From Amphiscolops sp. MND2022 (lineage: Eukaryota): DNA of 64,000 nt. The stretch is from positions 6,574,001 through 6,638,000 of the forward strand of contig OZ076409.1 of NCBI GenBank assembly GCA_964187785.1. The letters are read 5' to 3'. Below the pieces are notes generated by a model. It saw only the letters and a list, made by a program, of their open reading frames with translations. It did not search any database and was not told the DNA's origin. The number at the start of each line of letters is the position of its first letter. Positions within the stretch are counted from its first letter, which is position 1. The translations under genes and the position numbers were made by a program. This document shows positions 1 to 64,000 of this stretch, one piece after another.

Positions 1-192
1 AGCTAATACATAGATTTTATACGTAAATACTTAAAATTTGTCAGTTTCTGGTATTTGGTTTTGCTAAAACGTAATTGCAATTTAATTGCATTCAGATCAA
101 TCAATTTTTAAAATGCCTAAATAGATACAATTAAGTTTTAAACCAATTTAATTGCAATTAATTTGAAATCAAATAATTTTTGAAAGCCCCTG
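1..192. mobile_element. End of a hAT-like element
   Basis: Repeated aattaattgcaatt-type subterminal motifs ending in gcccctg, similar to the hAT end at 43030-43129. Confidence 0.5.
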
Positions 193-298
193 GTCGCCTC
201 TTCAAAATGGGACGAACTGTCACCCAACCCTGTATTTCCCAACTATATAATATACCCCTGTGGTGTGTGTTTGAAATGAATAATAATGATAATTTCAG

Positions 299-406
299 GC
301 CAACTGAACGAGTACACGGAGCGGAAGGATCTACAGACTGACGTCATCTGCATGTGTTTGCCCACAGTGCCAGAAGGAGAGACCAGATCCAGGTTCCTTT
401 CAGTCG
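299..406 (+). CDS. SF3B3: SF3B3 internal exon A (gene begins upstream of window)
   Basis: Reads (G)QLNEYTERKDLQTDVICMCLPTVPEGETRSRFLSV(G), matching the SF3B3 segment GQLNEYTERKEM..RSRFLAVG; tttcag acceptor, gttagt donor. Confidence 0.92.
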
Positions 407-432
407 GTTAGTTAGAAGGTGTCAGTGTCAGA

Positions 433-865
433 ACATTTCGTCCTATACACTTTCAACCTATGCAATTTTAACCGTTGCCATTTCAACCGCTCACAACTTC
501 AACCTATTGCATTTTCAACCGTCCGCAATGTCGACCTAAACTAATTTTGGCTATTTCGTCTTAATTCGTTTGAGCTATTATTTCATCATAATAGTTGGTA
601 TTGACTAAAACAGCCTTAATTATTGGTAAATATTCATGAAAAAGCCAAAACGTATCAAACATGGTGTGAAAATTAGCAAGTTTAGATTTAGAAATGTTGA
701 AAATGAAAAGTATCTCAAATGATTATATAACTAATAGGATCCATTAGCCAGAATTAGTATAGGTCGAAATTGCGGACGGTTGAAAATGCAATAGGTTGAA
801 ATTGTGAGCGGTTGAAATGGCAACGGTTGAAATTGCATAGGTTGAAAGTGTATAGGACGAAATGT
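433..865. mobile_element. MITE with ~105-bp terminal inverted repeats made of ~15-bp subrepeats
   Basis: 433-538 (acatttcgtcctatacactttcaacc...) is the near-perfect reverse complement of 760-865. Confidence 0.8.
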
Positions 866-978
866 CATGTAACCAGATAGAGCTACCATCTCTTCATATA
901 ATCTCCAATTAATCTAATAAAAACGAGTTCAAATATTCTTCAAGAGCTTGCATGGCATTTATGAGACCTTTGTCGCCA

Positions 979-1337
979 TTTTTAGTCAGCGTTTTCGAAG
1001 AAAATCCCGACTCTTACAGTGGCTAGTTTTTTTTCGTCAGTTCAACGCGTAACGTCCACTTTTTGTGCATTAATGCAATCAATGCACATTTACCAACTTT
1101 TACCATATGTACTTAGTACTTCATTTTCAACGCATTCAAGCGTCTAACATGAGATAAAAAGCGTCCCCCCTTTTACATTTTTCGGCACTATGCGACTTAC
1201 CGGAAACTTATTCGGAAATTTTTTTCTCAATTTTTAGTTTTTTGAGAGTTTTTGTTGTCTCCAGTTGTAGAAAAAGTGGTTTTCGAGTCTTTTTGAGCCT
1301 TAGATATGGCGCCGACTTGGGTCGTTCCCGGCTTGTT
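979..1337. mobile_element. Helentron/DINE-1-like (HINE) family 1, short copy
   Basis: tttttagtcagcg ... ggcgccgacttgggtcgttcccggcttgtt: subterminal inverted repeat plus terminal hairpin. Confidence 0.6.
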
Positions 1338-1900
1338 AATATTTCTGCGTAAGCTGGAATACACCCAGTTTTTTAAAGAACACTACCTGCAGATCGAGTC
1401 TCAATTGGTCCTAAATATCCGGCAATATGGGGCTCAAAAAGATATGTTGTTAAATTTTCGACAATTCGAGGCTCGAGGTGTTCTTAATTTCTTGAAATCG
1501 GAAGCTTTTCACTACCACATGAATTCGGATACGAGTGATCAGAATGTGGGCCGCTCTATTCGAGCTCTTTATGATTTTGGTTGGCCCTTTATGATTTTGG
1601 TTAGGAAAAATCACATCAGAATATCACCCTACAAGAATATAAAATTGACTACCAATATAACTCAATTGACTATATTAGTCCTTCTGAAATTGGAGGTGCT
1701 GATGTTTTTGTTGATGTAATTTAAGTTGTTTCCAACTGATTTTTAATTTGAGCCTCGGTGGTGTTTTTTAAAAACTGTTCGTAATTTTTTGACTTTCTGA
1801 GGATGGTGTTCCTATAACGGTGTTCTTATAAAACAGTTTATCATTGTAACGCGACCCGTCCTACCTTTTTTTCGTAACCAAAATATTGTTACTGTTTGTT

Positions 1901-2382
1901 TTTTAATATTTCTGCTTTAGCAGGAATGTTATTGTAACCTCAAAGTTGGTCCTTTTTTTTTTCAGTCGTCAAATTTCGTCCTACTGAATAATTCAGATAT
2001 TTTGTTCGGCAGTGAGTGTAAGCGTGGGAAAGCTGCCGACAACAATTCAATTCTAGTGCGATAGAACGAGCGAGTGGTAATTATCCATTCGTATGCTGAC
2101 GTCATTGAGATGAAGCGAATGAGTGTTAATTATTCGTTCGTTGAGAGCTTCGCCTGCATTCAAATGCGAATGCGAAACTTCGTCTACGCTTAGTTATATT
2201 TTCTTTAGTCCGAGAAGAATTAAAGGCGGTGTAAACTTGTACAGTGATTAATTGTGCTCTAAGTAATGATTAAACAGGAGTGTATTGGTATTCCAGATAT
2301 GATTCTTTTATTAATGATTTTTTGTTTTAAAAAAATAAAGATTAAAGCAGAAATAGTACTGAGCCCCGGAGGGGCCTATTTT
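1901..2382. mobile_element. HINE-like family 3 copy
   Basis: Subterminal IR atttctgcttta/taaagcagaaat, hairpin gcccc-gga-ggggc, T-run flanks; essentially identical to 4531-5013. Confidence 0.7.
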
Positions 2383-3166
2383 TTAACTGGAGGCGAGCCG
2401 AATTTTGCGTTTTCGGGCATCTATCTGATCATTAAGCGGAATCGTTTAATTCCTGCAATAACATCAGCAAATTCCAGAATACCTTCTAAATCAGTATTTT
2501 TATCAAACACTATTCCAAATTTGTCGTTGTATATTCCATCTATAATTGCGTCGTCTACATTACGAATAATTTGCGATGTTTCTACGAGAGGTATGCGTTT
2601 TTGAATTTTCTCAATCTGTAGAGGCAAAAACGAACTACTTGTATTAAAGGCAAGCTGAGCTTGCATTTGTATTTCTTTGGTTTCCAATACCGCAGATGAA
2701 TTACTGCAAGATTGTCTTCTTCAATTAAATTTTGTATGAAATCTTTGATTTTGGAATATTGTTCTGCATAAAATAAAACTGCTTTTAACCAAGTTCCCCA
2801 TCTTTTTATCTCAGGATCTGGTGTTAAAGGTGTTAGAGACCTTTAAACTGATTACTAAATTGATCAAATAGTAGAAAAACTACCCGACTCCTTAGTTCTC
2901 CGTATGATATTGCTTATTTGGTTTTCTCTTCAAAAGCACGGCTTCGCCTCTGTGTTTCATGTCTTAACAGGTGTGAAACATCTTCGCCATGACCCAAACA
3001 CTGGCTTATCTTAAAAAAGGAATGTAAATTGAATAATGTTTGTTGAGGAAGGTGCTGTTTGATATTCTGATACCAAGATCCTCTTGAGCGGGTATTAGCC
3101 CTTGAGGGTCTTTTCTGGCTCTTTGCATATGGATTTCATTCCGTGACAAAAAGCCAGATAAATATT

Positions 3167-3410
3167 AACAAGACGCCCGTTAAGCACCGGGATATTTTCC
3201 GCCAAAAATATAACGCATCAGCACGGGTTCGAACCCATGACCTCGTGTCTGCCAGGGACAGACGCACTACCAACTGTGCCACGGTGACTAAAATATCCAA
3301 ATTACTATTTACTAAATGGAGTTATAAAGTAGAGATTTGGCAGAATTTGTAAAAAAAACCACAACACAGATTATGATTTTCCTCCTCCATTATATGTGGG
3401 CGGAAAATAA
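3167..3410. mobile_element. HINE-like family 2 copy carrying a tRNA-derived segment
   Basis: aacaagacgcccg..cggg hairpin, IR ttttccgcc/ggcggaaaa; minus-strand A box tggcacagttgg and B box ggttcgaaccc at ~3215-3290. Confidence 0.6.
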
Positions 3411-3493
3411 TAATAATAATAATGGTGGTTTCAAAAAGATGGGCTGTTTTTTTCACTGAGAAATAATGTTTATCAGCTGTGTTTTTTGGGCAG

Positions 3494-3693
3494 GTCTGGC
3501 GGACCAGACGATCCGGATAATTTCTCTGGACCCCTCGGACTGTCTGCAGCCGCTGTCGATGCAGGCGCTGCCAGCCGCCCCGGAGTCGCTGAGCATCGTG
3601 GAGATGCCGGGCAGCGACAAGTCCGACCGCGGGGGCCTCTTCCTCAACGTCGGCCTGCAGAATGGGGTCCTGCTCAGAACTGTTCTGGACCAG
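3494..3693 (+). CDS. SF3B3: SF3B3 exon B
   Basis: GLADQTIRIISLDPSDCLQPLSMQALPAAPESL...GLQNGVLLRTVLDQ; cag acceptor, gtcagt donor; phases consistent with neighbouring exons. Confidence 0.95.
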
Positions 3694-3713
3694 GTCAGTA
3701 TAACACCTATGCC

Positions 3714-5173
3714 CAGGGATGAGAATTTATTGCGTTGAAATATTGAAAAGTTGCGCAATAAATTTACCTCAAAAATGCCCAAAAATTGCGAAAAAACGTG
3801 AGTGCTTTAACCCCAATGAACCTAGTGATGCTTTAAAGCAGCCTACCTTTTTTCCAAATTCTAATTCCTTTTGCCAGTAGCCCATTTTCTCTAACACAGT
3901 TTTTTTTCAACAAGTAATTGGTACCTAGATTGATTTGAATGGAACAAGCATTAGAAAAAGGAAATATATCTCCAAAGCTGAGAAAAATGGGTTTTTGGCG
4001 CAAAAAAAGTTATATTTTCTCAAAATTCAGATTTTGACGAAATCCGGTTTTCTCAAAAGTCTTTGATCAATAGAAAAAACCAACCACATACCCTTCCACA
4101 ACAAGTCCTGGTGCAACAAACCCCTATAATATTCTGTTGTTACTGCAAGCCCCCGTGCAGCGGGCCGCACGAAGTGTGGAACTGCCGAGAAGCGGCGGTA
4201 CCGGAAAAAGAAGCTAAAATTCTGGAGAGAGGGGCGCGCGGCGACAGGAGCTCACCTGAGCAAAATGAAAGCCCAATACCAGACCTTTCAAACGCGCTAT
4301 AGTTTGTTTCTCTGGTGCGCGTAGTTGTGGAGATATTAATTTTTTAAAATTTTTATTCAAATTTTTTGAAAATTTTAAAAAACGCCCAGGTCGATTGGGG
4401 TAAACAAAATTTATTCAATATCTTCATCGAAGATATCAGTGTTCCAATTTATAATAGGATGCATCTTTAGGGGGTTAAACGTAAGTTTTTGTCTTTAAGG
4501 CGTCAAAATTGTTGACAATATTTTGAACGTTTTTTAATATTTCTGCTTTAGCAGGAATGTTATTGTAACCTCAAAGTTGGTCCTTTTTTTTTTCAGTCGT
4601 CAAATTTCGTCCTACTGAATAATTCAGATATTTTGTTCGGCAGTGAGTGTAAGCGTGGGAAAGCTGCCGACAACAATTCAATTCTAGTGCGATAGAACGA
4701 GCGAGTGGTAATTATCCATTCGTATGCTGACGTCATTGAGATGAAGCGAATGAGTGTTAATTATTCGTTCGTTGAGAGCTTCGCCTGCATTCAAATGCGA
4801 ATGCGAAACTTCGTCTACGCTTAGTTATATTTTCTTTAGTCCGAGAAGAATTAAAGGCGGTGTAAACTTGTACAGTGATTAATTGTGCTCTAAGTAATGA
4901 TTAAACAGGAGTGTATTGGTATTCCAGATATGATTCTTTTATTAATGATTTTTTGTTTTAAAAAAATAAAGATTAAAGCAGAAATAGTACTGAGCCCCGG
5001 AGGGGCCTATTTTCAGAAATGCATATTTTTCTATAGGATTATTTATTAGCAATAAGAGACATCTTGGTACATTTCTCAGAAATGTCTAAAAATTGCGCTA
5101 TTGTGTCAAAATGAAAAGTCTAAAATTGCGTAAAAAATTGCCTTATTGCGTTTACAATAAATTCTCATCCCTG
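3714..5173. mobile_element. Non-autonomous hAT element
   Basis: Perfect 19-bp TIR cagggatgagaatttattg; flanking 8-mers cctatgcc/cctataac (6/8); contains a nested HINE family 3 copy. Confidence 0.8.
4531..5013. mobile_element. HINE-like family 3 copy (nested)
   Basis: Near-identical to 1901-2382. Confidence 0.7.
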
Positions 5174-5512
5174 CCTATAACTATAGTCAACAAGCCGTGA
5201 AGAATGAGGTTTTTGAACATTCTCGTATTGCCGAAAAATGTAAAAATTGCTGAAAATGTAAAAAAAGGCGCTGAGACTTTCGAAATTTTTTCAATGTCTC
5301 CGAAGGGTTCCCCTTCAATTTTTTGATATTTTGCAACAAATTGGATGTTAAAAACGCCCAAAGAGTCCCCTTTTTACATTTTCTGCACAATGAGGCAGTT
5401 TCAAAATTCTCATTTTTCGTCTGAAATCAAGTCTCAATTTCAAAATCAACCAATAATAAATATTTTTTCAACACTATGGGAACTTTTGCGTTATATCCTA
5501 ACTATATTGCGT

Positions 5513-6069
5513 TTTTAATATTTCTGCTTTAGCAGGAATATTATTGTAACCTCAAACTTTCTACTTTTTTTCAGTACAATTTTTGTCGTGATACTGAATA
5601 ATTCAGATATTTTGTTCGGCAGTGACTGTAAGCGTGGGAAATAAATTTCTCAAGCTGCCGACAACAATTCAATTCTAGTGCGATGGAACGAGCGAGTGGT
5701 AATTATCCATTCGTATGCTGACGTCATTGAGATGAAGCGAGCGAATATTCGTAATTGTGCTTTCGTTGCCCCGAGTTATTGAGATGAAGTGAATGAGTGT
5801 TAATTATTCGTTCGTTGAGAGCTTCGCCTGCATTCAAATGCGAATGCGAAACTTCGTCTACGCTTAGTAGTTATATTTTCTTTAGTCCGAGAAGAATTAA
5901 AGGCGGTGTAAACCTGTACAGTGATTACATGTAATTGTGCGCTAAATAATGATTAAACAAGGGTGTATTGGTATTCCAGATATGATTCTTTTATTAATGA
6001 ATTTTTTTGTTTCAAAAAAAAATAAAGATTAAAGCAGAAATAGTACTGAGCCCCGGAGGGGCCTATTTT
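5513..6069. mobile_element. HINE-like family 3 copy
   Basis: Same termini as 1901-2382 with a longer internal segment. Confidence 0.7.
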
Positions 6070-6409
6070 ACGAAAGCGGAAAACATGAGGCGGAGGTTCG
6101 AAAACAAGCGAACCCTTTCGTCCCAGCACGAAACCTTTGAATGTTTCGACACTTTTTGTGAGTTTTTCATGAAAAGAACTCCTGGGCGTATTTTAAAATC
6201 TTTGCGTTTTTTGAGCCTTAAGTGGAGCGCCGACTTGAGACGTTCCCGTATTGTTCAAATTTTCCAACTTTTGTAATAGTCGGGCTTTTTATCTTGAGGA
6301 ATATGCGCCGAATAAAACTCTAAATTTTGAACTATTTTCACACAAACGGCAAAAAAGACGGCACTTCGCAAGAGTAGTAGATCATTATCATTCTTGCTTT
6401 ATAACAGTA

Positions 6410-6604
6410 CAGTGGATCCCGGATATAATCAACGTCAGGGGAACGACTATTGGTGTTTCTGATAATCGAACTTGATTCTGTGTTTTTGATAACCATTCCT
6501 ATCCTGGTTTCAAAAGGAATGAAATTGCCAATCGGGGCCAAGATACGCATTGACTATTAGCGGGTATTTCTTATAAGCGAGTTTCTTATATCCGGGATCC
6601 ACCG
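6410..6604. mobile_element. Tc1/mariner-pogo-like MITE
   Basis: TA-flanked, TIR cagtggatcccggatataa (1 mismatch); related element at 45353-45523. Confidence 0.75.
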
Positions 6605-6858
6605 TATTAGACTGTTCCTAGTGTTCACAGTTTACAAATAAAGAACTCTGCGAATTATTCTACGTCATATAACGAAACTAGTACTAACATATCATTGATG
6701 CATTTAAGGAGTCATTGTTGGTTCTCTGGGGCGAAGACATTAGAAGAACTGATGGGCTCATTCTTTGTCCCTTTTGTTTGTACTGTGTATTACTTCTGTA
6801 ATGACATACAAATGAATAAATGAGTTCTTCATTCGAGTTTGTTGTTGTGGTGTTGCAG

Positions 6859-6998
6859 GTGACGGGGGACCTGAGTGACACGCGGAGCAGGTACCTGGGC
6901 AGTCAGCCGGTGAAGCTGTTCAAGGTCTCCATCCAGAGCAAGGAAGCCGTCCTCGCCATGTCCAGCCGCACTTGGCTCAGCTACGTCTTCCAGTCCAG
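6859..6998 (+). CDS. SF3B3: SF3B3 exon C
   Basis: [21 protein letters not shown]...[14 protein letters not shown](R); the donor must be GC (ag|gctata) to join exon D in frame. Confidence 0.92.
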
Positions 6999-7062
6999 GC
7001 TATAACTTACACACACCACTTTCCTCTTTTGGTCCGCCCCCCCCCCCCATTGAGAATGATGG

Positions 7063-7447
7063 GGCTCTTTTCTACCCCCTCCCCCCCACTACCACCAAAA
7101 TTTTTGAAAGCGAATTTCCTTAGAAATTTCAGACTAGCCTTATTAAAAGTAAACTGTTTCTTTCATAACAGGAAGTTCACGTCTATTGGAATAGTTTTTT
7201 GTTTGAACAAAACATTTTCACTCAATTTAACTAATTCAACAAACAATTTTGATCGTATTCACTGTTTTTTGTGACCCAAAACAGGAAGCCATTAATTTTC
7301 TAATCAAAAATGAGTGACTTCATAAGGAAACATAGCGTGAACGAATTTTATTTCTCGATTCCAAATTGTCATACTGGGAATGAGATAAAAATAAAGGTTT
7401 CTTGTTTGTATTCAAGTCTTTTTTAAAATTAAATTTTCACTAATTTC
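7063..7447. mobile_element. Truncated copy of the MITE that forms BIN3 intron 4
   Basis: Starts ggctcttttct..ccaccaccaaa-like and is collinear with 44690-45075; right TIR missing. Confidence 0.7.
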
Positions 7448-7680
7448 CCGTGTTCCAGTCCAGGCTAGTTCCAGACTCCTCTTTTGGCCCCCTCTTTTGA
7501 AAATGATGGGAATGTTGGGACTTATGTTGTGTGGTTTCATTATTGACATCCACTTGGCTTTGTGGAAAGAAAACAGGTTTTCCTTTTTTCCTTTTTAGGA
7601 CTTGTCATATCTAATAACAAAGAAGAGGATAAGAATAAAGATGAAAATATCTTTCTGTTGATAAACAGTGTATTTTGCAG

Positions 7681-7914
7681 GTATCACCTGACTCCGTTGT
7701 CTTACGAGACCCTGGACCATGCTTCTGGCTTCGCCTCGGAGCAGTGTCCAGAGGGCATAGTGGCCATCGCGTCCAACACTCTGCGGATCCTGGCTCTGGA
7801 GAAACTGGGCGCCGTGTTCAACCAGCAGGCCTCTCCTCTCAAGTACACCCCCCGCAAGTTCATCGTGCACCCTCAGTCGTCCAACATCTTCATGATCGAA
7901 GCAGACCACAACAG
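7681..7914 (+). CDS. SF3B3: SF3B3 exon D
   Basis: YHLTPLSYETLDHASGFASEQCPEGIVAI...EADHN(S); inferred donor is non-canonical GG (cag|ggatta). Confidence 0.9.
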
Positions 7915-10483
7915 GGATTATTAATACTTAGCTGGGGGTATAACAATATAACAAACAAGCCGGGAACGTCTAAAGTCGGCGCTATATCTAAGGCTCAAAA
8001 TTGTAAAAGGACTTCAAAGTGTCAAGTATTCTCTTTTACAGGACTCGAAAAACCCAAACGTTGGACCGAATTGGCGCACCGCCAAAGGGGACTCTTTGAG
8101 ATTTTTCGTCCATTCTGTCGCAAATCATCAAAAAAATGAATGGGGGCCCTTTTGGTGAGAAAAAATTGAAAAAAGTCTCACAAGGCCGGAAAAACTGAAA
8201 AGGGGGACCATTTGGGCTTTGTGAAACTCCAGTTGGTTGCAAAATAGGAAAAAAAATAAGAGGGACCATTGGGAGATTTTAAAAAAATCCGAAAAAAAAA
8301 TTTGATAGATTTTTGAACAATGTCATAGTGCCGAAAAATGTAAAAGGGGGACCCTTTGAGATTTTTTGACATCCATTGTGTTGCAAAATATTAAAAAAGT
8401 TGAAGGGGAGACCCTTTGGTGGAATCCAAAAAGGTTCAAAAAAGTCGCATAGTGCCGAAAAAAATCCGAGTGAAAAAACGAGGGGGGATCCTATGTTATC
8501 GATGTTCTGGACATCGATGTTTTTGTCGTGGACGAGGTTCTGGCGTTTCGAGTATGCTTTGGACGTCCGTAGTTCAAGTTGATGATGTTGAACAAAAAAG
8601 TGGACAGATCGCGTTGAACTGACGAAAAAAACTAGCCACTTTAAGAGTCAGGATTTTCTTCGAAAACGCCGACTAAAAAGGACCATGTGTACAATTCCCC
8701 CCTCGCCAAGCGACCGCAGGGGGGAAAATAAGACGCAAGGTTCAAATGCGATGTCGACATCGTTTGCGTTGTTCAAATTTTGGTCCAATAAAAAATTGAT
8801 GTCGACATAATCCTATCCATTACATTGACTGTCATTTAAAAGTTGCTCATTAGATTTTATCATAGAGAAATTTTACGTTGAAATAGGGGCCAATTTATGC
8901 AATTTTAGCTTGTTCCAAGCGTGAATTTCTGCTCTTTTGGACAATAATATCAAAAAATTAGGGTAATTTTTTTTGCCTGAAGTGTCAAAAGAGTTGTAGA
9001 GACAATCCTCTAACTTAGAGAATACTTGAAGTATTTACATTCATATAATGTTCTCTTATTAGTGAAATCTTTTTATTCGAGAACAAAATGTGCTTTTGTG
9101 TTGGGGGAAAATTCGCAAAAAGGTGTACCTGGTGAGAAATTGAACACATGGTCCCAAAAAAATACGACTCAGTAGTTTTTGTTTTGTTTTTTGGTTCGTT
9201 TTTTCCCCATTAAAATTTCGGATTTTCCTACTGTTAGAATTTCGTTTTTCAAGAATTTTTAAATTTCTAAAACCAAAGTTTTTCTGAAAAATGATTATGC
9301 TCACTTCCGCACTTTGTTTTTCTTGTCCAAGAGTGGCGATTGAAGCAAAAGTGTCGAATTTTGACTAGTTCAAAAACCATTTTCTCACCACTTTTTTTCA
9401 CTCAATTCCTTTGGTATTGGTCCCAAACAAAGGATAATGTTGCCTTAAGATTATCTTGAACAAAATCACTTTTGATTAAATTAAGTGGAGTAGATTTTTG
9501 TCATTTCGCTTTGTTATCAAGTAAATTGAAAAATTCGTTGACTTTTTATTTCAGCCTGCCTCATATTCAGTTCAAGGTTAATTCTATTTTAGAGATTCTC
9601 AGAGTTTAAAATCCTACAGTTTAATGCCTCCATTCCACCAACAAATTCTGGACTCATTCAAAATTCAAAATTGGGTTTTCAAGAAGTTTGACTAAAATTC
9701 AGTTACTCCTCGATAATTCTTGATGCCCAATAATGCTTCGAAGGTAATTCCATGTTAGTTCTATACCGTTTACCGGAAAAACTGAGCCTTCTGAAAAGAC
9801 AAGAAATGGGAAAAACGATATCAGCTCAAATGTCACCTCAAAATAATCAATCATTTACTGAGTTTCGGAAAAGGTTTCCAATCTGTGGCTGATAGTTTTT
9901 TAAACTCAGGTCTTCCTTTTCAATAAATAAAGCACTTTTACACTTTTAGCCCCTATTGTATCAACCAAGTTACGTTGTAACATTCGAAGGAATATGCGAT
10001 TTTGAATAATTTTCAAATTTGTGATGGAAGTTCTCAGATAAATAAATACTCAAGTAGGCGTATTGTAAACTTACGAAGCATAGACATGGTCATCATGTTT
10101 GATGGCATCCTTTCATTATTTTTAGTCGGCTTTTCCGATAGAAAAAGTGACTATAGCAATGACTTTTTAACGACCTGCGAACTGACAGATTTCGTATAAC
10201 ATTCGTATAAGTTATAGCTTAGTAACTTCTCATTGCCCCTTGGCCTATAGGTTAACTCGGGTTTCCGAAATCCGAGGTCTGAGAAGCAGCAGTACGTGGG
10301 TTCGAATCTCCCACTGTTTCCAATTGTGGAAAAGCTATTTTCGAGTTTTATGCGTATCCCTTCGTGTATTTTTGTCTCTGCAAATTTGATGAAAAATTTT
10401 CACAACAGTTACCTTTGCTTATTCAAAGAACTTGTTTTTTGGGCCGTTCCCGGTTTGTTTACCATTCGTTTTAATAATCCCCG
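7912..10483. mobile_element. hAT-like TIR-bounded unit coinciding with SF3B3 intron D-E (Introner-like)
   Basis: cagggattattaa ... ttaataatccccg (12/13 inverted match), followed by 8 nt and the cag acceptor. Confidence 0.65.
7954..8679. mobile_element. HINE family 1 copy
   Basis: aacaagccgggaacg..agtcggcgc ... acgccgactaaaaa. Confidence 0.7.
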
Positions 10484-10494
10484 AATGCCGACAG

Positions 10495-10811
10495 TTTCAC
10501 GACCCAATCCAAAAAGCAGAGGAAGCAGCAAATGGCCGAGGAAATGATCCAGTCAGCCGGAGAAAGCGAACGGGAACTGGCGTCGGAAGTTGCCGAGTCC
10601 TTCTTGCAGGAGAATTTGCCGGAAGACGTTTTCGGCTCTCCCAAGGCCGGACCCGGAATGTGGGCCAGTATTCTGAGGATTCTGAACCCCTTGAATGGAT
10701 CCACAGTGAAACACGTGGAGCTAGAACAGAATGAAGCTGCGTTTTCTATCGCGTTTGTCAAGTTCGCAAACCGACCCGGAGAACAATTTCTGCTTCTCGG
10801 CACAGCTAAAG
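10495..10811 (+). CDS. SF3B3: SF3B3 exon E
   Basis: FTTQSKKQRKQQMAEEMIQSAGE...PKAGPGMWAS...LEQNEAAFS...GTAK(G); gacag acceptor, GC donor (aag|gcagag). Confidence 0.92.
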
Positions 10812-11280
10812 GCAGAGTTGTTACGATTAAACATGAGGGTAGAATTAAAGCCGGTGGAAAATGCCGGTCGTACTCATAGCTGAGGCTTCATTGAAAAAAC
10901 TTCTATATGCGCTTTCAATCGAGGTCTACTGTGTTACTAGAGTGAATCAGTAACTTAGCAAACAGTTGCTCAGTTATTGAAAAAAAGCTTTTTTGAATTT
11001 TACTGTTTTTGCAAGTCTTCACTTTTTGCAGTTACTTTTTTGCCCGGAGCTGGAAAAAAACTATATGCACACAAATAACAACTTACCTCAGTTCGTTCAA
11101 TGTATTTTCCATGAAAAGAAAAAAATCATTGTTTTCCTGTGTGCTTGTGTTTCGTAATTTTTATTGACTCATTATTTTTGTTTCAAATGCATGTTATTTA
11201 TTTACTCTCCTAGAGGATTGGTGGGTCTCTTCTGATCACATGTAAAAAAACTTCAGATTTGTTTAATAGAAGGAAACGTT

Positions 11281-11870
11281 TTTCATTATTTCTGCTTTAG
11301 CAGGAATATTATTGAATTGAAATCTCAAAATTTCTACTTTTGTCAGTACAATTCTCCGTATGATACTGAATAATTCAGATATTTTGTTCGGCAGTGACTA
11401 TAAGCGTAAGATTAAAGTTCTCAAGCTGCCGACGACAATTCAATTCTCGTGCGATGGAACGAGCGAGTTGTAATTATGCATTCGTAAGCTGACGTCATTG
11501 AGATGAAGCGAGCGAATGTTTGTTATTGTGCTTTCGTTGCGCCGAGTTATTGAGATGAAGCGAATGAGTGTTAGTTGTACTTTCGCGGAGAGCTTCGCCT
11601 GCATTCAAATATATATTTGCTTTACTCCGAGATTTACTACTATTACTACTGAAAGACTGGATTGATTCTAGTCAGAAATTGATTCTAGAAAGAAATACTT
11701 GATGATATTTACATGTACAGATTTTTTAAACAACAGAGTTAAAGGCGGTATAAACTGGTACAGTGATTAATTGTGCGCTAAATAATGATTAAACAGGAAT
11801 GTATTGGTATTCAAGATATGATTCTATTATTAATGAAAGATTAAAGCAGAAATAGTAATGGGCCTATTTT
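11281..11870. mobile_element. HINE-like family 3 copy (diverged)
   Basis: atttctgctttagcaggaat ... ttaaagcagaaatag..ggcctatttt. Confidence 0.65.
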
Positions 11871-12149
11871 TTTAAAAAAAAACTTTTTAAAAATTGGCAC
11901 AGAACGGAAAGAAGACTGTTTTTTCAACTTTTTTTGAAAACATGAAACAAAATGGAGTGCTACTAAAACAGCCGAGAGGAAAGGTTTCCAGCAGAGCATA
12001 AATCTTAGAACTGACTTTGTTTGCTCGGTTGGTGCTTCTGTCAAAAAACAGGATTGTGGAAATGATTTTTTTGAAAATTTGACAATGTGGATAAGTTTTT
12101 TGAATATGGTTTTCATTTTGACAGAAAACGAGTACAATGATAAACTACT

Positions 12150-15100
12150 CACTGATAGCAATCTCCGTTCCCAGGGTGAACAGAGTTGTTTCTATTCAGC
12201 AATTCGTTGAGTACAATATTAGGATCTCTGTGTTGTTTTTTCCAGCACGTGTCACATTTTTTTTGTCATCGTAACCGAAATATTCTATTTCACTTTTTGA
12301 CACTCGCAGCCCCGCATTTGGGCCATATCTTGCAACAACTCATGGAACGTTCGCAGCTTGGTTCTATGAATAAAGTTAAAACTATGAGTGCATAAGTCAA
12401 AGCTGTTTTGTTTAACTTTGTTGGTGGCATAGTGTGTTGTATCTTTGCTATAATTTCAATGAACAGGAGAGAAAGTGGTCACTGTTTGTTGATTGTGTAA
12501 ACAACGTATATCGAAAGTTTGTAATCTCTGCCCCACTCAGGCATGTTTACCAAGGCTGAAGTTCATATGCCGTTTAAGGAGGTGAATCAACCATAACAAA
12601 AATCATTTTGCCGTTTTACAACCAGAACAATCAGTCCAAGGTGATTAAAAATGAAAGCTTCAAGCTACTTGACATTATTTTTTTGCTGGAATTGATCGAT
12701 GATCAAAACAAAGGATACGAGGGAAACACCACTCTACTTTCCAGAAACCAAAATCATTGTTTGAAGGTAATGAGTGCCAAGTTAACATTGCATAGCTAAC
12801 CTCATCAACTCTCTGGCACATTGGGCATTTGATTTCACCATGTATTTTTTCCCTTTCTTTTCAGCTAGAGGAGACAATTTTCATCAGATTTGGGTCCACA
12901 TAAACAATGTCCACAAGAGAGAATTCTTGAACTAATTCCAAAAGTTTTACTTTCATCAGTTTATACTCACTGATTGCTTTCTCCTTTTTTCTTCTGTGAT
13001 ATTTTTTCCAACAAATGTCACAGGACTCTTGGTTGTAATCATTGCAGAAATATTTTAATTCTTTATTGTTCGGCCATTTCTTCCAACAACTCATGGAACT
13101 TTCGCAGCTTGGTTCTACAAATAAAGTTAAAACTATGAGTGCATAAGTCAAAGCTGTTTTGTTTAACTTTGTTGGTGGCATAGTGTGTTGTATCTTTGCT
13201 ATAATTTCAATGAACAGGAGAGAAAGTGGTCACTGTTTGTTGATTGTGTAAACAACGTATATCGAAAGTTTGTAATCTCTGCCCCACTCAGGCATGTTTA
13301 CCAAGGCTGAAGTTCATATGCCGTTTAAGGAGGTGAATCAACCATAACAAAAATCATTTTGCCGTTTGACAACCAGAACAATCAGTCCAAGGTGATTAAA
13401 AATGAAAGCTTCAAGCTACTTGACATTATTTTTTTGCTGGAATTGATCGATGATCAAAACAAAGGATACGAGGGAAACACCACTCTACTTTCCAGAAACC
13501 AAAATCATTGTTTGAAGGTAATGAGTGCCAAGTTAACATTGCATAGCTAACCTCATCAACTCTCTGGCACATTGGGCATTTGATTTCACCATGTATTTTT
13601 TCCCTTTCTTTTCAGCTAGAGGAGACAATTTTCATCAGATTTGGGTCCACATAAACAATGTCCACAAGAGAGAATTCTTGAACTAGTTCCAAAAGTTTTA
13701 CTTTCATCAGTTTATACTCACTGATTGCTTTCTCCTTTTTTCTTCTGTGATATTTTTTCCAACAAATGTCACAGGACTCTTGGTTGTGATCATTGCAGAA
13801 ATATTTTAATTCTTTATTGTTCGGCCATTTCTTCCAACAACTCATGGAACTTTCGCAGCTTGGTTCTACAAATAAAGTTAAAACTATGAGTGCATAAGTC
13901 AAAGCTGTTTTGTTTAACTTTGTTGGTGGCATAGTGTGTTGTATCTTTGCTATAATTTCAATGAACAGGAGAGAAAGTGGTCACTGTTTGTTGATTGTGT
14001 AAACAACGTATATCGAAAGTTTGTAATCTCTGCCCCACTCAGGCATGTTTACCAAGGCTGAAGTTCATATGCCGTTTAAGGAGGTGAATCAACCATAACA
14101 AAAATCATTTTGCCGTTTTACAACCAGAACAATCAGTCCAAGGTGATTAAAAATGAAAGCTTCAAGCTACTTGACATTATTTTTTTGCTGGAATTGATCG
14201 ATGATCAAAACAAAGGATACGAGGGAAACACCACTCTACTTTCCAGAAACCAAAATCATTGTTTGAAGGTAATGAGTGCCAAGTTAACATTGCATAGCTA
14301 ACCTCATCAACTCTCTGGCACATTGGGCATTTGATTTCACCATGTATTTTTTCCCTTTCTTTTCAGCTAGAGGAGACAATTTTCATCAGATTTGGGTCCA
14401 CATAAACAATGTCCACAAGAGAGAATTCTTGAACTAGTTCCAAAAGTTTTACTTTCATCAGTTTATACTCACTGATTGCTTTCTCCTTTTTTCTTCTGTG
14501 ATATTTTTTCCAACAAATGTCACAGGACTCTTGGTTGTAATCATTGCAGAAATATTTTAATTCTTTATTGTTCGGCCATTTCTTCCAACAACTCATGGAA
14601 CTTTCGCAGCTTGGTTCTACAAATAAAGTTAAAACTATGAGTGCATAAGTCAAAGCTGTTTTGTTTAACTTTGTTGTTGGCATAGTGTGTTGTATCTTTG
14701 CTATAATTTCAATGAACAGGAGAGAAAGTGGTCACTGTTTGTTGATTGTGTAAACAACGTATATCGAAAGTTTGTAATCTCTGCCCCACTCAGGCATGTT
14801 AACCAAGGCTGAAGTTCATATACCGTTTAAGGAGGCGAATCAACCGTAACAACAATCATTTTGCCGTTTTACAACCAAAACAATCAGTCCAAGGTCATTA
14901 AAAATGAAAGCTTCAAGCTACTTGACATTATTTTCTTGCTGTAATTGATCGATGATCGAAACCAAAGGATACGAGGGAAACACCACTCTACTTTCGAGAA
15001 ACCAAAATCATTAATGTTTGAAGGTAATGAGTGCCAAGTTAACATTGCATAGCTAACCTCATCAACTCTCTGGCACATTGGGCATTTGATTTCACCATGT

Positions 15101-18100
15101 ATTTTTCCCTTTCTTTTCAGCTAGAGGAGACAATTTTCATCAGATTTGGGTCCACATAAACAATGTCCACAAGAGAGAATTCTTGAACTAATTCCAAAAG
15201 TTTTACTTTCATCAGTTTATACTCACTGATTGCTTTCTCCTTTTTTCTTCTGTGATATTTTTTCCAACAAATGTCACAGGACTCTTGGTTGTAATCATTG
15301 CAGAAATATTTTAATTCTTTATTGTTCGGCCATTTCTTCCAACAACTCATGGAACTTTCGCAGCTTGGTTCTACAAATAAAGTTAAAACTATGAGTGCAT
15401 AAGTCAAAGCTGTTTTGTTTAACTTTGTTGGTGGCATAGTGTGTTGTATCTTTGCTATAATTTCAATGAACAGGAGAGAAAGTGGTCACTGTTTGTTGAT
15501 TGTGTAAACAACGTATATCGAAAGTTTGTAATCTCTGCCCCACTCAGGCATGTTTACCAAGGCTGAAGTTCATATGCCGTTTAAGGAGGTGAATCAACCA
15601 TAACAAAAATCATTTTGCCGTTTTACAACCAGAACAATCAGTCCAAGGTGATTAAAAATGAAAGCTTCAAGCTACTTGACATTATTTTTTTGCTGGAATT
15701 GATCGATGATCAAAACAAAGGATACGAGGGAAACACCACTCTACTTTCCAGAAACCAAAATCATTGTTTGAAGGTAATGAGTGCCAAGTTAACATTGCAT
15801 AGCTAACCTCATCAACTCTCTGGCACATTGGGCATTTGATTTCACCATGTATTTTTTCCCTTTCTTTTCAGCTAGAGGAGACAATTTTCATCAGATTTGG
15901 GTCCACATAAACAATGTCCACAAGAGAGAATTCTTGAACTAATTCCAAAAGTTTTACTTTCATCAGTTTATACTCACTGATTGCTTTCTCCTTTTTTTCT
16001 TCTGTGATATTTTTTCCAACAAATGTCACAGGACTCTTGGTTGTAATCATTGCAGAAATATTTTAATTCTTTATTGTTCGGCCATTTCTTCCAACAACTC
16101 ATGGAACTTTCGCAGCTTGGTTCTACAAATAAAGTTAAAACTATGAGTGCATAAGTCAAAGCTGTTTTGTTTAACTTTGTTGGTGGCATAGTGTGTTGTA
16201 TCTTTGCTATAATTTCAATGAACAGGAGAGAAAGTGGTCACTGTTTGTTGATTGTGTAAACAACGTATATCGAAAGTTTGTAATCTCTGCCCCACTCAGG
16301 CATGTTTACCAAGGCTGAAGTTCATATGCCGTTTAAGGAGGCGAATCAACCATAACAAAAATCATTTTGCCGTTTTACAACCAGAACAATCAGTCCAAGG
16401 TGATTAAAAATGAAAGCTTCAAGCTACTTGACATTATTTTTTTGCTGGAATTGATCGATGATCAAAACAAAGGATACGAGGGAAACACCACTCTACTTTC
16501 CAGAAACCAAAATCATTGTTTGAAGGTAATGAGTGCCAAGTTAACATTGCATAGCTAACCTCATCAACTCTCTGGCACATTGGGCATTTGATTTCACCAT
16601 GTATTTTTTCCCTTTCTTTTCAGCTAGAGGAGACAATTTTCATCAGATTTGGGTCCACATAAACAATGTCCACAAGAGAGAATTCTTGAACTAATTCCAA
16701 AAGTTTTACTTTCATCAGTTTATACTCACTGATTGCTTTCTCCTTTTTTTCTTCTGTGATATTTTTTCCAACAAATGTCACAGGACTCTTGGTTGTAATC
16801 ATTGCAGAAATATTTTAATTCTTTATTGTTCGGCCATTTCTTCCAACAACTCATGGAACTTTCGCAGCTTGGTTCTACAAATAAAGTTAAAACTATGAGT
16901 GTATAAGTCAAAGCTGTTTTGTTCAACTTTGTTGGTGGCATAGTGTGTTGTATCTTTGCTATAATTTCAATGAACAGGAGAGAAAGTGGTCACTGTTTGT
17001 TGATTGTGTAAACAACGTATATCGAAAGTTTGTAATCTCTGCCCCACTCAGGCATGTTAACCAAGGCTGAAGTTCATATACCGTTTAAGGAGGCGAATCA
17101 ACCATAACAAAAATCATTTTGCCGTTTTACAACCAAAACAATCAGTCCAAGGTGATTAAAAATGAAAGCTTCAAGCTACTTGACATTATTTTCTTGCTGT
17201 AATTGATCGATGATCGAAACCAAAGGATACGAGGGAAACACCACTCTACTTTCGAGAAACCAAAATCATTAATGTTTGAAGGTAATGAGTGCCAAGTTAA
17301 CATTGCATAGCTAACCTCATCAACTCTCTGGCACATTGGGCATTTGATTTCACCAATTTTTGATTTCACCAAGGTATTTTTCCCTTTCTTTTCAGCTAGA
17401 GGAGACAATTTTCATCAGATTTGGGTCCACACAAACAATATCCACGAGAGAATTCTTGAACAAATTCAAAAAGTTTTACTTTCATCAGTTTATACTCACT
17501 GATAGTTTTCTCCGTTCCCAGGGTGAACAAAGTTGTTCCCACTTGGCAATTTCGATGAGTTCGATTTCATGATCTCTATGCTGATTTTTTTTCCAACACA
17601 TGTCACAGAACTCTTGATTGTCATCACACCAGAAGTATTTCAGCTCAATATTGTTTGGCCTAATCTTCCATACAACTCATGGAACTTTCGCCGCTTGGAT
17701 ACACTCAGCAACTTCGATTCGTTCGATTTTATGATCTCTGTGATGATTTTTCCAACAAATTTCACAGAACTCTTGGTTGTAATCATTGCAGAAATATTTT
17801 AGTTCACTATTGTTCGGCCATTTCTTCCAACAACTCATGGAACTTCGCAGCTTGGTTCTACAATTAAAGTTGAATGCATAAGTCAAAGCTGTTTTGTTTA
17901 ACTTTGTTGGTGGCTTTGTGTTTTGTATTTTTGCTATACTTTCAATGAACAGGAGAGAAAGTGGTCACTGTTTGTTGATTGTGTAAACAACGTATATCGA
18001 AAGTTTATGTAATCTCTGCCCCACTCAGGCATGTTAACCAAGGCTGAAGTTCATGTACCGTTTAAGGGGGCGAATCAACCATAACAAAAATCATTTTGCC

Positions 18101-21100
18101 GTTTTACAACCAAAACAATCAGTCCAAGGTGATTAAAAATGAAAGCTTCAAGCTACTTGGCTTTTTTCTTGCTGGAATTGATCGATGATCTAAACAAAGG
18201 ATACGAGGGAAACACCACTCTACTTTCCAGAAACCAAAATCATCAATGTTTGAAGGTAATGAGTGCTAAGTTATTATTGCATAGCTAACCTCATCAAGTC
18301 TCTGGCACATTGGGCATTTGATTTCACCAGGTATTTTTCCCTTTCTTTTCAGCTAGAGAACACAACTTTCATCAGATTTGGGTCCACATAAACAATGTCC
18401 ACAAGAGAGAATTTTCGAACAAATTCAAAAAGTTTTACTTTCATCAGTTTATACTCACTGATAGCTTTCTCCGTTCCCAGGGTGAACAAAGTTGTTCCCA
18501 CTTAGCAATTTCGATGAGTTCGATTTCATGATCTCTATGCTGATTTTTCCAACACGTGTCACAGAACTCTTGATTGTCATCACAGCAGAAGTATTTCAGC
18601 TCAATATTGTTTGGCCTAATCTTCCATACAACTCATGGAACTTTCGCCGCTTGGATACACTCAGCAACTTTGATTCGTTCGATTTTTTGATCCGTGATGA
18701 TTTTTCCAACAAATTTCACAGAACTCTTGGTTGTAATCATTGCAGAAATATTTTAGTTCACTATTGTTCGGCCATTTCTTCCAACAACTCATGGAACTTT
18801 CGCAGCTTGGTTCTACAAATAAAGTTAAAATTATGAGTGCATAAGTCAAAGCTGTTTTGCTTAACTTTGTTGGTGGCATAGTGTTTCGTATCTTTGCTAT
18901 ACTTTCAATGAACAGGAGAGAGTGGTCACCGTTCGTGGATTGTTTAAGCAACGTATATCGAAAGTTTATGTAATCTCTGCCCCACTCAGGCATGTTTACC
19001 CAGGCTGAAGTTCATATGCCGTTTAAGGAGGCGAATCAACCATAACAAAAATCATTTTGCCGTTTTACAACCAAAACAATCAGTCCAGGGTGATTAAAAA
19101 TGAATTCAAGCTACTTGGCATTATTTTCTTGCTGGAATTGATCGATGATCGAAACAAAGGATACGAGGGAAACACCACTCTACTTTCCAGAAAGCAAAAT
19201 CATCAATGTTTGAAGGTAATGAGTGCCAAGTTAACATTGCATAGCTAACCTCATCAAGTCTCTGGCACATTGGGCATTTGATTTCCCCAGGTATTTTTTC
19301 CCTTTCTTTTCAGCTGGAGGAGACAATTTTCATCAGATTTGGGTCCACATAAACAATTTCCACAAGAGAGAATTTTCGAACAAATTCAAAAAGTTTTACT
19401 TTCATCAGTTTATACTCACTGATATTTTTCTCCGTTCCCAAGATGAACAAAGTTGTTCCCACTTAGCAATTTCGATGAGTTCGCTTTCATGATCTCTATG
19501 CTGATTTTTCCAACACATGGCACAGAACTCTTGATTGTCATCACAGCAGAAGTATTTTAGCTCAATTTCGTTTGGCCATATCTTCCATACAACTCATGGA
19601 ACTTTCGCAGCTTGGATACACTCAGCAACTTCGATTCGTTCGATTTTATGATCTATCTCTGTGATAATTTTTCCAACAAATGTCACAGAACTTTTGGTTG
19701 TAATCATTGCAGAAATTTTTTAGTTCACTATTGTTCGGCCATTTCTTCCATACAACTCATGGAACTTTCGCAGCTTGGTTCTACAAATATAGTTAAAATT
19801 ATGAGTGCATAAGTCAAAGCTGCTTTGCTTAACTTTGTTGGTGGCATAGTGTTTCGTATCTTTGCTATACTTTCAATGAACGGGAGAGAGTGGTCACCGT
19901 TTGTTGATTGTTTAAACAACGTATATCGAAAGTTTATGTAATCTCTGCCCCACTCAGGCATGTTTACCAAGGCTGAAGTTCATATGCCGTTTGAGGCGAA
20001 TCAACTATAACAAAAATCATTTTGCTGTTTTACAACCAAAACAATCAGTCCAGGGTGATTAAAAATGAAAGCTTCAAGCTACTTGGCATTATTTTCTTGC
20101 TGGAATTGATCGATGATCGAAACAAAGGATACGAGGGAAACACCACTCTATTTTCCAGAAAGCAAAATCATCAATGTTTGAAGGTAATGAGTGCCAAGTT
20201 AACATTGCATAGCTAACCTCATCAAGTCTCTGGCACATTAGGCATTTGATTTCACCAGGTATTTTCTCCCTTTCTTTTCAGCTGGAGGAGACAATTTCCA
20301 TCAGATTTGGGTCCACATAAACAATTTCCACAAGAGAGAATTTTCGAACAAATTCAAAAAGTTTTACTTTCATCAGTTTATACTCACTGATATTTTTCTC
20401 CGTTCCCAGGGTGAACAAAGTAGTTCCCACTTAGCAATTTCGATGAGTTCGATTTCATGATCTCTATGCTGATTTTTCCAACACATGTCACAGAACTCTT
20501 GATTGCCATCACAGCAGAAGTATTTTAGCTCAATTTCGTTTGGCCATATCTTCCATACAACTCATGGAACTTTCGCAGCATGGATACACTCAGCAACTTC
20601 GATTCGTTCGATTTTATGATCTCTGTGATGATTTTTCCAACACATGTCACAGAACTCTTGATTGTCATCAAAACAGAAGTATTTCAGCTCAATATTGTTT
20701 TGCCTAATCTTCCATACAACTCATGGAACTTTCACAGCTTGGATACACTCAGCAACTTCGATTCGTTCGATTTTATGATCTATCTCTGTGATGATTTTTC
20801 CAACAAATGTCACAGAACTCTTGGTTGTAATCATTGCAGAAATATTTTAGTTCACTATTCTTCGGCCATTTCTTCCAACAACTCATGGAACTTTCGCAGC
20901 TTGGTTCTACAAATAAAGTTAAAATGTGAGTGCATAAGTCAAAGCTGTTTTGCTTAACTTTGTTGGTGGCATAGTGTTTTGTATCTTGGCTATACTTTCA
21001 ATGAACAGGAGAGAGTGGTCACTGTTTGTTGATTGTGTAAATAACGTATATCGAAAGTTTATGTAATCTCTGCCCCACTCAGGCATGTTTACCAAGGCTG

Positions 21101-21800
21101 AAGTTCATATGCCGTTTAAGGAGGTGAATCAACCATAACAAAAATCATTTTGCCGTTTTACAACCAAAACAATCAGTCCAATGTGATTGAAAATGAAAGC
21201 TTCAAGAAACTTGACATTATTTTCTTGCTGGCATTGATCGATGATCAAAACAAAGGATACGAGGGAAACACCACTCTACTTTCCAGAAACCAAAATCATC
21301 AATGTTTGAAGGTAATGACTGCCAAGTTAACATTGCATAGCTAACCTCATGAACTCTCTGGCACATTGGGCATTTGATTTCACCAGGTGTTTTTTCCCTT
21401 TCTTTTCAGCTGGAGGAGACAACTTTCATCAGATTTAGGTCCACACAAACAATGTCCACAAGGGAGAATTCTTGAACAAATTTAAAAAGTTTCACTTTCG
21501 TCAGTTTATAATCACTGATAGCATTCTCAGTTCCCAGGGTGAACACATTTGCTTCCACTTAGCAATTTCGAAGAATTTGATTCTATGATCTCTGTGCTGG
21601 TTTTTCCAACGAATGTCACAGAACTCTTGATTGTCATCATAGCAGAAGTATTTTAGCTCACTATTGAGACGCCTGCAGAGACGCGTTTTGGCCATTTCTT
21701 CCAGCATCTACTCATATCCTTAAGATGTAACTTGCCCAGCTTGGATCTACGAATAAAACTAAAACTATGAATGCATAAATCAAAGTTGTTTAATTTGTAG
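12150..21800 (-). repeat. Tandem array of about 11-12 units (about 751-754 bp proximally, about 960-1130 bp distally) derived from a decayed coding region
   Basis: Near-identical ORFs recur at 12608, 13359, 14110, 15615, 16367, 19057, 20022 and 21150; one further copy at ~23460-24200. Confidence 0.95.
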
Positions 21801-22649
21801 GTGGTACACTTTATTCACTTTTTGTTCCTATGTTTTCATTAGAGAATAGGGAAAATGGAGACTATTTGGCAATTGTGTAAAAATCGTAAATTGAAAATTC
21901 GTGTCTGCTCTACTCCACACTGGCAAGTCATGTTTGATTGCCGGTGAAGAGGTGGCCTAACAATAAAAAAATCGTTTTCTACACAGTTGAAAATTCGTGT
22001 ATCCTCTACCCCACACAGGCAAGTTATGTTTGATTGCCGTTGAAGAGGTGGCATAACGATAACAAAAAATCGTTTTCTACACTCAGTTGAATAGCTATGA
22101 CAAAAAAATGTTGCACGTAAATTACTGTACGAAAAGACGTCAAAGTAAATACTGATCGAAACGTTTCTGATCGCTGCATTGACGTGACCTCAAGAGAAAA
22201 GACAAGATAGACTGATAAGTGTTCAATTTCAGTTTTAAGCGTGCTGAAGGAGCAAGTGAGATTAGTAAACACATTTCAGCAATATAAACTGCAGTGGTAG
22301 ACGTTAAGATTGAGAACTAGGAAAAGAAACAGTGACACATCAATAACTTCTTTCAGAGGCACATTATTTTACTGATATTTTGTTGAACAGTTTGTGAACC
22401 ACTGCAGACTGTAGGTAACAATAAATTACATTTTGATGTGTTTTTGGTACCTTCTTCGTATTGTTATTTGTAAGTAACAATGAGTGAAACTAACCAGTTG
22501 AAAGAACGGAAAACGCTTAGATCATGAGAAGCACCAGGAGAGCAATTGAAATCAAAAAATGATGAAAACAGCAGTAAAAATGGCAACTTGGCGGTTGGGT
22601 GATCCGATTAACATTGGCCGTTTCAAGTGATTTTGACCTTAACAGTTAC

Positions 22650-24752
22650 CCTTAACTAGTAGACTGATGAAACAGCCTTTTGCATTGGGAATAGGGATGT
22701 GGACTATGCGCGGGTTGTTCAATTGGCACAGCCTTGGGGAATCTCAGTGCCACTACAGCGTTTGGCAGAGGTTGGATAATTGATTCTGTAGAAATGACAT
22801 GATATTCGTGCACTTCGACGAAACTTTCGTTCTCCAATTTTGACGGCTTGAACCATCCGATTACTCGAAATCCTTTACGGCAGTTTGACGTACTTGACAC
22901 AGAAGGGTTCTGAATCCCATCCACAAATGCTCCATCAGTTCTAAACTCAACCAAATTGAACGCTGCTTCGTTTTGTGGCCTCACACTCACAATAATGTTG
23001 TGGTTCACAGAGAGTGTTGTGGTTCACAGTAATATTTTTGGCGAACTTCACTGAAACGAAAGACTTCTGGTGAGAAGTTCTTAAGAAAGTTGAGGACACT
23101 GAACCAAAGCTCGCAGATCCCTTTCCTTCAATCCACTCTTCAACAAACACACAACGTTTCTTTAACTGTTTGTCCATCACAGAAATTTCCGCTGCACAAG
23201 TAAACAGTAGAAATGATGTTTTTTAAAGTAGATATGATGTATTTTAATTGCCGTTCATCAGTAACAAAGTGGAAACTTTTATTATCGGTTTCGTTTTCGA
23301 TGCCGAACGCTTGCATTTCGTTGAACGATAAATTCATTTGAGAATTCGGTACTGGGATAAGTGGTTCAGTAGTAGATATCAAAAGGTTTTGGGAGTCAAT
23401 CATGGTCTCTTTAATTCGGAGTTCAATTAGTTCCACTATTTTTCCCGGATAAGTTTCGGGGTGATATCTTCATATGCCGTTTAAGGAGGCGAATCAACCA
23501 TAACAAAAAATCATTTTGCCGTGTTACAACCAAAACAATCAGTCCAAGGTGATTAAAAATGAAAGCTTCAAGAAACCTGACATTATCTTGCTGGAATTGA
23601 TCGATGATCAAAACAAAGGATACGAGGGAAACACCATTCTACTTTCCAGAAACCAAAATCGTCAATGTTTGAAGGTAATGAGCGCCAGGTTAACATTGCA
23701 TAGCTAACCTCATGAACTCTCGGGCACATTGGGCATTTGATTTCACCAGGTATTTTTCCTTCTTTTCAGCTAGAGAATAAAATTTCTTAGTTTTAGGGTC
23801 CACACAAACAATGTCCACAAGGGAGAATTCTTGAGAACAAAATTTTAAAAGTTTCACTTTCATCAGTTTTTACTCACTGATAGCATTCTCAGTTCCCAAG
23901 GTTAACACAGTTGCTCCCACTTAGCAATTTCGAAGTTCGAATTTATCATCTCTGTGCTGGTTTTTCCAACAATTGTCACAGAATTCTTGATTGTCATCAT
24001 AGCAGAAGTATTTTAGCTCACTATTGAGACGCCTGCAGAGACGCATTTCGGCCGTATCTTCCAACATCTACTCGTATCCTTAAGATGTAACTTGCCCAGC
24101 TTGGATCTACGAAAAAACTAAAAATTTGAATGCCTAAATCAAAGCTGTTTAATTTGTAGGTGGTACATATTACTCGCTTTTTGTTCCTATATTTTCATTA
24201 GTGAGTAGGGAAAATGGAGACTATTTGGCAATTGTGTAAAAATCGTAAATTGAAACTTCGTGTATCCTCTACCCCACACAGGCAAGTTATGTTTGATTGC
24301 CGTTGAAGAGGTGGCATAACGATAACAAAAAATCGTTTTCTACACACAGTTGAAAATTCGTGTATCCTCTACCCCACACAGGCAAGTTATGTTACTACGG
24401 TTCAGTAGTAGATATCAGGTTTTGGGAGTCAATCATGGTCTCTTTAATTCGGGGTTCCATTAGTTCCACTATTTTTCCCGGATAAGTTTCGGGGTGATAT
24501 CTTGTTACGATCCTACTCTTTCTCGCTAGAGGTAATGAGCGCCACTACCTTGTTGCTTCTTGGGTCTCCAAAAAGAAAGAACCGGTCGTCGTTTATTTGG
24601 TGGAGCTTGTTTTTAGACAGCATACTCTGACGACCGGACGTTGCTTGTTTGAACTTCAGTGGCTCAACTGCGTGTTTCCCATGTGAATTTACTAAAAACA
24701 ACCTTTTATCTTCGCAGTCGGATGCAAAATCGGAGTTTATTTTTAAATTCAT
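22650..24752 (-). pseudogene. Decayed Cys-rich ORF of a mobile element; likely source of the tandem array
   Basis: Chain of frameshifted minus-strand ORF fragments (24752, 23611, 23436, 23180, 23008) that includes one array unit. Confidence 0.4.
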
Positions 24753-25208
24753 CTGCCAAGGTCTCTAGCAGAAACAGGATTGAGGGAGCTTGCGAATGCG
24801 GTGTTCTTTTTAGGTGAGAATCTATTTTTGTTCGGGTTAGTTCCTAAACACAGAAATGTTGGAAAAAGTAATAACAGAAAAGAAAAATATTTTCTTGTAA
24901 AATAATAATTTGACACCTCTAGAAGAATACAAAAGTGTGGCGTTGTAACAAAAAGAGGAGAGATTTGATATTGTCAAAGAAGGGAGTGAGGTTTGAGGTG
25001 ACATGGAGATACGAAAAACGAATCACAGATAAAAAAAGTCGCAATCTTTGTTGAAGGGAATATCGAAAAATTACTGTAATCTCCGCTGATGTTGGAACTA
25101 AATAACTTTTGAAGTAGAGTTCGTTTCGTTAATTTCCGGCGACAATTATAGTTAATATTTAGGGGGAAATGGAGAGGTATGTGTTGTGGAAATGATGGAT
25201 GATTATCT

Positions 25209-25595
25209 AACAAGACGCCCGCTAAGCACCGGGATATTTTCCTCCCTTTTCGCCTTCATCACTTGAGCCATAGCTATTTTGGGAGAAGAATAGGATCTAA
25301 ATGATAAGATCTAAAATTTATTGATTTTAGATCTTATTCCCTTTAGATCTTAATCCCATTTTTACTTTAGATCTTTTTCCATCAGATTTTATACTCGTCC
25401 TGAAATTTTAGATGTTGTTCGCTTTGGATCTTATTTCCTTTTTTGACTTTAGTTCTTATTCCTCCCTCCTACTAAAATAGTCCCTCCTACGGTGGTGAGT
25501 CAAGTGATGGAGCGTGGAGATTTGGCAGAATTTGGAAAAAAACGCAACACAGATGATGAGTTTCCTCCCCAATGAAAATGTGGGTCGGAAAATAA
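25209..25595. mobile_element. HINE-like family 2 copy
   Basis: aacaagacgcccgctaagcaccggg ... gggtcggaaaataa, with internal agatct microrepeats. Confidence 0.6.
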
Positions 25596-25999
25596 TAAAA
25601 CAAGTTAGATTATTAGCCAATCTGCAAAATGCATCAGTAAATGATGCAGCAAACCTTCCGCAGGTTTATTAGCCCGCACTGTGTCCAAAAAGGCAAGTGT
25701 AAACAAGTACAGCAAAAAACATGGAAGCCAGGAATTTTGTTTAATTCGTAAATTCAATGTGTAGGGATCACAACATATATTTATTTTGATATTTTCAATT
25801 ATTTGTTTCAAGTTTTTGCAAAACTTTTCCTGCCCACTTTTAATAGTAGAGCTAGGGTTCACATCTGACATTGTATCGGAATGGATGCAGACCACTTTTT
25901 TAGTAGAGCCATAAACATATGAGGTACAGTCCACTTTCATAGAGCCAGAAACATGTAACTTTGGTTTTTGAACGCAATGGACGAACAGATCAAGTACTT

Positions 26000-28336
26000 G
26001 CTGCGGGTTTGCCTGCCATTTTTGAACATTGAAGTTTCTAAACAGCTCATAGTGAATAAAATGTTCCGCTCTTTCACGTTTATTGACTTCGGATATGTCA
26101 CTGAAATCGGTTACGAAGCAAAGGAGGCCCCATGGTCTTATGAGGTTGATTGGGTAAACAGGAACTGTTTACAGGGTTGAGCTCGCAAAGACGTCGACGT
26201 AAGTCAGATGTTTGACCGACGTAAATTGACAATGCATCTTTGGTACCAACCAAAAAGTAGGCAAAACCAGCTTCTGATGTAATTCTATTTTCCGAGGTCG
26301 AAAAGGAGAAACTTTGGCTAAGTCTGAAAGTCAGCTTGATTAGCAGATGTTCGCGCTGGCCTTCCCATGAATTCATCTCACTGTTTGAGCAAGTAATTTT
26401 TCAATTGGAGCTAACGTTGCTGTTTCCTCGCCGGAAAAAAGTTATATTACCTGAATTCTGAACTCGACTTACTAATAAAGTTGTTCCCTTTCCCGGGGAC
26501 AATATTCTGTCCGAAAAAAAATCAATTTTGTGGCGATTTTCCCAATAGTTTCCCCAGTAGCTTTGCGTATGGTCATTTCCATAAAATTTTTCGGCGGGAA
26601 TTAGGTCCGTCTGAGTAAAGAGCCTGTATAATTATGAACGAAACCTGTTTGCTGGTGCAAAATCACGCTAAACCACCCATTTTCAACCAACATGTTGAAC
26701 TTCATTAGTTTTTTTTCGTTGACAGACTGTTTGAAAACACATATTTGACCCTGTGATACCTTCAAAGGTCGAACGTTCATGGTTATCCTCAGCAGTGCAT
26801 TTTCATTGCAGTAGAGAAGTTCAGGTTCAAAACATTGATGGTTGAGTGCTCTCTTTATTGCTAGAGGGGCAGTGTTCCAGTTACTCGGGCAGTTCATTTT
26901 CACCTCATCGATGCTCTTTAGCTCCCTAACGACCTGACCCGATGAAACCCCACGGATTTGAGCATGTATGGCTTTCAACTCAGCAGGTTAGTTGTCCGAG
27001 TCTCAAAATTTACATTTTTCCGCAAACCTTTCCAAAATTTCTTCGTTCGTTTGCCGATTTACCAGGAACGGATAACATCTTGAGAAACTGCCTACCTATA
27101 AAGTCTGCCATTCTAACCCATTTCCTTCTAACGAAAAGATCTCTACACTTGTAATTATGATTGGAGATGTCCATAATAAACGACCTTGCGGTGGTAATTG
27201 TTTCTGATCTCCGGTGCCAAATATCAGAACGCCTTCGAAAGGCACATAAGTGTCTCGTTTTTTTGAGGATGTGGTCTTTTGTAGCAAACTCTTCCGCAGA
27301 TACCATACCAATCTCTTCAAAATACAAAATCGATCATTTTCATTATTACTCGTTTCAGAAGGTCGTTTTTCAATTTCTGTGACCCTTGCTGCACAATGCA
27401 GTCCACGTTCAGTGTTTTTGAAACTGGTGAGCAAAAATTGTCATGAACATGCATTCCGGAAAACTGCACACCTCTTTCACTGCTCAAAGAAATAAATATC
27501 ACATTTAACCTCTGACACAAAGCGTACAAAGGAGTATTTTTGATCAAAAACGTTTTTCAGAACCGGGCATCCCTACTACTACTAAATGATGTTTGAAAAA
27601 AAAGCGGAACTTTTGTACTCGTCAATTGTTTTCATAAGCCTCTTAACCGTAGATTGCTGGTCGTTGAAAACAACGTTTTGCGATTTAAGACGATTGTATT
27701 GCAAAGGGCAATACAAGTTGCAATCAATGATGAACTGGATGTCAGGCTTACCTGTATCCTGAACTAAGTCATGAATTTGCGAAGCAACTGCGAAGAGTTT
27801 TTCCATAACAGGTCTCAAAAGTTCACCTGTGTATTCTTCCTGCAAAGCATTATAAACGATAGTTGGCGTTTCGTTATTTGTGTTTTCATCGAGTGATGTC
27901 CGGAACGCCACATTTGCACCAATCTGACGGTCTTGAGAAAAATGCGATCCGGGACATATATGACTCCTTTAAGGATAAACGTTTTCAGAAACCGACTATC
28001 TCACGTTCTATGATCGTCTCAGCGTCGTAACAAGACCAGCTGTTTGAAATGCTTTTATAATTGTACCCCGTCTTCATATAAATCGAATTCTGTTTCGTAT
28101 TTACCAAATTGAAGTAAAAACTTGTTAGGAAATAGGGCCATGTCGGGGAATTACATTTGGAAACACAACGACCACAGGTTTCGATTGATCTTCACGACTA
28201 TCGACAAGCCTGCTGATGTCGTGATTGTTAAGTATGTCTAAATAATTGGACGCGAAAAATCTATACTGCTGGCTTTGATTCGAACCACCCAGAAATAAAA
28301 TTTTGAAATGATACCACAAGGGCTTGTTTTTTTGCA
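26000..28336 (-). pseudogene. Frameshifted PIF1-family helicase with C-terminal GIY-YIG nuclease (Helitron/Helentron-like remnant)
   Basis: PIF1-like motifs EEIGMVS, PFEGVLIFGTGDQKQLPP, ITMNV..SQGQ and MTIRKATGET, followed by FAYFL...IYVGQTSDLRRRL (GIY-YIG); many frameshifts. Confidence 0.75.
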
Positions 28337-28367
28337 AATCGTAACAACTCTGAACCTAATCGTCAAG

Positions 28368-28615
28368 GTCTGAAACTGAACCCCCCATCGATCACGGTGG
28401 GCTATGTGTACGCGTACCGGGTGCCGGACTCGGGAGACAGCTTCGAGTTCATCCACAGGACTGAGATGGAGGATGTGGCTCTGGCGGTGTGCGAGTTCAA
28501 GGGGAGGGTGTTGATCGGGGTGGGCAAGTGGCTGCGACTGTACGACATGGGACGGAAGAAGTTGCTGAAGAAGTGCGAGAACAAACATCTCACTAACAAG
28601 ATCATCACCATCAAG
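28368..28615 (+). CDS. SF3B3: SF3B3 exon F
   Basis: GLKLNPPSITVGYVYAY...GRVLIGVGKWLRLYDMGRKKLLKKCENKHLTNKIITIK; tcaag acceptor, gttgtt donor. Confidence 0.92.
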
Positions 28616-29558
28616 GTTGTTGAATGAATAGAACAAAAAAGAAAGAATAAAACAAGAAAGAACATGAATGAAACAAGGAAAACAAGCCGGGAACGGCCAA
28701 AGTTGGCGCTATATCGAAGGCTCAAAATTGTAAAAGGGGGACCATTTGGGCTTTGTGAAACTCCAGTTAGTTGCAAAAGATGAAAAAAATTAAAGGGGGA
28801 CCCTTGGGAGATTTTTAAAAATTTCCGAAAAAAATTTAAAATGAGATTTTTGAAGTGTCACAGTGCCGAAAAATGTAAAAGGGGGCCTTTGGGATTTTTC
28901 AACATCCATTCTCGGGCAAAATTGAAGGTGGGACCCTTTGGTGCAGTCCAAAAATTTTCGAAAAAAGTCTCATAGTGCCGAAAAAAAATCCAAGTTAAAA
29001 ACACCAAGATAATAAAAGTTGGATCCTGAGTATGTTTTCGAGGTTTTGGACGTTGGTTTTGTTTTGGACGAGGTTCTGACGTTTCCAGTATGTTTTGGAC
29101 ATCCGTAGTTCAAGTTGAACAAATGAACGAAAAGTGGACTTTACGCGTATAAAAAAACTACCCGCTGTAAGAGTCGGGCACTTTTCTTCAAAAGCGCCGA
29201 CTAAAAAACACTGTTTGTTCAGACACTTCTTTCCAGTTGTTTATGGTCTAGTTTCTGACTGTTCAATTTGTTTGGTACTTTTTGTTTACAAACCAGAACG
29301 CCTCGTGTGAAAGATGATATCTGGAAAATTTCAATGAAGTGAATGAATTCCATGCTTTTTATTCCTTTGTCAAATTTTTGTACAATAAAATATTTGGCAA
29401 CAAACGAAAACCGTTGTGCATAACACATTGTTTTCCACGGTAGTTTTCCCAAGAGGAAAAAAGCATTAAAATAATTTTAAAAAAAACAGTATATTCCGTT
29501 CAAAAACCTTTTAAAAGCATTTTTCGTGAAACAACAAACTGTCTAATTAACAACCTTG
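28612..29558. mobile_element. hAT-like Introner forming SF3B3 intron F-G
   Basis: TIR caaggttgtt/aacaaccttg; perfect 8-bp TSD atcaccat at 28604-28611 and 29559-29566. Confidence 0.85.
28681..29208. mobile_element. HINE family 1 copy (nested)
   Basis: aacaagccgggaacggcc hairpin ... gcgccgactaaaaaa. Confidence 0.7.
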
Positions 29559-29570
29559 ATCACCATGCAG

Positions 29571-29758
29571 ACTGTCGGGTACCGGATCTTTGTCACCGAT
29601 GTGCAGGACAGTGTGACCTTTCTGCGCTACAAGCCCATAGAGAACCAGATGATCATTTTCGCCGATGACCCCAACCAGAGATTTGTGATGTCATCCTGTG
29701 TCGTGGATTACAACACAATCGCAGTGTCCGACAAATTTGGAACCATTTCCATCATCAG
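29571..29758 (+). CDS. SF3B3: SF3B3 exon G
   Basis: TVGYRIFVTDVQDS...ENQMIIFADD...DKFGTISII(R); cag acceptor, gtaata donor. Confidence 0.93.
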
Positions 29759-31132
29759 GTAATATTATTTCACTAAAGCACTGTTGTGAGTACTAATTAT
29801 TGCTGAACTGTTCATCTCACAATAGCTGATACAGTTGAATCCACCTAAATCGTATCACCAAGGACCGAAAAAAATAGTACGAAGAAGGAGAGATACGAAT
29901 TAACGACGGATGATATTACTAAGGTTGTCGCGAAAAGGCGTGTCTCGGATACCGACGAATTGAACGAAGATCCGAACTATCAGGATACGAATTAACCGGA
30001 ATTGACTCCATGTTGCACGTTTTTTCTCCAGCTATCACTTTTATAACTTTTTCTAAACTTCAAGGAAATGCCTGAGTCGTAGAGCTCCATGGCCTTGTGT
30101 TTAATGATGATAAATTTATTTATCCTGATTTCAATACCTAAACATTCTTCAAGTTAAATACATTTAAACAATATTTTGACTATAAAATAAGGAAAAGACT
30201 TCCAAAGGGCTTGTTTTCGCTCAGTGGGAAGCATCGTGGCATCAAATTTTTTTTTAAATTAAGTTTCAGTAACTTAGTTGGTGGAAAGTCATGAGTAATA
30301 ATTGAACCGCACTTCCACTCAAAAGATAAAAAAATACTTTCATAATATGATACTTTCATGATATGAACAATATCATACCGCTTCTGCTGTTGTACAAGAG
30401 TTCAAACGTGACACTTAATTTATACATTGCTGCAAACTTCGAAATAGTAACTATATTTTTAGAAGTTAAGAAGGCGTTAAGATGGAGTTCTGAAGTTACT
30501 TTTCAGCCTTCAAATTAGACGTTTAACTCTGAAATAGTTCACAAGGAGGCTCTGTTTAACAAATTGAATTCGTTGAGAAGTCGGCCTAAACTGGCATAAA
30601 AAACGCAAAAAATCTGAAGTTTTTGTCGTTCACCGAATGTTTTGCCTTTGCCTTCAAATAATTCCCTTGCTGGTACGTTTTACTCTCAATATAATGCGTT
30701 GGCCCGGTAAGCAGACGACGTGGATTTCAATCCTGCTCATTGCCACATATGATATATGCATTTTGAACTATAGAAATAGTGAGTTTGAATGAAACTTGTA
30801 TAATAAGTGATATAATTTAGGTATAACATTGGGAATTTGAATATAGCGCTTGTTTTCTGCGTGTTACAATGCTAAAGGTGGGTGTTTGAATCTACTCAAC
30901 GTCGGAGTTTTTGTCCAAATTGAGTGATACTAATAGCAGTTTCTGACAGCGTATATAACCAAACTATATTTCGGATGCAGCGCATGGAATGCGGATATAA
31001 CATATACGGTTGTTTTAGTATTATACTGACTTCGGTTCATTTTCTCGAAGGCCATTTTTAGTCAACGCGTTAAAAACTGGAATTTGCCCAACTTATAACA
31101 GTCATCTTTTTTAAATCTCAGTGGTCGATTAA

Positions 31133-31672
31133 AACAAGCCGGGACCGGCTCAAGTCGGCGCCATATCTAAGGCTCAAAAATAGCAAAAGGACTTCAAAGT
31201 GTCAAGTATTCTCTTCTACAGTACCCGCTTGAGGAAAAATTGGAAAAAAAAATCCGAACTTTTTAAATTTTTTTCCGATTTTTTTTGGTTTCCGGTAAGT
31301 CGCATAGTGCCGAAACATGTAAAAGGGGGCACTCTGGGAGTCTTTGAACATCCATTTTTTGCAAAATAGACAAAAAAATGACGGGTGGGCCCTTTGAGAT
31401 ATTTGCGAAAAAAAAGTCTCACAAAGCCGAAAAAAAAATTGCACAAAAAAATTTTGGTCAAGGGCGAGACTCGAACCCATTTCCTTCTGCTTGGCAGACC
31501 TCAAAAAAGCCGTAACCTCTATGCCAAGTGGCAGTGAAGTAGTGTGGCAGTAGTGGCAGTTTAGTGTTAGTCGGTCAACTTATAAAATTTATAAAATCTG
31601 TCAGTTCGTTGGTCTTAAAAAAAAGTCACTACTATAGTCTGCGTTTTTCTTCGAAAAGCGCCGACTAAAAAA
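31133..31672. mobile_element. HINE family 1 copy with tRNA-like segment
   Basis: Family termini; minus-strand B box gggttcgagtct at ~31467-31478. Confidence 0.7.
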
Positions 31673-31888
31673 CGGTTTTCGAGCCCAAAATGTCCCCATT
31701 TGCGTTTTTCGGTAGTATGCGAGTTTTCAATTTTATTTTTATTCATTTTGGGTTTTTTGATTTGCCAGAATTTAACAGCCACCCTTGAACATGTTTAAAA
31801 GAGTTGGCGCTTTTCGATCTTGAAGTGGCCCTGTGTTTTTATCTAGTCCACCAGCTGAACTTTTGACCTCTTTTTTTTTTCTTGCCAG

Positions 31889-32013
31889 GTTACCCGAGGG
31901 TACCAATGACGAAGTAGAGGACGACCCGACCGGTGCCAAGGCCCTGTGGGATCGCGGATGGTGCAATGGTGCCTCGCAGAAGTCAGAGGTCTTGTGCAGT
32001 TACAACATCGGAG
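31889..32013 (+). CDS. SF3B3: SF3B3 exon H
   Basis: RLPEGTNDEVEDDPTGAKALWDRGWCNGASQKSEV..YNIG; polypyrimidine tract plus cag acceptor, gttaga donor. Confidence 0.93.
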
Positions 32014-32237
32014 GTTAGATTTGTGATGTGTGCACCGCATTTCTTCAAATAGAAGTCGCATTGAGCCTGAAAATTTTTTCTGAGCCATAGCTTACCATAC
32101 TTCTGCGAATAAAAGCAGTGAAATCACTACCAAAAAACTTACAAGCCGCGGCCTGCATTTGAAGAAATACGGTATATCGATTATGAACTAGTAAATTCCC
32201 ACATGTCGTCCAAATAAAGTGGGAAGAAAAACTTTTG

Positions 32238-32762
32238 TTTTTAGTCGGCACTTTTTTTATCAGTGTTTTTAAGACCACCTGAAGTGACCAAAATAGTTCT
32301 ACCAAAAGTTCTACAAAAATTTGAGAAGACGCCAAATTGTACCTGTTGGCCCAAGGAACTGAACCAAAAAGGTTTACCGCGTAACATGCAATACCGGACG
32401 AGACCAAAGGGTCCCCCTTTTCAGTTTTTCCGGCATTGCGAGACTTTTTTTCGGAAAAATTGTGTTCCCCAAAGGGTCCCCCATTCAATTTTTTGGAGTT
32501 TTGTTTTTTTCGGCACTGTGCGACTTTTTTTCAATTTTTTTCCACCAAAGGGTCCCCCCTTCATTTTTTTTGGAGTTTTGCAACAGAATGGATGTTGAAA
32601 AATCCCAACGGGTCCTCCCTTTCAGTTTTTTTCTGCATTGAGACTTTTTTCAAAAATTTTTCATAAAAGGTTCCAAATTCACCAATACTTTGACATTCTG
32701 AAGTCCTTTTGCTATTTTTGAGCCTTATATATGGCGCCGACTTGGGCCGTTCCCGCCTTGTT
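32238..32762. mobile_element. HINE family 1 copy (opposite orientation)
   Basis: ttttagtcggc ... gcgccgacttgggccgttcccgccttgtt; partial paralog at 33502-33910. Confidence 0.7.
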
Positions 32763-32815
32763 TTTCTTCGCCGTGTTGTAAGAAAACCACCGCGTTTTTA
32801 ATTGCCTTCCAGGAG

Positions 32816-33174
32816 ACATCGCCCTGACGATCCAGAAATGCACGCTGATTCCGGGGGGCTCCGAATGTTTGGTGTACACAACACTCTCTGGGGGCATCGG
32901 GGCTCTTCTGCCCATCAACGTGCACGAAGACGCGGAGTTTTTCCAGCACCTGGAAATGCACTTGAGACAAGAGTCGCCCAGTTACGTCGGGCGGGACCAC
33001 TTGTCCTATCGTTCCTACTACTCACCAGTGCGTCATGTTATCGACGGAGACCTGTGTGAAACATTCAACGCCCTTGAGTTGTCGAAACAGAAAGCAATAG
33101 CTGAGGAACTTGATCGAGTGCCGACCGAAATTTCAAAGAAACTCGAAGATATTCGCACACGTTTTGCATTTTAG
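32816..33174 (+). CDS. SF3B3: SF3B3 last coding exon
   Basis: DIALTIQKCTLIPGGSECLVYTTLSGGIG...GRDHLSYRSYY...KKLEDIRTRFAF* is the SF3B3 C-terminus; NAGNAG acceptor means the exon starts at 32813 or 32816. Confidence 0.95.
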
Positions 33175-34412
33175 CTGTTCTAGACATTCCTTCTCTTTTG
33201 TTGGCCTATCTTCTTCATCTGATGAAAACAATGCTAAGAAAATTGGAAAGATGCTCAAATCAAATTATATTTGTTGTGTAATTGTATTTTAGTGCTTTGC
33301 CACCAAAGAAATATCCTATGTTGAAAAGTCTACTTATGAAATTGTCGTTTTGAACTGCATTTGTGGAGAATTTTTTTGATGTTTTTGAGATTTCGTTTTT
33401 GTCAATTAATATCTAGTGTTGGACGTTTTCTTGGCTAAGAGTCTTGAGTTGAGAAAAAAGTTTTGGAACTAAAGCTCTAGGAATTTTTATGGAATTTATG
33501 ATTTTTAGTCGGCGCTTTTCTTAAGAAGAGAGTCGACTATAGTCATGGCTTTTCGTCAGTGTTTTTTTCGATACACCTGAAGTGACCAAAATAGATCTAC
33601 CAAAAGTTCTACAAAATTTTGAGAAAAGGCCAAATTGTACCTGTTGGCCCAAGGAACTGAACCAAAAAGGTTTCCCGCGTAACATACAATACCGGACGAG
33701 ACCAAAGGGTCCCCTTTAGATTTTTTCGGCACTGTGCGACTTTTTCAAAAAAAAAAAATTTCCACCAAAGGATCCCCCATCAATTTTTTTGGAGTTTTGC
33801 AACAGAATGGATGTTGAAAAATCCCAAAGGGTCCTTCATTTCAGTTTTTTCGGCATTGTGAGACTTCAATTTTTTCTCGTAAAAGGTTCCAAATTCACCA
33901 CTACTTTGACAAAGTTTGTTTTTGTCTGTAAAGAGTAATTTTCAACATAAGCTAAGGCCATCATCAATGAGCACTCTGGAACCGAGTTTTGGAATTCAGC
34001 AAGATTAATTTTGGATGAAAGTCCAGCGTGAGCGAAAAGTTTGACCAAATAAAAAACCCATTTTTTCAAAAAAATCAGCCAAAATCGCTTGAGGTTCCCG
34101 GTTAGAAGTGACTATTTTCGAGAGATGTCAATCGTTTTTGCTCACTTCGAACAGTTTTAACTGTGCCGGAAATGATAGTACGAAATGCTGGATATAGCAG
34201 AATGATGCCAGTCGTTTCAAGCTACAAAATGCCGGGAAAATTTTTATTAATTACTATGACCACCCAGCCTGATTAGCCCTACTGCAGATTATACTGTTGA
34301 ATTAAGTTTGTATCTGGAGTTATATGGGTCCTGAAATATTGTTAGCTAATGAAGCACAGGCCCCAAGTACGACCTACTTTAGAGAAGGCCCCGAGTCGTT
34401 TTTACTGGCTAT

Positions 34413-34814
34413 TAGGGGTGTGCCGGACATCAAGTCCGGTCCGGTATCCGGCCGGACTTCTGACGAAATCCGGCCGGACAAATGTCTAAGCAAATGATGG
34501 CATATCTCAGATTAGAACCTAGAATTCGACACTCATGCATTTATTGCCACTTTTGAACATTCATTTCTCGACAACATCCAAAAGTTTCCGGCATTTTGAT
34601 CTTGAAGAAAAAAATAGAATTAATTTTCCCCACTTTTTTGGAGCAAACATTTACTTTGCTTTTCGTCATACTTATTATTGTCCAGTTCTGATAACAGTCT
34701 TCCATCGCTTACAGTTGAGGATAATGTCCGGTCCGGTCCGGTTGGTATCCAGCTTTATTCAGTCCTGTCGGGTTATCCGGCGGGACGGAAATTTTCCTGT
34801 CCGATGCACCTCTA
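34413..34814. mobile_element. hAT-like MITE upstream of BIN3
   Basis: taggggtgtgccggac / gtccgatgcacctcta ends, ccgg-rich subterminal repeats, flanks ctggctat/ctggccgt. Confidence 0.6.
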
Positions 34815-35776
34815 CTGGCCGTTGTTCATAAATCCAAAGTTTCTTCCTAAAGTTTTCATGCTTGTAACAATCACGTATTATTGCAGCCAATTATAAACGT
34901 GAACTTTCTCGTGATTACAAATAGACAAATAACTACAGTAGACGATCGAGTTTTGGGTTATCTCAAAACTCAACGAGTTGTCATGAATTTTGGATCCCGA
35001 GATAGGTTGATAGGCCATTCATATTCGTCGGTCATATTTGTTGACCGAAATGAAGGCTATTCTTTCGTTGTGACTTCTATTGTTGAACTTTCTATCTTTG
35101 GACGAGGCAGCATTTTGCAGTTTGTCATCAAATCTACTTGCTTTCGTTTGTGTATGGCTTGCTTGCTACATTGAAGTATAAACAAGTTCCTTAGAATAGA
35201 AAAAGCGTGCGAGTTTATTGTTTCGAACAACCATGTTTCTTTATTTCCCACCCCTAGATACACCCCTTGTTTCTTATCCTCCCCCAACACGAAGGCAACT
35301 TTTATCCCTGAAAAATCTTGTAAGGCGAATGAAAAATTGATATGACTGTAAATACTTAGAAAATTGTTTCTATAGTTGTTTTGGCACTTGAAGCAAAAAC
35401 ATTATTCGGATTATTCGGCTAATGAAAAAAGCAAAAAATCACCCCTGAAACAAGCTAAAATTGTGTGACCATGAATTTCTTTTCAAATGATCGATGTATA
35501 GCACTATAAAAACTTGTTTGAATTCAGCCAACGAATCATGTTTCAAATTTCATACCATGGAATCATGTTTTTGTCAAACTTTGAAATGCTCCTATTTTTG
35601 AAGGCGTTACTTTTCATAATGTAAAATTCGTGAATCCAGTTTTGCCTTCAAAAAGTCCCGAAACTAACATATGTGTGCAAATGAAACGAAGCGAGTAGAT
35701 TTATTCACGCTTTACCGATTCGTTACGACATAGAATTATTTTATTGGCTGAAGTTTGCGCAAAAATATTTGGAAAG

Positions 35777-35926
35777 ATGAGCAGTTTGTTTAAAGATATT
35801 GTGTTGATGAACTGGAACATCCGGAAGTCGGATCGGAGAAATGTCATCAACGCGGCCGACGAGGAATTGTTCCAGAGACACAGATCCAACTTGAACTCCA
35901 TGGAAAAGAACCTCAACAAACTACAG
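35777..35926 (+). CDS. BIN3: BIN3-like N-BAR protein exon 1
   Basis: MSSLFKDIVLMNWNIRKSDRRNVI..EELFQRHRSNLNSMEKNLNKLQ, amphipathic and coiled like the BIN3 N-terminus; gtaacg donor; alternative ATG at 35807. Confidence 0.7.
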
Positions 35927-35940
35927 GTAACGACAACTAT

Positions 35941-36301
35941 TACCGTATTTCTTCGAATAGAAGTCGCCCCCGAATAAAAGCCGCCCCCGATTAGAAGCCA
36001 CACTTAGCCTGAAAATCATATTTTATAAGCCCCCCTCCCCGATTATAAGCCGCGACTTGTAATTGAGTTATTCAAAAGTTTGAAACCGTCATGGAAAACT
36101 TTAAAGGCATATCTCATGTTACGTATTCATCAATCAAAGACAATATAACAGAAGCATCATCACTAGTTTCAGAAGACTCAACAACTTGCGAAATGACTCG
36201 GAAACAAATTTCAAGAATGCAAGCCGCCCCCGAATATAGGCCGCAAAATCCTTACGGGAAAAATCTTGAAAGGCGCGGCCTGTATTCGAAGAAATACGGT
36301 A
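35941..36301. mobile_element. pogo/Tigger-like MITE
   Basis: taccgtatttcttcgaata ... tattcgaagaaatacggta; relatives at ~32034-32174 and ~46709-46853. Confidence 0.75.
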
Positions 36302-38312
36302 TTCGGATTATGATGAAATACAGAAGATTTCATATATACGAGGGCACTGTAGAAATTTATATATAATGTAATAAAAAGATTATTTTAGATTAATCATTAG
36401 TTAACCGTAAACCCGAAATGGGCGAGAAAATTTCCGTAGCCATTCAAAAATCTGGTGCTTAAACTTTAGACCGCAATATCTCCTAAACTATTCGAGTTCG
36501 ACAAACTATTTTTGGCGCGTTCGAAAGAAGACAATCAGGGCTTTCACATTGATTTCTGTACTTTTAAGTTAGGAGCTCCAATTTTTGCGCCAAAACCTTG
36601 ATCGCCTCGTGTCTCTGATTGCAATTCAGTATGTTATTCTGATATTTCCGCACATATATTATAGATCGATAGAGAAATTAACCTTCTCAATGTAATTTTT
36701 AGGAGTCGGAAAAAATTTCGACTAATGTACTCGTACCTTTTTTCTCCTGAACTTTTTATGAAAATTTCAAATTTTTCAATTCCAACGGCAGTTTATTTTT
36801 ATATGATAGGATAATGAAATGTATCATCTGCCTAGAAGTTGGTGGGTACTTTATCACAAATAGTAAAGAATGATCATTGGCGAGTCATTGACGGATTAAA
36901 TAGGCTGTTTATATGCTTCCTTCTTCTGAAAAAAAAGTAAAATAAATATTCACTTCCATTTTTTGTTTGACAGGTGTTTCCATTTTTAGGAGTCGGAACA
37001 ATTTTCGACTACTTATGCAATCGTACTTTTTTCTCCCGACCTTTCAATGAAAATTTCAACTTTGTCAAAAACTCCATAAGATTTTGACAAAATTCAGCGA
37101 GGTCATTCTACACCCAAAGGTGTTCCTGCGTGTGTAATGACATCAAAATCGTATGACTGGGATGTGAGAAACAGTAAAAATTAGGGCCATTTTTGGACTT
37201 TTTCCAATTTTTTCAAAAGCTGTCCATTCCTCTACCGCGCACGCGGCTCTGGTTCTATACTCGAAAGTTTAAATTTAAACTCGATAGAGTTCTTTTAACA
37301 GAATTTGACAAAAATTGAAATCATCAGTTTATCTGGAAATCAGTTCAATTATGACAAAGTTCACCTTTTCAACCCTTCGTGCAGATTTCTAGCGTTTTCG
37401 GTGGCAAAAATTGATAGGGTACGTTTGAGACTTAATATTCTGTTGCTGCTAAAATTTATTCGGGGCGCAAAACATACCAATGCTTAGTTGGTAGCTTGTT
37501 ATTTTAAAGACATCTAAGTGGCCAATTGATATCTTTTTCAGCAATCGCATTTCAACTGCTGGCAAGCAGTAATCTGATCCCAAGCGTTTTCCTTCAGTGA
37601 GAATTTCATGCTATCACAATTAGTTCGATTCTCAAAGCTGAAAATACGTGGTGGTTTTTAAGATTTATGTGATCAACGTTCGTCTTTTTTCACGACGAAT
37701 GAAAAATTTTCTGAAGTTATAGGTATCGTCCAGTTTTGTTTTCAACATCAAAACGCCGAAATGTTCGTTGGAAATGTTTTTCTCATGCTTTTTCATTTTC
37801 TGGTTTTCAAAGCTTTTTAAACGATAATTATGCTTAGAGTTATCAGAGTGTCGCCGAGTTTCGCGTTTTGATTTTATTGTCAAGATATTAGGTCCAAAAG
37901 CTGCAATAAATGCAGAGGTGTCTCTATTTTTGACTTTTTAAAATTTTTTAAATGATATTTTTTCACTCAATTTCCTTGGCAGTGGTCCCAATTAAAAGTT
38001 AACTACCTTCATGTTGAATCAAGTGGAGCCGATTTTTGGAATTTTGATTAATTATGGAGAAATACTTGATGGAAATTTCTGGTAAATATTGTTTTTCCGC
38101 ATGACTTTTTTCCCGAACTACTCCACGCGATTCCTTCCAAATTAATGGTTATCGAAAGCTCATGATACGTAGTTTGAATCAAGTTAATCGGTTTCGCGCA
38201 TTTCTCGTTCATTTTACTATCTCTGGGAAACTATTGACTTTAATGAAATCCGAATTTTTGAGAGCCAACAACTTTTTGGCTAGTAGTCAATTTGACGAGC
38301 AACTATTTGTCA

Positions 38313-38929
38313 AACAAGCCGGGAACGGCATAAGTCGGCGCCATATCTAAGGCTCAAAAATAGCAAAAGGACATGAAAGTGTCAAAAAACTTGAAAGTAT
38401 CAAACTCACAAAAAGAGTATCAAACTCACGAGAAATCCAAACGACGAAACTGGCGCGCCAGGTGCCCGCTAGCGCGGGCTCTGGCGCTAAAAGGGGGATC
38501 GTTTCGTATTTTTAACATCCATTGTTGCAAAACATCAAAAAAAAATCGAAGGGGACGCTTTGGCGGAAAAAAATTCCGAAAAGTCTCAATGCCAAAAAAA
38601 CTGAAAGAGGGGACTCTTTGTGATTTTTCAACATCCATTCTGTCGCAAAACATCAAAAAATTGAAGGGGGTCCCTTTGGGGTAATTTATTTCGAAAAAGA
38701 AGTCTCACAATGCAGAAAAACTGAAAGGGGGCCCTTCAGTCTCTTCCGGTATGGTATGTTACGCGGAAAAAGAGGAAAAATCTTTTTGGTTCAGTTCGCT
38801 AGGCCAAATGATTCAATTTGGGACCATAAAATTTTGCAGAAGTTTCAAGAATATTTTGGTCAGTTCGTGTGGATTGAAAAAAGTCACTATAATCGTCGCG
38901 TTTCACTTCATGAAGCGCCGACTAAAAAA
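38313..38929. mobile_element. HINE family 1 copy
   Basis: aacaagccgggaacggc..agtcggcgcc ... gcgccgactaaaaaa. Confidence 0.7.
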
Positions 38930-39145
38930 CAGTTCTCTCGGTTGTGTGCAAAGGCATTCTGCTCCTATATAGTTTCATATTTCTTGAGGTTTGACTCGAA
39001 CCAGTGATTTGACGTGTATAAAAGTTTCCGGTACTTGGTCTTTTAAGTATAACATTCAAAACATTCGTGTATGTAACGGTAAATATTCGGAGATACTAGA
39101 GTACCGTAAACGGTAATTTTTCATCTTTATAAAGTTTATATATTT

Positions 39146-39668
39146 TTTTATTATTTCTGCGATAGCAGGAATATTATTGAAACCTCAAGATTTCTACTTT
39201 ATTTAGTAAAATGTTTGTCGTGATACTGAAAAATTCAGATATTTTGTTCAGCAGTGACTATAAGCGTGAGAAATAAATTTCTCAAGCTGCTGACGACAAT
39301 TCTACTCTCGTGCGATGGAACGAGCGAATGGTAATTATGCATTCGTACGCTGACGTCATTGAGATGAAGCGAGCGAATGTTTGTAATTATGCTTTCGTGC
39401 GCCGAGTTATTGAGATGAAGCGAATGAGTGTTAATTATTTGTTCGCAGAGGGCTTCGCCTGCAGTCAAATGCTAGTGCGAAACTTCGTCTACGCTTAGTA
39501 GCTATATTTTCTTTAGTCCGAGATTTAAAGGCGGTATAAACTGGTACAATAATTAATTGTCCGCTAAGTAATGATTAAACAGGAGTGTATTGGTATTCCA
39601 GATATGATTCTATTATTCATGAAAGATTAAAGCAGAAATAATAGTGTGTCTCGGAGGGGCCTATTTTT
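39146..39668. mobile_element. HINE-like family 3 copy
   Basis: Family termini, diverged. Confidence 0.65.
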
Positions 39669-39911
39669 ATACATGAAATTTATTTACCTAAAATAACCTT
39701 AATTAGCAGAGATGCTTAATTTCAAGAAGCAATCTTGGCTAATTTTTCCAAAGTTCCGGGTTTTGTTTTATTACCGCGATTGGAAGTCGTCAAGGCACAT
39801 AAACCATTGCATTCAATAGTTGCATTCTTCTCAATCGCTCAGTTTCAGAAATTTTGACGAAAGTTCTAAATTTCTTTTTTTAAAGTTTTGGTCACGTTTT
39901 TGTTGTTTCAG

Positions 39912-40053
39912 GATAATTGCAAGAAGTATAACAAGCAATTGCAGGCGCTGAAAAGCAACGAAGTGGAAATATATTCGGAGTTGTACAAATACGCCGATGA
40001 GTCTGCCAAGGCCAAATTTCTGGCCGGTACAGCCCAATCGAATCTCGACGAAG
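39912..40053 (+). CDS. BIN3: BIN3-like exon 2
   Basis: DNCKKYNKQLQALKSNEVEIYSEL...; ttcag acceptor, gtgcgt donor; phase-compatible with exons 1 and 3. Confidence 0.7.
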
Positions 40054-40794
40054 GTGCGTTACAATTAATCGGCGCTACATAGATACAGTGACATTAAATC
40101 TTTTTAACAGATTTTTTATCAATAACCAATTGGGGGAGCAGGATTAACGTCTGAAGCCAAGTGATGCTAAATCATGCGTATTCTCAATCTTAATACATTG
40201 GATTTTAGACGTTATTCCCGAAACACTTTTAGGCGTTATTCGCGCCCCTAAACCAGCTGAAATTTTTAAAACCGAAACTGTTAACCCAATTTTTGCCATG
40301 AATCTGAATTTAACCAATTATTTAACAACTTTTTGCGCATTAGGGTTGACTTTCATGGCCATTTTCTCAAAGTTCTTGAAAACACAATATGAGTGGTTGA
40401 GAGTCCGGAAAAGTCCGGGAAAATGAATGACTGAGAAAAGAAGCGAAAATTTGGACCATGTTTTTCTTTTCCCCAGATACCTCTTGTTTCGACCCCCGCC
40501 AACACGAAAGCGCATTTTATTCGTGAAGAAAAATATTTCACTAATAAGAGATTTCAATACGGTTGTAGAGACTTAGAGGATTGTCTCTACAACTGTTTTG
40601 ACAATTCAGGCAAAAATGACCCTAAATTTTTGATATTGTCCAAAAGAGCAAAAATTCACGCTTGGAACAAGCTGAAATTGTATAAAAAGGCCCCTATTTA
40701 AACGCAAATTTTCTCAGCAGAGAACCGAAAAACTTGAACATAAATTAAACAAAGAAGGAAAGGTGAATGATGAATTTGAATTTTGTTTGTGTAG

Positions 40795-40943
40795 TGTTGA
40801 CCCGAGAAGTGAACGAGCACTCGAGTGTGGCGGAGGAGTGTATGTTGCAGCCCCTGAAGAAGTTGGCCAAGCTCGTGCCCAACGAGGTCAAAGACGCCAT
40901 CAAGCGGCGAGAAACGGCCGCCGACAAGTTCGCTTCTGCCAAA
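40795..40943 (+). CDS. BIN3: BIN3-like exon 3
   Basis: MLQPLKKLAKLVPNEVKDAIKRRETA resembles BIN3 VIEPLKKF...AVKRREQA; tag acceptor, gttagt donor. Confidence 0.8.
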
Positions 40944-41026
40944 GTTAGTCACTCCCTCCCCACACACATTCATCCATCACCGTCTGACGATTACCCCAGT
41001 CAAATCCCCCTTAAACTAATTTATCG

Positions 41027-41277
41027 TTATTTTCCGCCCCACAAATTTTTTTTGTGTTTGGAGGTGGAGAATAATAATCTGTTTTGCGTTTTTTTTACAA
41101 ATTCTGCCAAATCTCCACGATCTCCGTTCACTTGAGTTAGTCACTATTTTATTTACTTTGGCTCTTTTGGTAGTGCATCCGCCTGTCAGGCAGTAGATAT
41201 TGAGTTCGAATCTCGCTTTCGCCTCTGACTTTTCTAAGAAGGCGGAAAAAATCCCGGTGCATAGCGGGCGTCTTGTT
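41027..41277. mobile_element. HINE-like family 2 copy with tRNA-like segment
   Basis: ttattttccgcc ... ggcggaaaaaatcccggtgcatagcgggcgtcttgtt; internal gagttcgaatctc B box. Confidence 0.6.
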
Positions 41278-41434
41278 CATTTTAAACAGTGTAATGACTA
41301 CTTTCTTCAAGAAATTTATGTATTTAGCCAATCAAAATTGTATTTGGACAGAGTTGAACGTTTTGAAAGGTGTTGTCAGTTCCTTGAGTTCAGCAACTTT
41401 TGCCGTTGGTGGGTAATCCAGCCTGGATACGTTA

Positions 41435-41609
41435 GACAAGAACCTTCAAAATGGTTGAAAGGTTCCACGAGCTGAAAACTTTCCTAGACAACCGTGATTT
41501 CACAGAAGACAAAAACCTTCTGAGAAGGTTTTTGTCTTCTGTGAAATCACGGTTGTCTAGGAAAGTTTTCAGCTCGTGGAACCTTTCAACCATTTTGAAG
41601 GTTTTTGTC
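41435..41609. repeat. Fold-back palindrome, 87-bp arms, 1-nt spacer
   Basis: Arms are reverse complements centred on 41522, with one mismatch. Confidence 0.95.
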
Positions 41610-43129
41610 CAACGTATTTCATTCCGTGGCATGTGATGTAAATTTGTATGCTTTTGGAACTTTCCAGCCAACTTGGGATTTCGTAGTTTGAGCATCAGCG
41701 AATTGACTTTGTCTAGAATTGAGTTTCACGGTTTTTGAAACTCTCTGACGGCCAAATTGAATCGATGGGAACCGCACCCGATAAGTGGTAGGTTACATTT
41801 GTGGGCAAGTGCCTTGTTGGTAGATACATTGTCGCCTATCAAGGCAACGACATTGTCAATGGTTTTACTGTAAACAGTCAGCACCCAAATCAAATACTCC
41901 ATGTGTTCATTTCCCCGTAGTCGGTTTCGGAAAAAATAGGAGAAAATGCCATTAGAACTTTGTCATACCCAGAAGGTTGATTCTTGTTGGGAAATGTGAC
42001 GAATACCCCAACAAAATGTGTGGACACCTTCGATCAACTGTCGAAAATGAGTGTGATTTTATGCGGCAACAACTTAGCGATCTTTGTTTCAACTTGTTTT
42101 GTGAGCAAGGACATGTATTTTTGTAAGGTTTCCGTTGATATGGGATCGAGTTTGATGTATTCTCGGATGAGTGGGTCCTCAACAAAATCAAAAGGTCGCA
42201 ACCTTCGCACACCATTCGGATCCAACCATAAATATTGCGAAACAGATTTGGTTCTCATTTTTTCCTTGGAACTCGTGGCTTCGGGATGTTGCGTATTGAT
42301 ATGATTTAACAAATTGCTCCATCCTGTGTTCTTCTGCTCAACGGTTTTGCTTCATTTGCATTCACATGTCCCACTGTCAGAGTTGGCTGAAAAAAGTCAT
42401 GGCTTGTTTAATACATGTTTTAAACAGTGTTTAAAACACATGTATTATTTCAATGTATTTTTTCAAATGTATTTTTTCAAAAAAACTGACTTGTCGTTCT
42501 TTAATCCTTACATGTCACTGGTGCTATGATATGCGGTTTATGTTTATCAACTGGCTAAAGTAGCAAGTTTTATTTGCATTTCAGATAGATTTGTAAACAT
42601 GAGCGGGGGAGCGAGAGACAATACAGGTCGTAAAAGGGATGCCATATGGAGCGAATTCACACTGATAGCCCCAAATAGTCAGACTGATTTATAACGATAT
42701 GTTTTATCATCAATGATTTGTAATCATTTTGTTTTTTGTTTTTGGAAAAATACAATTTTGAAAAAATACATGTTTTAAACGTTTAAAACGTTTTAAACGT
42801 TTTTTTTCAAAAGTTTTGTATAAAACACCAACCCTGCCCACTGTCGTTGTTTTCTTCGCTAAAATACTGCATGCAAATAGTCTTGGGTACAAGTTGGCGG
42901 ATAGCATCGCTTTTGGACATCGTGAAGGAAAACACGTAACAGCTGCAAGCAGTTAGTGGCCAAACACTCTGATTAAAACAAATAAAACTCAAGTACTCGT
43001 TGCGGAATCAGCTGCCAAAACGGTCAACACAATTATTTGCAATTAATTTCCATCAGCAATGAATTATTTGATAATTGGTGAAACCGGAAATGAATTAATT
43101 TAATTGCAATTAAATTTTCGGAACCCCTG
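41522..43129 (-). mobile_element. Truncated, frameshifted hAT transposon (transposase pseudogene plus one end)
   Basis: Minus-strand motifs ITLIFDS, VALIGDNVSTN, PLIGCGSHRFNLAV and NEIRW; terminus caggggttccgaaaa at 43129. Confidence 0.8.
42378..42836. mobile_element. hAT MITE nested in the hAT transposase gene
   Basis: TIR cagagttgg/ccaaccctg; perfect 8-bp TSD cccactgt (42370-42377, 42837-42844). Confidence 0.85.
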
Positions 43130-43210
43130 CGAGTCATACAACCAGTATTTTCGATATTGGACGATATAACGTTAAAATGCAGTAAATTGAATCCTGCTGT
43201 TTGAGACCTA

Positions 43211-43750
43211 TTTTTAGTCGGCGCATTTTAGTAGAAAATGTGCCCGACTATTACAGTGGGTAGTTTTTTTTGGACACGAAAAGTCCACTTTTTGTTCATT
43301 TGTTCAACAACCTCCACAACTTCAAACCTCAACAACTCCAACCTCAGAAGCGTCCAAAACGAAAAGAAAAAACAAAACAGACGTCCACAACCTCGAAATC
43401 ACACTAAGGATCCCCACTTTTTTTCGGAACTATGCGACTTTTTGAAACTTTTTGGATTGAAATTTTTTCACCAAAGGGTCCCCCCTTCAATTTTTTTTGA
43501 TGTTTTGCAACACAATGGATGTCAAAAAATCGCAAAGGGTCCCCCCTTTTACATTTTTCGGCACTGTGACACTGTTCAAAAATCTCATTAAAAAAATTTT
43601 TCGGAAGTTTTTTCATGTCTCCAAAGGGTCCCCCCTTCAATTTTTTTTTAATTTTTTGCAACCAGCTGGAGTTTCACAAAGCCCGAAGGGTCCCTCTTTT
43701 AAATTTTGAGCCTTAGATATGGCGCCGACTTTGGCCGTTCCCGGCTTGTT
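43211..43750. mobile_element. HINE family 1 copy
   Basis: tttttagtcggcgc ... gcgccgactttggccgttcccggcttgtt. Confidence 0.7.
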
Positions 43751-44447
43751 ACACTTGCGATAAGCAAGTGTTATGGGAAAGTGCGGGTGCTTTTTTTTCC
43801 GCGCGACAACTCTCTGATTTCACGCAGCAACTCGCACATTTCACGCGTTCGTGGTCTAGTGGTAAGATGCTTGCTTTTCAACCCAGAGGTTTCGTGTTCG
43901 AACCCGTGGTTATGCGCTAATTTTTTTACAAGTATTCCGAAGCAGAAGGTTTGACATTTTTCGGCACTATGAGACTTTTCGGCTTTGTGAGACTTTTTTT
44001 TCGGCTTTGTGAGACTTTTTTTTCGAAATTTTTTAATGTCCCCAAAGCGTCCTCCTTTCAATTTTTTGATATCTTGCAACAGAACGAATGTTATAAAATC
44101 CTAAAGTGTCCCTTTATCACATTTTTCGGCACTATGCGACTTAGCGGAAACTTCAAAAAAATCGAAAAAATTCGGAAAATTTTTTCTCAATTTTTAGTTT
44201 TAAAAGACAAGAATGGGTTTTTTGCTGTTTTCAGTTGGGGAAGAATGGTTTTCGAGGCTTACGCGTATCCCTTCGGGTATTTTTTGGCGCTGTAAAATTG
44301 ATGAAATTTTAATCTCCTTTTACCCTTGGTTTTCCGTATGATATTGCTTATTTGGTTTTCTTCAAAAGTTCGCAAGTGTTTGCGAAGCACGGCTTCGCCT
44401 CTGTGTCTAAATTTGGCTGTATGAAAAGTCACCGTTTTTAATTGCAG

Positions 44448-44690
44448 CGCAACTTTGACGAGCTGGAACGAAACCGGGACAAAGTGATGCAATACAAACT
44501 GGAGAGAGCGGCGAAAGACGTCGAAACGAACAAACGGGAGTTCGAAACGTGCAATTCCAATTGTTCCAGGGACCTCAAGTTTCTGTACGACGTTCGCAGT
44601 GACTACATCGCCCCCTCGTTCGAGACCCTGGTACATTCCCAGAAAGCCGTGTTCGACTCCATGGAAGAGTGCTACTCTGAGATCTTGCAG
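44448..44690 (+). CDS. BIN3: BIN3-like exon 4
   Basis: KLERA..REFETCN...LYDVRSDYIAPSFETLVHSQ resembles BIN3 FYGSRLDYFQPSFESLIRAQ; GC donor. Confidence 0.82.
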
Positions 44691-45116
44691 GCTATTTTTT
44701 GTTTTTCCCCCCACCACCAAATTTTTTGGAAGTACGTTTCCTTAAATTTCAGACGAGCCTAATTGAAAGTAAAGTCTTCTTTCAATGAACAAGTGTCTTC
44801 TTTCACAGGAATTTAATGTCTATTGGAATAGTTTTTTGTTTGAACAAAACATTTTTCACGCATTTTAACTATAATTACGTTCTTATTCACTGATTTTTGC
44901 ACTCAAAACAGGAAGTTGTTGATTTCTTTTCCAAGAATGCGTGAATTCATTAGGAAAAATAATGTGAACAAAGTTTGTATCTCAATTCCAAACTGTCACA
45001 CTGTGGAAATGAATGAAAATTGAAGGTTTCTGTTTTGTATTCAAGTCTTTTTTAAATAAAAATTTTCACTAATTTTTCAATAAAAAAATGGTGGTGGGGG
45101 AAAACAGAAAAGAGCC
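44690..45116. mobile_element. MITE/Introner forming BIN3 intron 4
   Basis: Imperfect ~29-bp TIR starting ggct; perfect 8-bp TSD atcttgca at 44682-44689 and 45117-45124. Confidence 0.88.
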
Positions 45117-45125
45117 ATCTTGCAG

Positions 45126-45227
45126 AGTGTCGACCCACTTTCGACTGAGAGCAGCATCACGAACAGACTCGATTCAACTTTTAAAGACCTTACCTCTCTG
45201 TCCATAGTATCCGCTGAGAAGCCATAG
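45126..45227 (+). CDS. BIN3: BIN3-like last exon (not in ORF track)
   Basis: SVDPLSTESSITNRLDSTFKDLTSLSIVSAEKP*; LSIV matches the BIN3 C-terminal LRALSIV; in frame after the tgcag acceptor. Confidence 0.75.
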   Translation, partial: SVDPLSTESSITNRLDSTFKDLTSLSIVSAEKP

Positions 45228-45352
45228 TGTACAGTGGTGATATTGTTAAAAGCAGCCCTTAGACAAATCTGCCGATCGAATATCACAAAAACGATTTTTG
45301 AAAAAAATGATAAAAGTGAAAGTTTCTTAGATTGTTACCTTGTTTACAAATC

Positions 45353-45523
45353 CAGTGGATCCCAGTTATAGTGAACCTCTGGGAACCGCTCATCGCTGTT
45401 CACTACATCCGGGATTCACTATAAACGGGCTAAGCTGATACTAGTAAGCAAATAATCGGGACCGCGCGTTCTCTATTAGCAGGATCCTACTATAACCGAG
45501 TTCACTATTACCGGGATCCACTG
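45353..45523. mobile_element. Tc1/pogo-like MITE
   Basis: cagtggatccc..atagtgaac / gttcactat..gggatccactg followed by TA. Confidence 0.65.
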
Positions 45524-45877
45524 TATGTTTGTTTTATAATTATTCGATGAAAATTGTAGTAGTCACAATATGTCAAAATTGTTGTGAAATCAAGAAAATG
45601 TTAAGTATGTCAAACTTTGAAAAACTAAAAAAGTGATGTTTTGGAATTAGCTTTCGACCAATGAAAGGAGCGCGAGAGACCTTAATCAGCCATTGATATT
45701 TGGTTCTTTGCTCTTTCCGCGTGTGTATGTTGCTTTTAATAATATCACTGCTTTACAAAGTTTTGTAATTTATATGTAAATATGTCTACATGGGCCATTC
45801 TAATAGATGTATATTTCTATATCCTTTGCAATATCTTTCCCGTTTCCTGCTTGAATTTATATCTAGATTATCTTCAT

Positions 45878-48115
45878 GGTTACCATCATTGAACCAAGTT
45901 ATGCTGCCTGAGGTTATTGATCGATTTCGTAAATGATGAATACTGCAGCCGCATAATGAAAACTTCTCATTATGATCATCGCTACTGTAGTCTTTTTAGT
46001 CGCCGCTTTCGTAGAAAACGCGAACTCAGTAGTAGCTTTGTTCTCACTCACTTAGAGGGGGAATAATATCTCAAAGTCAAAAAAGGGAATAAGATCTAAA
46101 ACTTCAGGACGGGAATGAGATCTAAAATCACTAAATTGTAAATCCTATTCTTTAGACACTATTCCCCCTCCCAAAATAGCTATGGCTCAGTTGGTGAAGG
46201 CGAAGAGGGCGGAAAATATCCCGGTGCTTAGCGGGCGTCTTGTTTTAAAACTGACAGTTGTGTATAAATTTTTATAACTTTGCTTTCTGATAATTTCTTG
46301 CACCACTCAGGCCTAGGGGTTAGCGCTAAGAGTGACAGTGGCTGAGAGCAGGAGTTCGTGAGTCCGAATCCCGGGATGGTTTTTTGATTTTCGCAAAAGT
46401 AAATGAGATCATAACCCCTGTTTGGGTTTTCGGAGCTGTGCGACTTTTTTGGGAAACGTTTTCATTTGATCAAAAGGTACCTTCACTTTTTGAAGCGTTT
46501 CCGGTTTGGAATAAAATTTTGCAAACCTGAAGGGTCTCCTATTGGGTATTTCGGCACCTTTTTAATGAATTTCTTTGTTTTCAGTTAGTTAAGGAACAAG
46601 TGTTTCTCGAGTCTCAAGGGTATGCTTTCGGGTAGTTTTGGGAATTTTGATATTTTTAGTCCCTTTGCAAATTTAAATAGCTATTGAACCTTGAGCGACG
46701 CGCCGACTTACCGTATATTCCGGCGTATTTTTCCAAAATTTTGATTCTGAAAAAACAGTCTTCGTTTTATGTTCGTCGTATAAGCCCCCTCCCCAAACTT
46801 TTGACCACCAAAATTTCAAAAAAAAACGTGCTTTTACGCCGGAATAAACGGTAGGCCATTACCAGCTTGACTTGTTCATTGTAAAACAGCTGATAGACAT
46901 TTGAACAAATGATTCCGATGAAACTATTTTTAAAGAAATAATGGTCATAAATTATTAATTTTTCATCACGAAAATAATCGTTTATTCTCAGGTAGGGTTT
47001 AGGGAAAAAATTTATTTCACATACCTAAAATAATTCATTATTTTGGCGCCTAATAAATTGGGTGGTGAAGTAGGTGGAAAGCAAATGAATATCTGTGGAC
47101 GTTTATTTAGCCCTTCGGAGCTCAATCTTGGGTAATCAAGGCACAACGTCACACCAATGCACTGGGAGATATCGAGTTGTTCTTATCGGTGAACTGTGAA
47201 TAAAAAATACTGCGATGCCGAATTGATTTCAATTTTTGTTTTTGAAAATGCTTTGGAATCTACCATTATTTCCATTGTTCATTTAAAAAACATGGAAATA
47301 ATCATTATTGTTATGGAGTCTCTGATGGGGTTGAAAGTTGAAACAGCAGTTACCAATGTTGGTACTGGTTTTGATGGAACGCTGATTCGTTCAACTTGGA
47401 ATCGAGTTTGAACCGCTTTTTTAGGCGAATCACGATCGGAGAAAAAATCACCGAAAGAGTTTGATACAGCACGTTTCGTGATTTTTTTTTGCATTGAAAT
47501 GCCGGGTTTTTGCTAGTTAGGAAAACGTTTTAGAAAAAACTCGAAAAATATTCTTGGCGCTTCAGCCACCAAGGTTTTTCGAAGGTTACCATCATTGAAC
47601 CAAGTTATGCTGCCTGAGGTTATTGATCGATTTCGTAAATGATGAATACTGCAGCCGCATAATGAAAACTTCTCATTATGATCATCGCTACTGTAGTCTT
47701 TTTAGTCGCCGCTGTCGTAGAAAACGCGAACTCAGTAGTAGCTTTTCTTTTTATTTTCCGACCCCACATTTTCAATGGGGGAGGAAAATCATGATCTGTG
47801 ATGCGTTTTTTCCCAAATTTTGCCATAAATCGACTCTTCACTTCATTCACTCTTCTCTACCTACACTCTCTCATTCACTTTGTTCTCACTCACTTAGAGG
47901 GGGAATAATATCTCAAAGTCAAAAAAGGGAATAAGATCTAAAACTTCAGGACGGGAATGAGATCTAAAATCACTAAATTGTAAATCCTATTCTTTAGACA
48001 CTATTCCCCCTCCCAAAATAGCTATGGCTCAGTTGGTGAAGGCTAAGAGGGCGGAAAATATCCCGGTGCTTAGCGGGCGTCTTGTTTTAAAACTGACAGT
48101 TGTGTATAAATTTTT
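45878..48115. repeat. Direct duplication (45878-46273 and 47584-48115) including a HINE family 2 element
   Basis: Near-identical blocks; the first lacks ~135 bp present in the second. Confidence 0.85.
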
Positions 48116-48796
48116 CATTACAGTGGGGTAACCGGCAAGGCCTTCCAAAACTCGGAAAATGTTGGGCAAAAACTCGGGAATGCATGGGCGAGTTTTGTTG
48201 TTCATAACTGAAAATCTCGGAAACGCATGGGCGAAGTCAACTAATTGTTGAACATAATCTGTCCATTCGTTTCCCACCAAGTGTGGCCTTTCAATTTGAT
48301 AGAAACTTTGAATACATATCAAAAAATGTCCGAGATATACCTAATCAACTAAAGATAAGGATTTGCCGATTATCAGAATTTTAGTAAACCCTTCCCAGGT
48401 ACTTTTTTTCGAAATAAATTTGAATAATGATTATCAAGCTTCCATGCTTCTCATCATTCCACCTTAAATCGAACAACTCTCATTTAATATAATTGAATAA
48501 GCTTAAACTCATACTATATATCAATCAATAGGAAGATTAGGAGATTACAAGAAGATTAGATTGGTATCATAAGATCTTTCCGGGGGCTTGTCTTTTTGAA
48601 CAATTTAATCCTCATTACTTTTTGTTTGACTCAATTGTTTAATGTTATTGTTGTCAATTATTACAATGTCGCTCCACTACTGTTCTTTTGCCCCAAATCG
48701 AAAACAAAATGATTCACAAGAGACTGATTCAATTAAGAAACATAATGGAAAAGATATCACAATTGTTATGGCAATGGATACAAAAAATGAATAAAT

Positions 48797-50365
48797 TTAA
48801 AAACTAAACTGACTTCTGCAATTATTGGCTGCGGAACGACGATATTCGTCATCGCCATTTAAATTGTCCTGGAAACAATCGATAGATACTCGCACAGTTT
48901 TCAGCAGAAAATCGTTGTTAATTGAAAATTTTAGGCTTTTGATAATGTGGCAGAAAGTTTTAGGGAAGATTGGTGGGAGCATATCCCATTGTCGGCCTAG
49001 GGTACTGTCCCATTCTGCATTTTTGTGGAACTTTTCTGAGTCAGGATCTATATGAAATTTGACTTGGTGTCCAGAACCCATTAAAAAGATATTCTTGGAA
49101 ATTTCGTCAACCAAGCAAATGTCCTGATTCATCATTGTGCGTTTGGACTGGGATATCCCGACCAAACGTTTCAGCGCTGACAGGTAATGAAAAGCTCTAT
49201 TCACAGGTGAACAAGCTGCGGACAAGTCCAGAGCTTTCTGCTTCATGTAGTTTGCTTCTGTCAACACTAGCTTTACAGCTGGGTAAGTGATGGAGTAGCA
49301 TATGTCTTCTTCATCGACCAGTTTCGCCATGGCCTTCTTCATCTCCACGTCGAACCATATCTTCTCCAATTTCATCGTGAAGACCGTGCTCCTAATGTTT
49401 ATCGTAACGTGGTCACCTGATAACAGAATGCGAATATTCAGTTTCATTTAGTAATAATAATTTATTAACCACTTGAGAAAGATTTATGCGACAAAGTTTC
49501 TATAAGCATGTAAATTTTTCGAGAGGACGCTCGTGGCAAAAAACTTGGTTTCAGTTTTTTTGTTTGATTTTTTTTAGTACCGTAGAAGTTAGACTAGTAA
49601 TAATCAAATTGATCATTTACCTGCTGATGCAATACCATTTTCGCAGGGTACAAGGTCCAGAAGTTCGTCTTTCTCGGCAAGACTCGCAATATATGCGGCA
49701 ATATCAATTTTCTGTCTGGGAGTGGTTATAGTGGGTTCTGGTTCTGCATCTGTTTCTACTACTCTCTTTTTTTGCCGCGATGGTTGGACATCTTCGGGCT
49801 CCGAATCAAACTCTGAAGGCTGCCTCGTGTCAGGATGAGTCCAGTTCTTCGGACGAATTTGTTCATAGTCGATGAACTGGATGTCCTTTGTGCGCCCGTC
49901 GAAGGAAACAGCCATATTTTGCTGGAATGGGTCATTCATGACAACATAACCCGAGTTCAGCAGCTTCGACTCCTCGGCATCTTTTCTAACCTCTTCCAAA
50001 CTAGGAATGTCCGCTGGTGATTTCCGTGATGTCCCAGTGAAAAAGATTCTGTCCCCTAGTTGGCGCTTTCTTGGGTCGGGGATGTCAAAAACGGTTTCTG
50101 CTGGCTTCTTGGATTTCCGGCGACCGCGGACATCTTGTAATACTATACATTTTCTAACCGGCCAGCAATTTTGGGGTGTGTTGGGGGACACTTCAATTCT
50201 GTCTGATCCGAATCGCTTCACAAGTTTATCGGGCCAATTGAGGTATTTCACTCGGATTCCAAATGATCCTTCAAACCCAATGATGCGAGCATCTTCCCAA
50301 ATTTTTGTTGCAGGATCCAAAACTTGAACTTGCTCTTTCATATCAAAAACACTGATGAAATCCAT
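48797..50365 (-). CDS. Tudor/chromo-barrel-like protein, two exons (50365-49621, 49416-48797)
   Basis: N-terminal EQVQVLD..KIWEDARII......IRVKYLNW is a Royal-family barrel pattern; cag|gtaaat donor and tatcag|gt acceptor join the two track ORFs in frame. Confidence 0.6.
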
Positions 50366-50642
50366 TTCAATTAATGAAATTAGTGCTTTATTTTTCAAGA
50401 AATTTAATTTCGTAAACGAGTATTTTCAGTATTGCATTTGCCACTAATGTTTATCAAGCAAGTTTGAGCAAATAAAATCGTTATCGGGACAAATGATTAT
50501 CAAGTGAGTTTGATCGACTCAAATCGTTACATACGCATAAGATGAATTTTAAATGTCAGACGCATATTAATTAATTGTCAGACGCATTTTAAATGACAAT
50601 AAACCCCCAGACACTTTTGCACGGAACATCCAAAACGTAGCA

Positions 50643-50968
50643 CGATAAATTTATAATTTTTTGTCAAACGCTTTTCGATCAAGCAGACGCATTTCATAAT
50701 CCACGTGAGTGTGAGCACGCTAAAACTACAATTACTCGATTTATTTCCGATATAATCAATAACATCAATAACGTAATACGATAATTTTATAATATTTTGT
50801 CAAACGCTTTTCGATCAAGCAGACGCATTTCAAAATCCACGTGAGTGTGAACACGCTAAAACTACAATTACTCGATTTATTTCCGATATAATCAATAACA
50901 TCAATAACGTAATACGATAATTTTATAATTTTTTGTCAAACGCTTTGCGAACCAGCAGACGCATTTCA
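50643..50968. repeat. About 2.3 copies of a 136-bp tandem repeat in a divergent intergenic region
   Basis: ttgtcaaacgc recurs at 50661, 50797 and 50933. Confidence 0.9.
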
Positions 50969-51074
50969 AGAATGGAAACGCTAGTGTGGAAACGATAAAG
51001 TGTCAATACGCTTTTGAAAAAACAACAACTACTAGAATAACTTCCAATATAACTTTCGACGTACGACAATCAGG

Positions 51075-54000
51075 ATGACAATACACCCCGAGAAGCTTCT
51101 GCACGATTACACTGAAACAATTGATGGAAAAAGTTTTGTGGATGCTAAAATTTTGGATGTTTTTGCTGGGCATATTATAAGAGAAAAATCTCGAAAACTG
51201 AAAAGCGCGATCGAAATAGTAATTGAAGGAACTGAATTAAAACTCGAAGATTGTGTAATAAACAAAAAAAACTTGCTTTGTTGCAATTGGAATATTGCAA
51301 ATAATAATTGTTCGTGGTTTACAAAGTGGGTTTCCATGGACACAATTACGAAGAAGATACGTGTCCTATTTTTTCCCAAATACGCCGCAGCTAATTCCCG
51401 ACTCACAACCTTTTGTCAATCCACTTCCAATGCCAACAATCCCACTGGAGCAGTTTTCTAAACCTGAATCAGGTTTCAGTCAGAAGATGCATACAATTCT
51501 CGCAACATTAGCAGCTACAGAACAAAAGCGGATTCATACTAAGGCCCAGAAGACCTCTCTGCATCAATTTGAAGCCAAGGCTCTGGTTAAGGGTGTTTTT
51601 TCAAACTATTTATCGTACGAAAAGCTGAAGTCAGACATATTTATCTGTACTAAAACTGGTAGTTGGATAAATATGATCAACACGCTGAAAAAAACTTTCC
51701 ATGTCGATGGACTGGGTCAAAAACAACTAATTCCTGGTTATACGGCGATCAAAGAGATGTCAAAACCGATGATTTCAAAGTTTATATCCCTATTCAAACC
51801 AAAAAACACTTTCTCGGGATTCAGAATTGATCTTGTACGTGCTATCAAAGTCATGACATTCATTCTGTTCAAAGGAAGAACTGATTTGCAAGGTCTGAAA
51901 GTTGATATTTGGGGAGATGGTGTTCAAATAGGGAAAAAGGATCAAACTCGAATGGCCTTCCGTTTTCTCGAAGGAACATCTATCAGCAATCAGTCATCAG
52001 ATGCACTCTTCTCTTTTGCTGTTTTCCAAGGTATGTTCTGCTATTTTGTCCTGCTGAATCTTTAAATATAATTTAGCTCTAGGTTAGCTTCGCACACTTT
52101 ACAATACGTGTTTACAGGTCACGACGGTCGTTGGTTGCTAGAGCAAAATGTCGGGTACCTGGAACTAGGTGAGCAAGATTCCTCTTGGCTTTACCAGCAG
52201 ACGAAACAACTCCATGACGCCGGAGTCCTTTTAACATACAGTGGAGATCAACCATTCCTAAATCGCCTTCTCATTGGAACCTCTGTTGATCACATGGAGA
52301 GTGAAGAAAATCCATCAAAATTGCAGATGTATCTTGGGAATGACGATTCAGTTAAACCAGAAACCGTGCACGAAAAAAGTGGACATCGAGGTGATGTTCG
52401 CCTACCATTTCGAACCACCATTCCTCATGAAAGTTTGACGTTTTTGCCAGACATCAGATGCGTTTGTCCCGACGGCACTCATGCAATAACAAGGTGTGTC
52501 GAGGGAGACATTAGAAAGTTCATGGAGTTGAAAATTCTCCAATCTGAAGATGACTCAGCTACAGTTGATTATATTAGGGAAAATTTTCAGCGCAATTTGA
52601 CCGAGAGAGGTTGGAAAGAGCCTGGCTTCGAATTTGACATTGACAAACGCAACAAAAAATGTGCTCCCATTTCCCTTAGTGGCAGAGAAGCTATCACTGG
52701 CATTGCTGATATGTACGAACTTGCTGAGGCTGGTGTTCAGCATGAACTGTTCGAAGGAGTTTTTTCCGAGAACAAGACTGTTGGAGCCTTGTCGGGTACA
52801 AAAAGTGCAAGCATGAATGTGTTGAAAAATCTTCATCCCAATTCATTCGAAAATATCGAAAGCCCATGTCAAATGAAACTTTTGGTTGCAGCTGAACTCT
52901 GGAGAAAGTCACTAAATCAGCTTACCGTGCTGATGAGGACGAGGAAGAAATTCGAAGAACAGGACTTTTCCGACTATAAATACTGGTCAGAAATCCACTA
53001 TCACATTTCGATTGTACTGTTCGATGTAAAACTAGGTTTGACACCGTACAGACTGAAACTGTGCCTGATTCCCCAGCTGTTAGAAGGAGGCTACATTGAA
53101 TCACCCTTTAACCACCTGTGCGAAGGCCCCGAAAAATCAAATCATCATGTCCATAGAGACTTTCAGCAAAAGACCATGCGAGGGGGAGGGACAGTTCGAC
53201 ACGCCGACCCCATGTTTCTCGAAATGTTTTTCACTTTCTGTTCTGGTCTCCGGTTTTCGACTTTGGAAGGCACAATCGACGAACAGCTCTCACTTTGCCA
53301 TCAACGGCTTTTCAATGAACCCATAGAGGTGAACCTATCTTTTTTAGACTCCCTGGGACCAACTGAGAAAGCCATCATTCCCGTTGGAAAAGTTCGAGAG
53401 AAGTCCCGCCTTTTCTTGGGTAAGGATTTTTTTTGTACCTATATGCCCACGTCCAACTTTTTTGGTTATGAAACCTAAGTGGTATAAATTTAGCGAAATT
53501 TAGTTGGATAAACCAACAATATAGTGTGAATTTTGCTTTTCTTGCGACTCCGAAATAAATGTAGTGGATCGTTGAACAAATGTTTGACTTGAGTTTTGCT
53601 GAATATTTGTATTGCACCGCAACACGTTGACAAATATTAGTCCTAAGTTACTCGGATGAAATACTTCCTCAAAACAGCAACAGATTCCAAGTACCACTGG
53701 CGTAGTGGTTACTTCGTGCGACGTTCCGTCGTTCCGCCGCTCGTTCGCTCTTGGTATACAGGTTCGCTTCTCTGCGCCGCTGTTGGTGCAGCCTTCGGTA
53801 ACCAGTGGCTGGTATTGTGTCTGGTATTGTGTGTGGTAGCCATTGGCTGGTATTACTTGCCATAGATGTCGATTGCCGGTGACGACCGCGCATTCAACAA
53901 CTGTGGCAATTAGTGAGTAGATTGAGATTGGAATTCTCTCTGGCGGAGAGAGAAATCCAATCTCAATCTACTTATTTTTATCTTTTCAACTTATTATTTG

Positions 54001-55017
54001 CAATTAGTTCTTCGCTTAACAGTGAGTTTTGAATGATGCAATTACATACCTGTTCAGAACGATCGTAGCAAAGAAAATAGAATACAGTAGTGATTTTATT
54101 AAAAGCAACAAAAGGCAAATTTTAGAATCAAATATCTATCAAAAAGCATTTGACTGAAGGACTTGATATGTTTTGATTGAGAAATTATATTAAAGTCTCA
54201 ATGAAACCACGCTGTAAAAATAGGCGTTTTCGAAAATACTAAGTTTTTAATAATCTCACTACTGTACATGCAAAACCGTCTTAGAATTATACGGCAATAA
54301 GCACGTTCGGCAATGGAAGGACCACCTTAGAAACCTGTTGTTACATATTCGAAGTTCGGTATATAACCAATTGTTTTCACAGAACTAAACAATATTCCGT
54401 TTGCTCCAGGATCGAGATTCTTTCTGCACGGGAAATTCAATAAAGAGCAACGAATTCAACATGAAAACCAAGATGGAAAAACTCTTGGACCCGCTGAGTG
54501 TCTCAAAAAAGTTATCAAAAAAGCGGGAGGGAAAGTTCTAGAACGAGCAGCATTGAATACTCTCCTCTCCAGACACTCCAAGTTGCCACACATTTACGTG
54601 GTTCTCCAAAATGACACAGATCTTATTAGTGCAACAACGTCGTGTGATTCTTTGCCACAAGTGACAGAAGTTATGGCCAAAGGAAAATGCAAAAAAAGGA
54701 AACTAAATGAACCAAGTCGAACCAGTTACGTTTTACGACACTTGGCCAGTCGTGGACTTACGTTTCTATCCGTTGACTATATTTTGAAAAGTATCGAAAC
54801 TTCAACAATTTTGGATGTGGAGTCTTTTGCGTTCAAACCAGGGCCAGACATCCCATCAACTTCTGTTCGTGATCATCGCAAAATTTTCCTTCTTCAGAGG
54901 AATCCCGAACTACAAAACACAACTTCAGCTATAACATCGGTACTTCGTAAACGACGAGAAATGCTGAAGAAGCGCGAACAAGAAAAAATGAATGACGCTC
55001 AGAAAGAACACGATTAA
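51075..55017 (+). CDS. Transib/RAG1-like DDE transposase with C-terminal BRCT-like domain; exons 51075-52030, 52118-53419, 54410-55017; +1 frameshift in the A8 run at ~51264-51271
   Basis: Ordered motifs IWGDG, YSGDQPFL, CPDGTH, LTPY and CEGPEKSN parallel RAG1 CDG, YDEK, IDALH, ITNY and SEGNESGN; GT-AG introns join in frame; LFLGSRFFLHG...IKKAGGKV is BRCT-like. Confidence 0.62.
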
Positions 55018-55441
55018 TCATCCTCAGACTCATCAGACTGAGAATCATTTGATAATCATAATTGATAAATCGTGAAAACTTTGATTCGAACAATAATAAA
55101 TTATTTTTACCTGTTTTTATTGTCAAAATTTAATTGAATCATTCGAATTGTTTTAAACAAATTCAAAATAGAAACGTACCAAAAAGTAGCAGCGCAAAAT
55201 ACTAAGTAAAAACCGAAAAGAAAGAATAAAACCAAATCTTTCAAAGACCAAGAACTGGAATTCAAAATTCTAAAGTATTACTACAGTAAACTGCGAAATT
55301 GCATCAAGTGCTGAAATACTTCGCTGAAAACAAGTTTCGAGATTTAATAATAATATATATCAATACAATGAAATAAAATAATAAAGGTTAAGAATATGTA
55401 AAACAAAAATTTTATCTCGAAAATGGTTTTCAACGAACTAA

Positions 55442-56961
55442 TCAATCAAGAGACCAAAAAGTGTTTCGACCGAGTTTTTTGTCAACAATTTGAAATAGGT
55501 GAGTTAATGATATGTTCCTGTTTGGGAAATTGAGAGACATGTACCGGTTGATAGTTTGCACAAATTTTCGTCGATTGCTCTTGGATCGGCTGTCATTTTT
55601 GGAATTGAAGCTGAGGACATGTAGTGCTTTGGCCAGAAGCTCCCATTTCATTAGCCTACAGTTCCCAATGGCACTCTCTAGAATAACTTTCGTCATTAAC
55701 GATAAGAAATGTGGGAAACATTTCTCAAGAGGTTCATCATTGTCCCGTTCCCTCTGGTAAACAGTCAAAGTCGTGTCTAAAAACATATATGCACAAGCAT
55801 TAGTAAAACTGCCTCGAACCCATAGAAGAAGTAAAACCCGAATTTTTTTGAGAAATTAACTTAATCCGATTTTAATTTTAAAAATGAAGATTTTTTCGAT
55901 TTTTTTGCTTTTTACCTTTTATCTCTTCTAACAAACAACTGAGAAACAATTATATGAAAACTGAATTTCAAAATTACCTAGATCACAGATGGTGAGAAAA
56001 TTGAATCCCACGGCCACGCTGTCCGCACAGGTTCTGACCATATGTATCATGCCTGCTGGCATGATCATTGACTCGCCGCCTGTTATCGTCACTTTAAACA
56101 CTTGACTTTGGAGGTGGGTGTCACTTGGTAGGAAAACATTTTGTTTTGTTGCCTCAATGCACCAATTCTCGAGAATTTCTTGGTTTCGAACTGTTCCAGG
56201 AATCATGAAAAACTCTTTTTTACCGTGAAGAAGATGGTAAAAGACGCTGGTATTCGTGTAGTCAACATGCCAAGGTGTAATGGAACCTTTTTGACTGAGA
56301 AGAATATAGCAATTTTGCTCCAGCTCAAAATTGAATAAATGAGACACTGAAAGTTCTTTAACTGCCGTTGGTACATCGAAATGCAAGTTCTTTGTGAGAC
56401 TGGAGCTAAGATCAAGGACATTCATTGGGCCGCTCATAGCTCCAAACTCAATGGCATTTACAAAATCTTTTCCTGAGAGTGTCAAACACAGGAGTTTTTG
56501 CAGCTGAAATAGACATGTGTTGTATATGAAAAAAGAATACACTTCGAAGATCTACAATTTTGGTTTTAAAATATAAAAACCCTAATATTTTTTAAATGTT
56601 CGGTTTTCATTGGTGAAGTTAAAAAGACGAAGCCAAAAACGAACACTGACAGGTTTGTACATTCGGACAGATAATTGTACATCTTCTGCGTGTAGACAGT
56701 CTTCGAAGATGTTTCTTCGCGCTCCAAAGTTGATGTTGGGCAATTTCATACCATCCATATGTCCTCGAACAATACAGGCTCTTTTCCGCTGCAGCTCCTC
56801 CTCTATTTCGCTGCTGGTAACATTGGTGCAGCAAACTCGCATCTCGGACCCGGAAGATTCTCTGATTACATCCAGCAGCTCATGATGCTCTGCTTCATCC
56901 ACAAATGCAACCAGAGAAACTTCTTCATCTTCTGCTTGAACCTGTTCGTAGCTGTTGGAAT
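55442..56961 (-). CDS. JmjC histone demethylase-like, KDM2/KDM7 type; exons 56961-56651, 56503-55978, 55776-55442
   Basis: TPWHVDYTNTSVFYHLLHGKKEF...PAGMIHMVRT..DSVAVGFNFL keeps the HxD..H and 2-oxoglutarate Lys positions; the spliced NFLTICDLDTTLTVYQRE has PHF8-like spacing. Confidence 0.85.
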
Positions 56962-59900
56962 CTGAAACGAAAATTGTCAATATCATAATAAAGTTTTTTA
57001 AATGATTGGTAGATGTTTTTCGAATACTTTTGATGAGTATCAGTGGATTCGTTTGGCAAGTAGTAAAATTGGTATGTAGAAATTTTGATATAGGTAAAAC
57101 AATAGGATTTTATTGTACCTTGGGGATTGTGTGTGGCTACTTCTTCACTTTCGTCTTCCTCACGGTTCTCTTCCTGGAGGGATTCTTCATTGCTGTCAGA
57201 ATCTGAAACAAACATCGTCAAAATCAATTTAACGTTATTGAGATGATTGGTTGTTTGTCGAATATTTTCGATACGTAATATTGATATAGGTAAACAAGTC
57301 GAAGTCGTGTCTAAAAACACATATGCACAAGTATTAGTAAAACTGCCTTGAACACATGGATGGAACAAAATCCGATTTTTTTAAAAATTAACTCAATCCG
57401 ATTTTAATTTTAAAAGTAAAGATTTTTTGATTTTTTTTGCTTTTTACCTTTCATCTCTTTTAACAAATAACTGAGAAACAATATTTTATGAAAACTGAAT
57501 TTTATTGTACCTTGGCGAACGTGTGTGGCTACTTCTTCTTCACTTTCGTCTTCCTCACAGGTCTCTTCCTGAAGGGCTTCATTGCTGTCGGAATCTGAAA
57601 CAAAAATCGTCAAAATCATTATAAAATTATTGAGATTTGTGGATGTTTTTCGAATATTCTCGATAAGTATCAGTGGAATCGTTTGACAAGTAGGCAAATT
57701 GGTGTAGAAAAATTGATATAAGTAGAACGATAGGATTTTATTGTACCTTGGCGAACGTGTGTGGCTACTTCTTCTTCACTTTCGTCTTCCTCACAGGTCT
57801 CTTCCTGGAGGGCTTCTTCATCGTTGTCAGAATCTGAAACAAAAATCGTCAAAATCATAATAAAGTTAGAGAAGATTGGATGTTTTTCGGATATTTTCGA
57901 TAAGTATCAGTGGAATCGTTTGACAAGTAGTCAAATTGGTGTAGAAAAAATGATATAGGTAAAACAAAAGGATTTTATTGTACCTTGGCGAACGTGTGTG
58001 GCTACTTCTTTTTCACTTTCGTCTTCCTCACAGATCTCTTCCTGGAGGGCTTCTTCATCGTTGTCAGAATCTGAAACAAAAGTCGTCAAAATCATAATAA
58101 AGTTAGAGAAGATTGGATGTTTTTCGGATATTTTCGATAAGTATCAGTGGAATCGTTTGACAAGTAGTCAAATTGGTGTAGAAAAAATGATATAGGTAAA
58201 ACAATAGGATTTTATTGTACCTTGGCGAACGTGTGTGGCTACTTTTTCACTTTCATCTTCTTGACGGTTCTCTTCTTGGAGGGCTTCATTGCTGTCGGAA
58301 TCTGAAACAAAAATCGTCAAAATCATAATAAAGTTAGAGAAGATTGGATGTTTTTCGGATATTTTCGATAAGTATCAGTGGAATCGTTTGACAAGTAGTC
58401 AAATTGGTGTAGAAAAATTGATATAGGTAAAACAATAGGATTTTATTGTACCTTGGCGAACGTGTGTGGCTACTTTTTCACTTTCATCTTCTTGACGGTT
58501 CTCTTCTTGGAGAGCTTCATTGCTGTCGGAATCTGAAACAAAAATCGTCAAAATCATTATAATGTTAGAGAAGATTGGATGTTTTTCGGATATTTTCGAT
58601 AAGTATCAGTGGAATCGTTTGACAAGTAGTTCACAAATTGGTGTAGAAAAATTGATATAGGAAAAACAATAGGATTTTATTATACCTTGGCGAACGTGTG
58701 TGGCTACTTTTTCACTTGCATCTTCTTGACGGTTCTCTTCTTGGAGGGCTTCTCCATTGCTGTCAGAATCTGAAACAAAAATCGTCAAAATCATTATAAA
58801 GTTATTGAGAAGATTGGATGTTTTTCGGATATTTTCGATAAGTATCAGTGGAATCGTTTGACAAGTAGTTCACAAATTGGTGTAGAAAAATTGATATAGG
58901 AAAAACAATAGGATTTTATTGTACCTTGGCGAACGTGTGTGGCTACTTTTTCACTTTCATCTTCTTGACGGTTCTCTTCTTGGAGAGCTTCATTGCTGTC
59001 GGAATCTGAAACAAAAATCGTCAAAATCATTATAATGTTAGAGAAGATTGGATGTTTTTCGGATATTTTCGATAAGTATCAGTGGAATCGTTTGACAAGT
59101 AGTTCACAAATTGGTGTAGAAAAATTGATATAGGAAAAACAATAGGATTTTATTATACCTTGGCGAACGTGTGTGGCTACTTTTTCACTTGCATCTTCTT
59201 GACGGTTCTCTTCTTGGAGGGCTTCTCCATTGCTGTCGGAATCTGAAACAAAAATCGTCAAAATCATTATAAAGTTATTAAGATTTGTGGATGTTTTTCG
59301 AATATTTTCGATAAGTATCAGTGAAATCGTTTGGCAAGTAGTCAAACTGGTATGTCGAAAAATTGATATAAGTAAAACGATAGGATTTTATTGTACCTTG
59401 GCGAACGTGTGTGGCTACTTCTTCTTCACTTTCGTCTTCTTGACGGTTCTCTTCTTGGGGAAAGTGTGTGACTACTTCTTCTTCACTTTCGTCTTCCTCA
59501 TAGGTCTCCTCCTGGAGGGCTTCATTGCTGTCGGAATCTGAAACAAAAATCGTCAAAATCATCATAAAGTTATTGAGAAGATTTGTGGATGTTTTTCGAA
59601 TATTTTCGATAAGTATCAGTGGAATCGTTTGGCAAGTAGTCAAACTGGTATGTCGAAAAATTGATATGAGTAAAACGATAGGATTTTATTGTACCTTGGC
59701 GAACGTGTGTGGCTACTTCTTCTTCACTTTCGTCTTCTTGACGGTTCTCTTCTTGGGGAAAGTGTGTGACTACTTCTTCTTCACTTTCGTCTTCCTCATA
59801 GGTCTCCTCCTGGAGGGCTTCATTGCTGTCGGAATCTGAAACAAAAATCGTCAAAATCATCATAAAGTTATTGAGAAGATTTGTGGATGTTTTTCGAATA

Positions 59901-60085
59901 TTTTCGATAAGTATCAGTGGAATCGTTTGGCAAGTAGTCAAACTGGTATGTCGAAAAATTGATATAAGTAAAACGATAGGATTTTATTGTACCTTGGCGA
60001 ACGTGTGTGGCTACTTCTTCTTCACTTTCGTCTTCCTCACAGGTCTCTTCCTGGAGGGCTTCTTCATCGCTGTCAGAATCTGGTT
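56962..60085 (-). repeat. Tandem exon+intron duplication array (about 12 units of mostly 230-300 bp) encoding acidic micro-exons of the JmjC gene
   Basis: Each unit is tttcag|ATTC..(DSDSNEALQEE...ATHVRQ)..CAAG|gta; phase 1-1. Confidence 0.85.
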
Positions 60086-60752
60086 CGATGTGAACTCGAC
60101 GGTACCGACGTGACGTCCTTCTCTGTTCTCTTCTTCTTCTCGAATCCATCCTCGCTTGCCATCGTGGGTGTTCGATCTTCTTCTTTGGGGTCCCTTTGAT
60201 TTTAATCAGGTCTTTGATTCGATGGGAATAACCTTTCCCCTCCCGCCGTCTTTTTTCCGACCAGCTGTACTCTCCTGGCACATTGCCTTTGGGCTTTTTT
60301 TTAAGAACAGCGGATTCCCCTTTAAGATAAAACGATTTGTATTTTTGCTTCAGGCAATCGTAAGCAGAACTTTCCTTGCACAATTCCTCGATGTTTTCTG
60401 GTGTTGGTTCCAACAAATTTCCTGGGTACCATTCCTCCCTTTGCAACTCAAACACTTTCAGGGTGCAAGTTCTTCCGAGGGAGTGTTGAGCGGTCCTGTG
60501 ATAGCTAAAGAACGGTCCTCCGTCTTTCTCGCCGCATCCACAAAAGCGACAAATAAAATTTGCCCGACTGTAAATTTTTTGTGCAATGCAGGTGAACTCC
60601 AGCTGGTGTTCTTCAACAGGTCTCTTCCTTGGTGCCCAGTCTTTGTACATGTGCCTCTGGCACGCAACTTTTTCGCTGAATTTTCTCCGGCATTCTGAAA
60701 CACATATTCCGATTAGTATTGGTGAAAAACATGTTTGAAAAAAATTCGACAT
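59992..60752 (-). CDS. 5' exon of the JmjC gene: Cys/His zinc-finger-like region plus basic tract
   Basis: ECRRKFSEKVACQRH and CRFCG...HSLGRTC; ends with the first acidic unit and a gtacaa donor; true start uncertain. Confidence 0.55.
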
Positions 60753-61309
60753 TTTAAATTCTATTTCAGATATCCGAACAGATCATCAAAATGATAATGC
60801 CATTTAAGACTTGGAAACGCATGGGCAATTTGAAACGCAGAAATACATGGCTTTTTCATTGCTTTTCATCACTCGGAAACGGATGGGCGAAAGTTCAATT
60901 CATTTTATGCCAATTAGCTTACGTTATTTCATACTTCGGTTTTTATCCCCTATTTTGAAACGATAATTGAAGGTTCGCACGTCATCAGGTAATTATCACC
61001 ACAGTTGATTTGAAAAGCGTCCTTAAATGAGCTCATCTTCATGCAAATCTAAATAGCACATCCGCAAAGCTATTACCAACGGTATGTACTACTTTTTTCA
61101 ATAATTAAATAATTCATTATCAGAAATGAATAATTATCATATATGTACTATTTAATACGAAGATCACCATTTTTCTTTAATTATAATATACCACAGTTGA
61201 TTGACGAAGCGTCTTTGAATTAGTTCGAATTTGGATCGCTCAAGGAAAGGATTGAGCACTCACCATTCAATCCAAACAGTAGCTAGAAAACAGTCTCTTT
61301 TACATAACG

Positions 61310-63725
61310 ATGAACCCTCCTCAACATGAGAAATCTCTCTCTTACACTGTCTTGGGGACTAGCCCGGCTGTGACAAATTCTGTTGCTCCAAACGAAACAT
61401 TTGAAAGATTTTCGACTCCATTTAAACCGAATGAAAGCAACTTTGCATACTACATGAGTACTCCCTTGGATCAATCTAGTTCGACACAACAGTTGTATGG
61501 ATCACCCATTGTGTCATCTAAAAGCTGGCCAAGTTTCACCCAAGTTGAACAAAGGATATTTTCACAAATCTCTAATATAGAAGGTGTGAATTATGAAGAT
61601 AGCCCTTCGGACGTCTCGATAATGGTACAAGCTCAACTTGCTGCAAATCAAATGACACCTCTGTTAATCAACACTGCAAATCAACTGAACCACACTCCGA
61701 ATGACAGTACGACGAATCAACTGAGCCACACTCCAAGTGACAGTACGACGAATCAACTGAGCCACACACCGAGTGACAGTACGACGAATCAACGGAGCCA
61801 CACCCCAAGTGACAGTACGAGCCACACTCCGAGTGACATCATGGCAAGCCAACTGAGCCGTTCTTCAAGTGATATCGCGGCAAGTCAGCTGAGCCAAACT
61901 CCGAGTGATATCATGGCAAGTCAGCTGAGCCGTTCTTGCAACGACACCTTGGCAAACATGGAAAGATGCCAACAGGAGATAGCGAACAAGCGGAAACTTA
62001 ACCATTATGATGAGGAAAACCATGGCCCAAAAAGTAAACGATGTGTTCCCAAAAACTATGAGAAAAATTTGCGAGAAATTACCCCAGTGCACCTAACATT
62101 ATGCACAACTGTTGAAGCGCGACTCTTGTCAGACCTTTATGACATAATGAAGCAATTCAAATTCGCAAAATCTCTAACCAGCATTGACAAAACCAATTTG
62201 TTTGGGGACCTCATTGCTTATTTGCTGGAATTTTCTATTCCAAAGTGTAGAGATCGCAAAATTTTGAGCATTACAACTCATGCCGTTTTACAAATGGTCC
62301 CTCAAATTCAGCACAATAGAAGTTCTAACTCAAGTGACTTGTTAGTCTTGCAAATTGAAGATGAAGCTGGGTACTTGGACAGCTTCAGAATTCCTCACAT
62401 TGTTGGAGAAGCAATGTTAATATATTTTGAAGCTGTACGACCGTACTTCATAAAACCTGAAGGTATCGACCAGAAAAAAAGGTTCATGCAGTCACCCAGT
62501 CAAGGGATACCACCATATTACGTCATGACGGAGCCATTCTTTGTCAACAGCTGGGGAAAAACACAATTCAAAGTGCGGAACATAAGAAATCGGATTGAAC
62601 AGGTAACTAATCAAATACTGTTTGATAAGAATTACTTGACTCAGTTTGATTTGTATTAGTCGATAGTAACCATAAGACATAATCACAAGTTGGAATATCA
62701 AAAACATCTTCCTTTTGCAGTTTTCGCTTATTTCAATAACTATCTGCGTGTTCTAGTTTTCCGACTTGACAAGAAACCCAGCCGAACGTGAAATGGACAG
62801 ATTGGAAAGAACTGTCAAACTGATGACACTTTCAAAATGTTCAGCAGAAGAAGAATTTTGGTCTGAATCTTACCTGATGATGGAAGTCAAAAAACATTTG
62901 AGGCCCAGCGGACATTACGATGACAGAACGGTCATGAAAGTAGTCGAAAAAAGAATTCAAGCACTTAGGCATCAAAGAGCAGATATTAGGGCGGCCGAAT
63001 ACAAGAGCCACTACCCTACATCACTAGCTGACCCTGCGAAAGAAAGAGAGAGAATAATCGATTTTGCAAACTTGGTCAACTGGCCCCACTTCACAGATGT
63101 AAAGAGAGTCATGGATGCTTCTTCTAGAATGTCTGGGGTATCAAGATCTCGACAAAGTTCGCGCAAAAAAGCATTCAATCCAAATCTAGAATGGAGACTT
63201 TGCAATACCCCTTACTTCCAAGATGACTTGAAAGATAGATGCGAAAACCAATTCTGGCCAGGCGTCTGCGATGTTGTCTATCCTACAATGGGTCGAGGAA
63301 TAATCGCGACCAAACCATTTAACAAGGATGACGTTATTTTTGACTACCACGGACATGTAGAAGAAAACACGAACAACGTCGACTACTACTGCAGTCTGGA
63401 CCCAGAGAACCGCAAGCCAGAATACTGCATCGAGGTTAAAACAAGGCCGGGAAGAATTATTGATGCAACCTCGGAAATATGCCCCATCCACAACGATGGC
63501 AGAAGGTGCCTTGCTCGATTGTGCAATTACTCAAGTACCTTTGATGGTGGAAAGACCAACCCAGCTTGTAACATGAAACTGGTCGAATTGAAATGTACAT
63601 ACTTGAAAAATAATCCGCGTTACGTGCTACTTATTGCAAAGCGGAAAATTGAACCCCTGGAGCAGCTGATGTTTGATTACATGGACCCCGAAGCCAATAG
63701 AATTTTCGGCGGTAATGCCGAGTAA
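61310..63725 (+). CDS. SET-domain protein (SETD8/PR-Set7-like C-terminus); exons 61310-62602 and 62757-63725
   Basis: GRGIIATKPFNKDDVIFDYHG, IDAT, LARLCNYS and EQLMFDY are SET motifs; cag|gtaact and ttctag| join the two track ORFs in frame. Confidence 0.8.
61679..61935 (+). repeat. Coding 36-bp minisatellite (NQLSHTPSDSTT-type units)
   Basis: About 7 degenerate 12-aa units in ORF 61310. Confidence 0.85.
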
Positions 63726-64000
63726 AACCATTGATAAACTCGAACTTTGTTTTTAACTTATCAGTTTTTATATAATTTTTGTTGGAATATTAGTCATTGT
63801 CATCTAGTCAAATACAGTGGTGATATTTTTAAAAGCAACAAAGCCGCTTCAAAGTCTGCGGCAGGTGAAAAAAAAACTTCAAAGTCATCCCAAAACATGT
63901 ATTTTCGAAAAAATCTTCAAACAAACATATTTGTAAACTAGATAAAAATCTAGAATACGTTTATTTTTATAAGGTTTCATAAACCACTGCCGTTTTAGAG

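Follow-up and report, generated by a model that had tools for sequence, protein, structure and literature searches.

In the genome of the acoel worm Amphiscolops sp. MND2022, MITEs have probably integrated into the coding exons of single-copy genes within one acoel lineage and persist there as spliced introns. This reading comes from a stretch of 64,000 nucleotides (the window), which contains SF3B3 and a BIN3-like gene. At the level of genomic sequence, a transposon insertion into a coding exon is demonstrated for both SF3B3 intron F-G and BIN3 intron 4, since each combines a multi-copy family with the same ends and 8-bp TSDs, a length equal to element (TE) plus TSD, an intact empty-site frame, and uninterrupted ORFs in relatives. 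The original prediction had attributed four introns to transposons; it stands for these two, whereas SF3B3 introns D-E and E-F are plausible but unproven cases, with no clean duplication, a unique D-E end, and five loci related to E-F. The Introner-like system is real, and none was reported for the acoel lineage in the literature searched. The origin of new spliceosomal introns is a long-standing question for which clear recent animal cases are very few; here, one gene shows element, duplication, and empty site, sister species lack the intron, and the same family occurs in other housekeeping genes.

SF3B3 lies on the + strand, and its RSE1/DDB1/CPSF_A domains were found. Its exons were placed by tblastn with the orthologues P0002/P0130. 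Exons B-I, once joined, give a single 603-codon frame in which the sole stop is terminal, and this model aligns without gaps to ORF P0125 of a close relative (487/495 identical, ~98%). The gene is single-copy in the genome, with all 5 of the 5 P0001 matches falling within the window. The features around introns F-G and BIN3 intron 4 are as follows.

28368..28615, + strand: SF3B3 exon F, by orthologue mapping; the MITE begins with the last four exon bases, CAAG (28612-28615)
28604..28611, + strand: exonic 5' TSD copy ATCACCAT; 3' copy at 29559-29566
28612..29558, + strand: MITE of the 'CAAGGTTGTT...AACAACCTTG' family, 947 bp
28616..29570, + strand: SF3B3 intron F-G, 955 nt = TE (947) + TSD (8)
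29571..29758, + strand: SF3B3 exon G, by orthologue mapping with an open joined frame
44463-44690 and 45126-45221, + strand: BIN3-like BAR exons flanking intron 4
44682..44689, + strand: exonic 5' TSD copy ATCTTGCA, encoding ..I L Q; 3' copy at 45117-45124
44690..45116, + strand: MITE of the 'GGCTCTTTTCTG...CAGAAAAGAGCC' family, 427 bp, ~30-bp TIR
44691..45125, + strand: BIN3-like intron 4, 435 nt = TE (427) + TSD (8); GC-AG register, CAG|GCTATT ... TCTTGCAG|AG

The F-G MITE consists of an element proper of ~420 bp and an abundant nested repeat of 527 bp (28681-29207). Its donor, AAG|GTTGTT, sits within the TIR, the acceptor is a host GCAG located 4 nt past the 3' TSD copy, and the empty site gives the continuous frame NKIIT-MQTVGYR. 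At least 326 candidates of this family are present in the genome. Among 39 scored copies, 20 terminate within one base of 29558, and 13 of the 21 fetched copies have both termini and a TSD match of 5-8/8 (at least 7/8 in 8 of these). The sampled copies are best BLAST hits only; 9 of the 13 evaluable copies fall outside long ORFs, and 2 of the 13, apart from the window copy, lie in Pfam-supported coding sequence. One of them (L090) interrupts the ATP-citrate synthase domain PF24948 between profile positions 113 and 116, and the other (L012) lies within an ORF of 556 codons that encodes a SPACA9 domain; the coding status of L011 is without Pfam support. Frame preservation was evaluated with the TIR donor CAAG|GT and the first downstream AG, excluding the ambiguous copy L092. 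All four exonic copies keep the frame (net 0, 0, +3, and -3), compared with 0 of 18 orientation cases from nine non-coding control copies (Fisher p about 1.4e-4, hand-computed).

For BIN3 intron 4, the predicted spliced product equals the empty site, EILQSVDP, and the relative's ORF P0121 reads an uninterrupted EILQSVDPL at this position. The family comprises at least 4530 candidates in the genome; of 39 scored copies, 31 extend from query positions 8-11 to 436-438 (equivalent to 44690-45116). Four of nine fetched copies have perfect 8-bp TSDs, with two more at 7/8. No second exonic copy was confirmed among these nine, L026 being merely suggestive, and most copies lie outside long ORFs. Because most sampled copies are located in this way, the F-G and BIN3 families resemble ordinary MITEs whose ends are splice-competent, not dedicated Introners, which in the strict sense form families whose members are mostly gene introns. 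Other Introner properties were recovered: a multi-copy family for F-G and BIN3 intron 4 (weakly for E-F and not for D-E), borders corresponding to element ends plus TSD (955 = 947 + 8; 435 = 427 + 8), one family in unrelated genes (F-G in SF3B3, ATP-citrate synthase, and the SPACA9-domain ORF), and absence of the intron at the orthologous site of relatives, where canonical introns are also absent.

We propose that non-autonomous cut-and-paste DNA transposons with 8-bp TSDs, several with hAT-like CA[AG]NG ends, would land in coding exons and persist because the spliceosome excises them as introns. In the F-G family, the TIR would bring a ready 5' splice site (CAAG|GTTGTT) in either orientation, the first host AG just past the duplicated target would serve as the 3' splice site, and exonic copies would survive only where this pair preserves the frame. 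The first G of the BIN3 element would complete a CAG|GC donor, while the duplicated target and the next host G would form the acceptor CAG, exactly restoring the mRNA. The sequences fit the earlier proposal that the TE end supplies or completes the donor and a TSD or host CAG supplies the acceptor, and for the F-G family the frame test backs it. The hAT terminus motif is YARNG, to which the acoel termini CAAGG, CAGAG, and CAGGG conform and the GGCTC of the BIN3-intron family does not. The 8-bp TSDs of the F-G and BIN3-intron families also resemble those of hAT-superfamily MITEs.

The four focal introns are absent from Symsagittifera roscoffensis, Convolutriloba macropyga, and the 99%-identical relative. 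Residues 7-497 of P0002 correspond to S. roscoffensis RefSeq residues 717-1207, and residues 2-485 of P0133 to C. macropyga residues 724-1207, each in one uninterrupted ORF; P0125, from the close relative (99% identical), shows no interruption from exon D through the stop. These are ORFs on genomic DNA, P0002 and P0133 coming from a prokaryote-style caller. Mapping intron positions onto orthologues (P0002, P0133, P0125, and P0121) favoured the original prediction, the focal introns being absent from all these uninterrupted ORFs. Four canonical SF3B3 introns (A-B, B-C, G-H, and H-I), GT-AG with good pyrimidine tracts, are likewise missing from the sister species; of the window's 8 SF3B3 introns, Symsagittifera and Convolutriloba lack 7 and the 99%-identical relative lacks five. 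The absence of the focal introns could thus partly reflect intron loss there, and it is conceivable, if unlikely, that they are old introns lost in relatives (e.g., by cDNA recombination), which transposons merely entered. The missing canonical introns suit this account, as does the lack of TE ends at the splice sites of G-H and H-I, the two searched. Several adjacent introns can be lost in a single event, a known process, and intron C-D, which harbours a BIN3-intron-family MITE nested at ~7062-7449, shows that MITEs enter existing introns. Against it, F-G and BIN3 intron 4 are exactly TE plus TSD, leaving no space for a pre-existing intron, and the D-E spacing is also exactly TE+8. Independent losses would be needed in the 99%-identical relative and on the Symsagittifera/Convolutriloba branch, with C-D, common to the window species and its sister species, spared between two lost blocks. 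The features around introns D-E and E-F are as follows.

6999..7680, + strand: SF3B3 intron C-D, GC-AG, without terminal inverted repeat; control
7681..7914, + strand: SF3B3 exon D, by tblastn with an open joined frame; 3' end ...GAC CAC AAC AG
7912-10483, + strand: putative hAT-like element in D-E, 13-bp TIR CAGGGATTATTAA / TTAATAATCCCCG, 12/13 match
7915..10494, + strand: SF3B3 intron D-E, 2580 nt, GG-AG register, equivalent to AG-AC 7913-10492
10495..10811, + strand: SF3B3 exon E, by orthologue mapping with an open joined frame
10812..28367, + strand: SF3B3 intron E-F, 17,556 nt, GC-AG register, perfect 16-bp TIR CAGAGTTGTTACGATT

The longest exact inverted repeat at the intron ends was compared with a null of 2000 random window pairs. 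Inverted repeats had been claimed to flank both splice sites of four introns, and this was confirmed (each P<=0.0015): 11 bp in D-E (GGGATTATTAA, 7914-7924 / 10471-10481, P~0.0015), 16 bp in E-F (10813-10828 / 28337-28352, 0/2000 in the null), 12 bp in F-G (28610-28621 / 29549-29560, 0/2000), and 12 bp within the ~30-bp gapped TIR of BIN3 intron 4 (P~0.0005). No terminal inverted repeat was detected by the same test in A-B, B-C, C-D, G-H, or H-I, where the longest measured 5-7 bp (P 0.23-0.96). The TIRs are unrelated to one another, as expected from the several families predicted, and the perfect 8-bp direct repeats described for two introns are present in F-G and BIN3 intron 4. A third intron was said to keep the 8-nt spacing with a decayed copy. 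In D-E the spacing holds (2572 + 8 = 2580, the full intron), but the octamers at 7904-7911 (5') and 10484-10491 (3') agree at only 3/8 positions.

Intron D-E is non-canonical in all registers (GG-AG, AG-AC, or GG-CA), its terminal 28-mer has no further copy in the genome, and its abundant nested repeats begin at 7946-7954 and finish by 10440. Nested repeats fill the interior of E-F together with a ~750-bp tandem array, and no transposase was found among the ORFs of this intron. Its 16-mer occurs exactly 3 times in 1.07 Gb, twice in E-F itself; a related 32-nt terminus occurs at 5 loci (0 in the control), and the last 366 nt at the 3' end are found nowhere else in the genome. No duplication adjoins the E-F TIR; an octamer pair with a 5/8 match, CGTCAAGG (28361-28368) and GCTAAAGG (10805-10812), adjoins exon F, 8 extra bases from the TIR (TE+16). 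With decayed duplications and little or no family support, a transposon origin of D-E and E-F is likely but unproven on these sequences. Both most probably arose earlier by the same route, from two further hAT-like families, and were later enlarged by nested repeats. A somewhat unlikely alternative is that their terminal repeats arose by chance or as selected RNA pairing elements for weak splice sites. The unique D-E ends and the lack of a clean duplication in either intron are compatible with it, as are the strong predicted duplexes joining the intron ends (z -2.6 and -4.6 for D-E and E-F) and E-F arms that are perfect across 16 bp though the intron is old and heavily invaded. Chance is nevertheless ruled out by the P values (<=0.0015), and transposon ends better account for repeats that open with hAT-like CAGGG / CAGAG right at the exon edge, for the E-F-related terminus at five other loci, and for the TE+8 spacing of D-E.

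The donors GG (D-E), GC (E-F), GT (F-G), and GC (BIN3 intron 4) are readings forced by the frame and the uninterrupted orthologous ORFs, and splicing would occur at exactly these sites, including the GC and GG donors. The GC/GG donors and weak pyrimidine tracts of the focal introns are poor by the usual consensus, and the GC donor of C-D is also visible in the ORF read-through of C. macropyga. A spliceosome tolerant of GC/GG donors would be implied. The best-scoring U1 snRNA copy has a canonical 5' end; pairing of the inverted repeats may help juxtapose the splice sites. The poor donors and tracts could instead mean that the insertions are unspliced, the assembled alleles being disrupted or the gene in decay, which we regard as very improbable. 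SF3B3 is single-copy, with every exon open and 98% identical to the relative, and the exons are intact although the insertions are old, with 77-87% identity to related copies and, in one case, a nested insertion. ORF P0127, exon E running into intron E-F, is identical to the window, and the read-through occurs on two other ENA contigs (P0126, P0127). The frame-preserving exonic copies (4/4) also argue for splicing.

Introner elements were reportedly described by Huff et al. in 2016 in Micromonas and Aureococcus. According to Gozashti et al. 2022 (PMC9860276), Introners occur in Micromonas, Aureococcus, dinoflagellates, and others, and among 3,325 genomes just two groups of animals have them. 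They share with the acoel introns a non-autonomous DNA transposon nature, TIRs and TSDs, exon insertion, and one carried splice site with the other co-opted from the duplication or host; like the F-G family, a single family occurs in unrelated genes. The acoel elements differ in that the majority of sampled copies fall outside long ORFs, which suggests general MITEs more than intron-specialised elements, the TSD is 8 bp, 3 of 4 donors are read as GC or GG, and the host is a bilaterian.

MITE-derived non-canonical introns are described in Fritillaria borealis, a tunicate (Henriet et al. 2019 via PMC11282704; Soo et al. 2026, PMC13326754). Non-canonical introns, chiefly AG/AC and AG/AT ones bordered by YAY triplets, make up ~95% of the total in this species, which also has a duplicated U2AF. 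These sources likewise describe an animal with lineage-specific introns, border TIRs and TSDs, non-GT donors, and splicing proposed to neutralise transposon insertions. Relative to those descriptions, the acoel differs in coexisting canonical GT-AG introns, AG acceptors, and the canonical 5' end of the best-scoring U1. The Fritillaria-type YAY signature is absent from the focal introns, of which only D-E is readable as AG-AC, with flanks AAC and GAC. Euglenid nonconventional introns, as outlined in PMC11282704 and PMC3935182, have pairing ends, variable non-GT-AG borders, and a suggested MITE origin, and their removal is attributed to a different mechanism whose nature is unknown. As in the acoel, the ends can pair and bring the borders close; in contrast to that outline, acoel borders are compatible with an ordinary spliceosome (MAG|G... 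CAG|).

More tentatively, this acoel lineage may be in the midst of a burst of intron gain, in which the inverted repeats of several MITE families give the donor and pair across the intron, bringing weak sites together, so that an ordinary spliceosome with canonical U1 accepts GC and even GG. If so, it would parallel, in a bilaterian, the Fritillaria strategy of splicing out the transposon, observed here soon after its onset, while sister species still retain empty sites. Since assemblies exist for S. roscoffensis and C. macropyga, the rate at which exon insertions become introns, the sufficient splice signals, GC/GG tolerance, and the role of inverted-repeat pairing are directly testable. For the annotation of acoel genomes, gene finders limited to GT-AG will split genes at such introns.

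The finding of transposon-made introns is real: two of the four focal introns, SF3B3 F-G and BIN3 intron 4, are demonstrated as such at the level of predicted splice sites, and two more, SF3B3 D-E and E-F, are likely. The window corresponds to G000:C1:6574001-6638000 of the 1.07-Gb assembly, and a Pfam scan of 144 window ORFs located the following pieces of the host genes.

3.5, 7.5, 10.5, 28.3 and 32.8 kb, + strand: RSE1/DDB1/CPSF_A pieces
44.4 kb: BAR piece

SF3B3 exons B to I were placed by orthologue mapping and, when joined at the inferred borders, gave one 603-codon frame with a terminal stop only. This joined sequence was identical to P0125, the SF3B3 of a close relative, at 487 of 495 ungapped positions, and showed 88–89% identity to the RefSeq SF3B3 proteins of Symsagittifera roscoffensis and Convolutriloba macropyga. 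These identities make the source organism an acoel, related closely to both species but distinct from either. A tunicate or larvacean identity, suggested by the initial protein matches, was rejected because the tree and the members of the protein cluster indicated Acoela. SF3B3 is single-copy, since all five genome matches of protein P0001 fall in the window. For BIN3, a word-index search identified no longer relatives, while an exhaustive search returned four matches, among which a relative's BIN3-like protein (P0121) alone was useful; no extra BAR exons were detected by Pfam scan among 58 + strand ORFs at 37.3-45.2 kb. ORFs of other window genes, with BRCT, JmjC and SET domains, were observed at 54367-55014 (+), 55931-56551 (-) and 62757-63722 (+).

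For each intron, the longest exact inverted repeat shared by its opposite ends was set against a null of 2000 pairs of pieces drawn at random from the window.

Longest exact inverted repeat shared by the intron ends, with its occurrence in the null
SF3B3 D-E, 7915-10494, + strand: 11 bp, P ~0.0015
SF3B3 E-F, 10812-28367, + strand: 16 bp, 0 of 2000 in the null
SF3B3 F-G, 28616-29570, + strand: 12 bp, 0 of 2000 in the null
BIN3 intron 4, 44691-45125, + strand: 12 bp, within a ~30-bp gapped TIR, P ~0.0005
SF3B3 A-B, B-C, C-D, G-H and H-I, + strand: 5–7 bp, P 0.23–0.96

The inverted repeats claimed by the original prediction for the ends of the four focal introns were thus recovered (P <= ~0.0015 each against random pairs), both perfect 8-bp direct repeats were found in their places, and the TIR families of the introns differ from one another, in line with the several families proposed. 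Predicted end-to-end RNA duplexes gave z values of -2.6 to -9.1 in the focal introns, with B-C reaching -2.3. A strict window scan, requiring a perfect 8-bp direct repeat together with a TIR of 10 bp or more, yielded one further candidate element and none in the mirrored control. This 1455-bp candidate, with AGAAATTT flanks and TGACGAAAGT ends, is located at 39847-41317 in the BIN3 region and overlaps weak BIN3-like tblastn matches at 40833-40931.

The right part of the F-G intron was found at 326 or more genomic places, and 20 of the 39 scored family copies stop at most one base from window position 29558, the end of ...AACAACCTTG. Alignment of copies defined the opposite end of this MITE family as CAAGGTTGTTAAGG..., with flanking 8-bp duplications. 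Both ends were present in 13 of the 21 fetched copies, together with duplications that agree at 5–8 of 8 positions; two copies had poor duplications, and in six no 5' end could be recognised in the fetched stretch, in several cases owing to another repeat nested at that point. The window copy is as follows.

28612-29558: F-G family MITE flanked on each side by ATCACCAT, with an abundant 527-bp repeat nested inside

Once the element and one copy of the duplication are taken out, the sequence reads ...AAG ATC ATC ACC ATG CAG ACT..., an unbroken frame that is colinear with the orthologues. In the GT-AG reading, the donor AAG|GTTGTT lies inside the TIR and the acceptor is the host GCAG, four bases beyond the duplication, so that the 955 nt excised are exactly the element plus the duplication. 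This anatomy demonstrates F-G, as a predicted intron, to be a MITE inserted in a coding exon.

The abundant repeat (at least 8990 candidates) occurs at 28681-29207, 7950-8220 and about 10440-10460, nested in the F-G MITE and as two inward-facing copies in D-E; several further F-G family copies carry it nested within their A-rich left arm. The repeat looks SINE-like, because it starts with AAACAAGCCGGGAACGG and ends with GCGCCGACTAAAAA.

BIN3 intron 4 is represented by a family of at least 4530 members, in which 31 of 39 scored copies span exactly 44690-45116. Nine copies were fetched; perfect 8-bp duplications were present in four and 7/8 matches in two more. The reading CAG|GCTATT ... TCTTGCAG|AG excises 435 nt (427+8) and restores EILQSVDP, which is also read by the relative's ORF P0121, and inspection revealed no in-frame GT-AG alternative yielding the conserved downstream frame. 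With its splice sites predicted in this way, BIN3 intron 4 is demonstrated to be a MITE insertion from a family distinct from that of F-G.

The presence of these introns in relatives was assessed from ENA proteins clustered with the window SF3B3, each of which is one ORF predicted by a prokaryote-style gene finder. P0127, for instance, is window exon E running on letter for letter into the E-F intron, and P0134 to P0136 carry tails derived from introns. Residues 7-497 of P0002 correspond to S. roscoffensis RefSeq residues 717-1207, and residues 2-485 of P0133 to C. macropyga residues 724-1207, in each case without a gap or a mismatch. A single exon thus contains the last ~490 codons in both species. 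Another exon, ending at the C-D donor, is represented by residues 569-717 of P0131 and P0134. P0125 (~99% identical to the window) begins in C-D intron-like sequence, which shows that it is no retrocopy, and continues uninterrupted to the stop. Since the orthologous ORFs are uninterrupted, D-E, E-F, F-G, G-H and H-I are missing from three relatives (S. roscoffensis, C. macropyga and P0125); A-B and B-C are missing from S. roscoffensis and C. macropyga, C-D is common to the window and the relatives, and BIN3 intron 4 is missing from the genome of P0121. The focal introns are therefore not shared with these relatives, the outcome that a transposon origin had been expected to give. Absence alone does not separate gain from loss, because the following canonical GT-AG SF3B3 introns are absent there too.

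407-3493, + strand: A-B
3694-6858, + strand: B-C
29759-31888, + strand: G-H
32014-32812, + strand: H-I

The ends of G-H and H-I were searched and no transposon termini were found at their splice sites. It is the combination of transposon and target-site duplication (TSD) that separates gain from loss for F-G and BIN3 intron 4. Within G-H, a repeat at 31540-31675 has genomic copies that are 96–99% identical at 39 of 39 full-length scored places; judged by sequence, its family is very young and probably active.

The F-G family also interrupts other genes, as judged from 13 evaluable copies other than the window copy. At L090 (G000:C7:71190033-71191378), a 418-bp copy lies in an ATP-citrate synthase coding exon and splits the ATP-grasp domain between profile positions 113 and 116, with TSD CCATGAAC / TCATGAAT followed by host TCAG. 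The geometry is identical in the window and at L090: the element's CAAG takes the place of the host NCAG located four bases beyond the duplication. An antisense copy at L012 (G000:C1:6809736-6813071, on the window's contig at a distance of about 200 kb) lies in a 556-codon SPACA9-domain ORF, where the TIR donor and first AG would add one codon, and the copy at L011 falls in an ORF of 206 codons that has no Pfam support. The assumption that a long stop-free span across the empty site is rare was ruled out, with at least 150 codons found at 19% of random window sites. At least 60 codons on both sides were present at 11 of 104 control sites. As long ORFs are common at control sites, we relied on Pfam support and a frame test, which paired the TIR donor after CAAG with the first AG beyond the element in exonic versus non-coding copies (L092 excluded as ambiguous). 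All 4 exonic copies kept the frame (net 0, 0, +3, -3). Of the 18 orientation cases that nine non-coding copies provided, none kept it: 7 had an out-of-frame AG and 11 no AG within 12 nt. This outcome is what survival by splicing would predict. The proposed Introner system thus holds in part: the family shows putative Introner-like behaviour in other genes, but most copies lie outside ORFs and would therefore be general MITEs with splice-competent ends.

Introners are described in 175 of 3,325 genomes, with two animal groups only, in Gozashti et al. 2022 (PMC9860276), and MITE-derived non-canonical introns of Fritillaria in a review (PMC11282704) and in Soo et al. 2026 (PMC13326754). Acoel-related terms were absent from Gozashti et al. 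2025 (PMC12130899), and the literature searched, supplements aside, yielded no description of acoel introns of this kind. The introns described here, with predicted splice sites, would place a known kind of process in a new lineage.

Non-GT donors were read from the sequence at three of eight window SF3B3 introns (C-D GC, D-E GG, E-F GC). C-D (6999-7680) has the GC donor CAG|GCTATAAC. The C. macropyga ORF P0134 reads past QSR into L..., implying a C-D intron start of GCT, and the S. roscoffensis ORF stops directly after QSR at the C-D donor (GT-type start). From the window donors and the P0134 read-through, GC donors seem to be tolerated in the clade. Inspection of U1 had also been suggested; 21 U1 loci passed the cut-off, and the best-scoring one starts with the canonical 5' end, ATACTTACCTGG. 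Many of these loci cluster on contig C12 (G000:C12:22.3-25.2 Mb), and a BIN3 family MITE copy is nested in C-D at about 7062-7449.

With moderate confidence, introns D-E and E-F are read as products of older insertion events that involved two additional hAT-like families. E-F (17.5 kb) carries a perfect 16-bp inverted repeat, CAGAGTTGTTACGATT, beginning one base past the exon edge; this 16-mer has three genomic occurrences only, two of them in E-F. L078 and L079, two other genomic loci, have ~40 nt of the E-F terminus in common, a degenerate 32-nt terminus pattern was found at 5 places versus 0 in the control, and the 3' end is otherwise unique in the genome. No duplication adjoins the E-F inverted repeat; an octamer matching at 5 of 8 positions follows after another 8 nt. 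For D-E, a possible reading is CAGGGATTATTAA ... TTAATAATCCCCG (12/13), with element plus 8 equal to the intron length of 2580; the D-E 3' octamer matches at 3 of 8 positions, and the terminal 28-mer of D-E is unique in the genome. Younger repeats fill both introns, and none reach the splice sites.

When one mismatch was allowed, the E-F 16-mer matched mostly an unrelated clustered repeat, CAGAGTTGTTACGAAT, and these matches were rejected. ORF 26098-26400 (-), without a Pfam match, contains ...YVGQTSDLRRRL..., which we take to resemble the GIY-YIG nuclease motif, and may be a Penelope-like retroelement remnant nested in E-F. A tandem array of ~750-bp period at 12500-17000 within E-F contains repeated minus-strand ORFs with weak B-box zinc-finger matches, and 159-bp tandem repeats were observed at 17546-17855 and 20428-20904.

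Follow-up and report, generated by a model that had tools for sequence, protein, structure and literature searches.

Maize Ac/Ds elements, hAT transposons with a YAGGGATG-type end, can be spliced from exons and thus act as introns. In these maize cases, the alleles are mutant and splicing is imprecise, whereas the insertions described below are fixed and the protein is kept. Introners derived from DNA transposons with terminal inverted repeats (TIRs), including those of the hAT class, are described in the available text of two studies as having an 8-bp target-site duplication (TSD) and carrying one splice site, with the other coming from the TSD or the adjoining exon (PMC9860276; PMC12130899). 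The accessible part of Gozashti 2022 reports the co-option of splice sites from neighbouring exons (PMC9860276), and that of Gozashti 2025 reports hAT introners in plants, fungi, dinoflagellates and a tunicate, with GC and GA donors occurring in Polarella fam9 (CA/TG termini, 8-bp TSD) and Styela clava fam1 (PMC12130899). Transposon-derived introns with non-canonical borders, TIRs and TSDs are also known from Fritillaria borealis, Amoebophrya and euglenids; according to the accessible portions of these reports, they form the majority class there, with AG-AC/AG-AT or variable borders and an altered splicing machinery (PMC11282704; PMC13326754). GG donors make up 0.014% of those in human (PMC5714493, citing Parada 2014). 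In the copepod Eurytemora affinis, GA and GG donors are found in 10-12% of introns, mostly as GA, and Robertson 2017 proposed no transposon origin for them and gave no 3' ends (PMC5714493). The 2025 introner survey, in its available text, gives 0 families for Eurytemora, and no acoel names were present in the 12 of its 14 supplementary files that were searched (PMC12130899). hAT introners and copepod GG donors were already known separately. In a literature search with thin coverage of subscription journals, we found no paper joining GG donors to hAT or other transposon ends, or covering acoel splice sites.

We analysed a window of 64,000 nucleotides from Amphiscolops sp. MND2022 (OZ076409.1, positions 6,574,001 to 6,638,000). 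Intron 12 of the SF3B3 gene in this window (7915-10494) is likely a spliceosomal intron born from a hAT-family DNA transposon that landed in an exon. The exon downstream of it was identified as SF3B3, for which the best named matches were the acoels Symsagittifera roscoffensis and Convolutriloba macropyga (87-88%), and 1 copy of the gene was found in the 1.07-Gb genome. With upstream DNA added to the window, the gene comprised 17 exons and 16 introns, with 11 GT, 4 GC and 1 GG donors and AG at all acceptors. Removal of the 16 introns gave an open frame of 1208 aa and a stop.

At intron 12, the exon ends in GAC CAC AAC AG, the intron runs from GGATTA to GACAG, and the next exon begins with T TTC. 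The joined reading, DHN-S-FTTQ, is the same as that of the relative P0076/P0002 (98.8%; 485/491 residues identical in P0076). Of 121 homologues that have the DHN motif, 120 keep the register DHN-x-[YF]T (a pattern of our own); the exception (AHTE) is also without an indel. The initial annotation had held that collinearity fixes a GG...AG junction with no GT or GC at the border, and the coordinates bore this out. When every AG acceptor within 80 nt and all donors were tested, GG at 7915 with AG at 10494 scored 215, whereas the best GT/GC pair reached 131 and costs 12 residues in a stretch that is free of indels in 121 homologues. ACAG is present at both junctions, so that five shifted borders would give an identical mRNA; only GG-AG has G first and AG last. 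Splicing of intron 12 presumably occurs at the GG donor. A search for ORFs ending in ...EADHNRDY found no independent ORF crossing the donor at 7915, and exon ORF look-ups for independent read-through succeeded in 0/9 cases in one set and 1/1 in another.

The features of the locus are listed in Table 1. The inverted repeat had been described earlier as pairing position 7912 onwards with 10471-10483, followed by 8 nt and CAG, and it was found as stated: the 13-nt repeat is paired at 12/13 positions, begins 3 nt before the donor, and leaves 8 nt plus CAG to the end of the acceptor. Its short ends are of the YAG(G/A)G type, the same type as on transposase-bearing elements. The spacer is exactly 8, and the expected TSD copies agree at 3/8. 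This count is as the initial annotation gave it, but 3/8 is about the chance level on its own and provides no evidence for intron 12 by itself. TTAAT at 10471-10475 is branch-point-like and may serve as the branch point.

Table 1. Features of the SF3B3 locus around intron 12 and two sibling introns (window positions)
Feature	Position	Strand	Remarks
SF3B3 coding exon 12 of 17 (RYHLT...EADHN-AG)	7681..7914	+	Final 3 bases CAG = start of inverted repeat
Expected left 8-bp target-site copy GACCACAA, coding D-H-N	7904..7911	+	From sequence; position suggested by class geometry
Left terminal inverted repeat CAGGGATTATTAA	7912..7924	+	Gives donor CAG|GGATTA, GG = 7915-7916
SF3B3 intron 12, GG-AG, phase 2, 2580 nt	7915..10494	+	Collinearity; without counterpart in three relatives
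Nested copy of abundant repeat (CAAACAAGCCGGGAACG...GCCGACTAAAAA)	7952..8679	+	At most 88% to other copies examined
Nested 475-nt element	8680..9154	.	Own 17-nt inverted ends (GGACCATGTG...CACATGGTCC)
Intron core	9450..10100	.	No second copy found in genome
Second nested repeat	10119..10460	-	End motifs as in 7952-8679, reverse orientation
Right terminal inverted repeat TTAATAATCCCCG	10471..10483	+	With TTAAT (10471-10475), short pyrimidine run
Expected right target-site copy AATGCCGA	10484..10491	+	3/8 match to GACCACAA
Acceptor CAG	10492..10494	+	Probably former host exon bases
SF3B3 coding exon 13	10495..10811	+	Begins T TTC
Sibling intron 13, GC-AG, 17.6 kb	10812..28367	+	Perfect 16-nt inverted repeat CAGAGTTGTTACGATT at 10813-10828 and 28337-28352
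Sibling intron 14, GT-AG	28616..29570	+	Perfect TSD ATCACCAT (28604-28611, 29559-29566); TIR CAAGGTTGTT (28612-28621, 29549-29558)

No matching family was found for the parent element of intron 12, and its core is unique in the genome. In a genome pattern search, the exact ends formed no family either, with 2 and 6 matches compared to 7 and 2 in controls. Searches of introns 12-13 for a transposase and of intron 12 against Rfam gave no match, and the two ends of the intron, folded singly, were no better than shuffles. Because intron 12 holds three nested repeats and a unique core, the parent element appears to have decayed. Introners are recognised by high similarity along their length among several introns; here the core is unique and the ends are shared only as CAGGGAT. 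On sequence grounds, intron 12 is a putative introner in its behaviour, with no detectable family membership.

We propose that the insertion duplicated the 8 bp directly upstream of the host CAG. The element end CAG|GGAT would pair with U1 at -3, -2, -1, +1 and +3 and act as a weak donor, and the host CAG beyond the second duplicate would become the acceptor. Since three host bases were replaced by three element bases, the frame and the protein would be kept, and the insertion could survive in an essential single-copy gene. Afterwards, the element body would have decayed, three repeats would have nested inside, and the intronic duplicate would have drifted. Survival would depend on a sense-strand element end YAG|GGAT and a host YAG past the duplicate at a frame-keeping distance, and the same hAT ends could also yield GC donors (flank G plus element C) and GT donors (CAAG|GT). 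An insertion that gave an intron from element and host splice signals without a frameshift is consistent with the protein collinearity. The proposal draws on the borders set by this collinearity, the inverted repeat with its 8+CAG spacing, the absence in relatives, the recurring class of introns and the source hAT elements.

A donor-anchored repeat was observed in 5/16 SF3B3 introns. Intron 14 shows the order ATCACCAT, CAAG|GTTGTT ... AACAACCTTG, ATCACCAT, GCAG|, in which 4 host bases were swapped for 4 element bases, giving K here and Q in the sister protein. This supports intron 14 as a younger form of the geometry proposed for intron 12. The earlier suggestion that the CAG of the element took the place of the host CAG gains from this intron and from six more CAG|GGAT/GAAT introns. 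In intron 13, the G of the donor comes from the flank and the C from the repeat, as is also the case for the GC donors of introns 1 and 2. An exact-end pattern search for intron 13 found no family, and the repeat matched in intron 14 was the nested one. Intron 13 also contains a tandem array of ~751-nt units (12860-15490 and 17500-21000) with a 122-codon minus-strand frame per unit that had no Pfam match, and decayed frames at 25600-28000, likewise without a Pfam match, which we take to be helicase-like from their resemblance.

The class was examined in 346 junctions (339 confident) from 18 genes: SF3B3, clathrin heavy chain (24), PRP8 (31) and 15 dynein heavy-chain regions. Clathrin heavy chain was compared with C. 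macropyga and PRP8 with distant references, and the dyneins were scored against paralogue exons. We dropped 21/296 dynein junctions that were unresolved and 2 rival clathrin calls, and 1-2 junctions per gene were missed in clathrin and PRP8; 7/346 calls are of low confidence, and support is weak for two GG calls in dyneins (one reference; low score). The frequency of GG donors, which the initial annotation had proposed to count genome-wide, was obtained for these 18 genes, where 6 of 346 junctions (1.7%) were confident GG donors. All 6 read CAG|GGAT, with AG at the exon end and A at intron +3, and in each of the 6 an ATCCC-type right arm lay 11-16 nt ahead of the acceptor. A seventh intron of the class had the GA donor CAG|GAATG and the right arm CATCCCTG. 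A/T-TCCC at -26..-12 was present in 7/7 CAG|GGAT/GAAT introns compared to 4/312 GT introns. Among the 339 confident junctions, the counts were 6 for GG, at most 4 for GA, and 17 for GC. One GA donor, in dynein D12 (CAG|GAAAGG), was without a repeat, and the GC donors, which were frequent, showed the recurrent starts GCTAGT and GCACGC (L313-L345 and the window).

Donor-anchored inverted repeats scoring at least 10 were observed 8 times, compared to 0.1 expected by chance in the 346 junctions. At the inner TIR positions, the two ends matched within introns at 32/49 positions compared to 20.9 in cross pairs, which was the best of 5040 permutations. Because the inner repeats agree within introns and not across them, each intron appears to have both ends of one element, with several families involved. 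In a list of 14 class members, set together with its spacings by hand and eye after scoring, the spacing to the acceptor equalled the prediction of an 8-bp duplication in 8/14, and the rest were longer, never shorter. The right duplicate was frequently pyrimidine-rich in these members, as if remodelled. For the seven GG/GA introns pooled, the TSD copies matched at 23/56 positions compared to 15.0 permuted (P=0.019). The five G|CA introns showed no excess at TSD positions 1-5 (10/25 compared to 9.8 permuted), with D6 alone reaching 7/8. The GG intron of dynein D11 was absent in a 98.4%-identical relative (562/571 residues), and two ENA contigs read Q-G-W through its donor, i.e., GG and not GT. 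Since its right triplet is an in-frame TAG, the exonic CAG must be that of the element.

These data bear on an explanation in which the assembly has GG in error for GT and the inverted repeat arose by chance, which we regard as highly improbable. It would fit the rarity of GG donors in human (0.014%; PMC5714493, citing Parada 2014) and the fact that base 7916 is known from the assembly alone. However, the right arm has C 10479 as the complement of G 7916, which speaks against a base error at 7916. Furthermore, five further GG donors share the same context, the D11 donor is GG in two ENA contigs, and the chance expectation is 0.1 in 346.

Repeat-bounded introns clustered by gene, with 5/16 in SF3B3, 4/20 in dynein D12 (C11:6.16-6.18 Mb) and 0 in 13/18 genes (P=0.001 for SF3B3 minus intron 12 compared to the rest). 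In addition, CGT(G/C)AAG ends 3/5 G|CA-type introns, at window 28361-28367, in SF3B3 intron 1 and in the dynein D6 intron at C11:1736140-1735682; the AAG acceptor is unusual and has no pyrimidine tract, and duplication does not explain two of them.

Elements that could serve as the source were found in the genome. It contains at least 150 matches to the hAT dimerisation domain (150/150 of those scored), and 14/20 examined hAT elements had a TIR and an 8-bp TSD. Their ends include TAGGGATGTGCC, TAGGGATGGAAA, TAGGGTTGGC and TAGAGCTGCG, and some read YAGGGATG. The hAT-like end proposed earlier for intron 12 thus has counterparts: hAT elements with ends of this kind and with 8-bp TSDs are present. 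In 1.95 Mb enriched for hAT loci, 28/2594 YAG(G/A)GHT end pairs had a perfect 8-bp TSD, e.g., CAGGGATTGGAAAT, and free short elements (MITEs) that end in CAGGGAT, CAGGGTT or CAGAGTT and have perfect TSDs were common. The end motif YAGGGATGTCAAAAA, which a free copy has in common with one of the dynein GG introns, had 43 copies compared to 2 in controls. Of the 40 copies examined, the GC content of the flanks was exon-like in 13 (17% in controls). Oriented as predicted, 4 adjoined host exons with a Pfam match, one of them at exactly 8+CAG (one end read for each). Ankyrin and ion-transport exons have their 3' end at YAG|GGATG, a ryanodine-receptor exon begins after ATCCCTG + 8 + CAG, and a thyroglobulin-repeat exon begins after a longer pyrimidine tract.

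The genome carries at least 23 copies of U1 (L063-L085), which fall into several divergent subfamilies. Their 5' ends are mostly ACTTACCTG, with the variants ACTTACCTT, ACTAACCTG and ACTTACTTG; ACTTACCTT suits AAG|GT, and ACTAACCTG suits GTTAGT, the commonest donor here (25/312). None of the 23 copies, a lower bound, was complementary to GG or GC. The class donors matched the U1 5' end at 5-8/11 positions compared to a mean of 6.8 for GT donors, so that ordinary U1 may suffice.

A different reading is that the terminal stem pairs in the pre-mRNA and is needed for removal, either as an aid to the spliceosome or for a non-conventional cut at shifted borders (e.g., CA...GA, element plus one TSD), as in euglenids and Amoebophrya; somatic excision at the DNA level would yield an identical mRNA. 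We consider this reading unlikely. The repeats are better kept than the adjoining TSDs (16/16 around the 17.6-kb intron; 12/13 around the unique, repeat-invaded core of intron 12), but this apparent conservation is inflated because the repeats were chosen for matching, and the right arm may persist as a branch point and pyrimidine run (YTRAY in 7/14 compared to 83/312). A functional stem would also fit the duplexes predicted between the two ends in 14/14 (-10 to -27 kcal/mol; no control set), the five shifted borders of intron 12 with identical mRNA, and T near the acceptor at 0.31 in the class compared to 0.54. However, 14/14 begin with G and end with AG (CAG 8, AAG 4, TAG 2), and in D11, where the right triplet is TAG in phase 0, a shifted cut would leave an in-frame stop. 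An AG-AC reading of the Fritillaria type was rejected as a general rule, as it matched only the slide of intron 12 and not the clathrin intron.

The ENA entries of the relatives are unspliced ORF calls, since several of them enter introns (P0077, P0078, P0085-P0087). P0076, P0002, P0003, P0083 and P0084 are uninterrupted over the last 420-490 residues, so that three relatives are without introns 12-16; other relatives are without introns 1, 2, 9 and 10. The empty orthologous site of intron 12 was seen in the three relatives at the protein level, from such unspliced ORF calls. Among 56 intron-bearing eukaryote metagenome loci, the site was continuous in 34/36 covered loci; no acoel locus was found among the 80 metagenome loci. 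The position of intron 15, however, is common to 11/34 covered eukaryote loci and yet missing in the relatives, so that absence by itself is no proof of gain. This and the poor TSD match could suggest an older canonical intron, lost in the relatives, whose donor was replaced by a hAT insertion at the 5' border. We find this scarcely credible, because the 11 nt between the right arm and the acceptor leave no space for an older intron, and the site is continuous in the 34/36 covered loci and in three acoel relatives. Equally improbable is a damaging allele or dead gene copy that is left unspliced. The donor is weak and the gene is known from DNA alone, but a single copy was found, its 1208-aa frame is intact, and 485/491 residues are those of the sister protein. 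Furthermore, the repeats accumulated inside intron 12 indicate that it is old and fixed in the lineage. Birth from a hAT insertion remains the preferred origin of intron 12.

At least 9/16 SF3B3 introns (gene span -16411..33174 of the window; L013, L014) are missing in one or more relatives, canonical-looking ones included. P0491 (98.4% identical) is without four consecutive dynein D11 introns (L277-L279), and P0488 and P0489 indicate more lineage-specific introns near D11. This pattern points to very fast intron turnover in this lineage.

The class resembles the Eurytemora introns, as far as the accessible parts of the reports describe them, in the obligate exonic AG, the A at +3, the lineage-specific recent introns in conserved genes and the ordinary U1 5' end (PMC5714493; Frey and Pucker PMC7072748). 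Unlike in Eurytemora, where the share is 10-12% and mostly GA, it is ~2% and mostly GG here. By our own count, YAG precedes 31/36 Eurytemora donors (data of PMC5714493), which is a lead only. With the Fritillaria borealis, Amoebophrya and euglenid introns, as described in the available text, the class shares TIRs and TSDs, a non-canonical border and species-specific positions; unlike them, it keeps G...AG in 14/14, is a minority (14/346) and goes with no demonstrated change in the splicing machinery. Compared to the introners of Gozashti, the donor here is GG, a class without a separate entry in their table. Since the introns here are long and decayed and have only the TIR core in common, a homology-based introner search would miss them.

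Under the hAT reading, GG donors gain a concrete origin; in animals they are very rare, and where they do abound they have had no explanation. This reading also places transposon-born introns, in decayed form, in an animal group outside the introner surveys searched, as far as their available text extends. A sister species with ~99% identical proteins is without these introns, which makes it possible to date the gains and to read the empty sites. If the 1.7% from 18 genes is extrapolated, gene models restricted to GT/GC would break many genes in the genome. A wider scenario, in which YAGGGA hAT ends are a general animal source of GG/GA donors, an acoel burst produced thousands of GG/GA/GC introns, the stem was selected to bring a weak donor to the acceptor and the copepod donors have the same origin, is speculative and in our view rather doubtful.

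Some further observations were made near the locus. Intron 11 contains a duplicate of the exon 11 end together with its GC donor (6985-7063, 7452-7510), and intron 8 holds, at about -229..-197 (L015-L013), a second, short copy of the exon 8 end (LVYFEMDPSGK). Elsewhere in the window, weak Pfam matches indicated exons of a BAR-domain gene at 40794-44693 (+) and a SET-like frame at 63342-63722 (+).

Follow-up and report, generated by a model that had tools for sequence, protein, structure and literature searches.

The 64,000-nt stretch of contig OZ076409.1 analysed here (the window) comes from an acoel worm and includes two exons of SF3B3, a core splicing gene. The upstream exon (10495..10811, + strand; amino acids 795-901 of the acoel protein, ending ...GTAK G) and the downstream exon (28368..28615, +; beginning GLKLNPP...) flank a predicted phase-1 GC-AG intron of 17,556 nt (10812..28367, +), whose position follows from protein colinearity: comparison of the flanking exons joins the equivalents of human K911 and L913 across the intron with one codon split, and the predicted splice yields an open frame that matches P0071 at 98.4 per cent identity, ungapped across 495 amino acids. 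Five slides of the junction give an identical mRNA, and spliceosomal ends occur in the GC-AG slide only. A U12-type intron was considered and rejected, the start GCAGAGTT not fitting the U12-type 5' consensus RTATCCTT, and an Rfam search of window positions 10000-29000 returned no match.

The terminal inverted repeat and the intron interior

The coordinates confirm the original observation of a perfect 16-bp inverted repeat beside both splice sites. The 5' arm CAGAGTTGTTACGATT (10813-10828, +) starts at intron +2, its first C being the C of the GC donor, and the 3' arm (28337-28352, -), the reverse complement of CAGAGTTGTTACGATT and complementary to the 5' arm at 16/16 positions, ends 15 nt upstream of the acceptor AG at 28366-28367. 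The element bounded by this terminal inverted repeat (TIR) thus spans +2 to -16, which is to say the whole intron, and its ends begin CAG, in keeping with the short TIRs with a CA/TA start that mark hAT elements.

Exact copies of CAGAGTTGTTACGATT number three in the 1.07-Gb genome, compared with none of the reversed control, and the search for other copies of the TIR also returned 10 further CANNGTTGTTACGATT sites (2 for controls). The third exact 16-mer (locus L003, on C3) lies in non-coding DNA with no other similarity to either intron end, as might be expected if the repeat were a chance match or an internal piece of a common repeat. This reading is hardly credible and is ruled out by two observations: neither arm is a piece of a repeat family, the outermost bases of the element (45 at the start, ~185 at the end) having no other match in the genome, and the highest TIR score in a set of 3000 shuffled intron-end pairs was 11, against 16 for the SF3B3 intron. 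A TIR-like site with 2 mismatches at 12181 belongs to a unit of the internal array.

Searches of the genome with both element ends found no end-to-end copy, and no hAT transposase or autonomous partner was found (nine ORF fragments in the intron had no Pfam hit), an absence expected for an old non-autonomous copy. A lone relic outside introns, L112, has a TIR near-identical to that of the SF3B3 element and a 7/8 duplication; it shares the TIR only, and that TIR is absent from 19 loci with sequence related to the L112 interior. Outside SF3B3 the window also holds a hAT-type MITE (42378-42836, +) with ends CAGAGTTGG and CAGGGTTGG and a perfect 8-bp duplication CCCACTGT. This MITE had been described as carrying the same terminus, which is true of the first eight letters (CAGAGTTG); the rest differs, and it represents a separate family.

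The interior had been thought to be filled by other elements, and this is mostly not so: ~63 per cent is internally duplicated and ~7 per cent has copies elsewhere within the 1.57 Mb of sequence compared. The duplicated portion consists of a tandem array (12146..22030, unstranded) of ~750-1000-bp units up to 98 per cent alike, with one further unit at 23469-24393. Nearest the 5' arm are a common dispersed repeat (10859..11167, +; 78-81 per cent identity to 39 scored copies), which is unrelated to the TIR, and a second dispersed repeat (11277..11871, +; 78-92 per cent identity to other copies in the window). Toward the 3' arm lies a broken PIF1-type helicase relic (25608..28217, -), presumably Helitron-like, which is interrupted by stops and frame changes and has a match in a C7 relic with a PF05970 hit; its fragments in the window had no Pfam hit of their own. 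The intron would have grown to 17.5 kb through tandem amplification and nested insertions.

Origin of the intron

A hAT-type transposon is the likely source of the intron. Such an element would have inserted in the SF3B3 exon and duplicated the 8-bp target GCTAAAGG, so that the last G of the target and the first C of the element would together form the GC donor and the AAG of the second target copy would serve as acceptor, with splicing restoring the protein exactly. The putative 5' target copy (10805-10812, +) ends in the G at intron +1, a register shared with a CCT5b intron whose empty site proves it, and the putative 3' copy CGTCAAGG (28361-28368, +) equals it at 5/8 positions, or 2/5 of those not fixed by the splice site, and is shifted by 8 nt. 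The second copy, at the acceptor, would have diverged more quickly than neutral copies do and acquired 8 nt that include CTAAT. These lie in a 15-nt spacer AACCTAATCGTCAAG (28353..28367, +) that exceeds the prediction from an 8-bp duplication by that length and provides an AAG acceptor and no pyrimidine tract. The proposal that the extra 8 nt hold a branch-point-like CTAAT (28356-28360; candidate branch A at -9) gains some support at the sequence level, where CTRAY occurs in the last 30 nt of 5/6 lengthened spacers and of 25/221 canonical introns. Faster change at the acceptor is favoured by AAG acceptors that match [GT]T[CG]AAG in 8/9 repeat-bounded introns, as against 4/9 canonical AAG acceptors, and by equal numbers of G-U and A-C mismatches in the repeats (6 each); repeat-bounded spacers are not T-rich (30 per cent T versus 55 per cent in canonical introns), which weakens simple pyrimidine-tract optimisation as an explanation.

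The site is empty in relatives. Single ORFs cross it in three of them (P0071/P0001, P0002/P0078 and P0079), and these ENA calls are unspliced, because P0072, P0073, P0080, P0081 and P0082 read into introns; judging from such protein calls, the intron is absent from the orthologues. Absence in relatives alone is no proof of gain, because canonical-looking introns are missing there too (all 7 of CCT4). An age bound from the D11/D12 paralogue clock was discarded, since the clock is saturated (about 1.3) and bounds nothing.

This general poverty of introns in the relatives would suit an ancestral intron that was lost in them and that, in the present lineage, was largely deleted when a transposon landed at +2. 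Such a history is very improbable, as it requires loss in three lineages, or early loss and retention, and leaves only 15 nt outside the element, with no pyrimidine tract; it is further opposed by paralog empty sites, known for CCT5b and two dynein cases, and by spacing exactly as an 8-bp target duplication predicts in 10 of 17 repeat-bounded introns.

It is also conceivable that the working donor is a GT at 10839 (10839..10840, +) or at 10854, in which case the 5' arm would be exonic, SF3B3 would gain nine residues (RVVTIKHEG) or 14, and the repeat would be under coding constraint on one side. Both sites are stop-free and in frame with the acceptor, and the predicted GC donor AAG|GCAGAG is a poor fit to the common donors of the genome. 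However, no insertion interrupts the colinearity of any homologue seen at this site, acoel or other, a K to N difference falls inside the nine codons (P0072 versus P0073, read-through on another contig), and GC use is forced at the similarly built intron at SF3B3 amino acid 127, where an in-frame stop precedes any GT. We regard a GT donor as improbable.

Sequence comparison lends good support to the hAT insertion, to a donor made from the target's G and the element's C and to an acceptor taken from the second target copy: the site is empty in relatives, and there are sister introns with the same build, intact duplications and an empty paralog site. Taken jointly, a hAT insertion into the SF3B3 exon, GC-AG splicing and a repeat that is mostly a well-preserved relic probably provide the best explanation (probability about 0.65).

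Repeat-bounded introns in other genes

Among 322 junctions mapped in 24 genes, 17 are bounded by such TIRs, the SF3B3 intron and 16 more. Left out before counting were 44 of 282 dynein junctions that were not confident, 2 nested calls and 6 introns shorter than 100 nt; 2 of the 44 are still counted as repeat-bounded, one of them re-placed by eye. Two junctions in CCT7 and one in SF3B3 stand outside the counts, and CCT1, CCT3, CCT6 and HSP60 had no usable reference. The dynein introns alone show a small TIR excess (score at least 9 in 4 of 230, 1.1 expected), and a search of 213 canonical GT dynein introns in seven registers turned up no trace of a repeat or of a duplication, so these introns cannot be ascribed to transposons.

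Two sister introns adjoin the exons described above. A sister element with CAGGGATTATTA ends (7912..10483, +; 11/12) forms the GG-AG intron 7915-10494, with a target copy at 3/8, and a sister MITE copy whose ends are CAAGGTTGTT and whose 8-bp duplication ATCACCAT is perfect (28612..29558, +) forms intron 28616-29570 and provides the last 4 exon bases. The family of the latter has 39 other scored copies at 79-86 per cent, and its members have 8-bp duplications. In CCT5b an intron of the form GATAAAG|G CAAGGTGGCCAG...CTGGCCACCCTG GACAAAG|GT repeats the G|C...AAG|G build of the SF3B3 intron; its duplication is preserved at 7/8, and the empty site in the paralog, GACAAAGG, is identical to the intronic target copy. 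The G|C build recurs in the intron at SF3B3 amino acid 127. Introns in CCT4 and CCT8 belong to one common family, whereas the SF3B3 element has no set of similar introns around it. These cases suggest that transposons repeatedly created introns in this animal, and the process would be recurrent in the lineage.

Pairing of the intron ends

It was further proposed that pairing of the ends is maintained to help splicing. On this reading the origin is the same, the arms are selected to pair in the pre-mRNA, bringing the weak GC donor across 17.5 kb to an AAG acceptor that has no pyrimidine tract, and CTAAT was inserted in the free spacer below the stem. Across the 17 introns the repeats match at 169/204 positions and the free target positions at 59/113, and the GG class, which was picked by donor alone, behaves likewise (67/84 versus 24/56; Fisher p 1e-5); faster change near the acceptor explains this asymmetry too. 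Of 12 intron-forming copies whose repeats score 10/12 or better, only 4 retain a duplication of 6/8 or better, whereas 38 neutral copies have duplications of that quality with little excess below (p ~0.014 on a rough background), and 3/3 decayed-target elements searched have no end-to-end relative. The arms would form a duplex of -22.7 kcal/mol, with competing sites of each arm at -13.6 or weaker in a sliding scan, the two longest introns, at 17.6 and 18.1 kb, have repeats of 12/12 and 11/12, and the CTRAY enrichment in lengthened spacers fits as well.

A stable stem is, however, expected of any intact TIR; neutral copies likewise keep their repeats at ~11/12, and the SF3B3 intron was chosen for its perfect repeat. 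Mismatches over the 17 introns comprise 6 G-U, 6 A-C and 12 transversions, a small sample with no G-U excess and no sign of G-U or compensatory substitutions favouring pairing, and the non-significant trend of repeat identity with length (rho 0.48, p 0.05) falls to 0.38 (p 0.14) when the SF3B3 intron is left out. The stem would hide donor positions at which U1 and U6 have to pair, namely +2 to +17, or -3 to +8 in the GG class. Maintained pairing is thus not established, and we consider it doubtful, if still the strongest of the competing accounts. Without selection a 16/16 repeat has a calculated P of at least 0.05 at up to 0.1 substitutions per site and of at most 0.003 at 0.2 or more, and no single neutral age fits both this repeat and 2/5 free target matches, which implies either fast target change or repeat conservation. 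A broader possibility, more speculative again, is that hAT transposons keep supplying introns in this acoel lineage and that their TIRs have been domesticated for splicing, the stem joining the ends of long GC- or GG-donor introns that have no pyrimidine tract, the branch point being installed in the spacer under the stem, and a diversified U1 family widening donor choice; none of the 20 U1 genes read alters the base facing donor +2.

Comparison with known systems

How animal introns arise is an old question, and an empty site is seldom legible together with both the element and the splice sites. The acoel genome offers many such cases, of different ages and in conserved genes, for which sister species and paralogues that lack the introns serve as controls. 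Because the repeats are kept while the target copies have changed, whether transposon ends become splicing elements is directly testable. Our literature search found no report of the kind for acoels. Introners are transposon-derived introns, described in Gozashti 2022, Gozashti 2025 and Mikina 2024 and in Huff 2016 as cited there.

All 7 GG-donor introns begin (C/A)AG|GGAT, an Ac-like CAGGGAT end, with a matching 3' end. Ac-like CAGGGATG ends would yield GG donors, several hAT-type families being involved, and because the Ac-type end CAG|GGATG is already donor-like it provides a concrete source for them. Ds can be spliced out of exons, and the copepod Eurytemora has non-canonical GG and GA donors preceded by an exonic AG; the acoel introns resemble the latter in that exonic AG and differ in that a transposon end explains each GG donor seen. 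Maize Ac/Ds and hAT MITEs have short CA/TA-starting TIRs, as in the acoel, and an 8-bp duplication, which is putative at the SF3B3 intron, and the Ac end (C/TAGGGATGAAA) resembles the starts of the GG-donor sister introns, which bear the Ac-type end; no transposase or subterminal homology was found for the SF3B3 element, and the acoel insertions have become fixed as frame-exact introns in conserved genes (PMC3260210).

Introners, as the available texts describe them, are similar in that a TIR-bearing element spans the intron, splice sites come from element and duplication (here, by sequence, the G|C donor and AAG acceptor), GC and GA donors occur, and protein length is unchanged. Their families, defined by similar copies, have medians of 30-654 nt, whereas the SF3B3 case measures 17.5 kb, lacks any end-to-end copy and has had its target copy remodelled, and in the acoel many families give few introns each (about 5 per cent of junctions), with GG donors from Ac-like ends. 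Those texts name no acoel, Hofstenia appearing only in the list of surveyed genomes (PMC9860276; PMC12130899; PMC11282704). The non-canonical introns of Fritillaria borealis and dinoflagellates and the nonconventional introns of euglenids are described as lineage-specific with terminal repeats and duplications, as in the acoel, and the ends of the euglenid introns pair (PMC11282704), whereas in the acoel the role of pairing is putative. In contrast to these systems, new acoel introns keep a G at +1 and a terminal AG, with the SF3B3 intron a GC-AG intron inside the spliceosomal rule and 93 per cent of the mapped dynein introns GT-AG.

The SF3B3 intron and its ends

The predicted GC-AG intron of SF3B3 at 10812–28367 (17,556 nt) is bounded, as the original prediction held, by a perfect 16-bp inverted repeat, with one arm at 10813–10828 (+) and the other at 28337–28352 (−). 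A search of the 1,067-Mb genome for other copies of this terminus returned three exact matches: the two arms and one on contig C3, which shares no similarity with the intron beyond the 16-mer. The exons on either side encode SF3B3, their junction connecting human K911 with L913, in a gene of 17 exons whose 3′ part is present once in the genome. Splicing the eight introns of the window in silico yields an open frame 98.4 per cent identical, without gaps, to P0071, a protein call of the close sister. Among equivalent slides, 10812–28367 GC-AG is the sole spliceosomal border, and use of an alternative in-frame GT, at 10839 or 10854, would lengthen the protein by 9 or 14 residues, respectively. 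The intron and its repeat are real, with borders predicted from protein colinearity.

Two dispersed repeats lie in the interior, together with a tandem array and the broken relic of a PIF1-type helicase, and 63 per cent of the intron is internally duplicated; no transposase was detected in the intron, and no end-to-end copy of its element was found in the genome. The intron is nonetheless likely hAT-derived. Starting from what is observed (the repeat, its register, the empty sites and the colinear protein), we infer that an element inserted into GCTAAAGG, that the target G and the element C together formed the donor, that the acceptor arose in the second target copy, and that the intron grew afterwards.

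Relatives without the intron

The close relatives fall into clusters that include proteins named from Symsagittifera roscoffensis and Convolutriloba macropyga (88.9 per cent identity to protein P0075), and the host is therefore an acoel. Because protein calls P0072 and P0073 continue beyond the upstream SF3B3 exon and enter the repeat (GTAKGRVVTI...), and P0080, P0081 and P0082 read on into other introns, the ENA calls represent unspliced ORFs. Single ORFs extend from about residue 717 to the end in P0071/P0001 (close sister), in P0002/P0078, which match S. roscoffensis, and in P0079, which matches C. macropyga, suggesting at the protein level that neither this intron nor any of its four neighbours is present in those relatives. 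Absence alone is no proof of gain, since the relatives also lack canonical introns in CCT4 (L078–L079), which has seven introns in the window's species and is one ORF in a 96 per cent identical sister and in both named species. P0477 likewise crosses three introns of dynein D11 (L199–L200); in these genes the window's species is much richer in introns than its relatives, and most are canonical-looking.

A class of repeat-bounded introns

Terminal repeats occur at 5/15 mapped SF3B3 junctions, 3/25 chaperonin junctions and 9/282 dynein junctions (7 of the 9 among 238 confident ones), or 17/322 junctions in 24 genes. The distance from 3′ repeat to acceptor is exactly that predicted by an 8-bp duplication in 10 of the 17, longer in six and shorter in one. 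At SF3B3 intron 28616–29570 the ATCACCAT duplication is perfect; this intron is a member of a MITE family in which 39 further copies were scored, and 7/9 of those examined have both ends and 8-bp duplications. The CCT5b intron is built exactly like the long SF3B3 intron, and the empty site of its paralog CCT5a is identical to the intronic copy. All seven GG-donor introns start (C/A)AG|GGAT, with a matching 3′ end in each; Ac ends are described as C/TAGGGATGAAA, with 8-bp duplications (PMC3260210). A relic elsewhere (L112) has a repeat near-identical to that of the long SF3B3 intron and kept its duplication at 7/8. The long SF3B3 intron is likely one case among repeated intron gains driven by transposons in an acoel.

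It was further proposed that the arms may be kept able to pair because this aids splicing. Across the 17 introns, repeats match at 169/204 positions vs 59/113 free target positions (those not fixed by a splice site), and in the GG class, picked by donor only, at 67/84 vs 24/56. Among neutral hAT-type copies whose repeats are good, most retain duplications (39 pairs of at least 6/8, intron 28616–29570 included, vs 3 for control motifs; under 6/8 the excess is small), and no single neutral age fits both the 16/16 repeat and the 2/5 free target matches of the long SF3B3 intron. Repeat-bounded introns also lack a T tract (30 per cent T vs 55 per cent in canonical ones), and CTRAY is present in 5/6 lengthened spacers vs 25/221 canonical introns, its CT being supplied by the repeat's own end in three of the five. 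However, G-U and A-C mismatches in the repeats are equally frequent (six each), the length trend is non-significant once the long SF3B3 intron is left out, and a stem would hide the donor. Moreover, [GT]T[CG]AAG fits 8/9 AAG acceptors, suggesting that the acceptor was altered or filtered, and L112 retained its duplication though it likewise has no end-to-end relatives. Maintained pairing, by which the repeat might serve splicing, is rather unlikely.

Several related loci are recorded here. CCT5 is duplicated (L047, L049, L053; 98.4 per cent amino acid identity, four-fold distance 0.39), with CCT5a intronless and CCT5b carrying the transposon intron. A second very long intron (18,073 nt), a candidate with a GG donor, lies at C6:66064214-66082286 (L196–L198), with an Ac-like repeat AGGGATGATAAAA, perfect over 13 nt, and CTAAC in its spacer. 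The MITE intron substitutes its own sequence for four exon bases (28604–28615, 29559–29570), giving ITIKT vs ITIQT in the sister, and has CTAAT near its 3′ end vs TATAAT in most family copies. At the D11 intron L199:7111, protein calls P0476 (another contig) and P0473 share the GG-donor repeat (reads GWL); immediately inside the repeat P0476 is shorter by 8 residues, which suggests an indel variant beside an unchanged repeat.

Other elements, U1 genes and introners

An Ac-like element of 1,460 bp at 3714–5173, inside SF3B3 intron 3694–6858, forms no intron; its 12-nt CAGGGATGAGAA ends are perfect and its duplication matches at 6/8. A reading-frame start MSGGARDNTGRKRDAIWSEF, which we take to resemble a hAT BED-finger start, lies at 42599–42690 within the MITE of 42378–42836, and a second such relic at 42037–42351 (−), without a Pfam match, hosts the MITE. 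Downstream of SF3B3 are exons of a BAR-domain gene at 40767–41132 and 44442–44759 (PF03114, E 0.0008, below cut-off). Long ORFs of 267, 468, 216, 304 and 458 aa at 51262–55014 and 59871–62656 likely belong to mobile elements, the 216-aa one alone having a Pfam match (BRCT_2); tandem arrays occupy 57499–60054.

The genome has 21 U1 genes above the Rfam cut-off (L266–L285, on C3, C7, C8, C12 and C13). The 5′ ends vary among the 20 genes read: ACTTACCTG, ACTTACCTT (6), ACTAACCTG (3), ACTTACTTG, TTCTTACCTG and TTTAAACCTG (2). ACTTACCTT is predicted to pair with AAG|GT and ACTAACCTG with GTTAG; donor +3 is T in 28 per cent of mapped introns.

The literature searched holds no such report for acoels, and subscription papers could bear on the point. 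Acoelomorph genome papers, in their accessible portions, give intron counts and sizes only; acoel names are absent from the accessible supplements of PMC12130899, and the portion available of the PMC9860276 supplement names Hofstenia only in its list of surveyed genomes. By the accounts in PMC9860276, PMC11282704 and PMC12130899, the long SF3B3 intron would resemble introners in its working. The predicted intron shares their positional features but not their multiple copies, and differs from them in size, age and mix of families.

Follow-up and report, generated by a model that had tools for sequence, protein, structure and literature searches.

How can a gene that exists once in its genome keep its reading frame when a transposon has landed in the middle of one of its exons? 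The question is raised by a 64,000-nucleotide stretch of the acoel Amphiscolops sp. MND2022 (contig OZ076409.1, positions 6,574,001 to 6,638,000; this whole stretch is referred to as the window, and coordinates are those of the window), where the gene for SF3B3 carries such an insertion. An earlier note on this DNA had proposed that the insertion became an intron and recoded the protein, an ancestral M-Q becoming I-K. Our analysis makes a modified account likely: a MITE inserted in the single-copy SF3B3 gene is removed as an intron, with I-Q changed to I-K, and the same introner-like architecture recurs in other genes.

A DNA transposon interrupts the SF3B3 coding sequence

The exons in the window are collinear with the SF3B3-like proteins that Symsagittifera roscoffensis and Convolutriloba macropyga encode, between residue ~568 and the stop codon, and the start of the gene precedes the window. 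The coding exon upstream of the insertion (28368–28615, plus strand; best junctions an acceptor at 28367/28368 and a donor after 28615) matches acoel SF3B3, with 98% identity to the closest relative (P0003) and 94% to a cluster with the S. roscoffensis and C. macropyga proteins; the exons on the two sides of the insert are 96–99% identical to the closest relative. A further model from that relative, P0009, matches residues 727–1217 of human SF3B3 with E = 1.4e-220. Judged by these alignments, the gene is the SF3B3 (SAP130) orthologue, and the animal belongs with the acoels of that cluster. It is the only SF3B3 locus in the 1.07-Gb, 1929-contig genome, and all six matches to the relative's protein fall within window positions 7664–33171 (C1).

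Inspection of the sequence and a repeat search both identify an 8-bp direct repeat, ATCACCAT, at 28604–28611 and again at 29559–29566 (plus strand). Between the two copies, which match at 8/8 positions, lies an insert of 947 bp (28612–29558) that opens with CAAGGTTGTT (28612–28621) and closes with AACAACCTTG (29549–29558), and that presents the donor motif CAAG/GTTGTT from position 28612 (slashes mark predicted exon-intron boundaries). The right copy of the target site duplication (TSD) is followed by GCAG at 29567–29570 and then by ACT from 29571. The insert ends form part of an inverted repeat of 12 nt (28610–28621 and 29549–29560) that is 100% complementary, its outer AT being contributed by the palindromic end of the TSD; none of 2000 random pairs of window pieces had an exact terminal inverted repeat (TIR) of at least 12 nt. 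These repeats, together with translation of the frames, confirm the layout and positions that the earlier note had reported.

The upstream frame (28394–28615) translates to a peptide ending NKIITIK, in which the left TSD copy supplies bases of the I-T-I codons and the last four bases of the exon, CAAG at 28612–28615, are transposon sequence. From the right TSD, positions 29559–29759 read ITMQTVGYRIF, the downstream coding exon itself occupying 29571–29758 on the plus strand (TVGYRIFVTDVQ...ISIIR). The upstream frame meets an in-frame TGA at 28625–28627, 10 nt into the insert, so read-through of the insert is ruled out. A DNA transposon with an 8-bp TSD interrupts a formerly continuous SF3B3 coding exon.

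The insert is a member of a hAT-like MITE family

When the 3' 345 nt of the insert were used to query the genome, 328 first-look candidates were recovered, and two other copies used as queries gave 367 and 350; matches in other copies end exactly at window position 29558. The 5' 87 nt of the element matched only itself, and the 5' end of the family was obtained from full copies, which are ~360–445 bp long, begin with CAAGGTTGTT and lie between 8-bp duplications. Inspection of 73 loci yielded 37 copies with both TIRs and a TSD matching at 6/8 positions or better (9 at 8/8, 19 at 7/8 and 9 at 6/8), a level that random 8-mers reach with a chance of ~0.006; the copies inspected are those most similar to the three query copies rather than a random sample. 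A majority consensus built from 11 copies is 417 bp long, and window positions 29211–29558 are 90.6% identical to its positions 76–417, the SF3B3 copy being in the sense orientation of the consensus (plus strand). Only ~420 bp of the 947-bp insert is MITE sequence, and the copy is longer because a different repeat is nested at ~28681–29207, with the consensus broken between ~60 and 76 and the boundaries of the nested repeat approximate.

The elements are small and numerous, have 10-nt TIRs and lack coding capacity. hAT transposons prefer targets of the form nTnnnnAn and end in the motif YARNG. Within the first 31 copies the second TSD position is T in 16 and the seventh is A in 15, and the TIR starts with CAAGG, which would fit YARNG. 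Like hAT-superfamily MITEs, the family has an 8-bp TSD and short TIRs, and these two characters, taken with the bias towards T2 and A7 in the TSD, point to the insert being a copy of a hAT-like non-autonomous element (MITE). A Pfam search of 18 proteins (12 ORFs from the 17.5-kb upstream intron and six flanking ORFs of copies L080, L085, L087 and L095) returned no families.

The nested repeat of ~527 bp (no strand assigned) is itself abundant, with 8987 first-look candidates; 40 scored matches were 78–82% identical and covered query positions 38–608, mostly 70–596, and 20 copies were aligned. It contains four to five internal direct repeats of ~24 nt (AAAAGGGGGACC-like), and close to its ends lies an inverted 10-mer (AGTCGGCGCT and AGCGCCGACT). 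ORF translations resembling KGGPFG, as in the nested repeat, also occur in other introns of the window, at ~31.2–31.6, 32.2–32.7, 33.5–33.9 and 38.4–39.0 kb. Separately, many TSDs of the MITE family end in AAG or AGG (CTTCAAGG, GGTCCAAG, TAATGAAG, CTGCAAAG, ACCACAGG, GTTCCAGG and TTCGGAAG), resembling the 'protosplice' sequence of exon ends.

The predicted splice junction exchanges four bases

Junctions between every GT or GC donor and every AG acceptor close to the exon ends were scored with the S. roscoffensis protein as guide. The highest score, 290, went to 28615/29571 (AAG/GTTGTT ... CCATGCAG/ACT), the only junction that needs no indel relative to the orthologues; it defines a putative GT-AG intron of 955 nt in phase 0 (28616–29570, plus strand). 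The donor would lie within the 5' TIR. The 3' TIR is devoid of AG, and the AG at 29569–29570, four bases beyond the right TSD, is the first AG past the element. The sequence AATTAAC beside the 3' TIR is conserved across family copies, and here CTAATTAAC (29543–29551, plus strand), which resembles a branch-site consensus, is a candidate branch site with its A at 29550, 20 nt upstream of the acceptor. Measured against the usual metazoan consensus, AAG/GTTGTT is a weak donor, and the tract preceding the acceptor is poor in pyrimidines.

We infer from these features that the insert is removed as a GT-AG intron, with the length and frame of the protein kept. Given junction 28615/29571, the predicted mRNA gains four element bases (CAAG) and loses four host bases (GCAG). 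The proposal that caag replaces the host gcag is thus borne out in the DNA, since only this length-preserving, in-frame GT-AG junction gives the exchange, and so is the proposal that the intron retains the former coding bases at its 3' end; in both cases the splicing itself is predicted. Perfect excision, which would give I-T-M-Q-T, was rejected as a splicing product: none of the nine equivalent TSD registers has GT-AG, GC-AG or AT-AC ends. A search of Rfam with positions 28300–29900 gave only a chance-level tmRNA match (11.3 bits, the gathering score being 47), and the predicted fold of the putative intron is not notable (z = -1.22).

The mechanism that we propose is as follows. A non-autonomous hAT-like MITE would have inserted into the continuous SF3B3 coding exon, its TIR supplying a donor four bases in (CAAG/GT) and the element also bringing the branch-site-like AATTAAC beside its 3' TIR. 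The spliceosome would then take the first downstream AG, which belongs to the host and lies four bases beyond the right TSD, so that four transposon bases would replace four host bases in the mRNA with length and frame kept, most likely turning I-Q into I-K. The intron would end in the old bases, 12 nt in all, one of which would since have mutated, hence the M-Q reading. On this proposal the SF3B3 gene owes its survival to removal of the insert by the spliceosome, as an intron.

The ancestral residues were probably I-Q

The claim that M-Q became I-K stands in part. K follows from the predicted splicing; ancestral M does not agree with the four closest acoel sequences, all of which have I. Both models of the closest relative, P0003 and P0009, read KIITIQTSG (I-Q) and the S. 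roscoffensis and C. macropyga proteins read I-H. The earlier note had further expected relatives without the intron to carry Q, with K confined to those that have it; in the protein models the four acoel relatives carry Q or H and, as expected, none carries K. Judged by these protein models, the intron may be absent from the relatives. The earlier note's statement that the human protein has Q-T here (GIQTIG) is correct, the human sequence being YISGIQTIGHR with I993-Q994 at the site.

If M-Q was nevertheless the allele before insertion, both residues were changed to I-K. The intronic remnant today does read ATG CAG (M-Q), and the right TSD is intact at 8/8 positions, so the remnant has decayed little. 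But I occupies the first position in 4/4 acoel relatives, and among 155 SF3B3-like sequences (P0003, 149 proteins that represent 50% clusters, and five others) that position is I in 80, L in 61, V in 8 and M in only 3. A later change of one intron base is moreover unremarkable, because the copy has diverged by ~9% from its family consensus and position 29567 would be unconstrained within an intron. We therefore regard an M-Q ancestor as unlikely, and the G at 29567 more probably arose afterwards, within sequence that had become part of the putative intron.

The comparison thus favors I-Q, and not M-Q, as the probable ancestral pair. A likely history is that the site read ATH CAG before insertion, that the C of the element kept Ile and that its AAG made Lys, and the likely coding effect is a single Q to K substitution at a variable site (human Q994). 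The second position among the 155 sequences is Q in 34, H in 28, R in 14, S in 12, E in 11 and K in 11, with others in the remainder. The consequence for SF3B3 is probably mild because the affected position varies so widely among eukaryotes.

Other readings of the SF3B3 insertion

The insert could be spliced differently, either from a donor 3 nt further in, adding one residue, or by exon skipping, and the protein would then not have I-K. The second-best donor (GTT/GTTGAA at 28619) is indeed in frame with the same acceptor and scores 274, and donors elsewhere in SF3B3 are non-standard, with GC at 6999 and 10812 and neither GT nor GC at 7915. However, the alternative donor has no AG on its exon side and its product mismatches the length of all orthologues, and against skipping, both flanking exons retain their 96–99% identity to the relative. 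We consider such splicing quite improbable.

Another reading is that the transposon landed at the 5' edge of an intron that was already there, and transposon copies are common within other SF3B3 introns. This we judge very improbable: the right TSD and GCAG run in frame into the downstream exon and the orthologues have the residues I-T-x-Q-T with no gap, a gapless match that only duplication of continuous coding sequence explains. That we are dealing with a dead copy of the gene, or with an artefact of assembly, is just as doubtful, for although the same-species gene models are broken around these introns (P0011), such breaks are expected where introns start with GC or in another non-standard way, and this sole SF3B3 locus in 1.07 Gb has all exons open and highly conserved and carries a clean TSD, the mark of a real insertion.

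Neighboring SF3B3 introns

Exact inverted repeats bound three consecutive SF3B3 introns: 7915–10494 (11 nt), 10812–28367 (16 nt) and the putative new intron 28616–29570 (12 nt). The terminal inverted repeats of the other four introns are 5–7 nt, and among 2000 random pairs two reach 11 nt and none 12 nt. GC donors are present in two of the seven introns, as judged from homology-guided junctions.

The 17.5-kb intron at 10812–28367 has a GC donor (AAAG/GCAGAG) and a 16-nt inverted repeat, CAGAGTTGTTACGATT (10813–10828 and 28337–28352), which over its first 11 nt is similar to the TIR of the MITE; 8 nt beyond the 3' repeat lies a TSD-like sequence, CGTCAAGG. By its sequence it looks like an older transposon-made intron. 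The intron at 7915–10494 (AACAG/GGATTATT ... GCCGACAG/TTTC) has no register with GT-AG, GC-AG or AT-AC ends, there being no GT, GC or AT start, and has an exact 11-nt inverted repeat, GGGATTATTAA, at 7914–7924 and 10471–10481; it is possibly a non-canonical transposon-derived intron, or else an assembly base error. Queries of the animal's own genome with the ends of these two introns gave nested abundant repeats or nothing, and no family for their elements. The intron at 6999–7680 has a GC donor (CCAG/GCTATA) and no terminal inverted repeat.

The own-species model P0011 consists of one exon with read-through into the 17.5-kb intron, and the models of the closest relative span all three sites. 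Tandem arrays occupy parts of the 17.5-kb intron (~12.8–15.5 and ~17.5–21.8 kb), with ORFs of 122 amino acids every ~751–754 bp (12861, 13612, 14363 and 15117) and a CAAAGTTGTT motif at 17528, 18487 and 19448 (a period of ~960 bp); the array units that were tested gave no Pfam match.

Sister copies split other genes in a frame-dependent manner

The element was removed in silico, together with one TSD copy, from all 37 copies, and the open codons on either side were counted. At least 45 open codons extend to each side of the restored empty site in 16/37 copies (13 on one strand only, three on both), so that at the DNA level sequence-similar copies split ORFs at unrelated gene positions. Under a relaxed version of this ORF test 16/30 MITE copies passed against 1/29 copies of a control family, the abundant nested repeat (Fisher P = 2.3e-5), and positions 800 bp away in the same loci passed in 12/55 cases. 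Six host genes, SF3B3 included, can be named by Pfam or homology. One copy splits the N-terminal domain of ATP-citrate synthase between profile positions 113 and 116, the halves matching with E = 2e-37 and 1e-44; other genes found by Pfam to be split are an HMG-CoA-lyase-like gene (HMGL-like), DAP3 and SPACA9, along with a 7tm_1 receptor whose match is below the curated cut-off. Pfam found no transposon protein families in the ORFs that flank the copies.

The first AG after the right TSD lies at a distance of 1 modulo 3 in 10 of the 13 copies whose strand is unambiguous (binomial P = 0.0016), the distances that fit being 4, 4, 4, 4, 1, 1, 1, 7, 7 and -2. At such distances a donor at element base 4 keeps the frame, as equally would one at base 7 or 13. 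With SF3B3 excluded the fit is 9/12 (P = 0.0039), and non-genic copy orientations are at chance level (13/42). The genic copies are also predominantly in the sense orientation relative to the gene (12/13, P = 0.0034), and NNAG immediately follows the TSD in 6/13 of them compared with 2/42 non-genic copies (P = 0.0013). A target-site preference for NNAG was considered and rejected, since only 2/42 non-genic copy orientations have it; this rarity argues that NNAG in the genic copies reflects a survival filter rather than targeting. Exonic insertions would persist only where the next AG restores the frame, leaving a small coding change of transposon bases, and we propose that every gain that survives recodes one or two codons with bases of the transposon.

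Three of the 13 genic copies (L075, L062 and L107) break the first-AG rule. The copy in the HMG-CoA-lyase gene, L075, has lost its GT and its TSD ends in CAGG; a GC donor (CAG/GCAAGA) used with the AG in the right TSD would remove this insert exactly. L062 and L107 are in ORFs without a named gene, which may be spurious.

Two of the split genes can be compared with relatives at the insertion site. In ATP-citrate synthase the predicted mRNA encodes P and the remnant L or F; the closest relative (P0171, 87% identical) also has P, and distant acoels and most animals have Q. P in P0171 fits an insertion shared with the relative and spliced by the first-AG rule, or P may instead be ancestral. At the DAP3 site the remnant encodes Q and the predicted mRNA K, and the comparison says nothing either way because the relatives read D.

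Two copies have further peculiarities. The ATP-citrate synthase copy (L044, G000:C7:71189033-71192378) and the SF3B3 copy lack the same stretch of ~13 nt after the TIR, and with it another possible donor, TTAAG/GTG. An 859-bp copy (L038, G000:C2:13594641-13597971) in a host ORF without a Pfam name starts with GCAG rather than CAAG, the same as the four host bases past its right TSD, so that the mRNA predicted for it is identical to that of the uninterrupted gene; either conversion or a compensating change may account for this.

Relation to known transposon-derived introns

Insertions of the maize hAT elements Ac/Ds in exons were reportedly found by Wessler and colleagues, in the late 1980s and 1990s, to be spliced out by way of a donor within the end of the element and an acceptor at another place, changing a few residues. 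Those were laboratory mutant alleles with partial function, whereas here the arrangement is the assembled, perhaps fixed, state of an essential single-copy gene and is seen across the family.

Introners are the closest parallel. As described by Gozashti et al. 2022 (PMC9860276), introner families with TIRs and TSDs bring a 5' splice site and take over a 3' site, and others draw sites from the neighboring exon; an Aureococcus family there has an 8-bp TSD and leaves four introner bases plus the TSD in the mRNA. The 2025 survey by Gozashti et al. (PMC12130899) adds a sea urchin to the animals with introners. The acoel family resembles introners as portrayed there (PMC9860276, PMC12130899) in that similar short elements with TIRs and TSDs occupy many unrelated genes, one splice site being brought and the other recruited. 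It differs from them in that the predicted acceptor lies beyond the TSD and the outcome would be a length-neutral exchange of four bases, rewriting codons, rather than precise removal or added codons; the present host is moreover an acoel with a 1-Gb genome, and its splicing is deduced from DNA.

A second animal parallel is the tunicate Fritillaria borealis, in whose genes, according to a review (PMC11282704), MITE insertions are spliced out as introns whose junctions carry TSD-like repeats. The two animals share MITE-derived introns and such repeats, but the Fritillaria introns are there described as non-canonical and as needing an altered spliceosome (PMC11282704), whereas the putative SF3B3 intron is GT-AG; its neighbor at 7915–10494 does have non-standard ends and TIRs. 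Our searches found no publication linking introners to Xenacoelomorpha or treating intron gain by transposable elements in acoels, and six acoel names were absent from 12/14 supplementary files searched of the 2025 survey (PMC12130899). An introner-like family in an acoel would be an instance of a known phenomenon, and what differs is the host lineage, the predicted acceptor beyond the TSD and the length-neutral four-base exchange.

Where new animal introns come from is still argued, and clear cases with intact insertion scars are few. The SF3B3 locus displays such an event at base resolution, with both TSDs, both TIRs, a donor motif in the element and the displaced coding bases kept, and the sister copies turn the single case into a testable rule (first AG, frame-filtered, sense-biased) that predicts both the survivors and the coding change. 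We lean, with some reserve, towards a working intron-making system of hAT-like MITEs, in which the TIR provides the donor, the 3' end the branch site and the host the next AG, with survival filtered by frame and with SF3B3 having acquired three consecutive TIR-bounded introns, one of them with non-standard ends. If so, Xenacoelomorpha would gain its first described introner system, and the three SF3B3 introns would hint that acoels, like some tunicates, tolerate unusual transposon-made introns. Confirmation from RNA would make acoels an animal model for intron gain by transposons, in which transposon bases become coding while the length of the protein is unchanged.

Follow-up and report, generated by a model that had tools for sequence, protein, structure and literature searches.

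In a BIN3-like gene of the window (the whole 64,000-nt stretch of DNA that was analysed), a single old MITE has been inserted into a coding exon and is probably removed from the pre-mRNA as an intron. Its exact excision through GC-AG sites, with one copy of the duplicated target, is a reading that we hold to be fairly probable. The BIN3 MITE would be a fresh example of a known route from mobile DNA to intron, introner-like and MITE-derived. The origin of new spliceosomal introns is a long-standing question, for which introns made by transposons are the best-supported route, seldom documented in animals. The BIN3 locus is a textbook-clean animal case, with an intact element, an intact coding target duplication, a relative's empty site, and a single-copy host gene. 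The insertion, the element family, the empty site, the single-copy gene, and the conserved tail of the reading frame are the parts of this account that rest on the sequence shown.

The order of parts over 44682-45125 is exon gag, ATCTTGCA (44682-44689), the element GGCTATTTTTTG...AAAAGAGCC (44690-45116), a second ATCTTGCA (45117-45124), a single host G, and exon AGTGTC. This is the layout that a preliminary description of this DNA had claimed, and it is borne out by the sequence and by repeat searches, which find the 9-base direct repeat ATCTTGCAG at 44682-44690 and 45117-45125 (spacing 435 bases) and inverted arms of 30 nt, 83% complementary, at 44697-44726 and 45082-45111. Both MITE termini start with GGCT, and in an end-to-end alignment their first 30 columns contain 26 matches, two mismatches, and one gap of 2 nt. 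The BIN3 MITE is full-length, 427 bp, with inverted ends of ~30 nt and a perfect 8-bp target duplication, ATCTTGCA. The frame from 45126 translates as SVDPLSTESSITNRLDSTFKDLTSLSIVSAEKP and ends at the stop at 45225-45227; excision of 44691-45125 (GC...AG) rejoins ...EILQ/SVDPL... exactly. The claim that excision would restore ATC TTG CAG AGT (ILQS) and the claimed stop at 44762 were confirmed in the same way, by the joining of the frames 44448-44690 and 45126-45224 and by the read-through stop at 44760-44762. The BIN3 protein can stay intact, on this reading of the frames, only if the MITE is removed as an intron. Because of the direct repeat, ten intron placements give an identical mRNA by our own enumeration from the sequence, and only 44691-45125 is GC-AG, the others being non-canonical (e.g., AG-GC). 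The features of the locus are as follows, P0002 being a relative's predicted protein that is described below.

44448-44690, + strand: penultimate coding exon of the BIN3-like (BAR-domain) gene, 81 codons, ending ...SEILQ, its last base (G 44690) being also the first base of the MITE; Pfam BAR E 8.6e-4, match to fish BIN3, 86% identity to P0002
44682-44689, no strand: target-site duplication copy 1, ATCTTGCA, coding (I L Q), from the direct-repeat search, the 8-bp duplication being family-wide
44690-45116, + strand: MITE of 427 bp, GGCT...AGCC, an old copy of a Merlin-associated family, with 15.3% divergence from the young-subfamily majority and a terminal branch of 0.138
44690-44726, + strand: 5' terminal inverted repeat with the putative GC donor G/GCTATT and an A at element position 5 (intron +4)
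44691-45125, + strand: predicted GC-AG intron of 435 nt, made of the MITE minus its first G, the second target copy, and the host G; removal restores ATC TTG CAG AGT, in continuity with P0002
44760-44762, + strand: stop codon met if the MITE stays in, after 23 foreign residues
45082-45116, + strand: 3' terminal inverted repeat, purine-rich, with an alternative in-frame acceptor ACAG inside (45104-45107), the frame being open from 45084
45117-45124, no strand: target-site duplication copy 2, which with host G 45125 makes the putative CAG acceptor
45126-45227, + strand: last coding exon, 33 codons, SVDPL...LSIVSAEKP, stop TAG at 45225-45227

An antisense open frame of 160 aa at 44259-44741 was rejected as a gene; it mirrors the coding exon, and there is no evidence for a gene.

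The host gene is recognised by several weak matches that run in the same order. Taken as a single exon, 44448-44690 scores 19.5 bits against Pfam BAR (E 8.6e-4), below the curated cut-off of 28.5, and it matches bridging integrator 3 of Channa argus (P0004) with an E of 7.7e-4 against 1.84 billion proteins; a tblastn search within the window gives an E of 6.4e-7. Weak colinear matches to fish BIN3 lie upstream at ~40.83-40.92 kb. Four colinear BIN3-like exons are seen in the window, and the predicted MITE intron is the last to interrupt the coding sequence, its number, 4 in the preliminary description, being tentative. When several sequences are aligned together, the 33 residues downstream of the MITE fall on the C-terminus of fish BIN3, with LSIV in both. 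The name BIN3 is supported by this common C-terminal LSIV together with the match to Channa argus BIN3, which is weak but colinear. The BIN3-like gene is single-copy, because the exon DNA and P0002 each match just this locus in the assembly that holds the window. A comparison of the 81-aa exon with longer proteins gave nothing at E <= 0.001 among 16 candidates.

Does a related genome carry the same exon without the element? An exhaustive protein search returned P0002, a 109-aa open frame from a relative's 35,555-bp contig (ENA), which begins six residues into the exon and reads ...DEILQSVDPLCTEN... / ...GGCYDEILQSVDPLCTENSIANRLDATFRDITSLSIVSAEKS uninterrupted across the insertion point. It is 86% identical to the BIN3 exon upstream of the site over 76 residues, and over the 33-codon tail 26 of 32 positions are identical and 30 of 32 positive, with no indel and no stop; four of the six differences score positive. 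The contig of P0002 is probably syntenic with the window, because P0005 (420 aa), whose source contig is of the same size as that of P0002, is 99% identical to the last SF3B3 exon of the window. Another frame, P0006 (497 aa, from a further ENA contig), starts MFCAAC-RYHL, and its C6 aligns to the TGC at a window intron end (TGC AG/G TAT CAC); judged by this alignment, the start of P0006 is an intron 3' end read by an intron-naive ORF caller. Given the neighbour P0005, the intron-naive start of P0006, and the start of P0002 within the exon, P0002 would be an uninterrupted genomic frame and not a spliced model, and we infer from this predicted protein that the relative's exon is uninterrupted at the insertion site. 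A search for empty-site species had been proposed in the preliminary description, and it yielded an empty site in a relative: by its predicted protein, which is continuous across the insertion point, the intron is absent at the orthologous site, as for an introner. A near-length protein search with P0002 found P0002 itself alone, and a scan of JGI metagenome contigs with P0002 gave 522 pattern matches, of which none was confirmed. The possibility that P0002 is a retrocopy was rejected: a retrocopy would be expected to have exon-3 sequence in frame upstream and a longer protein, and P0002 probably lies on one contig with SF3B3.

The BIN3 MITE belongs to a large family. At least 4,513 first-look candidates were found in the 1.07-Gb assembly of the animal itself, of which 40 were scored, with non-self matches 77-84% identical. 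The family termini read GGCTCTTTTCTGTTTT...AAAACAGAAAAGAGCC; recognisable ends and many genome copies, as in the transposon of an introner, are both present. Among the fetched loci, the 8-bp duplication is exact in 17 of 25 full-length copies and has one mismatch in three more, which agrees with the earlier claim that the coding sequence of BIN3 holds an intact MITE with an 8-bp duplication. The family had also been said to be dispersed, with a truncated relative at 7063-7447. Both statements hold: the same termini recur among the 4,513 candidates, and the copy at 7063-7446, 72-75% identical to element positions 1-386, is without the 3' inverted repeat (the last ~40 bases). The majority of sampled copies form a young subfamily, ~2% from its own majority sequence. 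The BIN3 copy diverges from that majority sequence by 15.3% (K2P 0.172), and in a maximum-likelihood tree of 39 copies it has a terminal branch of 0.138 substitutions per site, an upper bound for change after insertion, versus 0-0.03 in young copies. By these distances, the BIN3 MITE copy is old. Its two target copies are identical at 8/8 positions; one to three mismatches separate those of four other old copies.

Merlin elements duplicate 8-9 bp of target, and hAT elements have the terminal motif YARNG and an 8-bp duplication. The MITE termini read GGCTC, without the YARNG of hAT, and the 8-bp duplication alone does not discriminate between the two. The genome contains 42 matches to PF12762, the Merlin/IS1595-type transposase domain. 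One locus (L037) has an intact 255-aa DDE_Tnp_IS1595 frame at 1183-1947 (PF12762 E 4.7e-21), and MITE terminal and subterminal sequence begins 43 bp past this frame and ends at 2011; a second such MITE end precedes the frame, in an unexpected orientation. At L044/L046, a transposase copy 80% identical to that of L037 has the same terminal repeat at its end. Among the transposase loci examined, none has both ends in the normal arrangement. The BIN3 MITE shows the duplication length of Merlin and has termini in common with an IS1595/Merlin-type DDE transposase element, and a hAT origin was rejected on the termini and the Merlin link. The earlier view that the element is Merlin-like rather than hAT gains support from the terminal repeat that the MITE has in common with two IS1595-type transposase elements. 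Some unusual arrangements of ends were seen on contig C4. At L037:1143-2011, the Merlin transposase frame sits between two 'right' ends, and at the same locus the sequences that follow two of the MITE ends are reverse complements of each other; at L021:1501-2595, two MITE copies have exchanged flanking 8-mers. The end arrangements at L037 and L021 suggest rearrangement between copies or aberrant transposition.

How could the BIN3-like gene survive an insertion into its coding sequence? In the mechanism that we propose, a non-autonomous Merlin-type MITE inserted long ago in the last coding exon of the sole BIN3-like gene, duplicating ATCTTGCA. The donor would be the GC at element positions 2-3 (CAG/GCTATT) and the acceptor the CAG formed by the second target copy and the next host G, and splicing would remove exactly the element plus 8 bases, restoring ...EILQ-SVDPL.... 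The proposed survival of the gene would follow because the pre-mRNA is spliced from the element's GC to the target-built CAG. The MITE itself brings no good splice signals; these would have come from the place of insertion, and the spliceosome of this genome would accept weak GC donors.

Several properties of the predicted intron bear on this mechanism. Against it, the BIN3 donor agrees, by our own count, with the usual 5' consensus at only six of nine positions. In its favour, an A at intron +4 agrees with the usual donor consensus; among the 32 sampled termini it is found in the BIN3 copy alone, the other 31 having C. That the MITE is spliced out without a scar, as the preliminary description has it, that these exact sites are used, and that the change from C to A at intron +4 was selected are inferences. 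Also in favour of the mechanism, donor and acceptor are drawn close to each other by the long terminal stem into which the inverted ends fold, with an MFE of -112.7 kcal/mol (z -4.06, none of 100 shuffles as good). Of the U2-type features, the GC, the AG, and a CTAAT are present and the pyrimidine tract is absent, which counts against the mechanism: purines predominate in the final 40 nt up to the acceptor, and the likely branch site is the CTAAT at ~45071, about 50 nt upstream of the 3' end. A further point against it is that three AGs lie between this CTAAT and the proposed acceptor, of which the one at 45106-45107 is in frame. The tail downstream of the MITE has six differences to P0002 at 32 positions, where ~10 would be expected if the full 0.138, itself an upper bound, had accrued neutrally after insertion; by this rough estimate the tail is only weakly better conserved than under neutral decay, which also counts against the mechanism.

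The weakness of the signals leaves room for other outcomes. Removal of the MITE might be inexact, by way of an alternative acceptor or donor that gives in-frame products, which we consider rather unlikely. The GC donor could be joined to the ACAG in the 3' inverted repeat (45106-45107), with the addition of six residues, KRAILQ; the frame is open over 45084-45227, and this ACAG (45104-45107) is the first AG past the likely branch site, although it lies within the predicted terminal stem and is also without a pyrimidine tract. Alternatively, an upstream GT donor at 44628 (CTG/GTACAT) could be joined to 45125, with the loss of 20 residues of the last BAR helix, but this would take out sequence that is conserved with P0002 and with fish BIN3. 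The MITE intron of SF3B3 at 28626-29568, if spliced GT-AG, offers a parallel for inexact removal in exchanging 4 nt (MQ to IK), and introners are reported to add or delete codons in the accounts of PMC11282704 and PMC9860276.

If the MITE were not spliced at all, the gene would encode a truncated BIN3 with 23 transposon-encoded residues, and the downstream 33 codons would be an undecayed relic. Donor and acceptor signals are both weak, as this would have it, and a 33-codon open frame may persist by chance (~0.1 for AT-rich sequence by our own estimate). Against such a relic, the insertion is old and yet the tail is 26/32 identical to P0002, with four of six changes positive and no indel or stop; the tail has a motif in common with fish BIN3, no second copy of the gene was found, and neither copy of the target has decayed. 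We regard the absence of splicing as distinctly unlikely. A still older history, in which the intron is ancestral, was lost by the relatives, and was later hit by the MITE, would draw on the frequent loss of introns in fast-evolving animal lineages. It was rejected as very improbable: the intron contains nothing beyond a single element and a single target copy, the 8 bases that were duplicated belong to the coding sequence, and an old intron would leave further intronic sequence. Exact GC-AG removal of the inserted MITE is the most probable reading.

Is the MITE family, then, an introner family? Of 27 other sampled MITE copies, nine, with ten frames between them, are flanked on each side by at least 20 open codons and by at least 70 in all. 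This test of open frames across the junction, applied to 28 copies, is uninformative: for random junctions in the same loci, the best frame has a median length of 66 codons and reaches at least 100 in 24% of cases. Two independent insertion events among the 27 other copies lie in frames with sub-threshold Pfam matches. One is the pair L007:1501-1907 and L023:1500-1905, near-duplicate loci ~110 kb apart on contig C7, in which the MITE divides a long open frame into 127-148 and 32-35 codons, and a C2H2 finger (E 1e-4) follows just downstream of it; the target, CAGGTTCT, would supply GT and AG for a scarless intron. The other is L017:556-961 on contig C1, where a Sulfotransfer_2-like frame (E 4e-4) is broken by a MITE copy whose target duplication is AAAATTTG; this copy offers no near-canonical sites for scarless splicing, and the L017 host may be a dead paralogue or may use non-canonical splicing. 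The term introner, which the preliminary description had applied to the BIN3 intron, fits the mechanism, that is, a transposon in an exon with predicted sites from element and target duplication; in the strict sense, that of a family which makes many introns, it is at most tentative, with only two other weak-match events among 27 copies. The BIN3 copy is the only one tied to a predicted intron with comparative support. The picture that emerges would be that this is a generic MITE, which seldom lands in exons and is tolerated there when the sequence around the target by chance provides sites for splicing.

The best-known comparison is with the introners of Micromonas pusilla and Aureococcus anophagefferens, reportedly the subject of Huff et al. 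2016. In Micromonas and Aureococcus, introns made by transposons with target-derived splice sites are established, according to PMC11282704. Like those introners as described in PMC11282704 and PMC9860276, the BIN3 element is short, non-autonomous, and of the DNA-transposon type, has inverted ends, and duplicated its target when it landed in an exon; one splice site would come from the element and the other would be built with the duplicated target, leaving the mRNA length unchanged, as predicted here. Unlike the BIN3 family, a generic high-copy MITE with poor built-in signals, the Micromonas and Aureococcus families are described as specialised and as accounting for hundreds to thousands of introns. 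Florenciella-type introners take both splice sites from the insertion site (PMC9860276), and they resemble the BIN3 case in the predicted recruitment of splice sites from the target duplication and the neighbouring exon. A survey of 3,325 genomes reported introners in 175 of them, with just two animal groups (Gozashti 2022, PMC9860276), and a later one reported 201 species with introners, among them a tunicate, Styela clava, and a sea urchin, Strongylocentrotus purpuratus (Gozashti 2025, PMC12130899). The BIN3 intron would be a further instance of such rare animal cases; the Styela clava, S. purpuratus, and Florenciella cases are reported as validated by RNA-seq and family-wide counts, whereas the BIN3 case is a prediction from genome sequence.

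The neighbouring gene in the window, SF3B3, extends from before 295 to 33171 on the + strand, and the best named matches of its exon are to tunicates, at 70-73% identity, which may hint at a tunicate. Next to P0005 and P0006, the frames of which run on without a break, the SF3B3 of the window has five extra introns. The introns that bear on the BIN3 case, and the truncated MITE copy within one of them, are as follows.

7003-7677, + strand: SF3B3 intron, GC-AG, donor CAG/GCTATA; its removal gives ...SYVFQSR-YHLTPLSY, colinear and gap-free with Clavelina SF3B3
7063-7447, + strand: 3'-truncated copy of the family of the BIN3 MITE, within the GC-AG intron 7003-7677
7913-10489, + strand: extra intron, ends (C)AGGGATTATTAA / TTAATAATCCCC(G), with either GG-AG or AG-AC as splice sites
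10814-28342, + strand: extra intron of 17.5 kb, with a perfect 16-nt inverted repeat, CAGAGTTGTTACGATT, at both ends; the only near-canonical ends are GC-AG
28626-29568 (28612-29568 with flank), + strand: extra intron, a second MITE, with a perfect 8-bp duplication, ATCACCAT, ends CAAGGTTGTT...AACAACCTTG, and a GT donor, AAG/GTTGTT, in the terminal repeat
29760-31886, + strand: extra intron, plain GT-AG
32016-32811, + strand: extra intron, plain GT-AG

To be read as above, SF3B3 must use the donor CAG/GCTATA at 7003, nearly identical to the CAG/GCTATT predicted for BIN3. This intron appears to be common to the genome of P0006, whose frame starts in the intron 3' end. A direct duplication of ~75 bp (6985-7062 and 7448-7520) lies on both sides of the truncated MITE copy and includes the last 16 bases of the SF3B3 exon and the GC donor (TTCCAGTCCAG/GCTA); it looks like a repair-associated duplication at a transposon site. 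For the intron 7913-10489, only GG-AG or AG-AC yield the conserved ...ADHN-SFTTQ.... Its right flank, GAATGCCGACAG, resembles a decayed copy of the left exon end, GAAGCAGACCACAACAG, and these flanks suggest a long target duplication. No matching 8-bp duplication was seen at the ends of the 17.5-kb intron. In 28626-29568, the acceptor is a host GCAG past the second target copy, and the predicted GT-AG splicing swaps the 4 nt noted above, MQ becoming IK. The ends CAAGGTTGTT...AACAACCTTG are, we presume from their YARNG motif, hAT-like. The CAAGGTTGTT family, which is the outer element of this intron, has 326 genome candidates, and among 11 loci examined, both ends could be located in five copies, each of which has an 8-bp duplication with 0-2 mismatches.

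Six introns within 35 kb, five in SF3B3 and one in the BIN3-like gene, are absent from the relatives' frames, and four of the six, three of them in SF3B3, are bounded by inverted repeats. Among the ten mapped introns of the window, six are GT-AG, three GC-AG, and one GG-AG or AG-AC; three GC donors in ten is far above what is usual in animals. The larvacean tunicate Fritillaria borealis is reported to have mostly MITE-derived, non-canonical introns (Henriet et al. 2019 via PMC11282704; PMC13326754). As it is described there, F. borealis resembles the present case in having species-specific introns with inverted repeats and target duplications, in tolerating non-GT donors, and in a similar stem that pairs the intron ends. 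Unlike its introns, mainly with AG/AC and AG/AT ends, those of the window are mostly GT-AG or GC-AG in the proportions given above, closer to the GT/AG and GV/AG pattern reported for other tunicates. The neighbouring SF3B3 suggests that introns have arisen in this way at many places in the genome, and from more than one family of MITEs. It is possible, though we put it forward tentatively, that the lineage gained introns in a burst, from ordinary MITEs that belong to several superfamilies (Merlin-type, hAT-like), helped by a spliceosome that accepts weak GC and GG donors. If such a burst were true genome-wide, the lineage would be among the most active intron-gaining animals, and generic MITEs, not specialised introners, would be the raw material for introns. 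With RNA data and the genomes of relatives, the lineage could be used to find out, quantitatively, in what sequence contexts an exon tolerates the insertion of a transposon.

The interior of the extra SF3B3 introns is rich in other repeats. Element searches with the introns 7913-10489 and 10814-28342 returned 6,010 and 2,288 candidates, respectively, swamped by nested high-copy repeats from ~45 bp inside. A 530-bp high-copy repeat with 8,987 candidates is nested at 28681-29207 in the intron 28626-29568. Tandem-like units with AAAGGGTCCCCC...TTTTTCGGCA motifs, from this same repeat, are seen in SF3B3 introns at 32400-32700 and at 28700-28990.

Follow-up and report, generated by a model that had tools for sequence, protein, structure and literature searches.

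A recently inserted, multicopy giant DNA transposon carrying JmjC, SET and Tudor-like genes in Amphiscolops sp. MND2022

The last part of the window (the 64,000-nucleotide stretch of contig OZ076409.1 analysed here) enters a giant DNA transposon that runs past its right edge. Our data support the view that this element is multicopy and recently inserted, and that the JmjC, SET and Tudor-like genes belong to it as integral cargo. It is probably an autonomous, recently active 18.6-kb cut-and-paste transposon with chromatin cargo, from an undescribed lineage of the Transib/CMC ('CMCT') group. An earlier sequence-only reading had proposed an element of at least 16 kb; the element found measures 18,645 bp, from window position 48116 to the window-equivalent position 66760, and its right end (L011 position 2760) lies 2,760 bp past the window edge. 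Its features are collected in Table 1, in which all gene models, that of the JmjC gene included, are inferred from homology and splice motifs.

Table 1. Features of the element in window coordinates
Feature	Position	Strand	Details
Left target-site duplication copy	48114..48115	.	TT, repeated 3' of right end (L011 2761-2762)
Left terminal inverted repeat	48116..48138	+	23 bp, CATTACAGTGGGGTAACCGGCAA; perfect inverted match to final 23 bp of element
Subterminal repeats CTCGGRAA...TGGGC	48151..48235	+	three copies, element positions 36, 58, 101
Tudor-like gene	48797..50365	-	two exons ~50365-49619, ~49429-48800; ~455 aa
136-bp tandem repeat, 2.5 units	50625..50969	.	TRF; Tudor-like/transposase intergenic region
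Transposase-BRCT gene	51075..55017	+	~1000 aa; exons ~51075-51257, 51265-52040, 52081-53433, 54409-55017
RAG1-like catalytic core (predicted)	51904..53190	+	DIWGDG 51904, YSGDQPF 52237, CPDGTH 52465, CEGPEKSNHH 53119, TMRGGG 53173
BRCT exon, transposase C-terminus	54367..55017	+	Pfam BRCT_2, E 2.9e-6, 27.9 bits (cut-off 27.3)
JmjC gene	55442..60752	-	exons 60752-59868 region, acidic mini-exon array, 57109-56582, 56551-55928, 55855-55442
JmjC catalytic exon	55928..56551	-	Pfam JmjC, E 1.1e-9
Tandem array, 237- and 298-bp units	57119..60054	-	TRF: 8.3 units of 237 bp, 3 of 298 bp
SET gene	61310..63725	+	exon 61310-62659, exon 62757-63725 (SET)
SET-domain exon	62757..63725	+	Pfam SET, E 2.5e-8
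Right arm, 3 kb, start	63726..64000	+	continues past window to right terminal inverted repeat

The abrupt junction noticed earlier at 48116 proved to be the exact left end of the element, as similarity to the window stops exactly there in 6/6 other copies fetched. The terminal inverted repeats (TIRs; 23 bp, 5'-CATTACAGTG..., terminal letters CATTACA) start with CA, contain ACAGTG and match each other perfectly, the right one lying at L011 2738-2760 (window-equivalent 66738-66760). A search for an inverted copy of the left end and for a target-site duplication, of 5 bp if the element was Transib-like, had been suggested; both were found, but the duplication is of 2 bp. It was present as a direct repeat at 7/7 copies of family A, the window's own (TT, CT, AC, AA, AT, TA and AT), and at 2/2 copies of family B, that is, in 9/9 insertions. 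The subterminal repeats, which are putative transposase-binding sites, have one further inverted occurrence 53 bp from the right end, and TRF reported a 22-bp repeat at 48147-48189. The right arm (L011 1-2760, ending ...CCCCACTGTAATG) contains no ORF longer than 94 aa and is 99.7-99.8% identical in 6/6 other copies. In window positions 1-48115, 43.7% of bases have a second match inside the window; these repeats gave 0 cross hits in 48116-64000, as the sequence-only reading had it, and the repeated sequence there consists of the element's own tandem arrays only.

Hand collation found 45 loci where the four ORFs are all present, ordered and oriented as in the window, together with 4 further loci in which one of the four is missing. 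Copies are spread over at least 12 large contigs and their flanks are unrelated. Of 197 candidate left ends, 40 were scored, 30 at ≥99% identity and 10 at 94-95%, and the end regions are 99.5-99.9% identical among copies. Recent insertion and co-linked multicopy loci with different flanks, both predicted earlier, are thus borne out (some 30 copies are 99-100% identical). Genes that were single-copy, or unlinked and without shared termini, had been named as the observation against a transposon, and what was found favours the transposon.

Family B shares only 33-40% protein identity with the window's family and has the same four-gene order, CATTACA termini and 2-bp duplications, with catalytic motifs retained. 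At 15 of its loci the genes read Tudor(-), JmjC(-), SET(+), and in L036 of this family a RAG1-like transposase-BRCT gene lies between the Tudor-like (-) and JmjC (-) genes. Selection was measured by comparing the window with two older-subfamily copies. Over all genes the pN/pS ratios were 0.44 and 0.33, and over the cargo only they were 0.37 and 0.29, with a synonymous excess of p = 1.6e-5 and 1.4e-7, and the three accessory genes evolve under purifying selection. Together with the gene order shared with family B, these cargo ratios indicate that the cargo is a long-standing, selected part of the element. Between the two old copies themselves dN/dS was 0.84-3.2 and ~1 in three genes, the JmjC value resting on one synonymous change, which is consistent with neutral decay after insertion.

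The four genes form two divergent pairs, as the earlier layout had them, and the labels 'transposase' and 'Tudor-like' given to the first pair agree with predicted folds but not with any sequence-family match. The transposase gene aligns collinearly with a 1027-aa homologue (P0026) and with an uninterrupted 1017-aa ORF of family D (L031); its short intron holds two in-frame stops (52063-52071), and most young copies have the 468-aa exon ORF intact. Candidate catalytic residues (L031 numbering) are conserved in nearly all aligned homologues: D316 in 17/17, D320 in 17/18, D400 in 23/23, D470 in 22/23, H473, E480 and D482 in 23/23, and E692, E695 and H699 in 22/22. The AF2 model (pLDDT 82.3, pTM 0.79) superposed best on RAG1 496-1008 (Z 19.0, rmsd 3.7 Å, 376 residues), followed by BbRAGL (amphioxus RAG-like; Z 17.0), HzTransib (16.7), the P element (12.2) and Hermes (8.0) (VIA). 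Foldseek ranks 1-46 were all RAG1, BbRAGL or HzTransib chains (best E 2.2e-6), and a comparison of protein-language-model features put clusters with RAG1_RNase_H (0.91-0.95) nearest among the named ones of the ESM-Atlas. The modelling thus predicts a RAG1-type catalytic core fold. The earlier label 'Transib-like' agrees with this fold and with the language-model features, but neither a RAG1 or Transib sequence profile match nor a 5-bp duplication was found, and Pfam gave no match outside BRCT. BRCT_2 also matches, more weakly, at the corresponding C-terminal position of family B (E 3e-4) and of 3/17 distant homologues.

To our knowledge no CMC transposase structure has been solved, and hence the fold search cannot separate Transib from Chapaev, Mirage and EnSpm. 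We give somewhat less than an even chance to a position of the element on the CMC side (Chapaev-, Mirage- or EnSpm-like) rather than in Transib proper, or as a sister of both. The 2-bp duplication falls within the 2-4 bp of CMC elements and differs from the canonical 5 bp of Transib, in the account that we draw on (10.64898/2026.08.26.747230). The subterminal repeats and the large multi-gene size recall EnSpm and Plavaka; moreover, Chapaev has been placed inside a wider Transib superfamily (Kapitonov and Koonin 2015), so that a RAG1-like fold would be expected there too. However, the transposase N-terminus shows no Chapa zinc-finger or RING (Pfam; few cysteines by eye), Pfam gave no CACTA-type transposase family match, and duplication length is not decisive because a bona fide Transib lineage with 3-bp and TA duplications is described in the same source (10.64898/2026.08.26.747230).

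Both exons of the Tudor-like gene are collinear with a 453-aa homologue (P0237), and the gene is a single continuous ORF in families B and C. Its protein has no Pfam match and no PDB sequence match. The AF2 model (pLDDT ~90 at residues 1-80, 69 overall) superposed on the Tudor domains of UHRF1 (tandem), TDRD3, SMN and PHF1 with Z 5.0-6.1 and rmsd 1.4-2.0 Å over 52-60 residues (VIA), and the best Foldseek matches were tandem Agenet, Tudor and MBT domains. A Tudor-type barrel is thus predicted, from a model of moderate confidence and Z scores of only 5-6. The Tudor-like (-) and transposase-BRCT (+) genes diverge from 50366-51074, where the region of 136-bp repeats is a putative promoter. In the copy at C11:36.87M the Tudor-to-transposase spacing is 136 bp less (2320 vs 2456 bp), and therefore the number of 136-bp units varies among copies.

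The first exon of the JmjC gene encodes two C2H2-like Cys/His clusters, a basic tract and the first acidic unit, and its last exon is kept in family B (CFPHF motif). Nearest PDB sequences to the catalytic exon were KDM2A (3.4e-18), PHF8 (2.1e-17), KDM7 (9.6e-16) and PHF2 (5.6e-10). The exon encodes HVD...H iron ligands and the GKKEF lysine, and family B keeps them (HVD, GEKEF, LHF). By sequence the protein is closest to KDM2A/PHF8/KDM7, in line with the KDM2/7-type assignment made before. Within the tandem array lie nine candidate exons, each 81-87 nt long, divisible by 3, in phase and bounded by a TTTCAG acceptor and a GTAYAA donor, that would encode SDSNEALQEE..EDESE..VATHVRQ. The JmjC-to-SET spacing ranges over 6.5-11.5 kb among young copies, consistent with a variable number of tandem units.

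The JmjC (-) and SET (+) genes diverge from ~60753-61309. Exon 61310-62659 of the SET gene encodes Ser/Thr/Pro-rich repeats (36-bp coding repeats at 61679-61955, TRF) and a conserved middle domain, and in family C both parts of the gene lie in a single 680-aa ORF (L048). The SET exon matched SETD8/KMT5A in the PDB at 6.3e-5 as a single sequence and at 2e-12 as a four-family profile, whose best 14 distinct PDB sequences are all KMT5A, the next family being KMT2A (3.7e-3). A predicted enzyme closest to SETD8/KMT5A, as the sequence-only reading had suggested, is the likely product. GRG, DYHG and FDY are invariant across the four families, but in place of the canonical NHS, which is found in the three sister families, the window's family carries NYS, and the activity of the window's SET protein is uncertain because of this replacement. 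PHD, CXXC and F-box domains, reported missing earlier, were likewise not found in a Pfam scan of 13 ORFs.

In the mechanism that we favour, the transposase would bind the TIRs and subterminal repeats, excise the element and reinsert it with a 2-bp stagger, while the accessory module would act on histone-lysine methylation of nucleosomes on or around the element. A methyl-lysine mark would be read by the Tudor-like protein, and a repressive or repair-related one erased by the JmjC enzyme, with H3K9me2, H3K27me2, H4K20me1 or H3K36me2 as candidates because its nearest relatives act on them. Another mark, by analogy H4K20me1, would be written by the SET enzyme. As a net result, copies would stay transcribed and mobile despite host silencing; that is, the element may edit its own chromatin, as proposed before.

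The same cargo could instead be a chromatin kit for break repair, a reading that we consider unlikely. H4K20 or H3K36 methylation at the double-strand breaks of excision and integration would then be controlled by the BRCT domain of the transposase together with the tandem-Tudor-like reader, the SETD8-like writer and the KDM2/7-like eraser, and the cargo would not be directed against silencing. Repair steered in this way, e.g. towards homology-directed refilling of the donor site, would turn a cut-and-paste element into a net-replicative one. Each of the four domain types is well known to act in the response to double-strand breaks: in 53BP1 a tandem Tudor that recognises H4K20me2 is joined to BRCT repeats, H4K20me1, which PHF8/KDM7 remove, is placed at breaks by SETD8, and KDM2A removes H3K36me2, the mark that SETMAR writes at breaks. 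Moreover, the BRCT fusion is conserved across families, and ~30 near-identical copies need a net copy gain from a cut-and-paste enzyme. However, replication-timed transposition could also explain this gain, substrate specificities are taken from relatives at ~25-40% identity, and the present results fit repair and anti-silencing alike.

It is less probable still that the Tudor-like protein is a putative chromatin-reading transposase subunit, with a function like that of RAG2 and its histone-reading PHD finger, by which the RAG1-like enzyme would be tethered or activated on marked nucleosomes and the cargo would set the landing place or cutting time. In families A and B the Tudor-like and transposase genes are arranged head-to-head, in family D they are neighbours, and integration is commonly directed by the readers that transposable elements carry, as put forward in a preprint (Grau-Bove et al.). 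Yet the 9 insertion sites examined have no obvious common context beyond the 2-bp duplication, and two enzymes are left unexplained.

Capture of the JmjC, SET and Tudor-like genes from the host as passive passengers without element function is very improbable. DNA transposons do capture host fragments, and the non-canonical NYS would suit such an origin; however, passengers would decay, whereas here ORFs are intact, catalytic motifs are kept, the module has the same order in a family at 33-40% protein identity, and cargo-only pN/pS is 0.29-0.37 (p ≤1.6e-5). Spread of a host gene cluster through segmental duplication, which the host-like chromatin domains alone would fit, is ruled out by precise shared ends, perfect TIRs, unrelated flanks, 2-bp duplications at 9/9 insertions and the scatter of copies over large contigs.

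Among known systems, Transib, RAG1 and RAG-like (ProtoRAG) elements resemble the favoured cut-and-paste transposon in their TIRs (with CA termini containing ACAGTG here) and in the predicted core, which superposes over ~380-400 residues on RAG1 478-1008, BbRAGL and HzTransib. Unlike them, it lacks a sequence-profile match, has a 2-bp rather than a 5-bp duplication, carries four genes in 18.6 kb instead of one or two, bears a C-terminal BRCT on the transposase and has no RAG2-like gene.

SETMAR is a domesticated host fusion and not a mobile element. Like it, HarbingerS and oomycete MuDR families with a SET gene (Repbase Reports, via PMC12730594) tie a SET histone methyltransferase to a DNA transposon or transposase, but these families, as summarized there, belong to other transposase superfamilies with a single cargo domain. 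Further SET-transposon fusions are among those listed in the preprint of Grau-Bove et al.

The CMCT clade comprises EnSpm/CACTA, Mirage, Chapaev, Transib, Plavaka, ESTA as well as Lanisha, with C(2)C and H(3-4)H motifs as its hallmark and with 5'-CA...TG-3' termini and 2-5-bp duplications, according to its description (Kojima 2025, PMC12730594). The termini and the duplication here agree with this, and ESTA is likewise linked to RAG1 by remote homology only (PMC12730594). In contrast, C(2)C and H(3-4)H motifs are not evident by eye in this transposase consensus, and no named lineage matches.

The closest precedents are red-algal Plavaka elements and fungal TET/JBP transposons. The giant red-algal Plavaka (EnSpm) elements with a PAG1-3 cassette, of 17.4-19.1 kb, belong to the same broad clade and carry a SET gene and a 2OG-oxygenase gene next to a tandem array (10.1101/2025.02.11.637652), and here a 2.5-kb tandem array lies within or next to the JmjC gene (2OG oxygenase). 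As far as that description goes, an N6-adenine DNA methylase is the fusion partner of their SET, and a ParB-like domain that of their oxygenase, which is not assigned to JmjC; they have no Tudor reader or BRCT, and most copies are degenerate, in contrast to the ~30 near-identical copies here. Fungal DNA transposons of the KDZ, Plavaka, EnSpm, ESTA and Helitron groups carry TET/JBP, according to the same survey of the clade (PMC12730594). Both these and Arabidopsis VANDAL/VANC carry an enzyme or regulator of epigenetic marks that has been read, in the accounts cited, as counter-silencing. Such precedents make the self-editing idea less unprecedented than the earlier reading held, although we did not find a RAG1-like transposase combined with demethylase, methyltransferase and reader-like genes described for animals in the literature. 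Whereas the fungal and Arabidopsis systems are described as acting on DNA methylation, the JmjC, SET and Tudor-like cargo here is predicted to act on histone lysine methylation, with a predicted writer, eraser and reader together in one element.

The genes at the right end of the window lie in a transposon with exact ends, 18,645 bp long, which runs from window position 48116 to position 2760 of the adjoining stretch to the right (L011), i.e. 2,760 bp past the window. When both flanks of six other copies were compared with it, similarity to the window (99.5-99.9%) was seen to begin at exactly 48116 and to stop at L011 2760. The ends of this element, denoted family A, form a perfect 23-bp inverted repeat, CATTACAGTGGGGTAACCGGCAA, and its terminus reads CATTACAGTG..., to be compared with CATTACAAGA... 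in family B, one of its diverged relatives. The subterminal motif CTCGGRAA...TGGGC is repeated three times within the left end and is found once, inverted, within the right end. A 2-bp direct repeat was present at 7/7 family-A copies (TT, CT, AC, AA, AT, TA, AT). Two longer duplications were considered and rejected: a 3-bp match does not hold in the two copies inspected visually, that of the window and that at C1:6.29M, and a 5-bp duplication would include CAT/ATG, upon which the repeats are inverted and not direct.

The sequence-only reading had placed an abrupt junction at 48116 after 48 kb dense in interspersed repeats, had proposed a recently inserted element of at least 16 kb and had suggested a search for multicopy loci and for an inverted copy of its left end beyond the window, and on each of these points it was borne out. 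Of the bases of 1-48115, 43.7% are matched a second time elsewhere in the window, and none of those repeats occurs in 48116-64000; the shift at the junction is one of repeat content, with no sharp shift in base composition.

Using the first 400 bp as query, we obtained 30 matches of at least 99% identity and 10 of 94-95% (40/197 candidates scored). In the 1.07 Gb assembly, which is probably that of an invertebrate animal and in which the window occupies G000:C1:6574001-6638000, the scored matches number at least 92 for the transposase ORF (91/1030 candidates scored), at least 153 for JmjC (150/1448), at least 130 for SET (124/845) and at least 146 for the Tudor-like ORF (142/438); since candidates were only partly scored, all these counts are lower bounds, and the first-look candidate numbers for transposase, JmjC and SET suggest that the superfamily may form a noticeable part of the genome. 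According to hand-collated coordinates, all four ORFs occur in the window's order, Tudor-like (-), transposase (+), JmjC (-) and SET (+), at no fewer than 45 loci spread over 12 or more large contigs, with identities from 66 to 100%, and at least four further loci are without one of the four genes. About 30 copies are near-identical and have intact ORFs, and the element is therefore probably active now or was so very recently.

Several neighbouring or partial loci were also recorded. Nine matches to the left end (94-100%) have no match to any of the four genes (G000:C4:23785148, C1:87860747, C7:54612647, C12:24404378, C8:9194977, C6:71770050, C10:8571379, C3:45569550 and C4:37824862, where G000 is the assembly and C its contigs), and these may be truncated copies or non-autonomous derivatives with internal deletions. 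At G000:C3:62104688-62127394, two decayed copies with many stops, at 66-79% protein identity, stand in tandem about 12 kb apart, which looks like an old duplicated insertion. A retrovirus-like LTR element of 12-14 kb, with Gag-Pol-type (2091 aa), integrase-type (625 aa) and env-like (892 aa) ORFs, lies 2.3 kb to the right of the transposon, from L011 5083 to position 7458 of the following stretch L012 (window-equivalent ~69083-81458), and a 94%-identical copy of it, inverted, abuts the right inverted repeat of the transposon copy at C7:8.34M. The upstream region shared by the divergent Tudor-like and transposase genes holds a 136-bp tandem repeat (window 50625-50969), and the copy at C11:36.87M is exactly 136 bp shorter there.

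Features of the element within the window
Feature	Position	Strand	Basis or remark
Tudor-like gene, ORFs without family match	48797-49447, 49613-50425	-	two exons (predicted); homologue P0237 (453 aa) collinear across both
Transposase gene	~51075-55017	+	four exons (predicted); homologue P0026 (1027 aa) and the uninterrupted 1017-aa L031 ORF of family D align collinearly
ORFs without any family match	51262-52065, 52072-53478	+	ORF map and Pfam
BRCT_2 domain	54367-55017	+	Pfam, E 2.9e-6
JmjC domain	55928-56551	-	Pfam, E 1.1e-9
Tandem array inside JmjC gene	57119-60054	-	2.5 kb; candidate acidic mini-exons
ORF without family match	59868-60782	-	ORF map and Pfam
JmjC gene, first exon (predicted)	start ~60752	-	two C2H2-like Cys/His clusters and basic tract
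Upstream ORF without family match	61283-62659	+	458 aa
SET domain	62757-63725	+	Pfam, E 2.5e-8

By sequence comparison the transposase could not be placed. The 1017-aa ORF of family D (L031) had no match in Pfam at E up to 10, 17 homologues showed no Pfam domain except a weak C-terminal BRCT_2 in 3/17, and a profile built from 23 homologues found no RAG1 or Transib chain among PDB sequences at E up to 10. The sole PDB hit of this profile below 1e-3 was 9k9w (Glr2806, a repeated helical protein; E 2.9e-5) at the N-terminal region of the transposase, which we judged spurious, with a per-stretch E above 2. The Pfam RAG1 model (PF12940) also gave nothing in this genome, a result that is uninformative since its controls were equally silent. 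Relatives of the transposase are numerous: a first search yielded 40 homologues, and a profile search of 1.84 billion representatives yielded 602 clusters at E ≤1e-3, 205 of them at ≤1e-30, and of eight clusters looked up, 0/8 had an informative name. The lack of any Pfam model together with 602 public clusters of relatives suggests that this group has been widely overlooked in annotation.

Residues 200-780 of the L031 ORF were modelled with AlphaFold2 from 43 aligned sequences (pLDDT 82.3, pTM 0.79). In a Foldseek search of the PDB with this model, the top 46 ranks were all RAG1, amphioxus RAG-like or HzTransib (best E 2.2e-6, TM 0.45-0.52), and Hermes came next (E 1.3e-2). In VIA-align the model was superposed on RAG1 496-1008 with Z 19.0 and an rmsd of 3.7 A over 376 residues, other RAG1 entries giving up to 402 aligned residues, and the Z scores then fell from 17.0 for BbRAGL and 16.7 for HzTransib to 12.2 for the P element and 8.0 for Hermes; the alignments to RAG1, BbRAGL and HzTransib span model residues 35-548. 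In the ESM Atlas the nearest named clusters were RAG1_RNase_H (0.91-0.95). By predicted fold only, the protein thus has a RAG1-type catalytic core with pre-RNase H, RNase H, zinc-binding and C-terminal regions. The three acidic positions expected of a DDE/D enzyme of RNase H fold (beta-1, behind beta-4 and a helix further on) are all occupied: the first long strand (model 115-125) contains D316/D320 (conserved in 17/17 and 17/18 aligned homologues), D400 directly follows the fourth strand (model 195-200; 23/23) and E692 stands at the start of a helix (model 493-501; 22/22). These are the putative catalytic residues; D470, H473, E480, D482, E695 and H699 are likewise conserved.

The two enzymes of the cargo had been called KDM2/7-like and SETD8-like, and sequence comparisons agree with both names. 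For the JmjC exon the closest solved relatives are KDM2A (3.4e-18), PHF8 (2.1e-17), KDM7 (9.6e-16) and PHF2 (5.6e-10), and in the alignment the iron ligands HxD...H and the 2OG-binding lysine are intact and are kept in family B, as is the C-terminal exon. A comparison of this exon with longer proteins gave none at E up to 1e-5. As had also been claimed, the usual host architectures are missing: Pfam detected no PHD, CXXC or F-box from 48116 to the window end, and no domain of the KDM2/KDM7/PHF8 architecture (PHD, or CXXC with F-box and LRR) in any ORF of the JmjC gene; in their place the gene has a pair of C2H2-like Cys/His clusters along with a basic tract and acidic repeats. The acidic repeat is encoded by nine candidate exons of 81-87 nt, all multiples of three and bounded by TTTCAG and GTAYAA, so that the array resembles a series of cassette mini-exons kept in phase, with canonical splice motifs; the JmjC-to-SET spacing differs among near-identical copies, hence the repeat number seems variable. 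More than 40 further loci carry a JmjC exon 39-42% identical to that of the window.

For the SET exon, only SETD8/KMT5A was found among solved proteins with the single sequence (6.3e-5), and a profile of four families strengthened this match to 2e-12, the top 14 distinct sequences all being KMT5A and KMT2A following at 3.7e-3. The 458-aa upstream ORF is taken as part of the same SET gene, because family C holds both parts in one 680-aa ORF. The motifs GRG, DYHG and FDY are invariant across the four families, and the cofactor motif reads NYS in the window's family versus the canonical NHS in families B, C and D, so that in this youngest and most successful family the methyltransferase may have changed in activity or lost it.

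The Tudor-like protein had no Pfam match, no hit among PDB sequences at E up to 10, and a best ESM Atlas score of 0.83, which is chance level. Its AlphaFold2 model, from 10 sequences, has a pLDDT of 69 overall, ~90 in residues 1-40 and ~75-93 in residues 1-80. The best Foldseek matches of the model were tandem Agenet, tandem Tudor and MBT readers (E ~1e-3), and all of the 50 VIA matches listed (50/50) were Royal-family domains, with Z 5.0-6.1 and an rmsd of 1.4-2.0 A over 52-60 residues; the aligned part takes in entire Tudor domains (54/55 residues of TDRD3). There is thus moderate support for a predicted five-stranded Tudor-type beta-barrel, at Z under 8 and with no sequence-family match, and the conserved W22, F30, W43 and W64 (A5 numbering) are candidate aromatic-cage residues only.

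The same set of genes recurs in relatives that have diverged far from family A. Compared with the window, family B has identities of 38% in JmjC, 34-35% in SET, 31-34% in the Tudor-like protein and ~37% in the transposase, and at least 15 of its loci carry Tudor (-), JmjC (-) and SET (+) at similar spacing; the stretch that separates Tudor-like from JmjC was read at one locus (L036), and it holds a RAG1-like transposase-BRCT with the same motifs on the + strand. Its ends are a 21-bp inverted repeat starting CATTACA as in family A, the two insertions examined have 2-bp duplications (AT, TA), and the copy on contig C6 measures 19,369 bp. In families C and D, the transposase, SET and Tudor-like genes are present in other orders; for families B-D, small pieces of sequence were examined. 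Several further families in the genome also pair the RAG1-like transposase with SET and Tudor-like genes in orders other than that of the window, for example SET (-), Tudor (+), transposase (+) at C13:54.66M and transposase (+), Tudor (-), SET (+) at C10:35.45M.

Between the window and two copies of an older subfamily, pN/pS was 0.44 and 0.33 over all four genes and 0.37 and 0.29 over the three cargo genes, where per-gene counts are small (7-19 synonymous differences), and the p values for the synonymous excess were 1.6e-5 and 1.4e-7. When the older pair was set side by side, dN/dS ranged from 0.84 to 3.2 and was close to 1 in three genes, with a JmjC value that comes from a single synonymous change; this is consistent with neutral decay after insertion. 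Recurrence in family B and these substitution patterns mark the four-gene module as old and under selection.

Regarding classification, the sequence-only reading had called the element Transib-like; the predicted fold upholds this (Z 16.7-19.0), and sequence comparison and duplication length do not, the duplication being 2 bp in 9/9 insertions (7/7 in family A, 2/2 in family B) versus the 5 bp of strict Transib. Transib termini start with an RSS-like heptamer (CAC...), whose canonical form is quoted in 10.64898/2026.08.26.747230; the termini of families A and B start in CA, and family A has ACAGTG from position 5, but the first seven bases are not canonical. Kojima 2025 (PMC12730594) defines the CMCT clade by 5'-CA...TG-3' termini and a 2-5-bp duplication, both of which the element has. 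For the same clade that paper also gives the motifs C(2)C and H(3-4)H; consensus A1 read by eye has C-x-C (CVCPD in the window), H-x-C-E and N-H-H-x-H, and neither of the two motifs is clearly recognisable in it. Kapitonov and Koonin 2015 (PMC4411706) already place Chapaev within a wide Transib superfamily, and 10.64898/2026.08.26.747230 reports 5-bp, 3-bp and TA duplications inside one Transib lineage; therefore the 5-bp length may not be strictly defining. Since no CMC transposase structure has been solved, the fold search is unable to separate Transib from CMC options. The fold is that of RAG1/Transib, but with a 2-bp duplication and no sequence match the element is not a canonical Transib, and on the evidence of fold, duplication and termini together we assign it to a lineage of the Transib/CMC clade that has not been described, with CATTACA termini, 2-bp duplication and a C-terminal BRCT as its hallmarks.

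In the mechanism that we suppose, the transposase would recognise the inverted repeats and the subterminal repeats, the element would move by cut and paste with a 2-bp stagger, and the cargo would provide the element's own reading, removal and writing of histone-lysine methylation. We favour self-directed counter-silencing as the role of this cargo, on the model of VANDAL, of the TET/JBP transposons of fungi and of the Plavaka cassette of red algae. A serious rival is that the module serves to control methylation of H4K20 or H3K36 where the element itself makes double-strand breaks, a reading that follows from the textbook roles of BRCT, tandem Tudor, SETD8-type and KDM2/7-type enzymes. A third reading, in which the Tudor-like protein would be the chromatin-reading partner of the RAG1-like enzyme, found evidence neither way in a predicted complex of this protein with the transposase core (score 0.00, no verdict). 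A more far-reaching reading would describe an old, diversified animal lineage related to RAG1, with a conserved reader-eraser-writer module and BRCT, in which the Tudor-like protein is a partner like the RAG2 PHD and the SETD8-like and KDM2/7-like enzymes set the H4K20/H3K36 state governing cutting and repair; we regard this reading as unlikely. If it were true, chromatin-coupled DNA cleavage would be ancestral to the RAG1 family and not a vertebrate refinement, and an experimentally tractable, apparently still active element would be at hand for its study. For the favoured counter-silencing role and the break-repair rival, the probable activity of the element makes direct tests possible between an element that rewrites silencing marks and one whose marks direct the repair of its own breaks.

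In the literature searched, we found no work with both Transib and JmjC (Repbase and Dfam lay outside this search, so an earlier database entry is possible), no BRCT-fused Transib-like transposase, and nothing relevant on a giant transposon with histone enzymes or on a transposase with JmjC, SET or Tudor. The closest precedents lie elsewhere. Giant red-algal Plavaka elements carry SET and 2OG-oxygenase accessory genes with an adjacent tandem array, as described in a preprint (bioRxiv 10.1101/2025.02.11.637652), and the likeness to these Plavaka/PAG elements is one of architecture. Moreover, SET genes in HarbingerS and oomycete MuDR are cited in PMC12730594, and chromatin domains fused to TE domains, from across the eukaryotes, are treated in a preprint by Grau-Bove et al. 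The present finding adds a lineage with CATTACA termini, 2-bp duplication and BRCT fusion to the Transib/CMC clade, the source of RAG1. Transposons carrying enzymes for epigenetic marks are rare. The published cases that we found either target DNA methylation, as do fungal TET/JBP elements and VANDAL, or have one SET gene; the new element would bring to these a full set for histone methylation, with reader, eraser and writer on a RAG1-fold transposase, conserved across families at ~35% protein identity.
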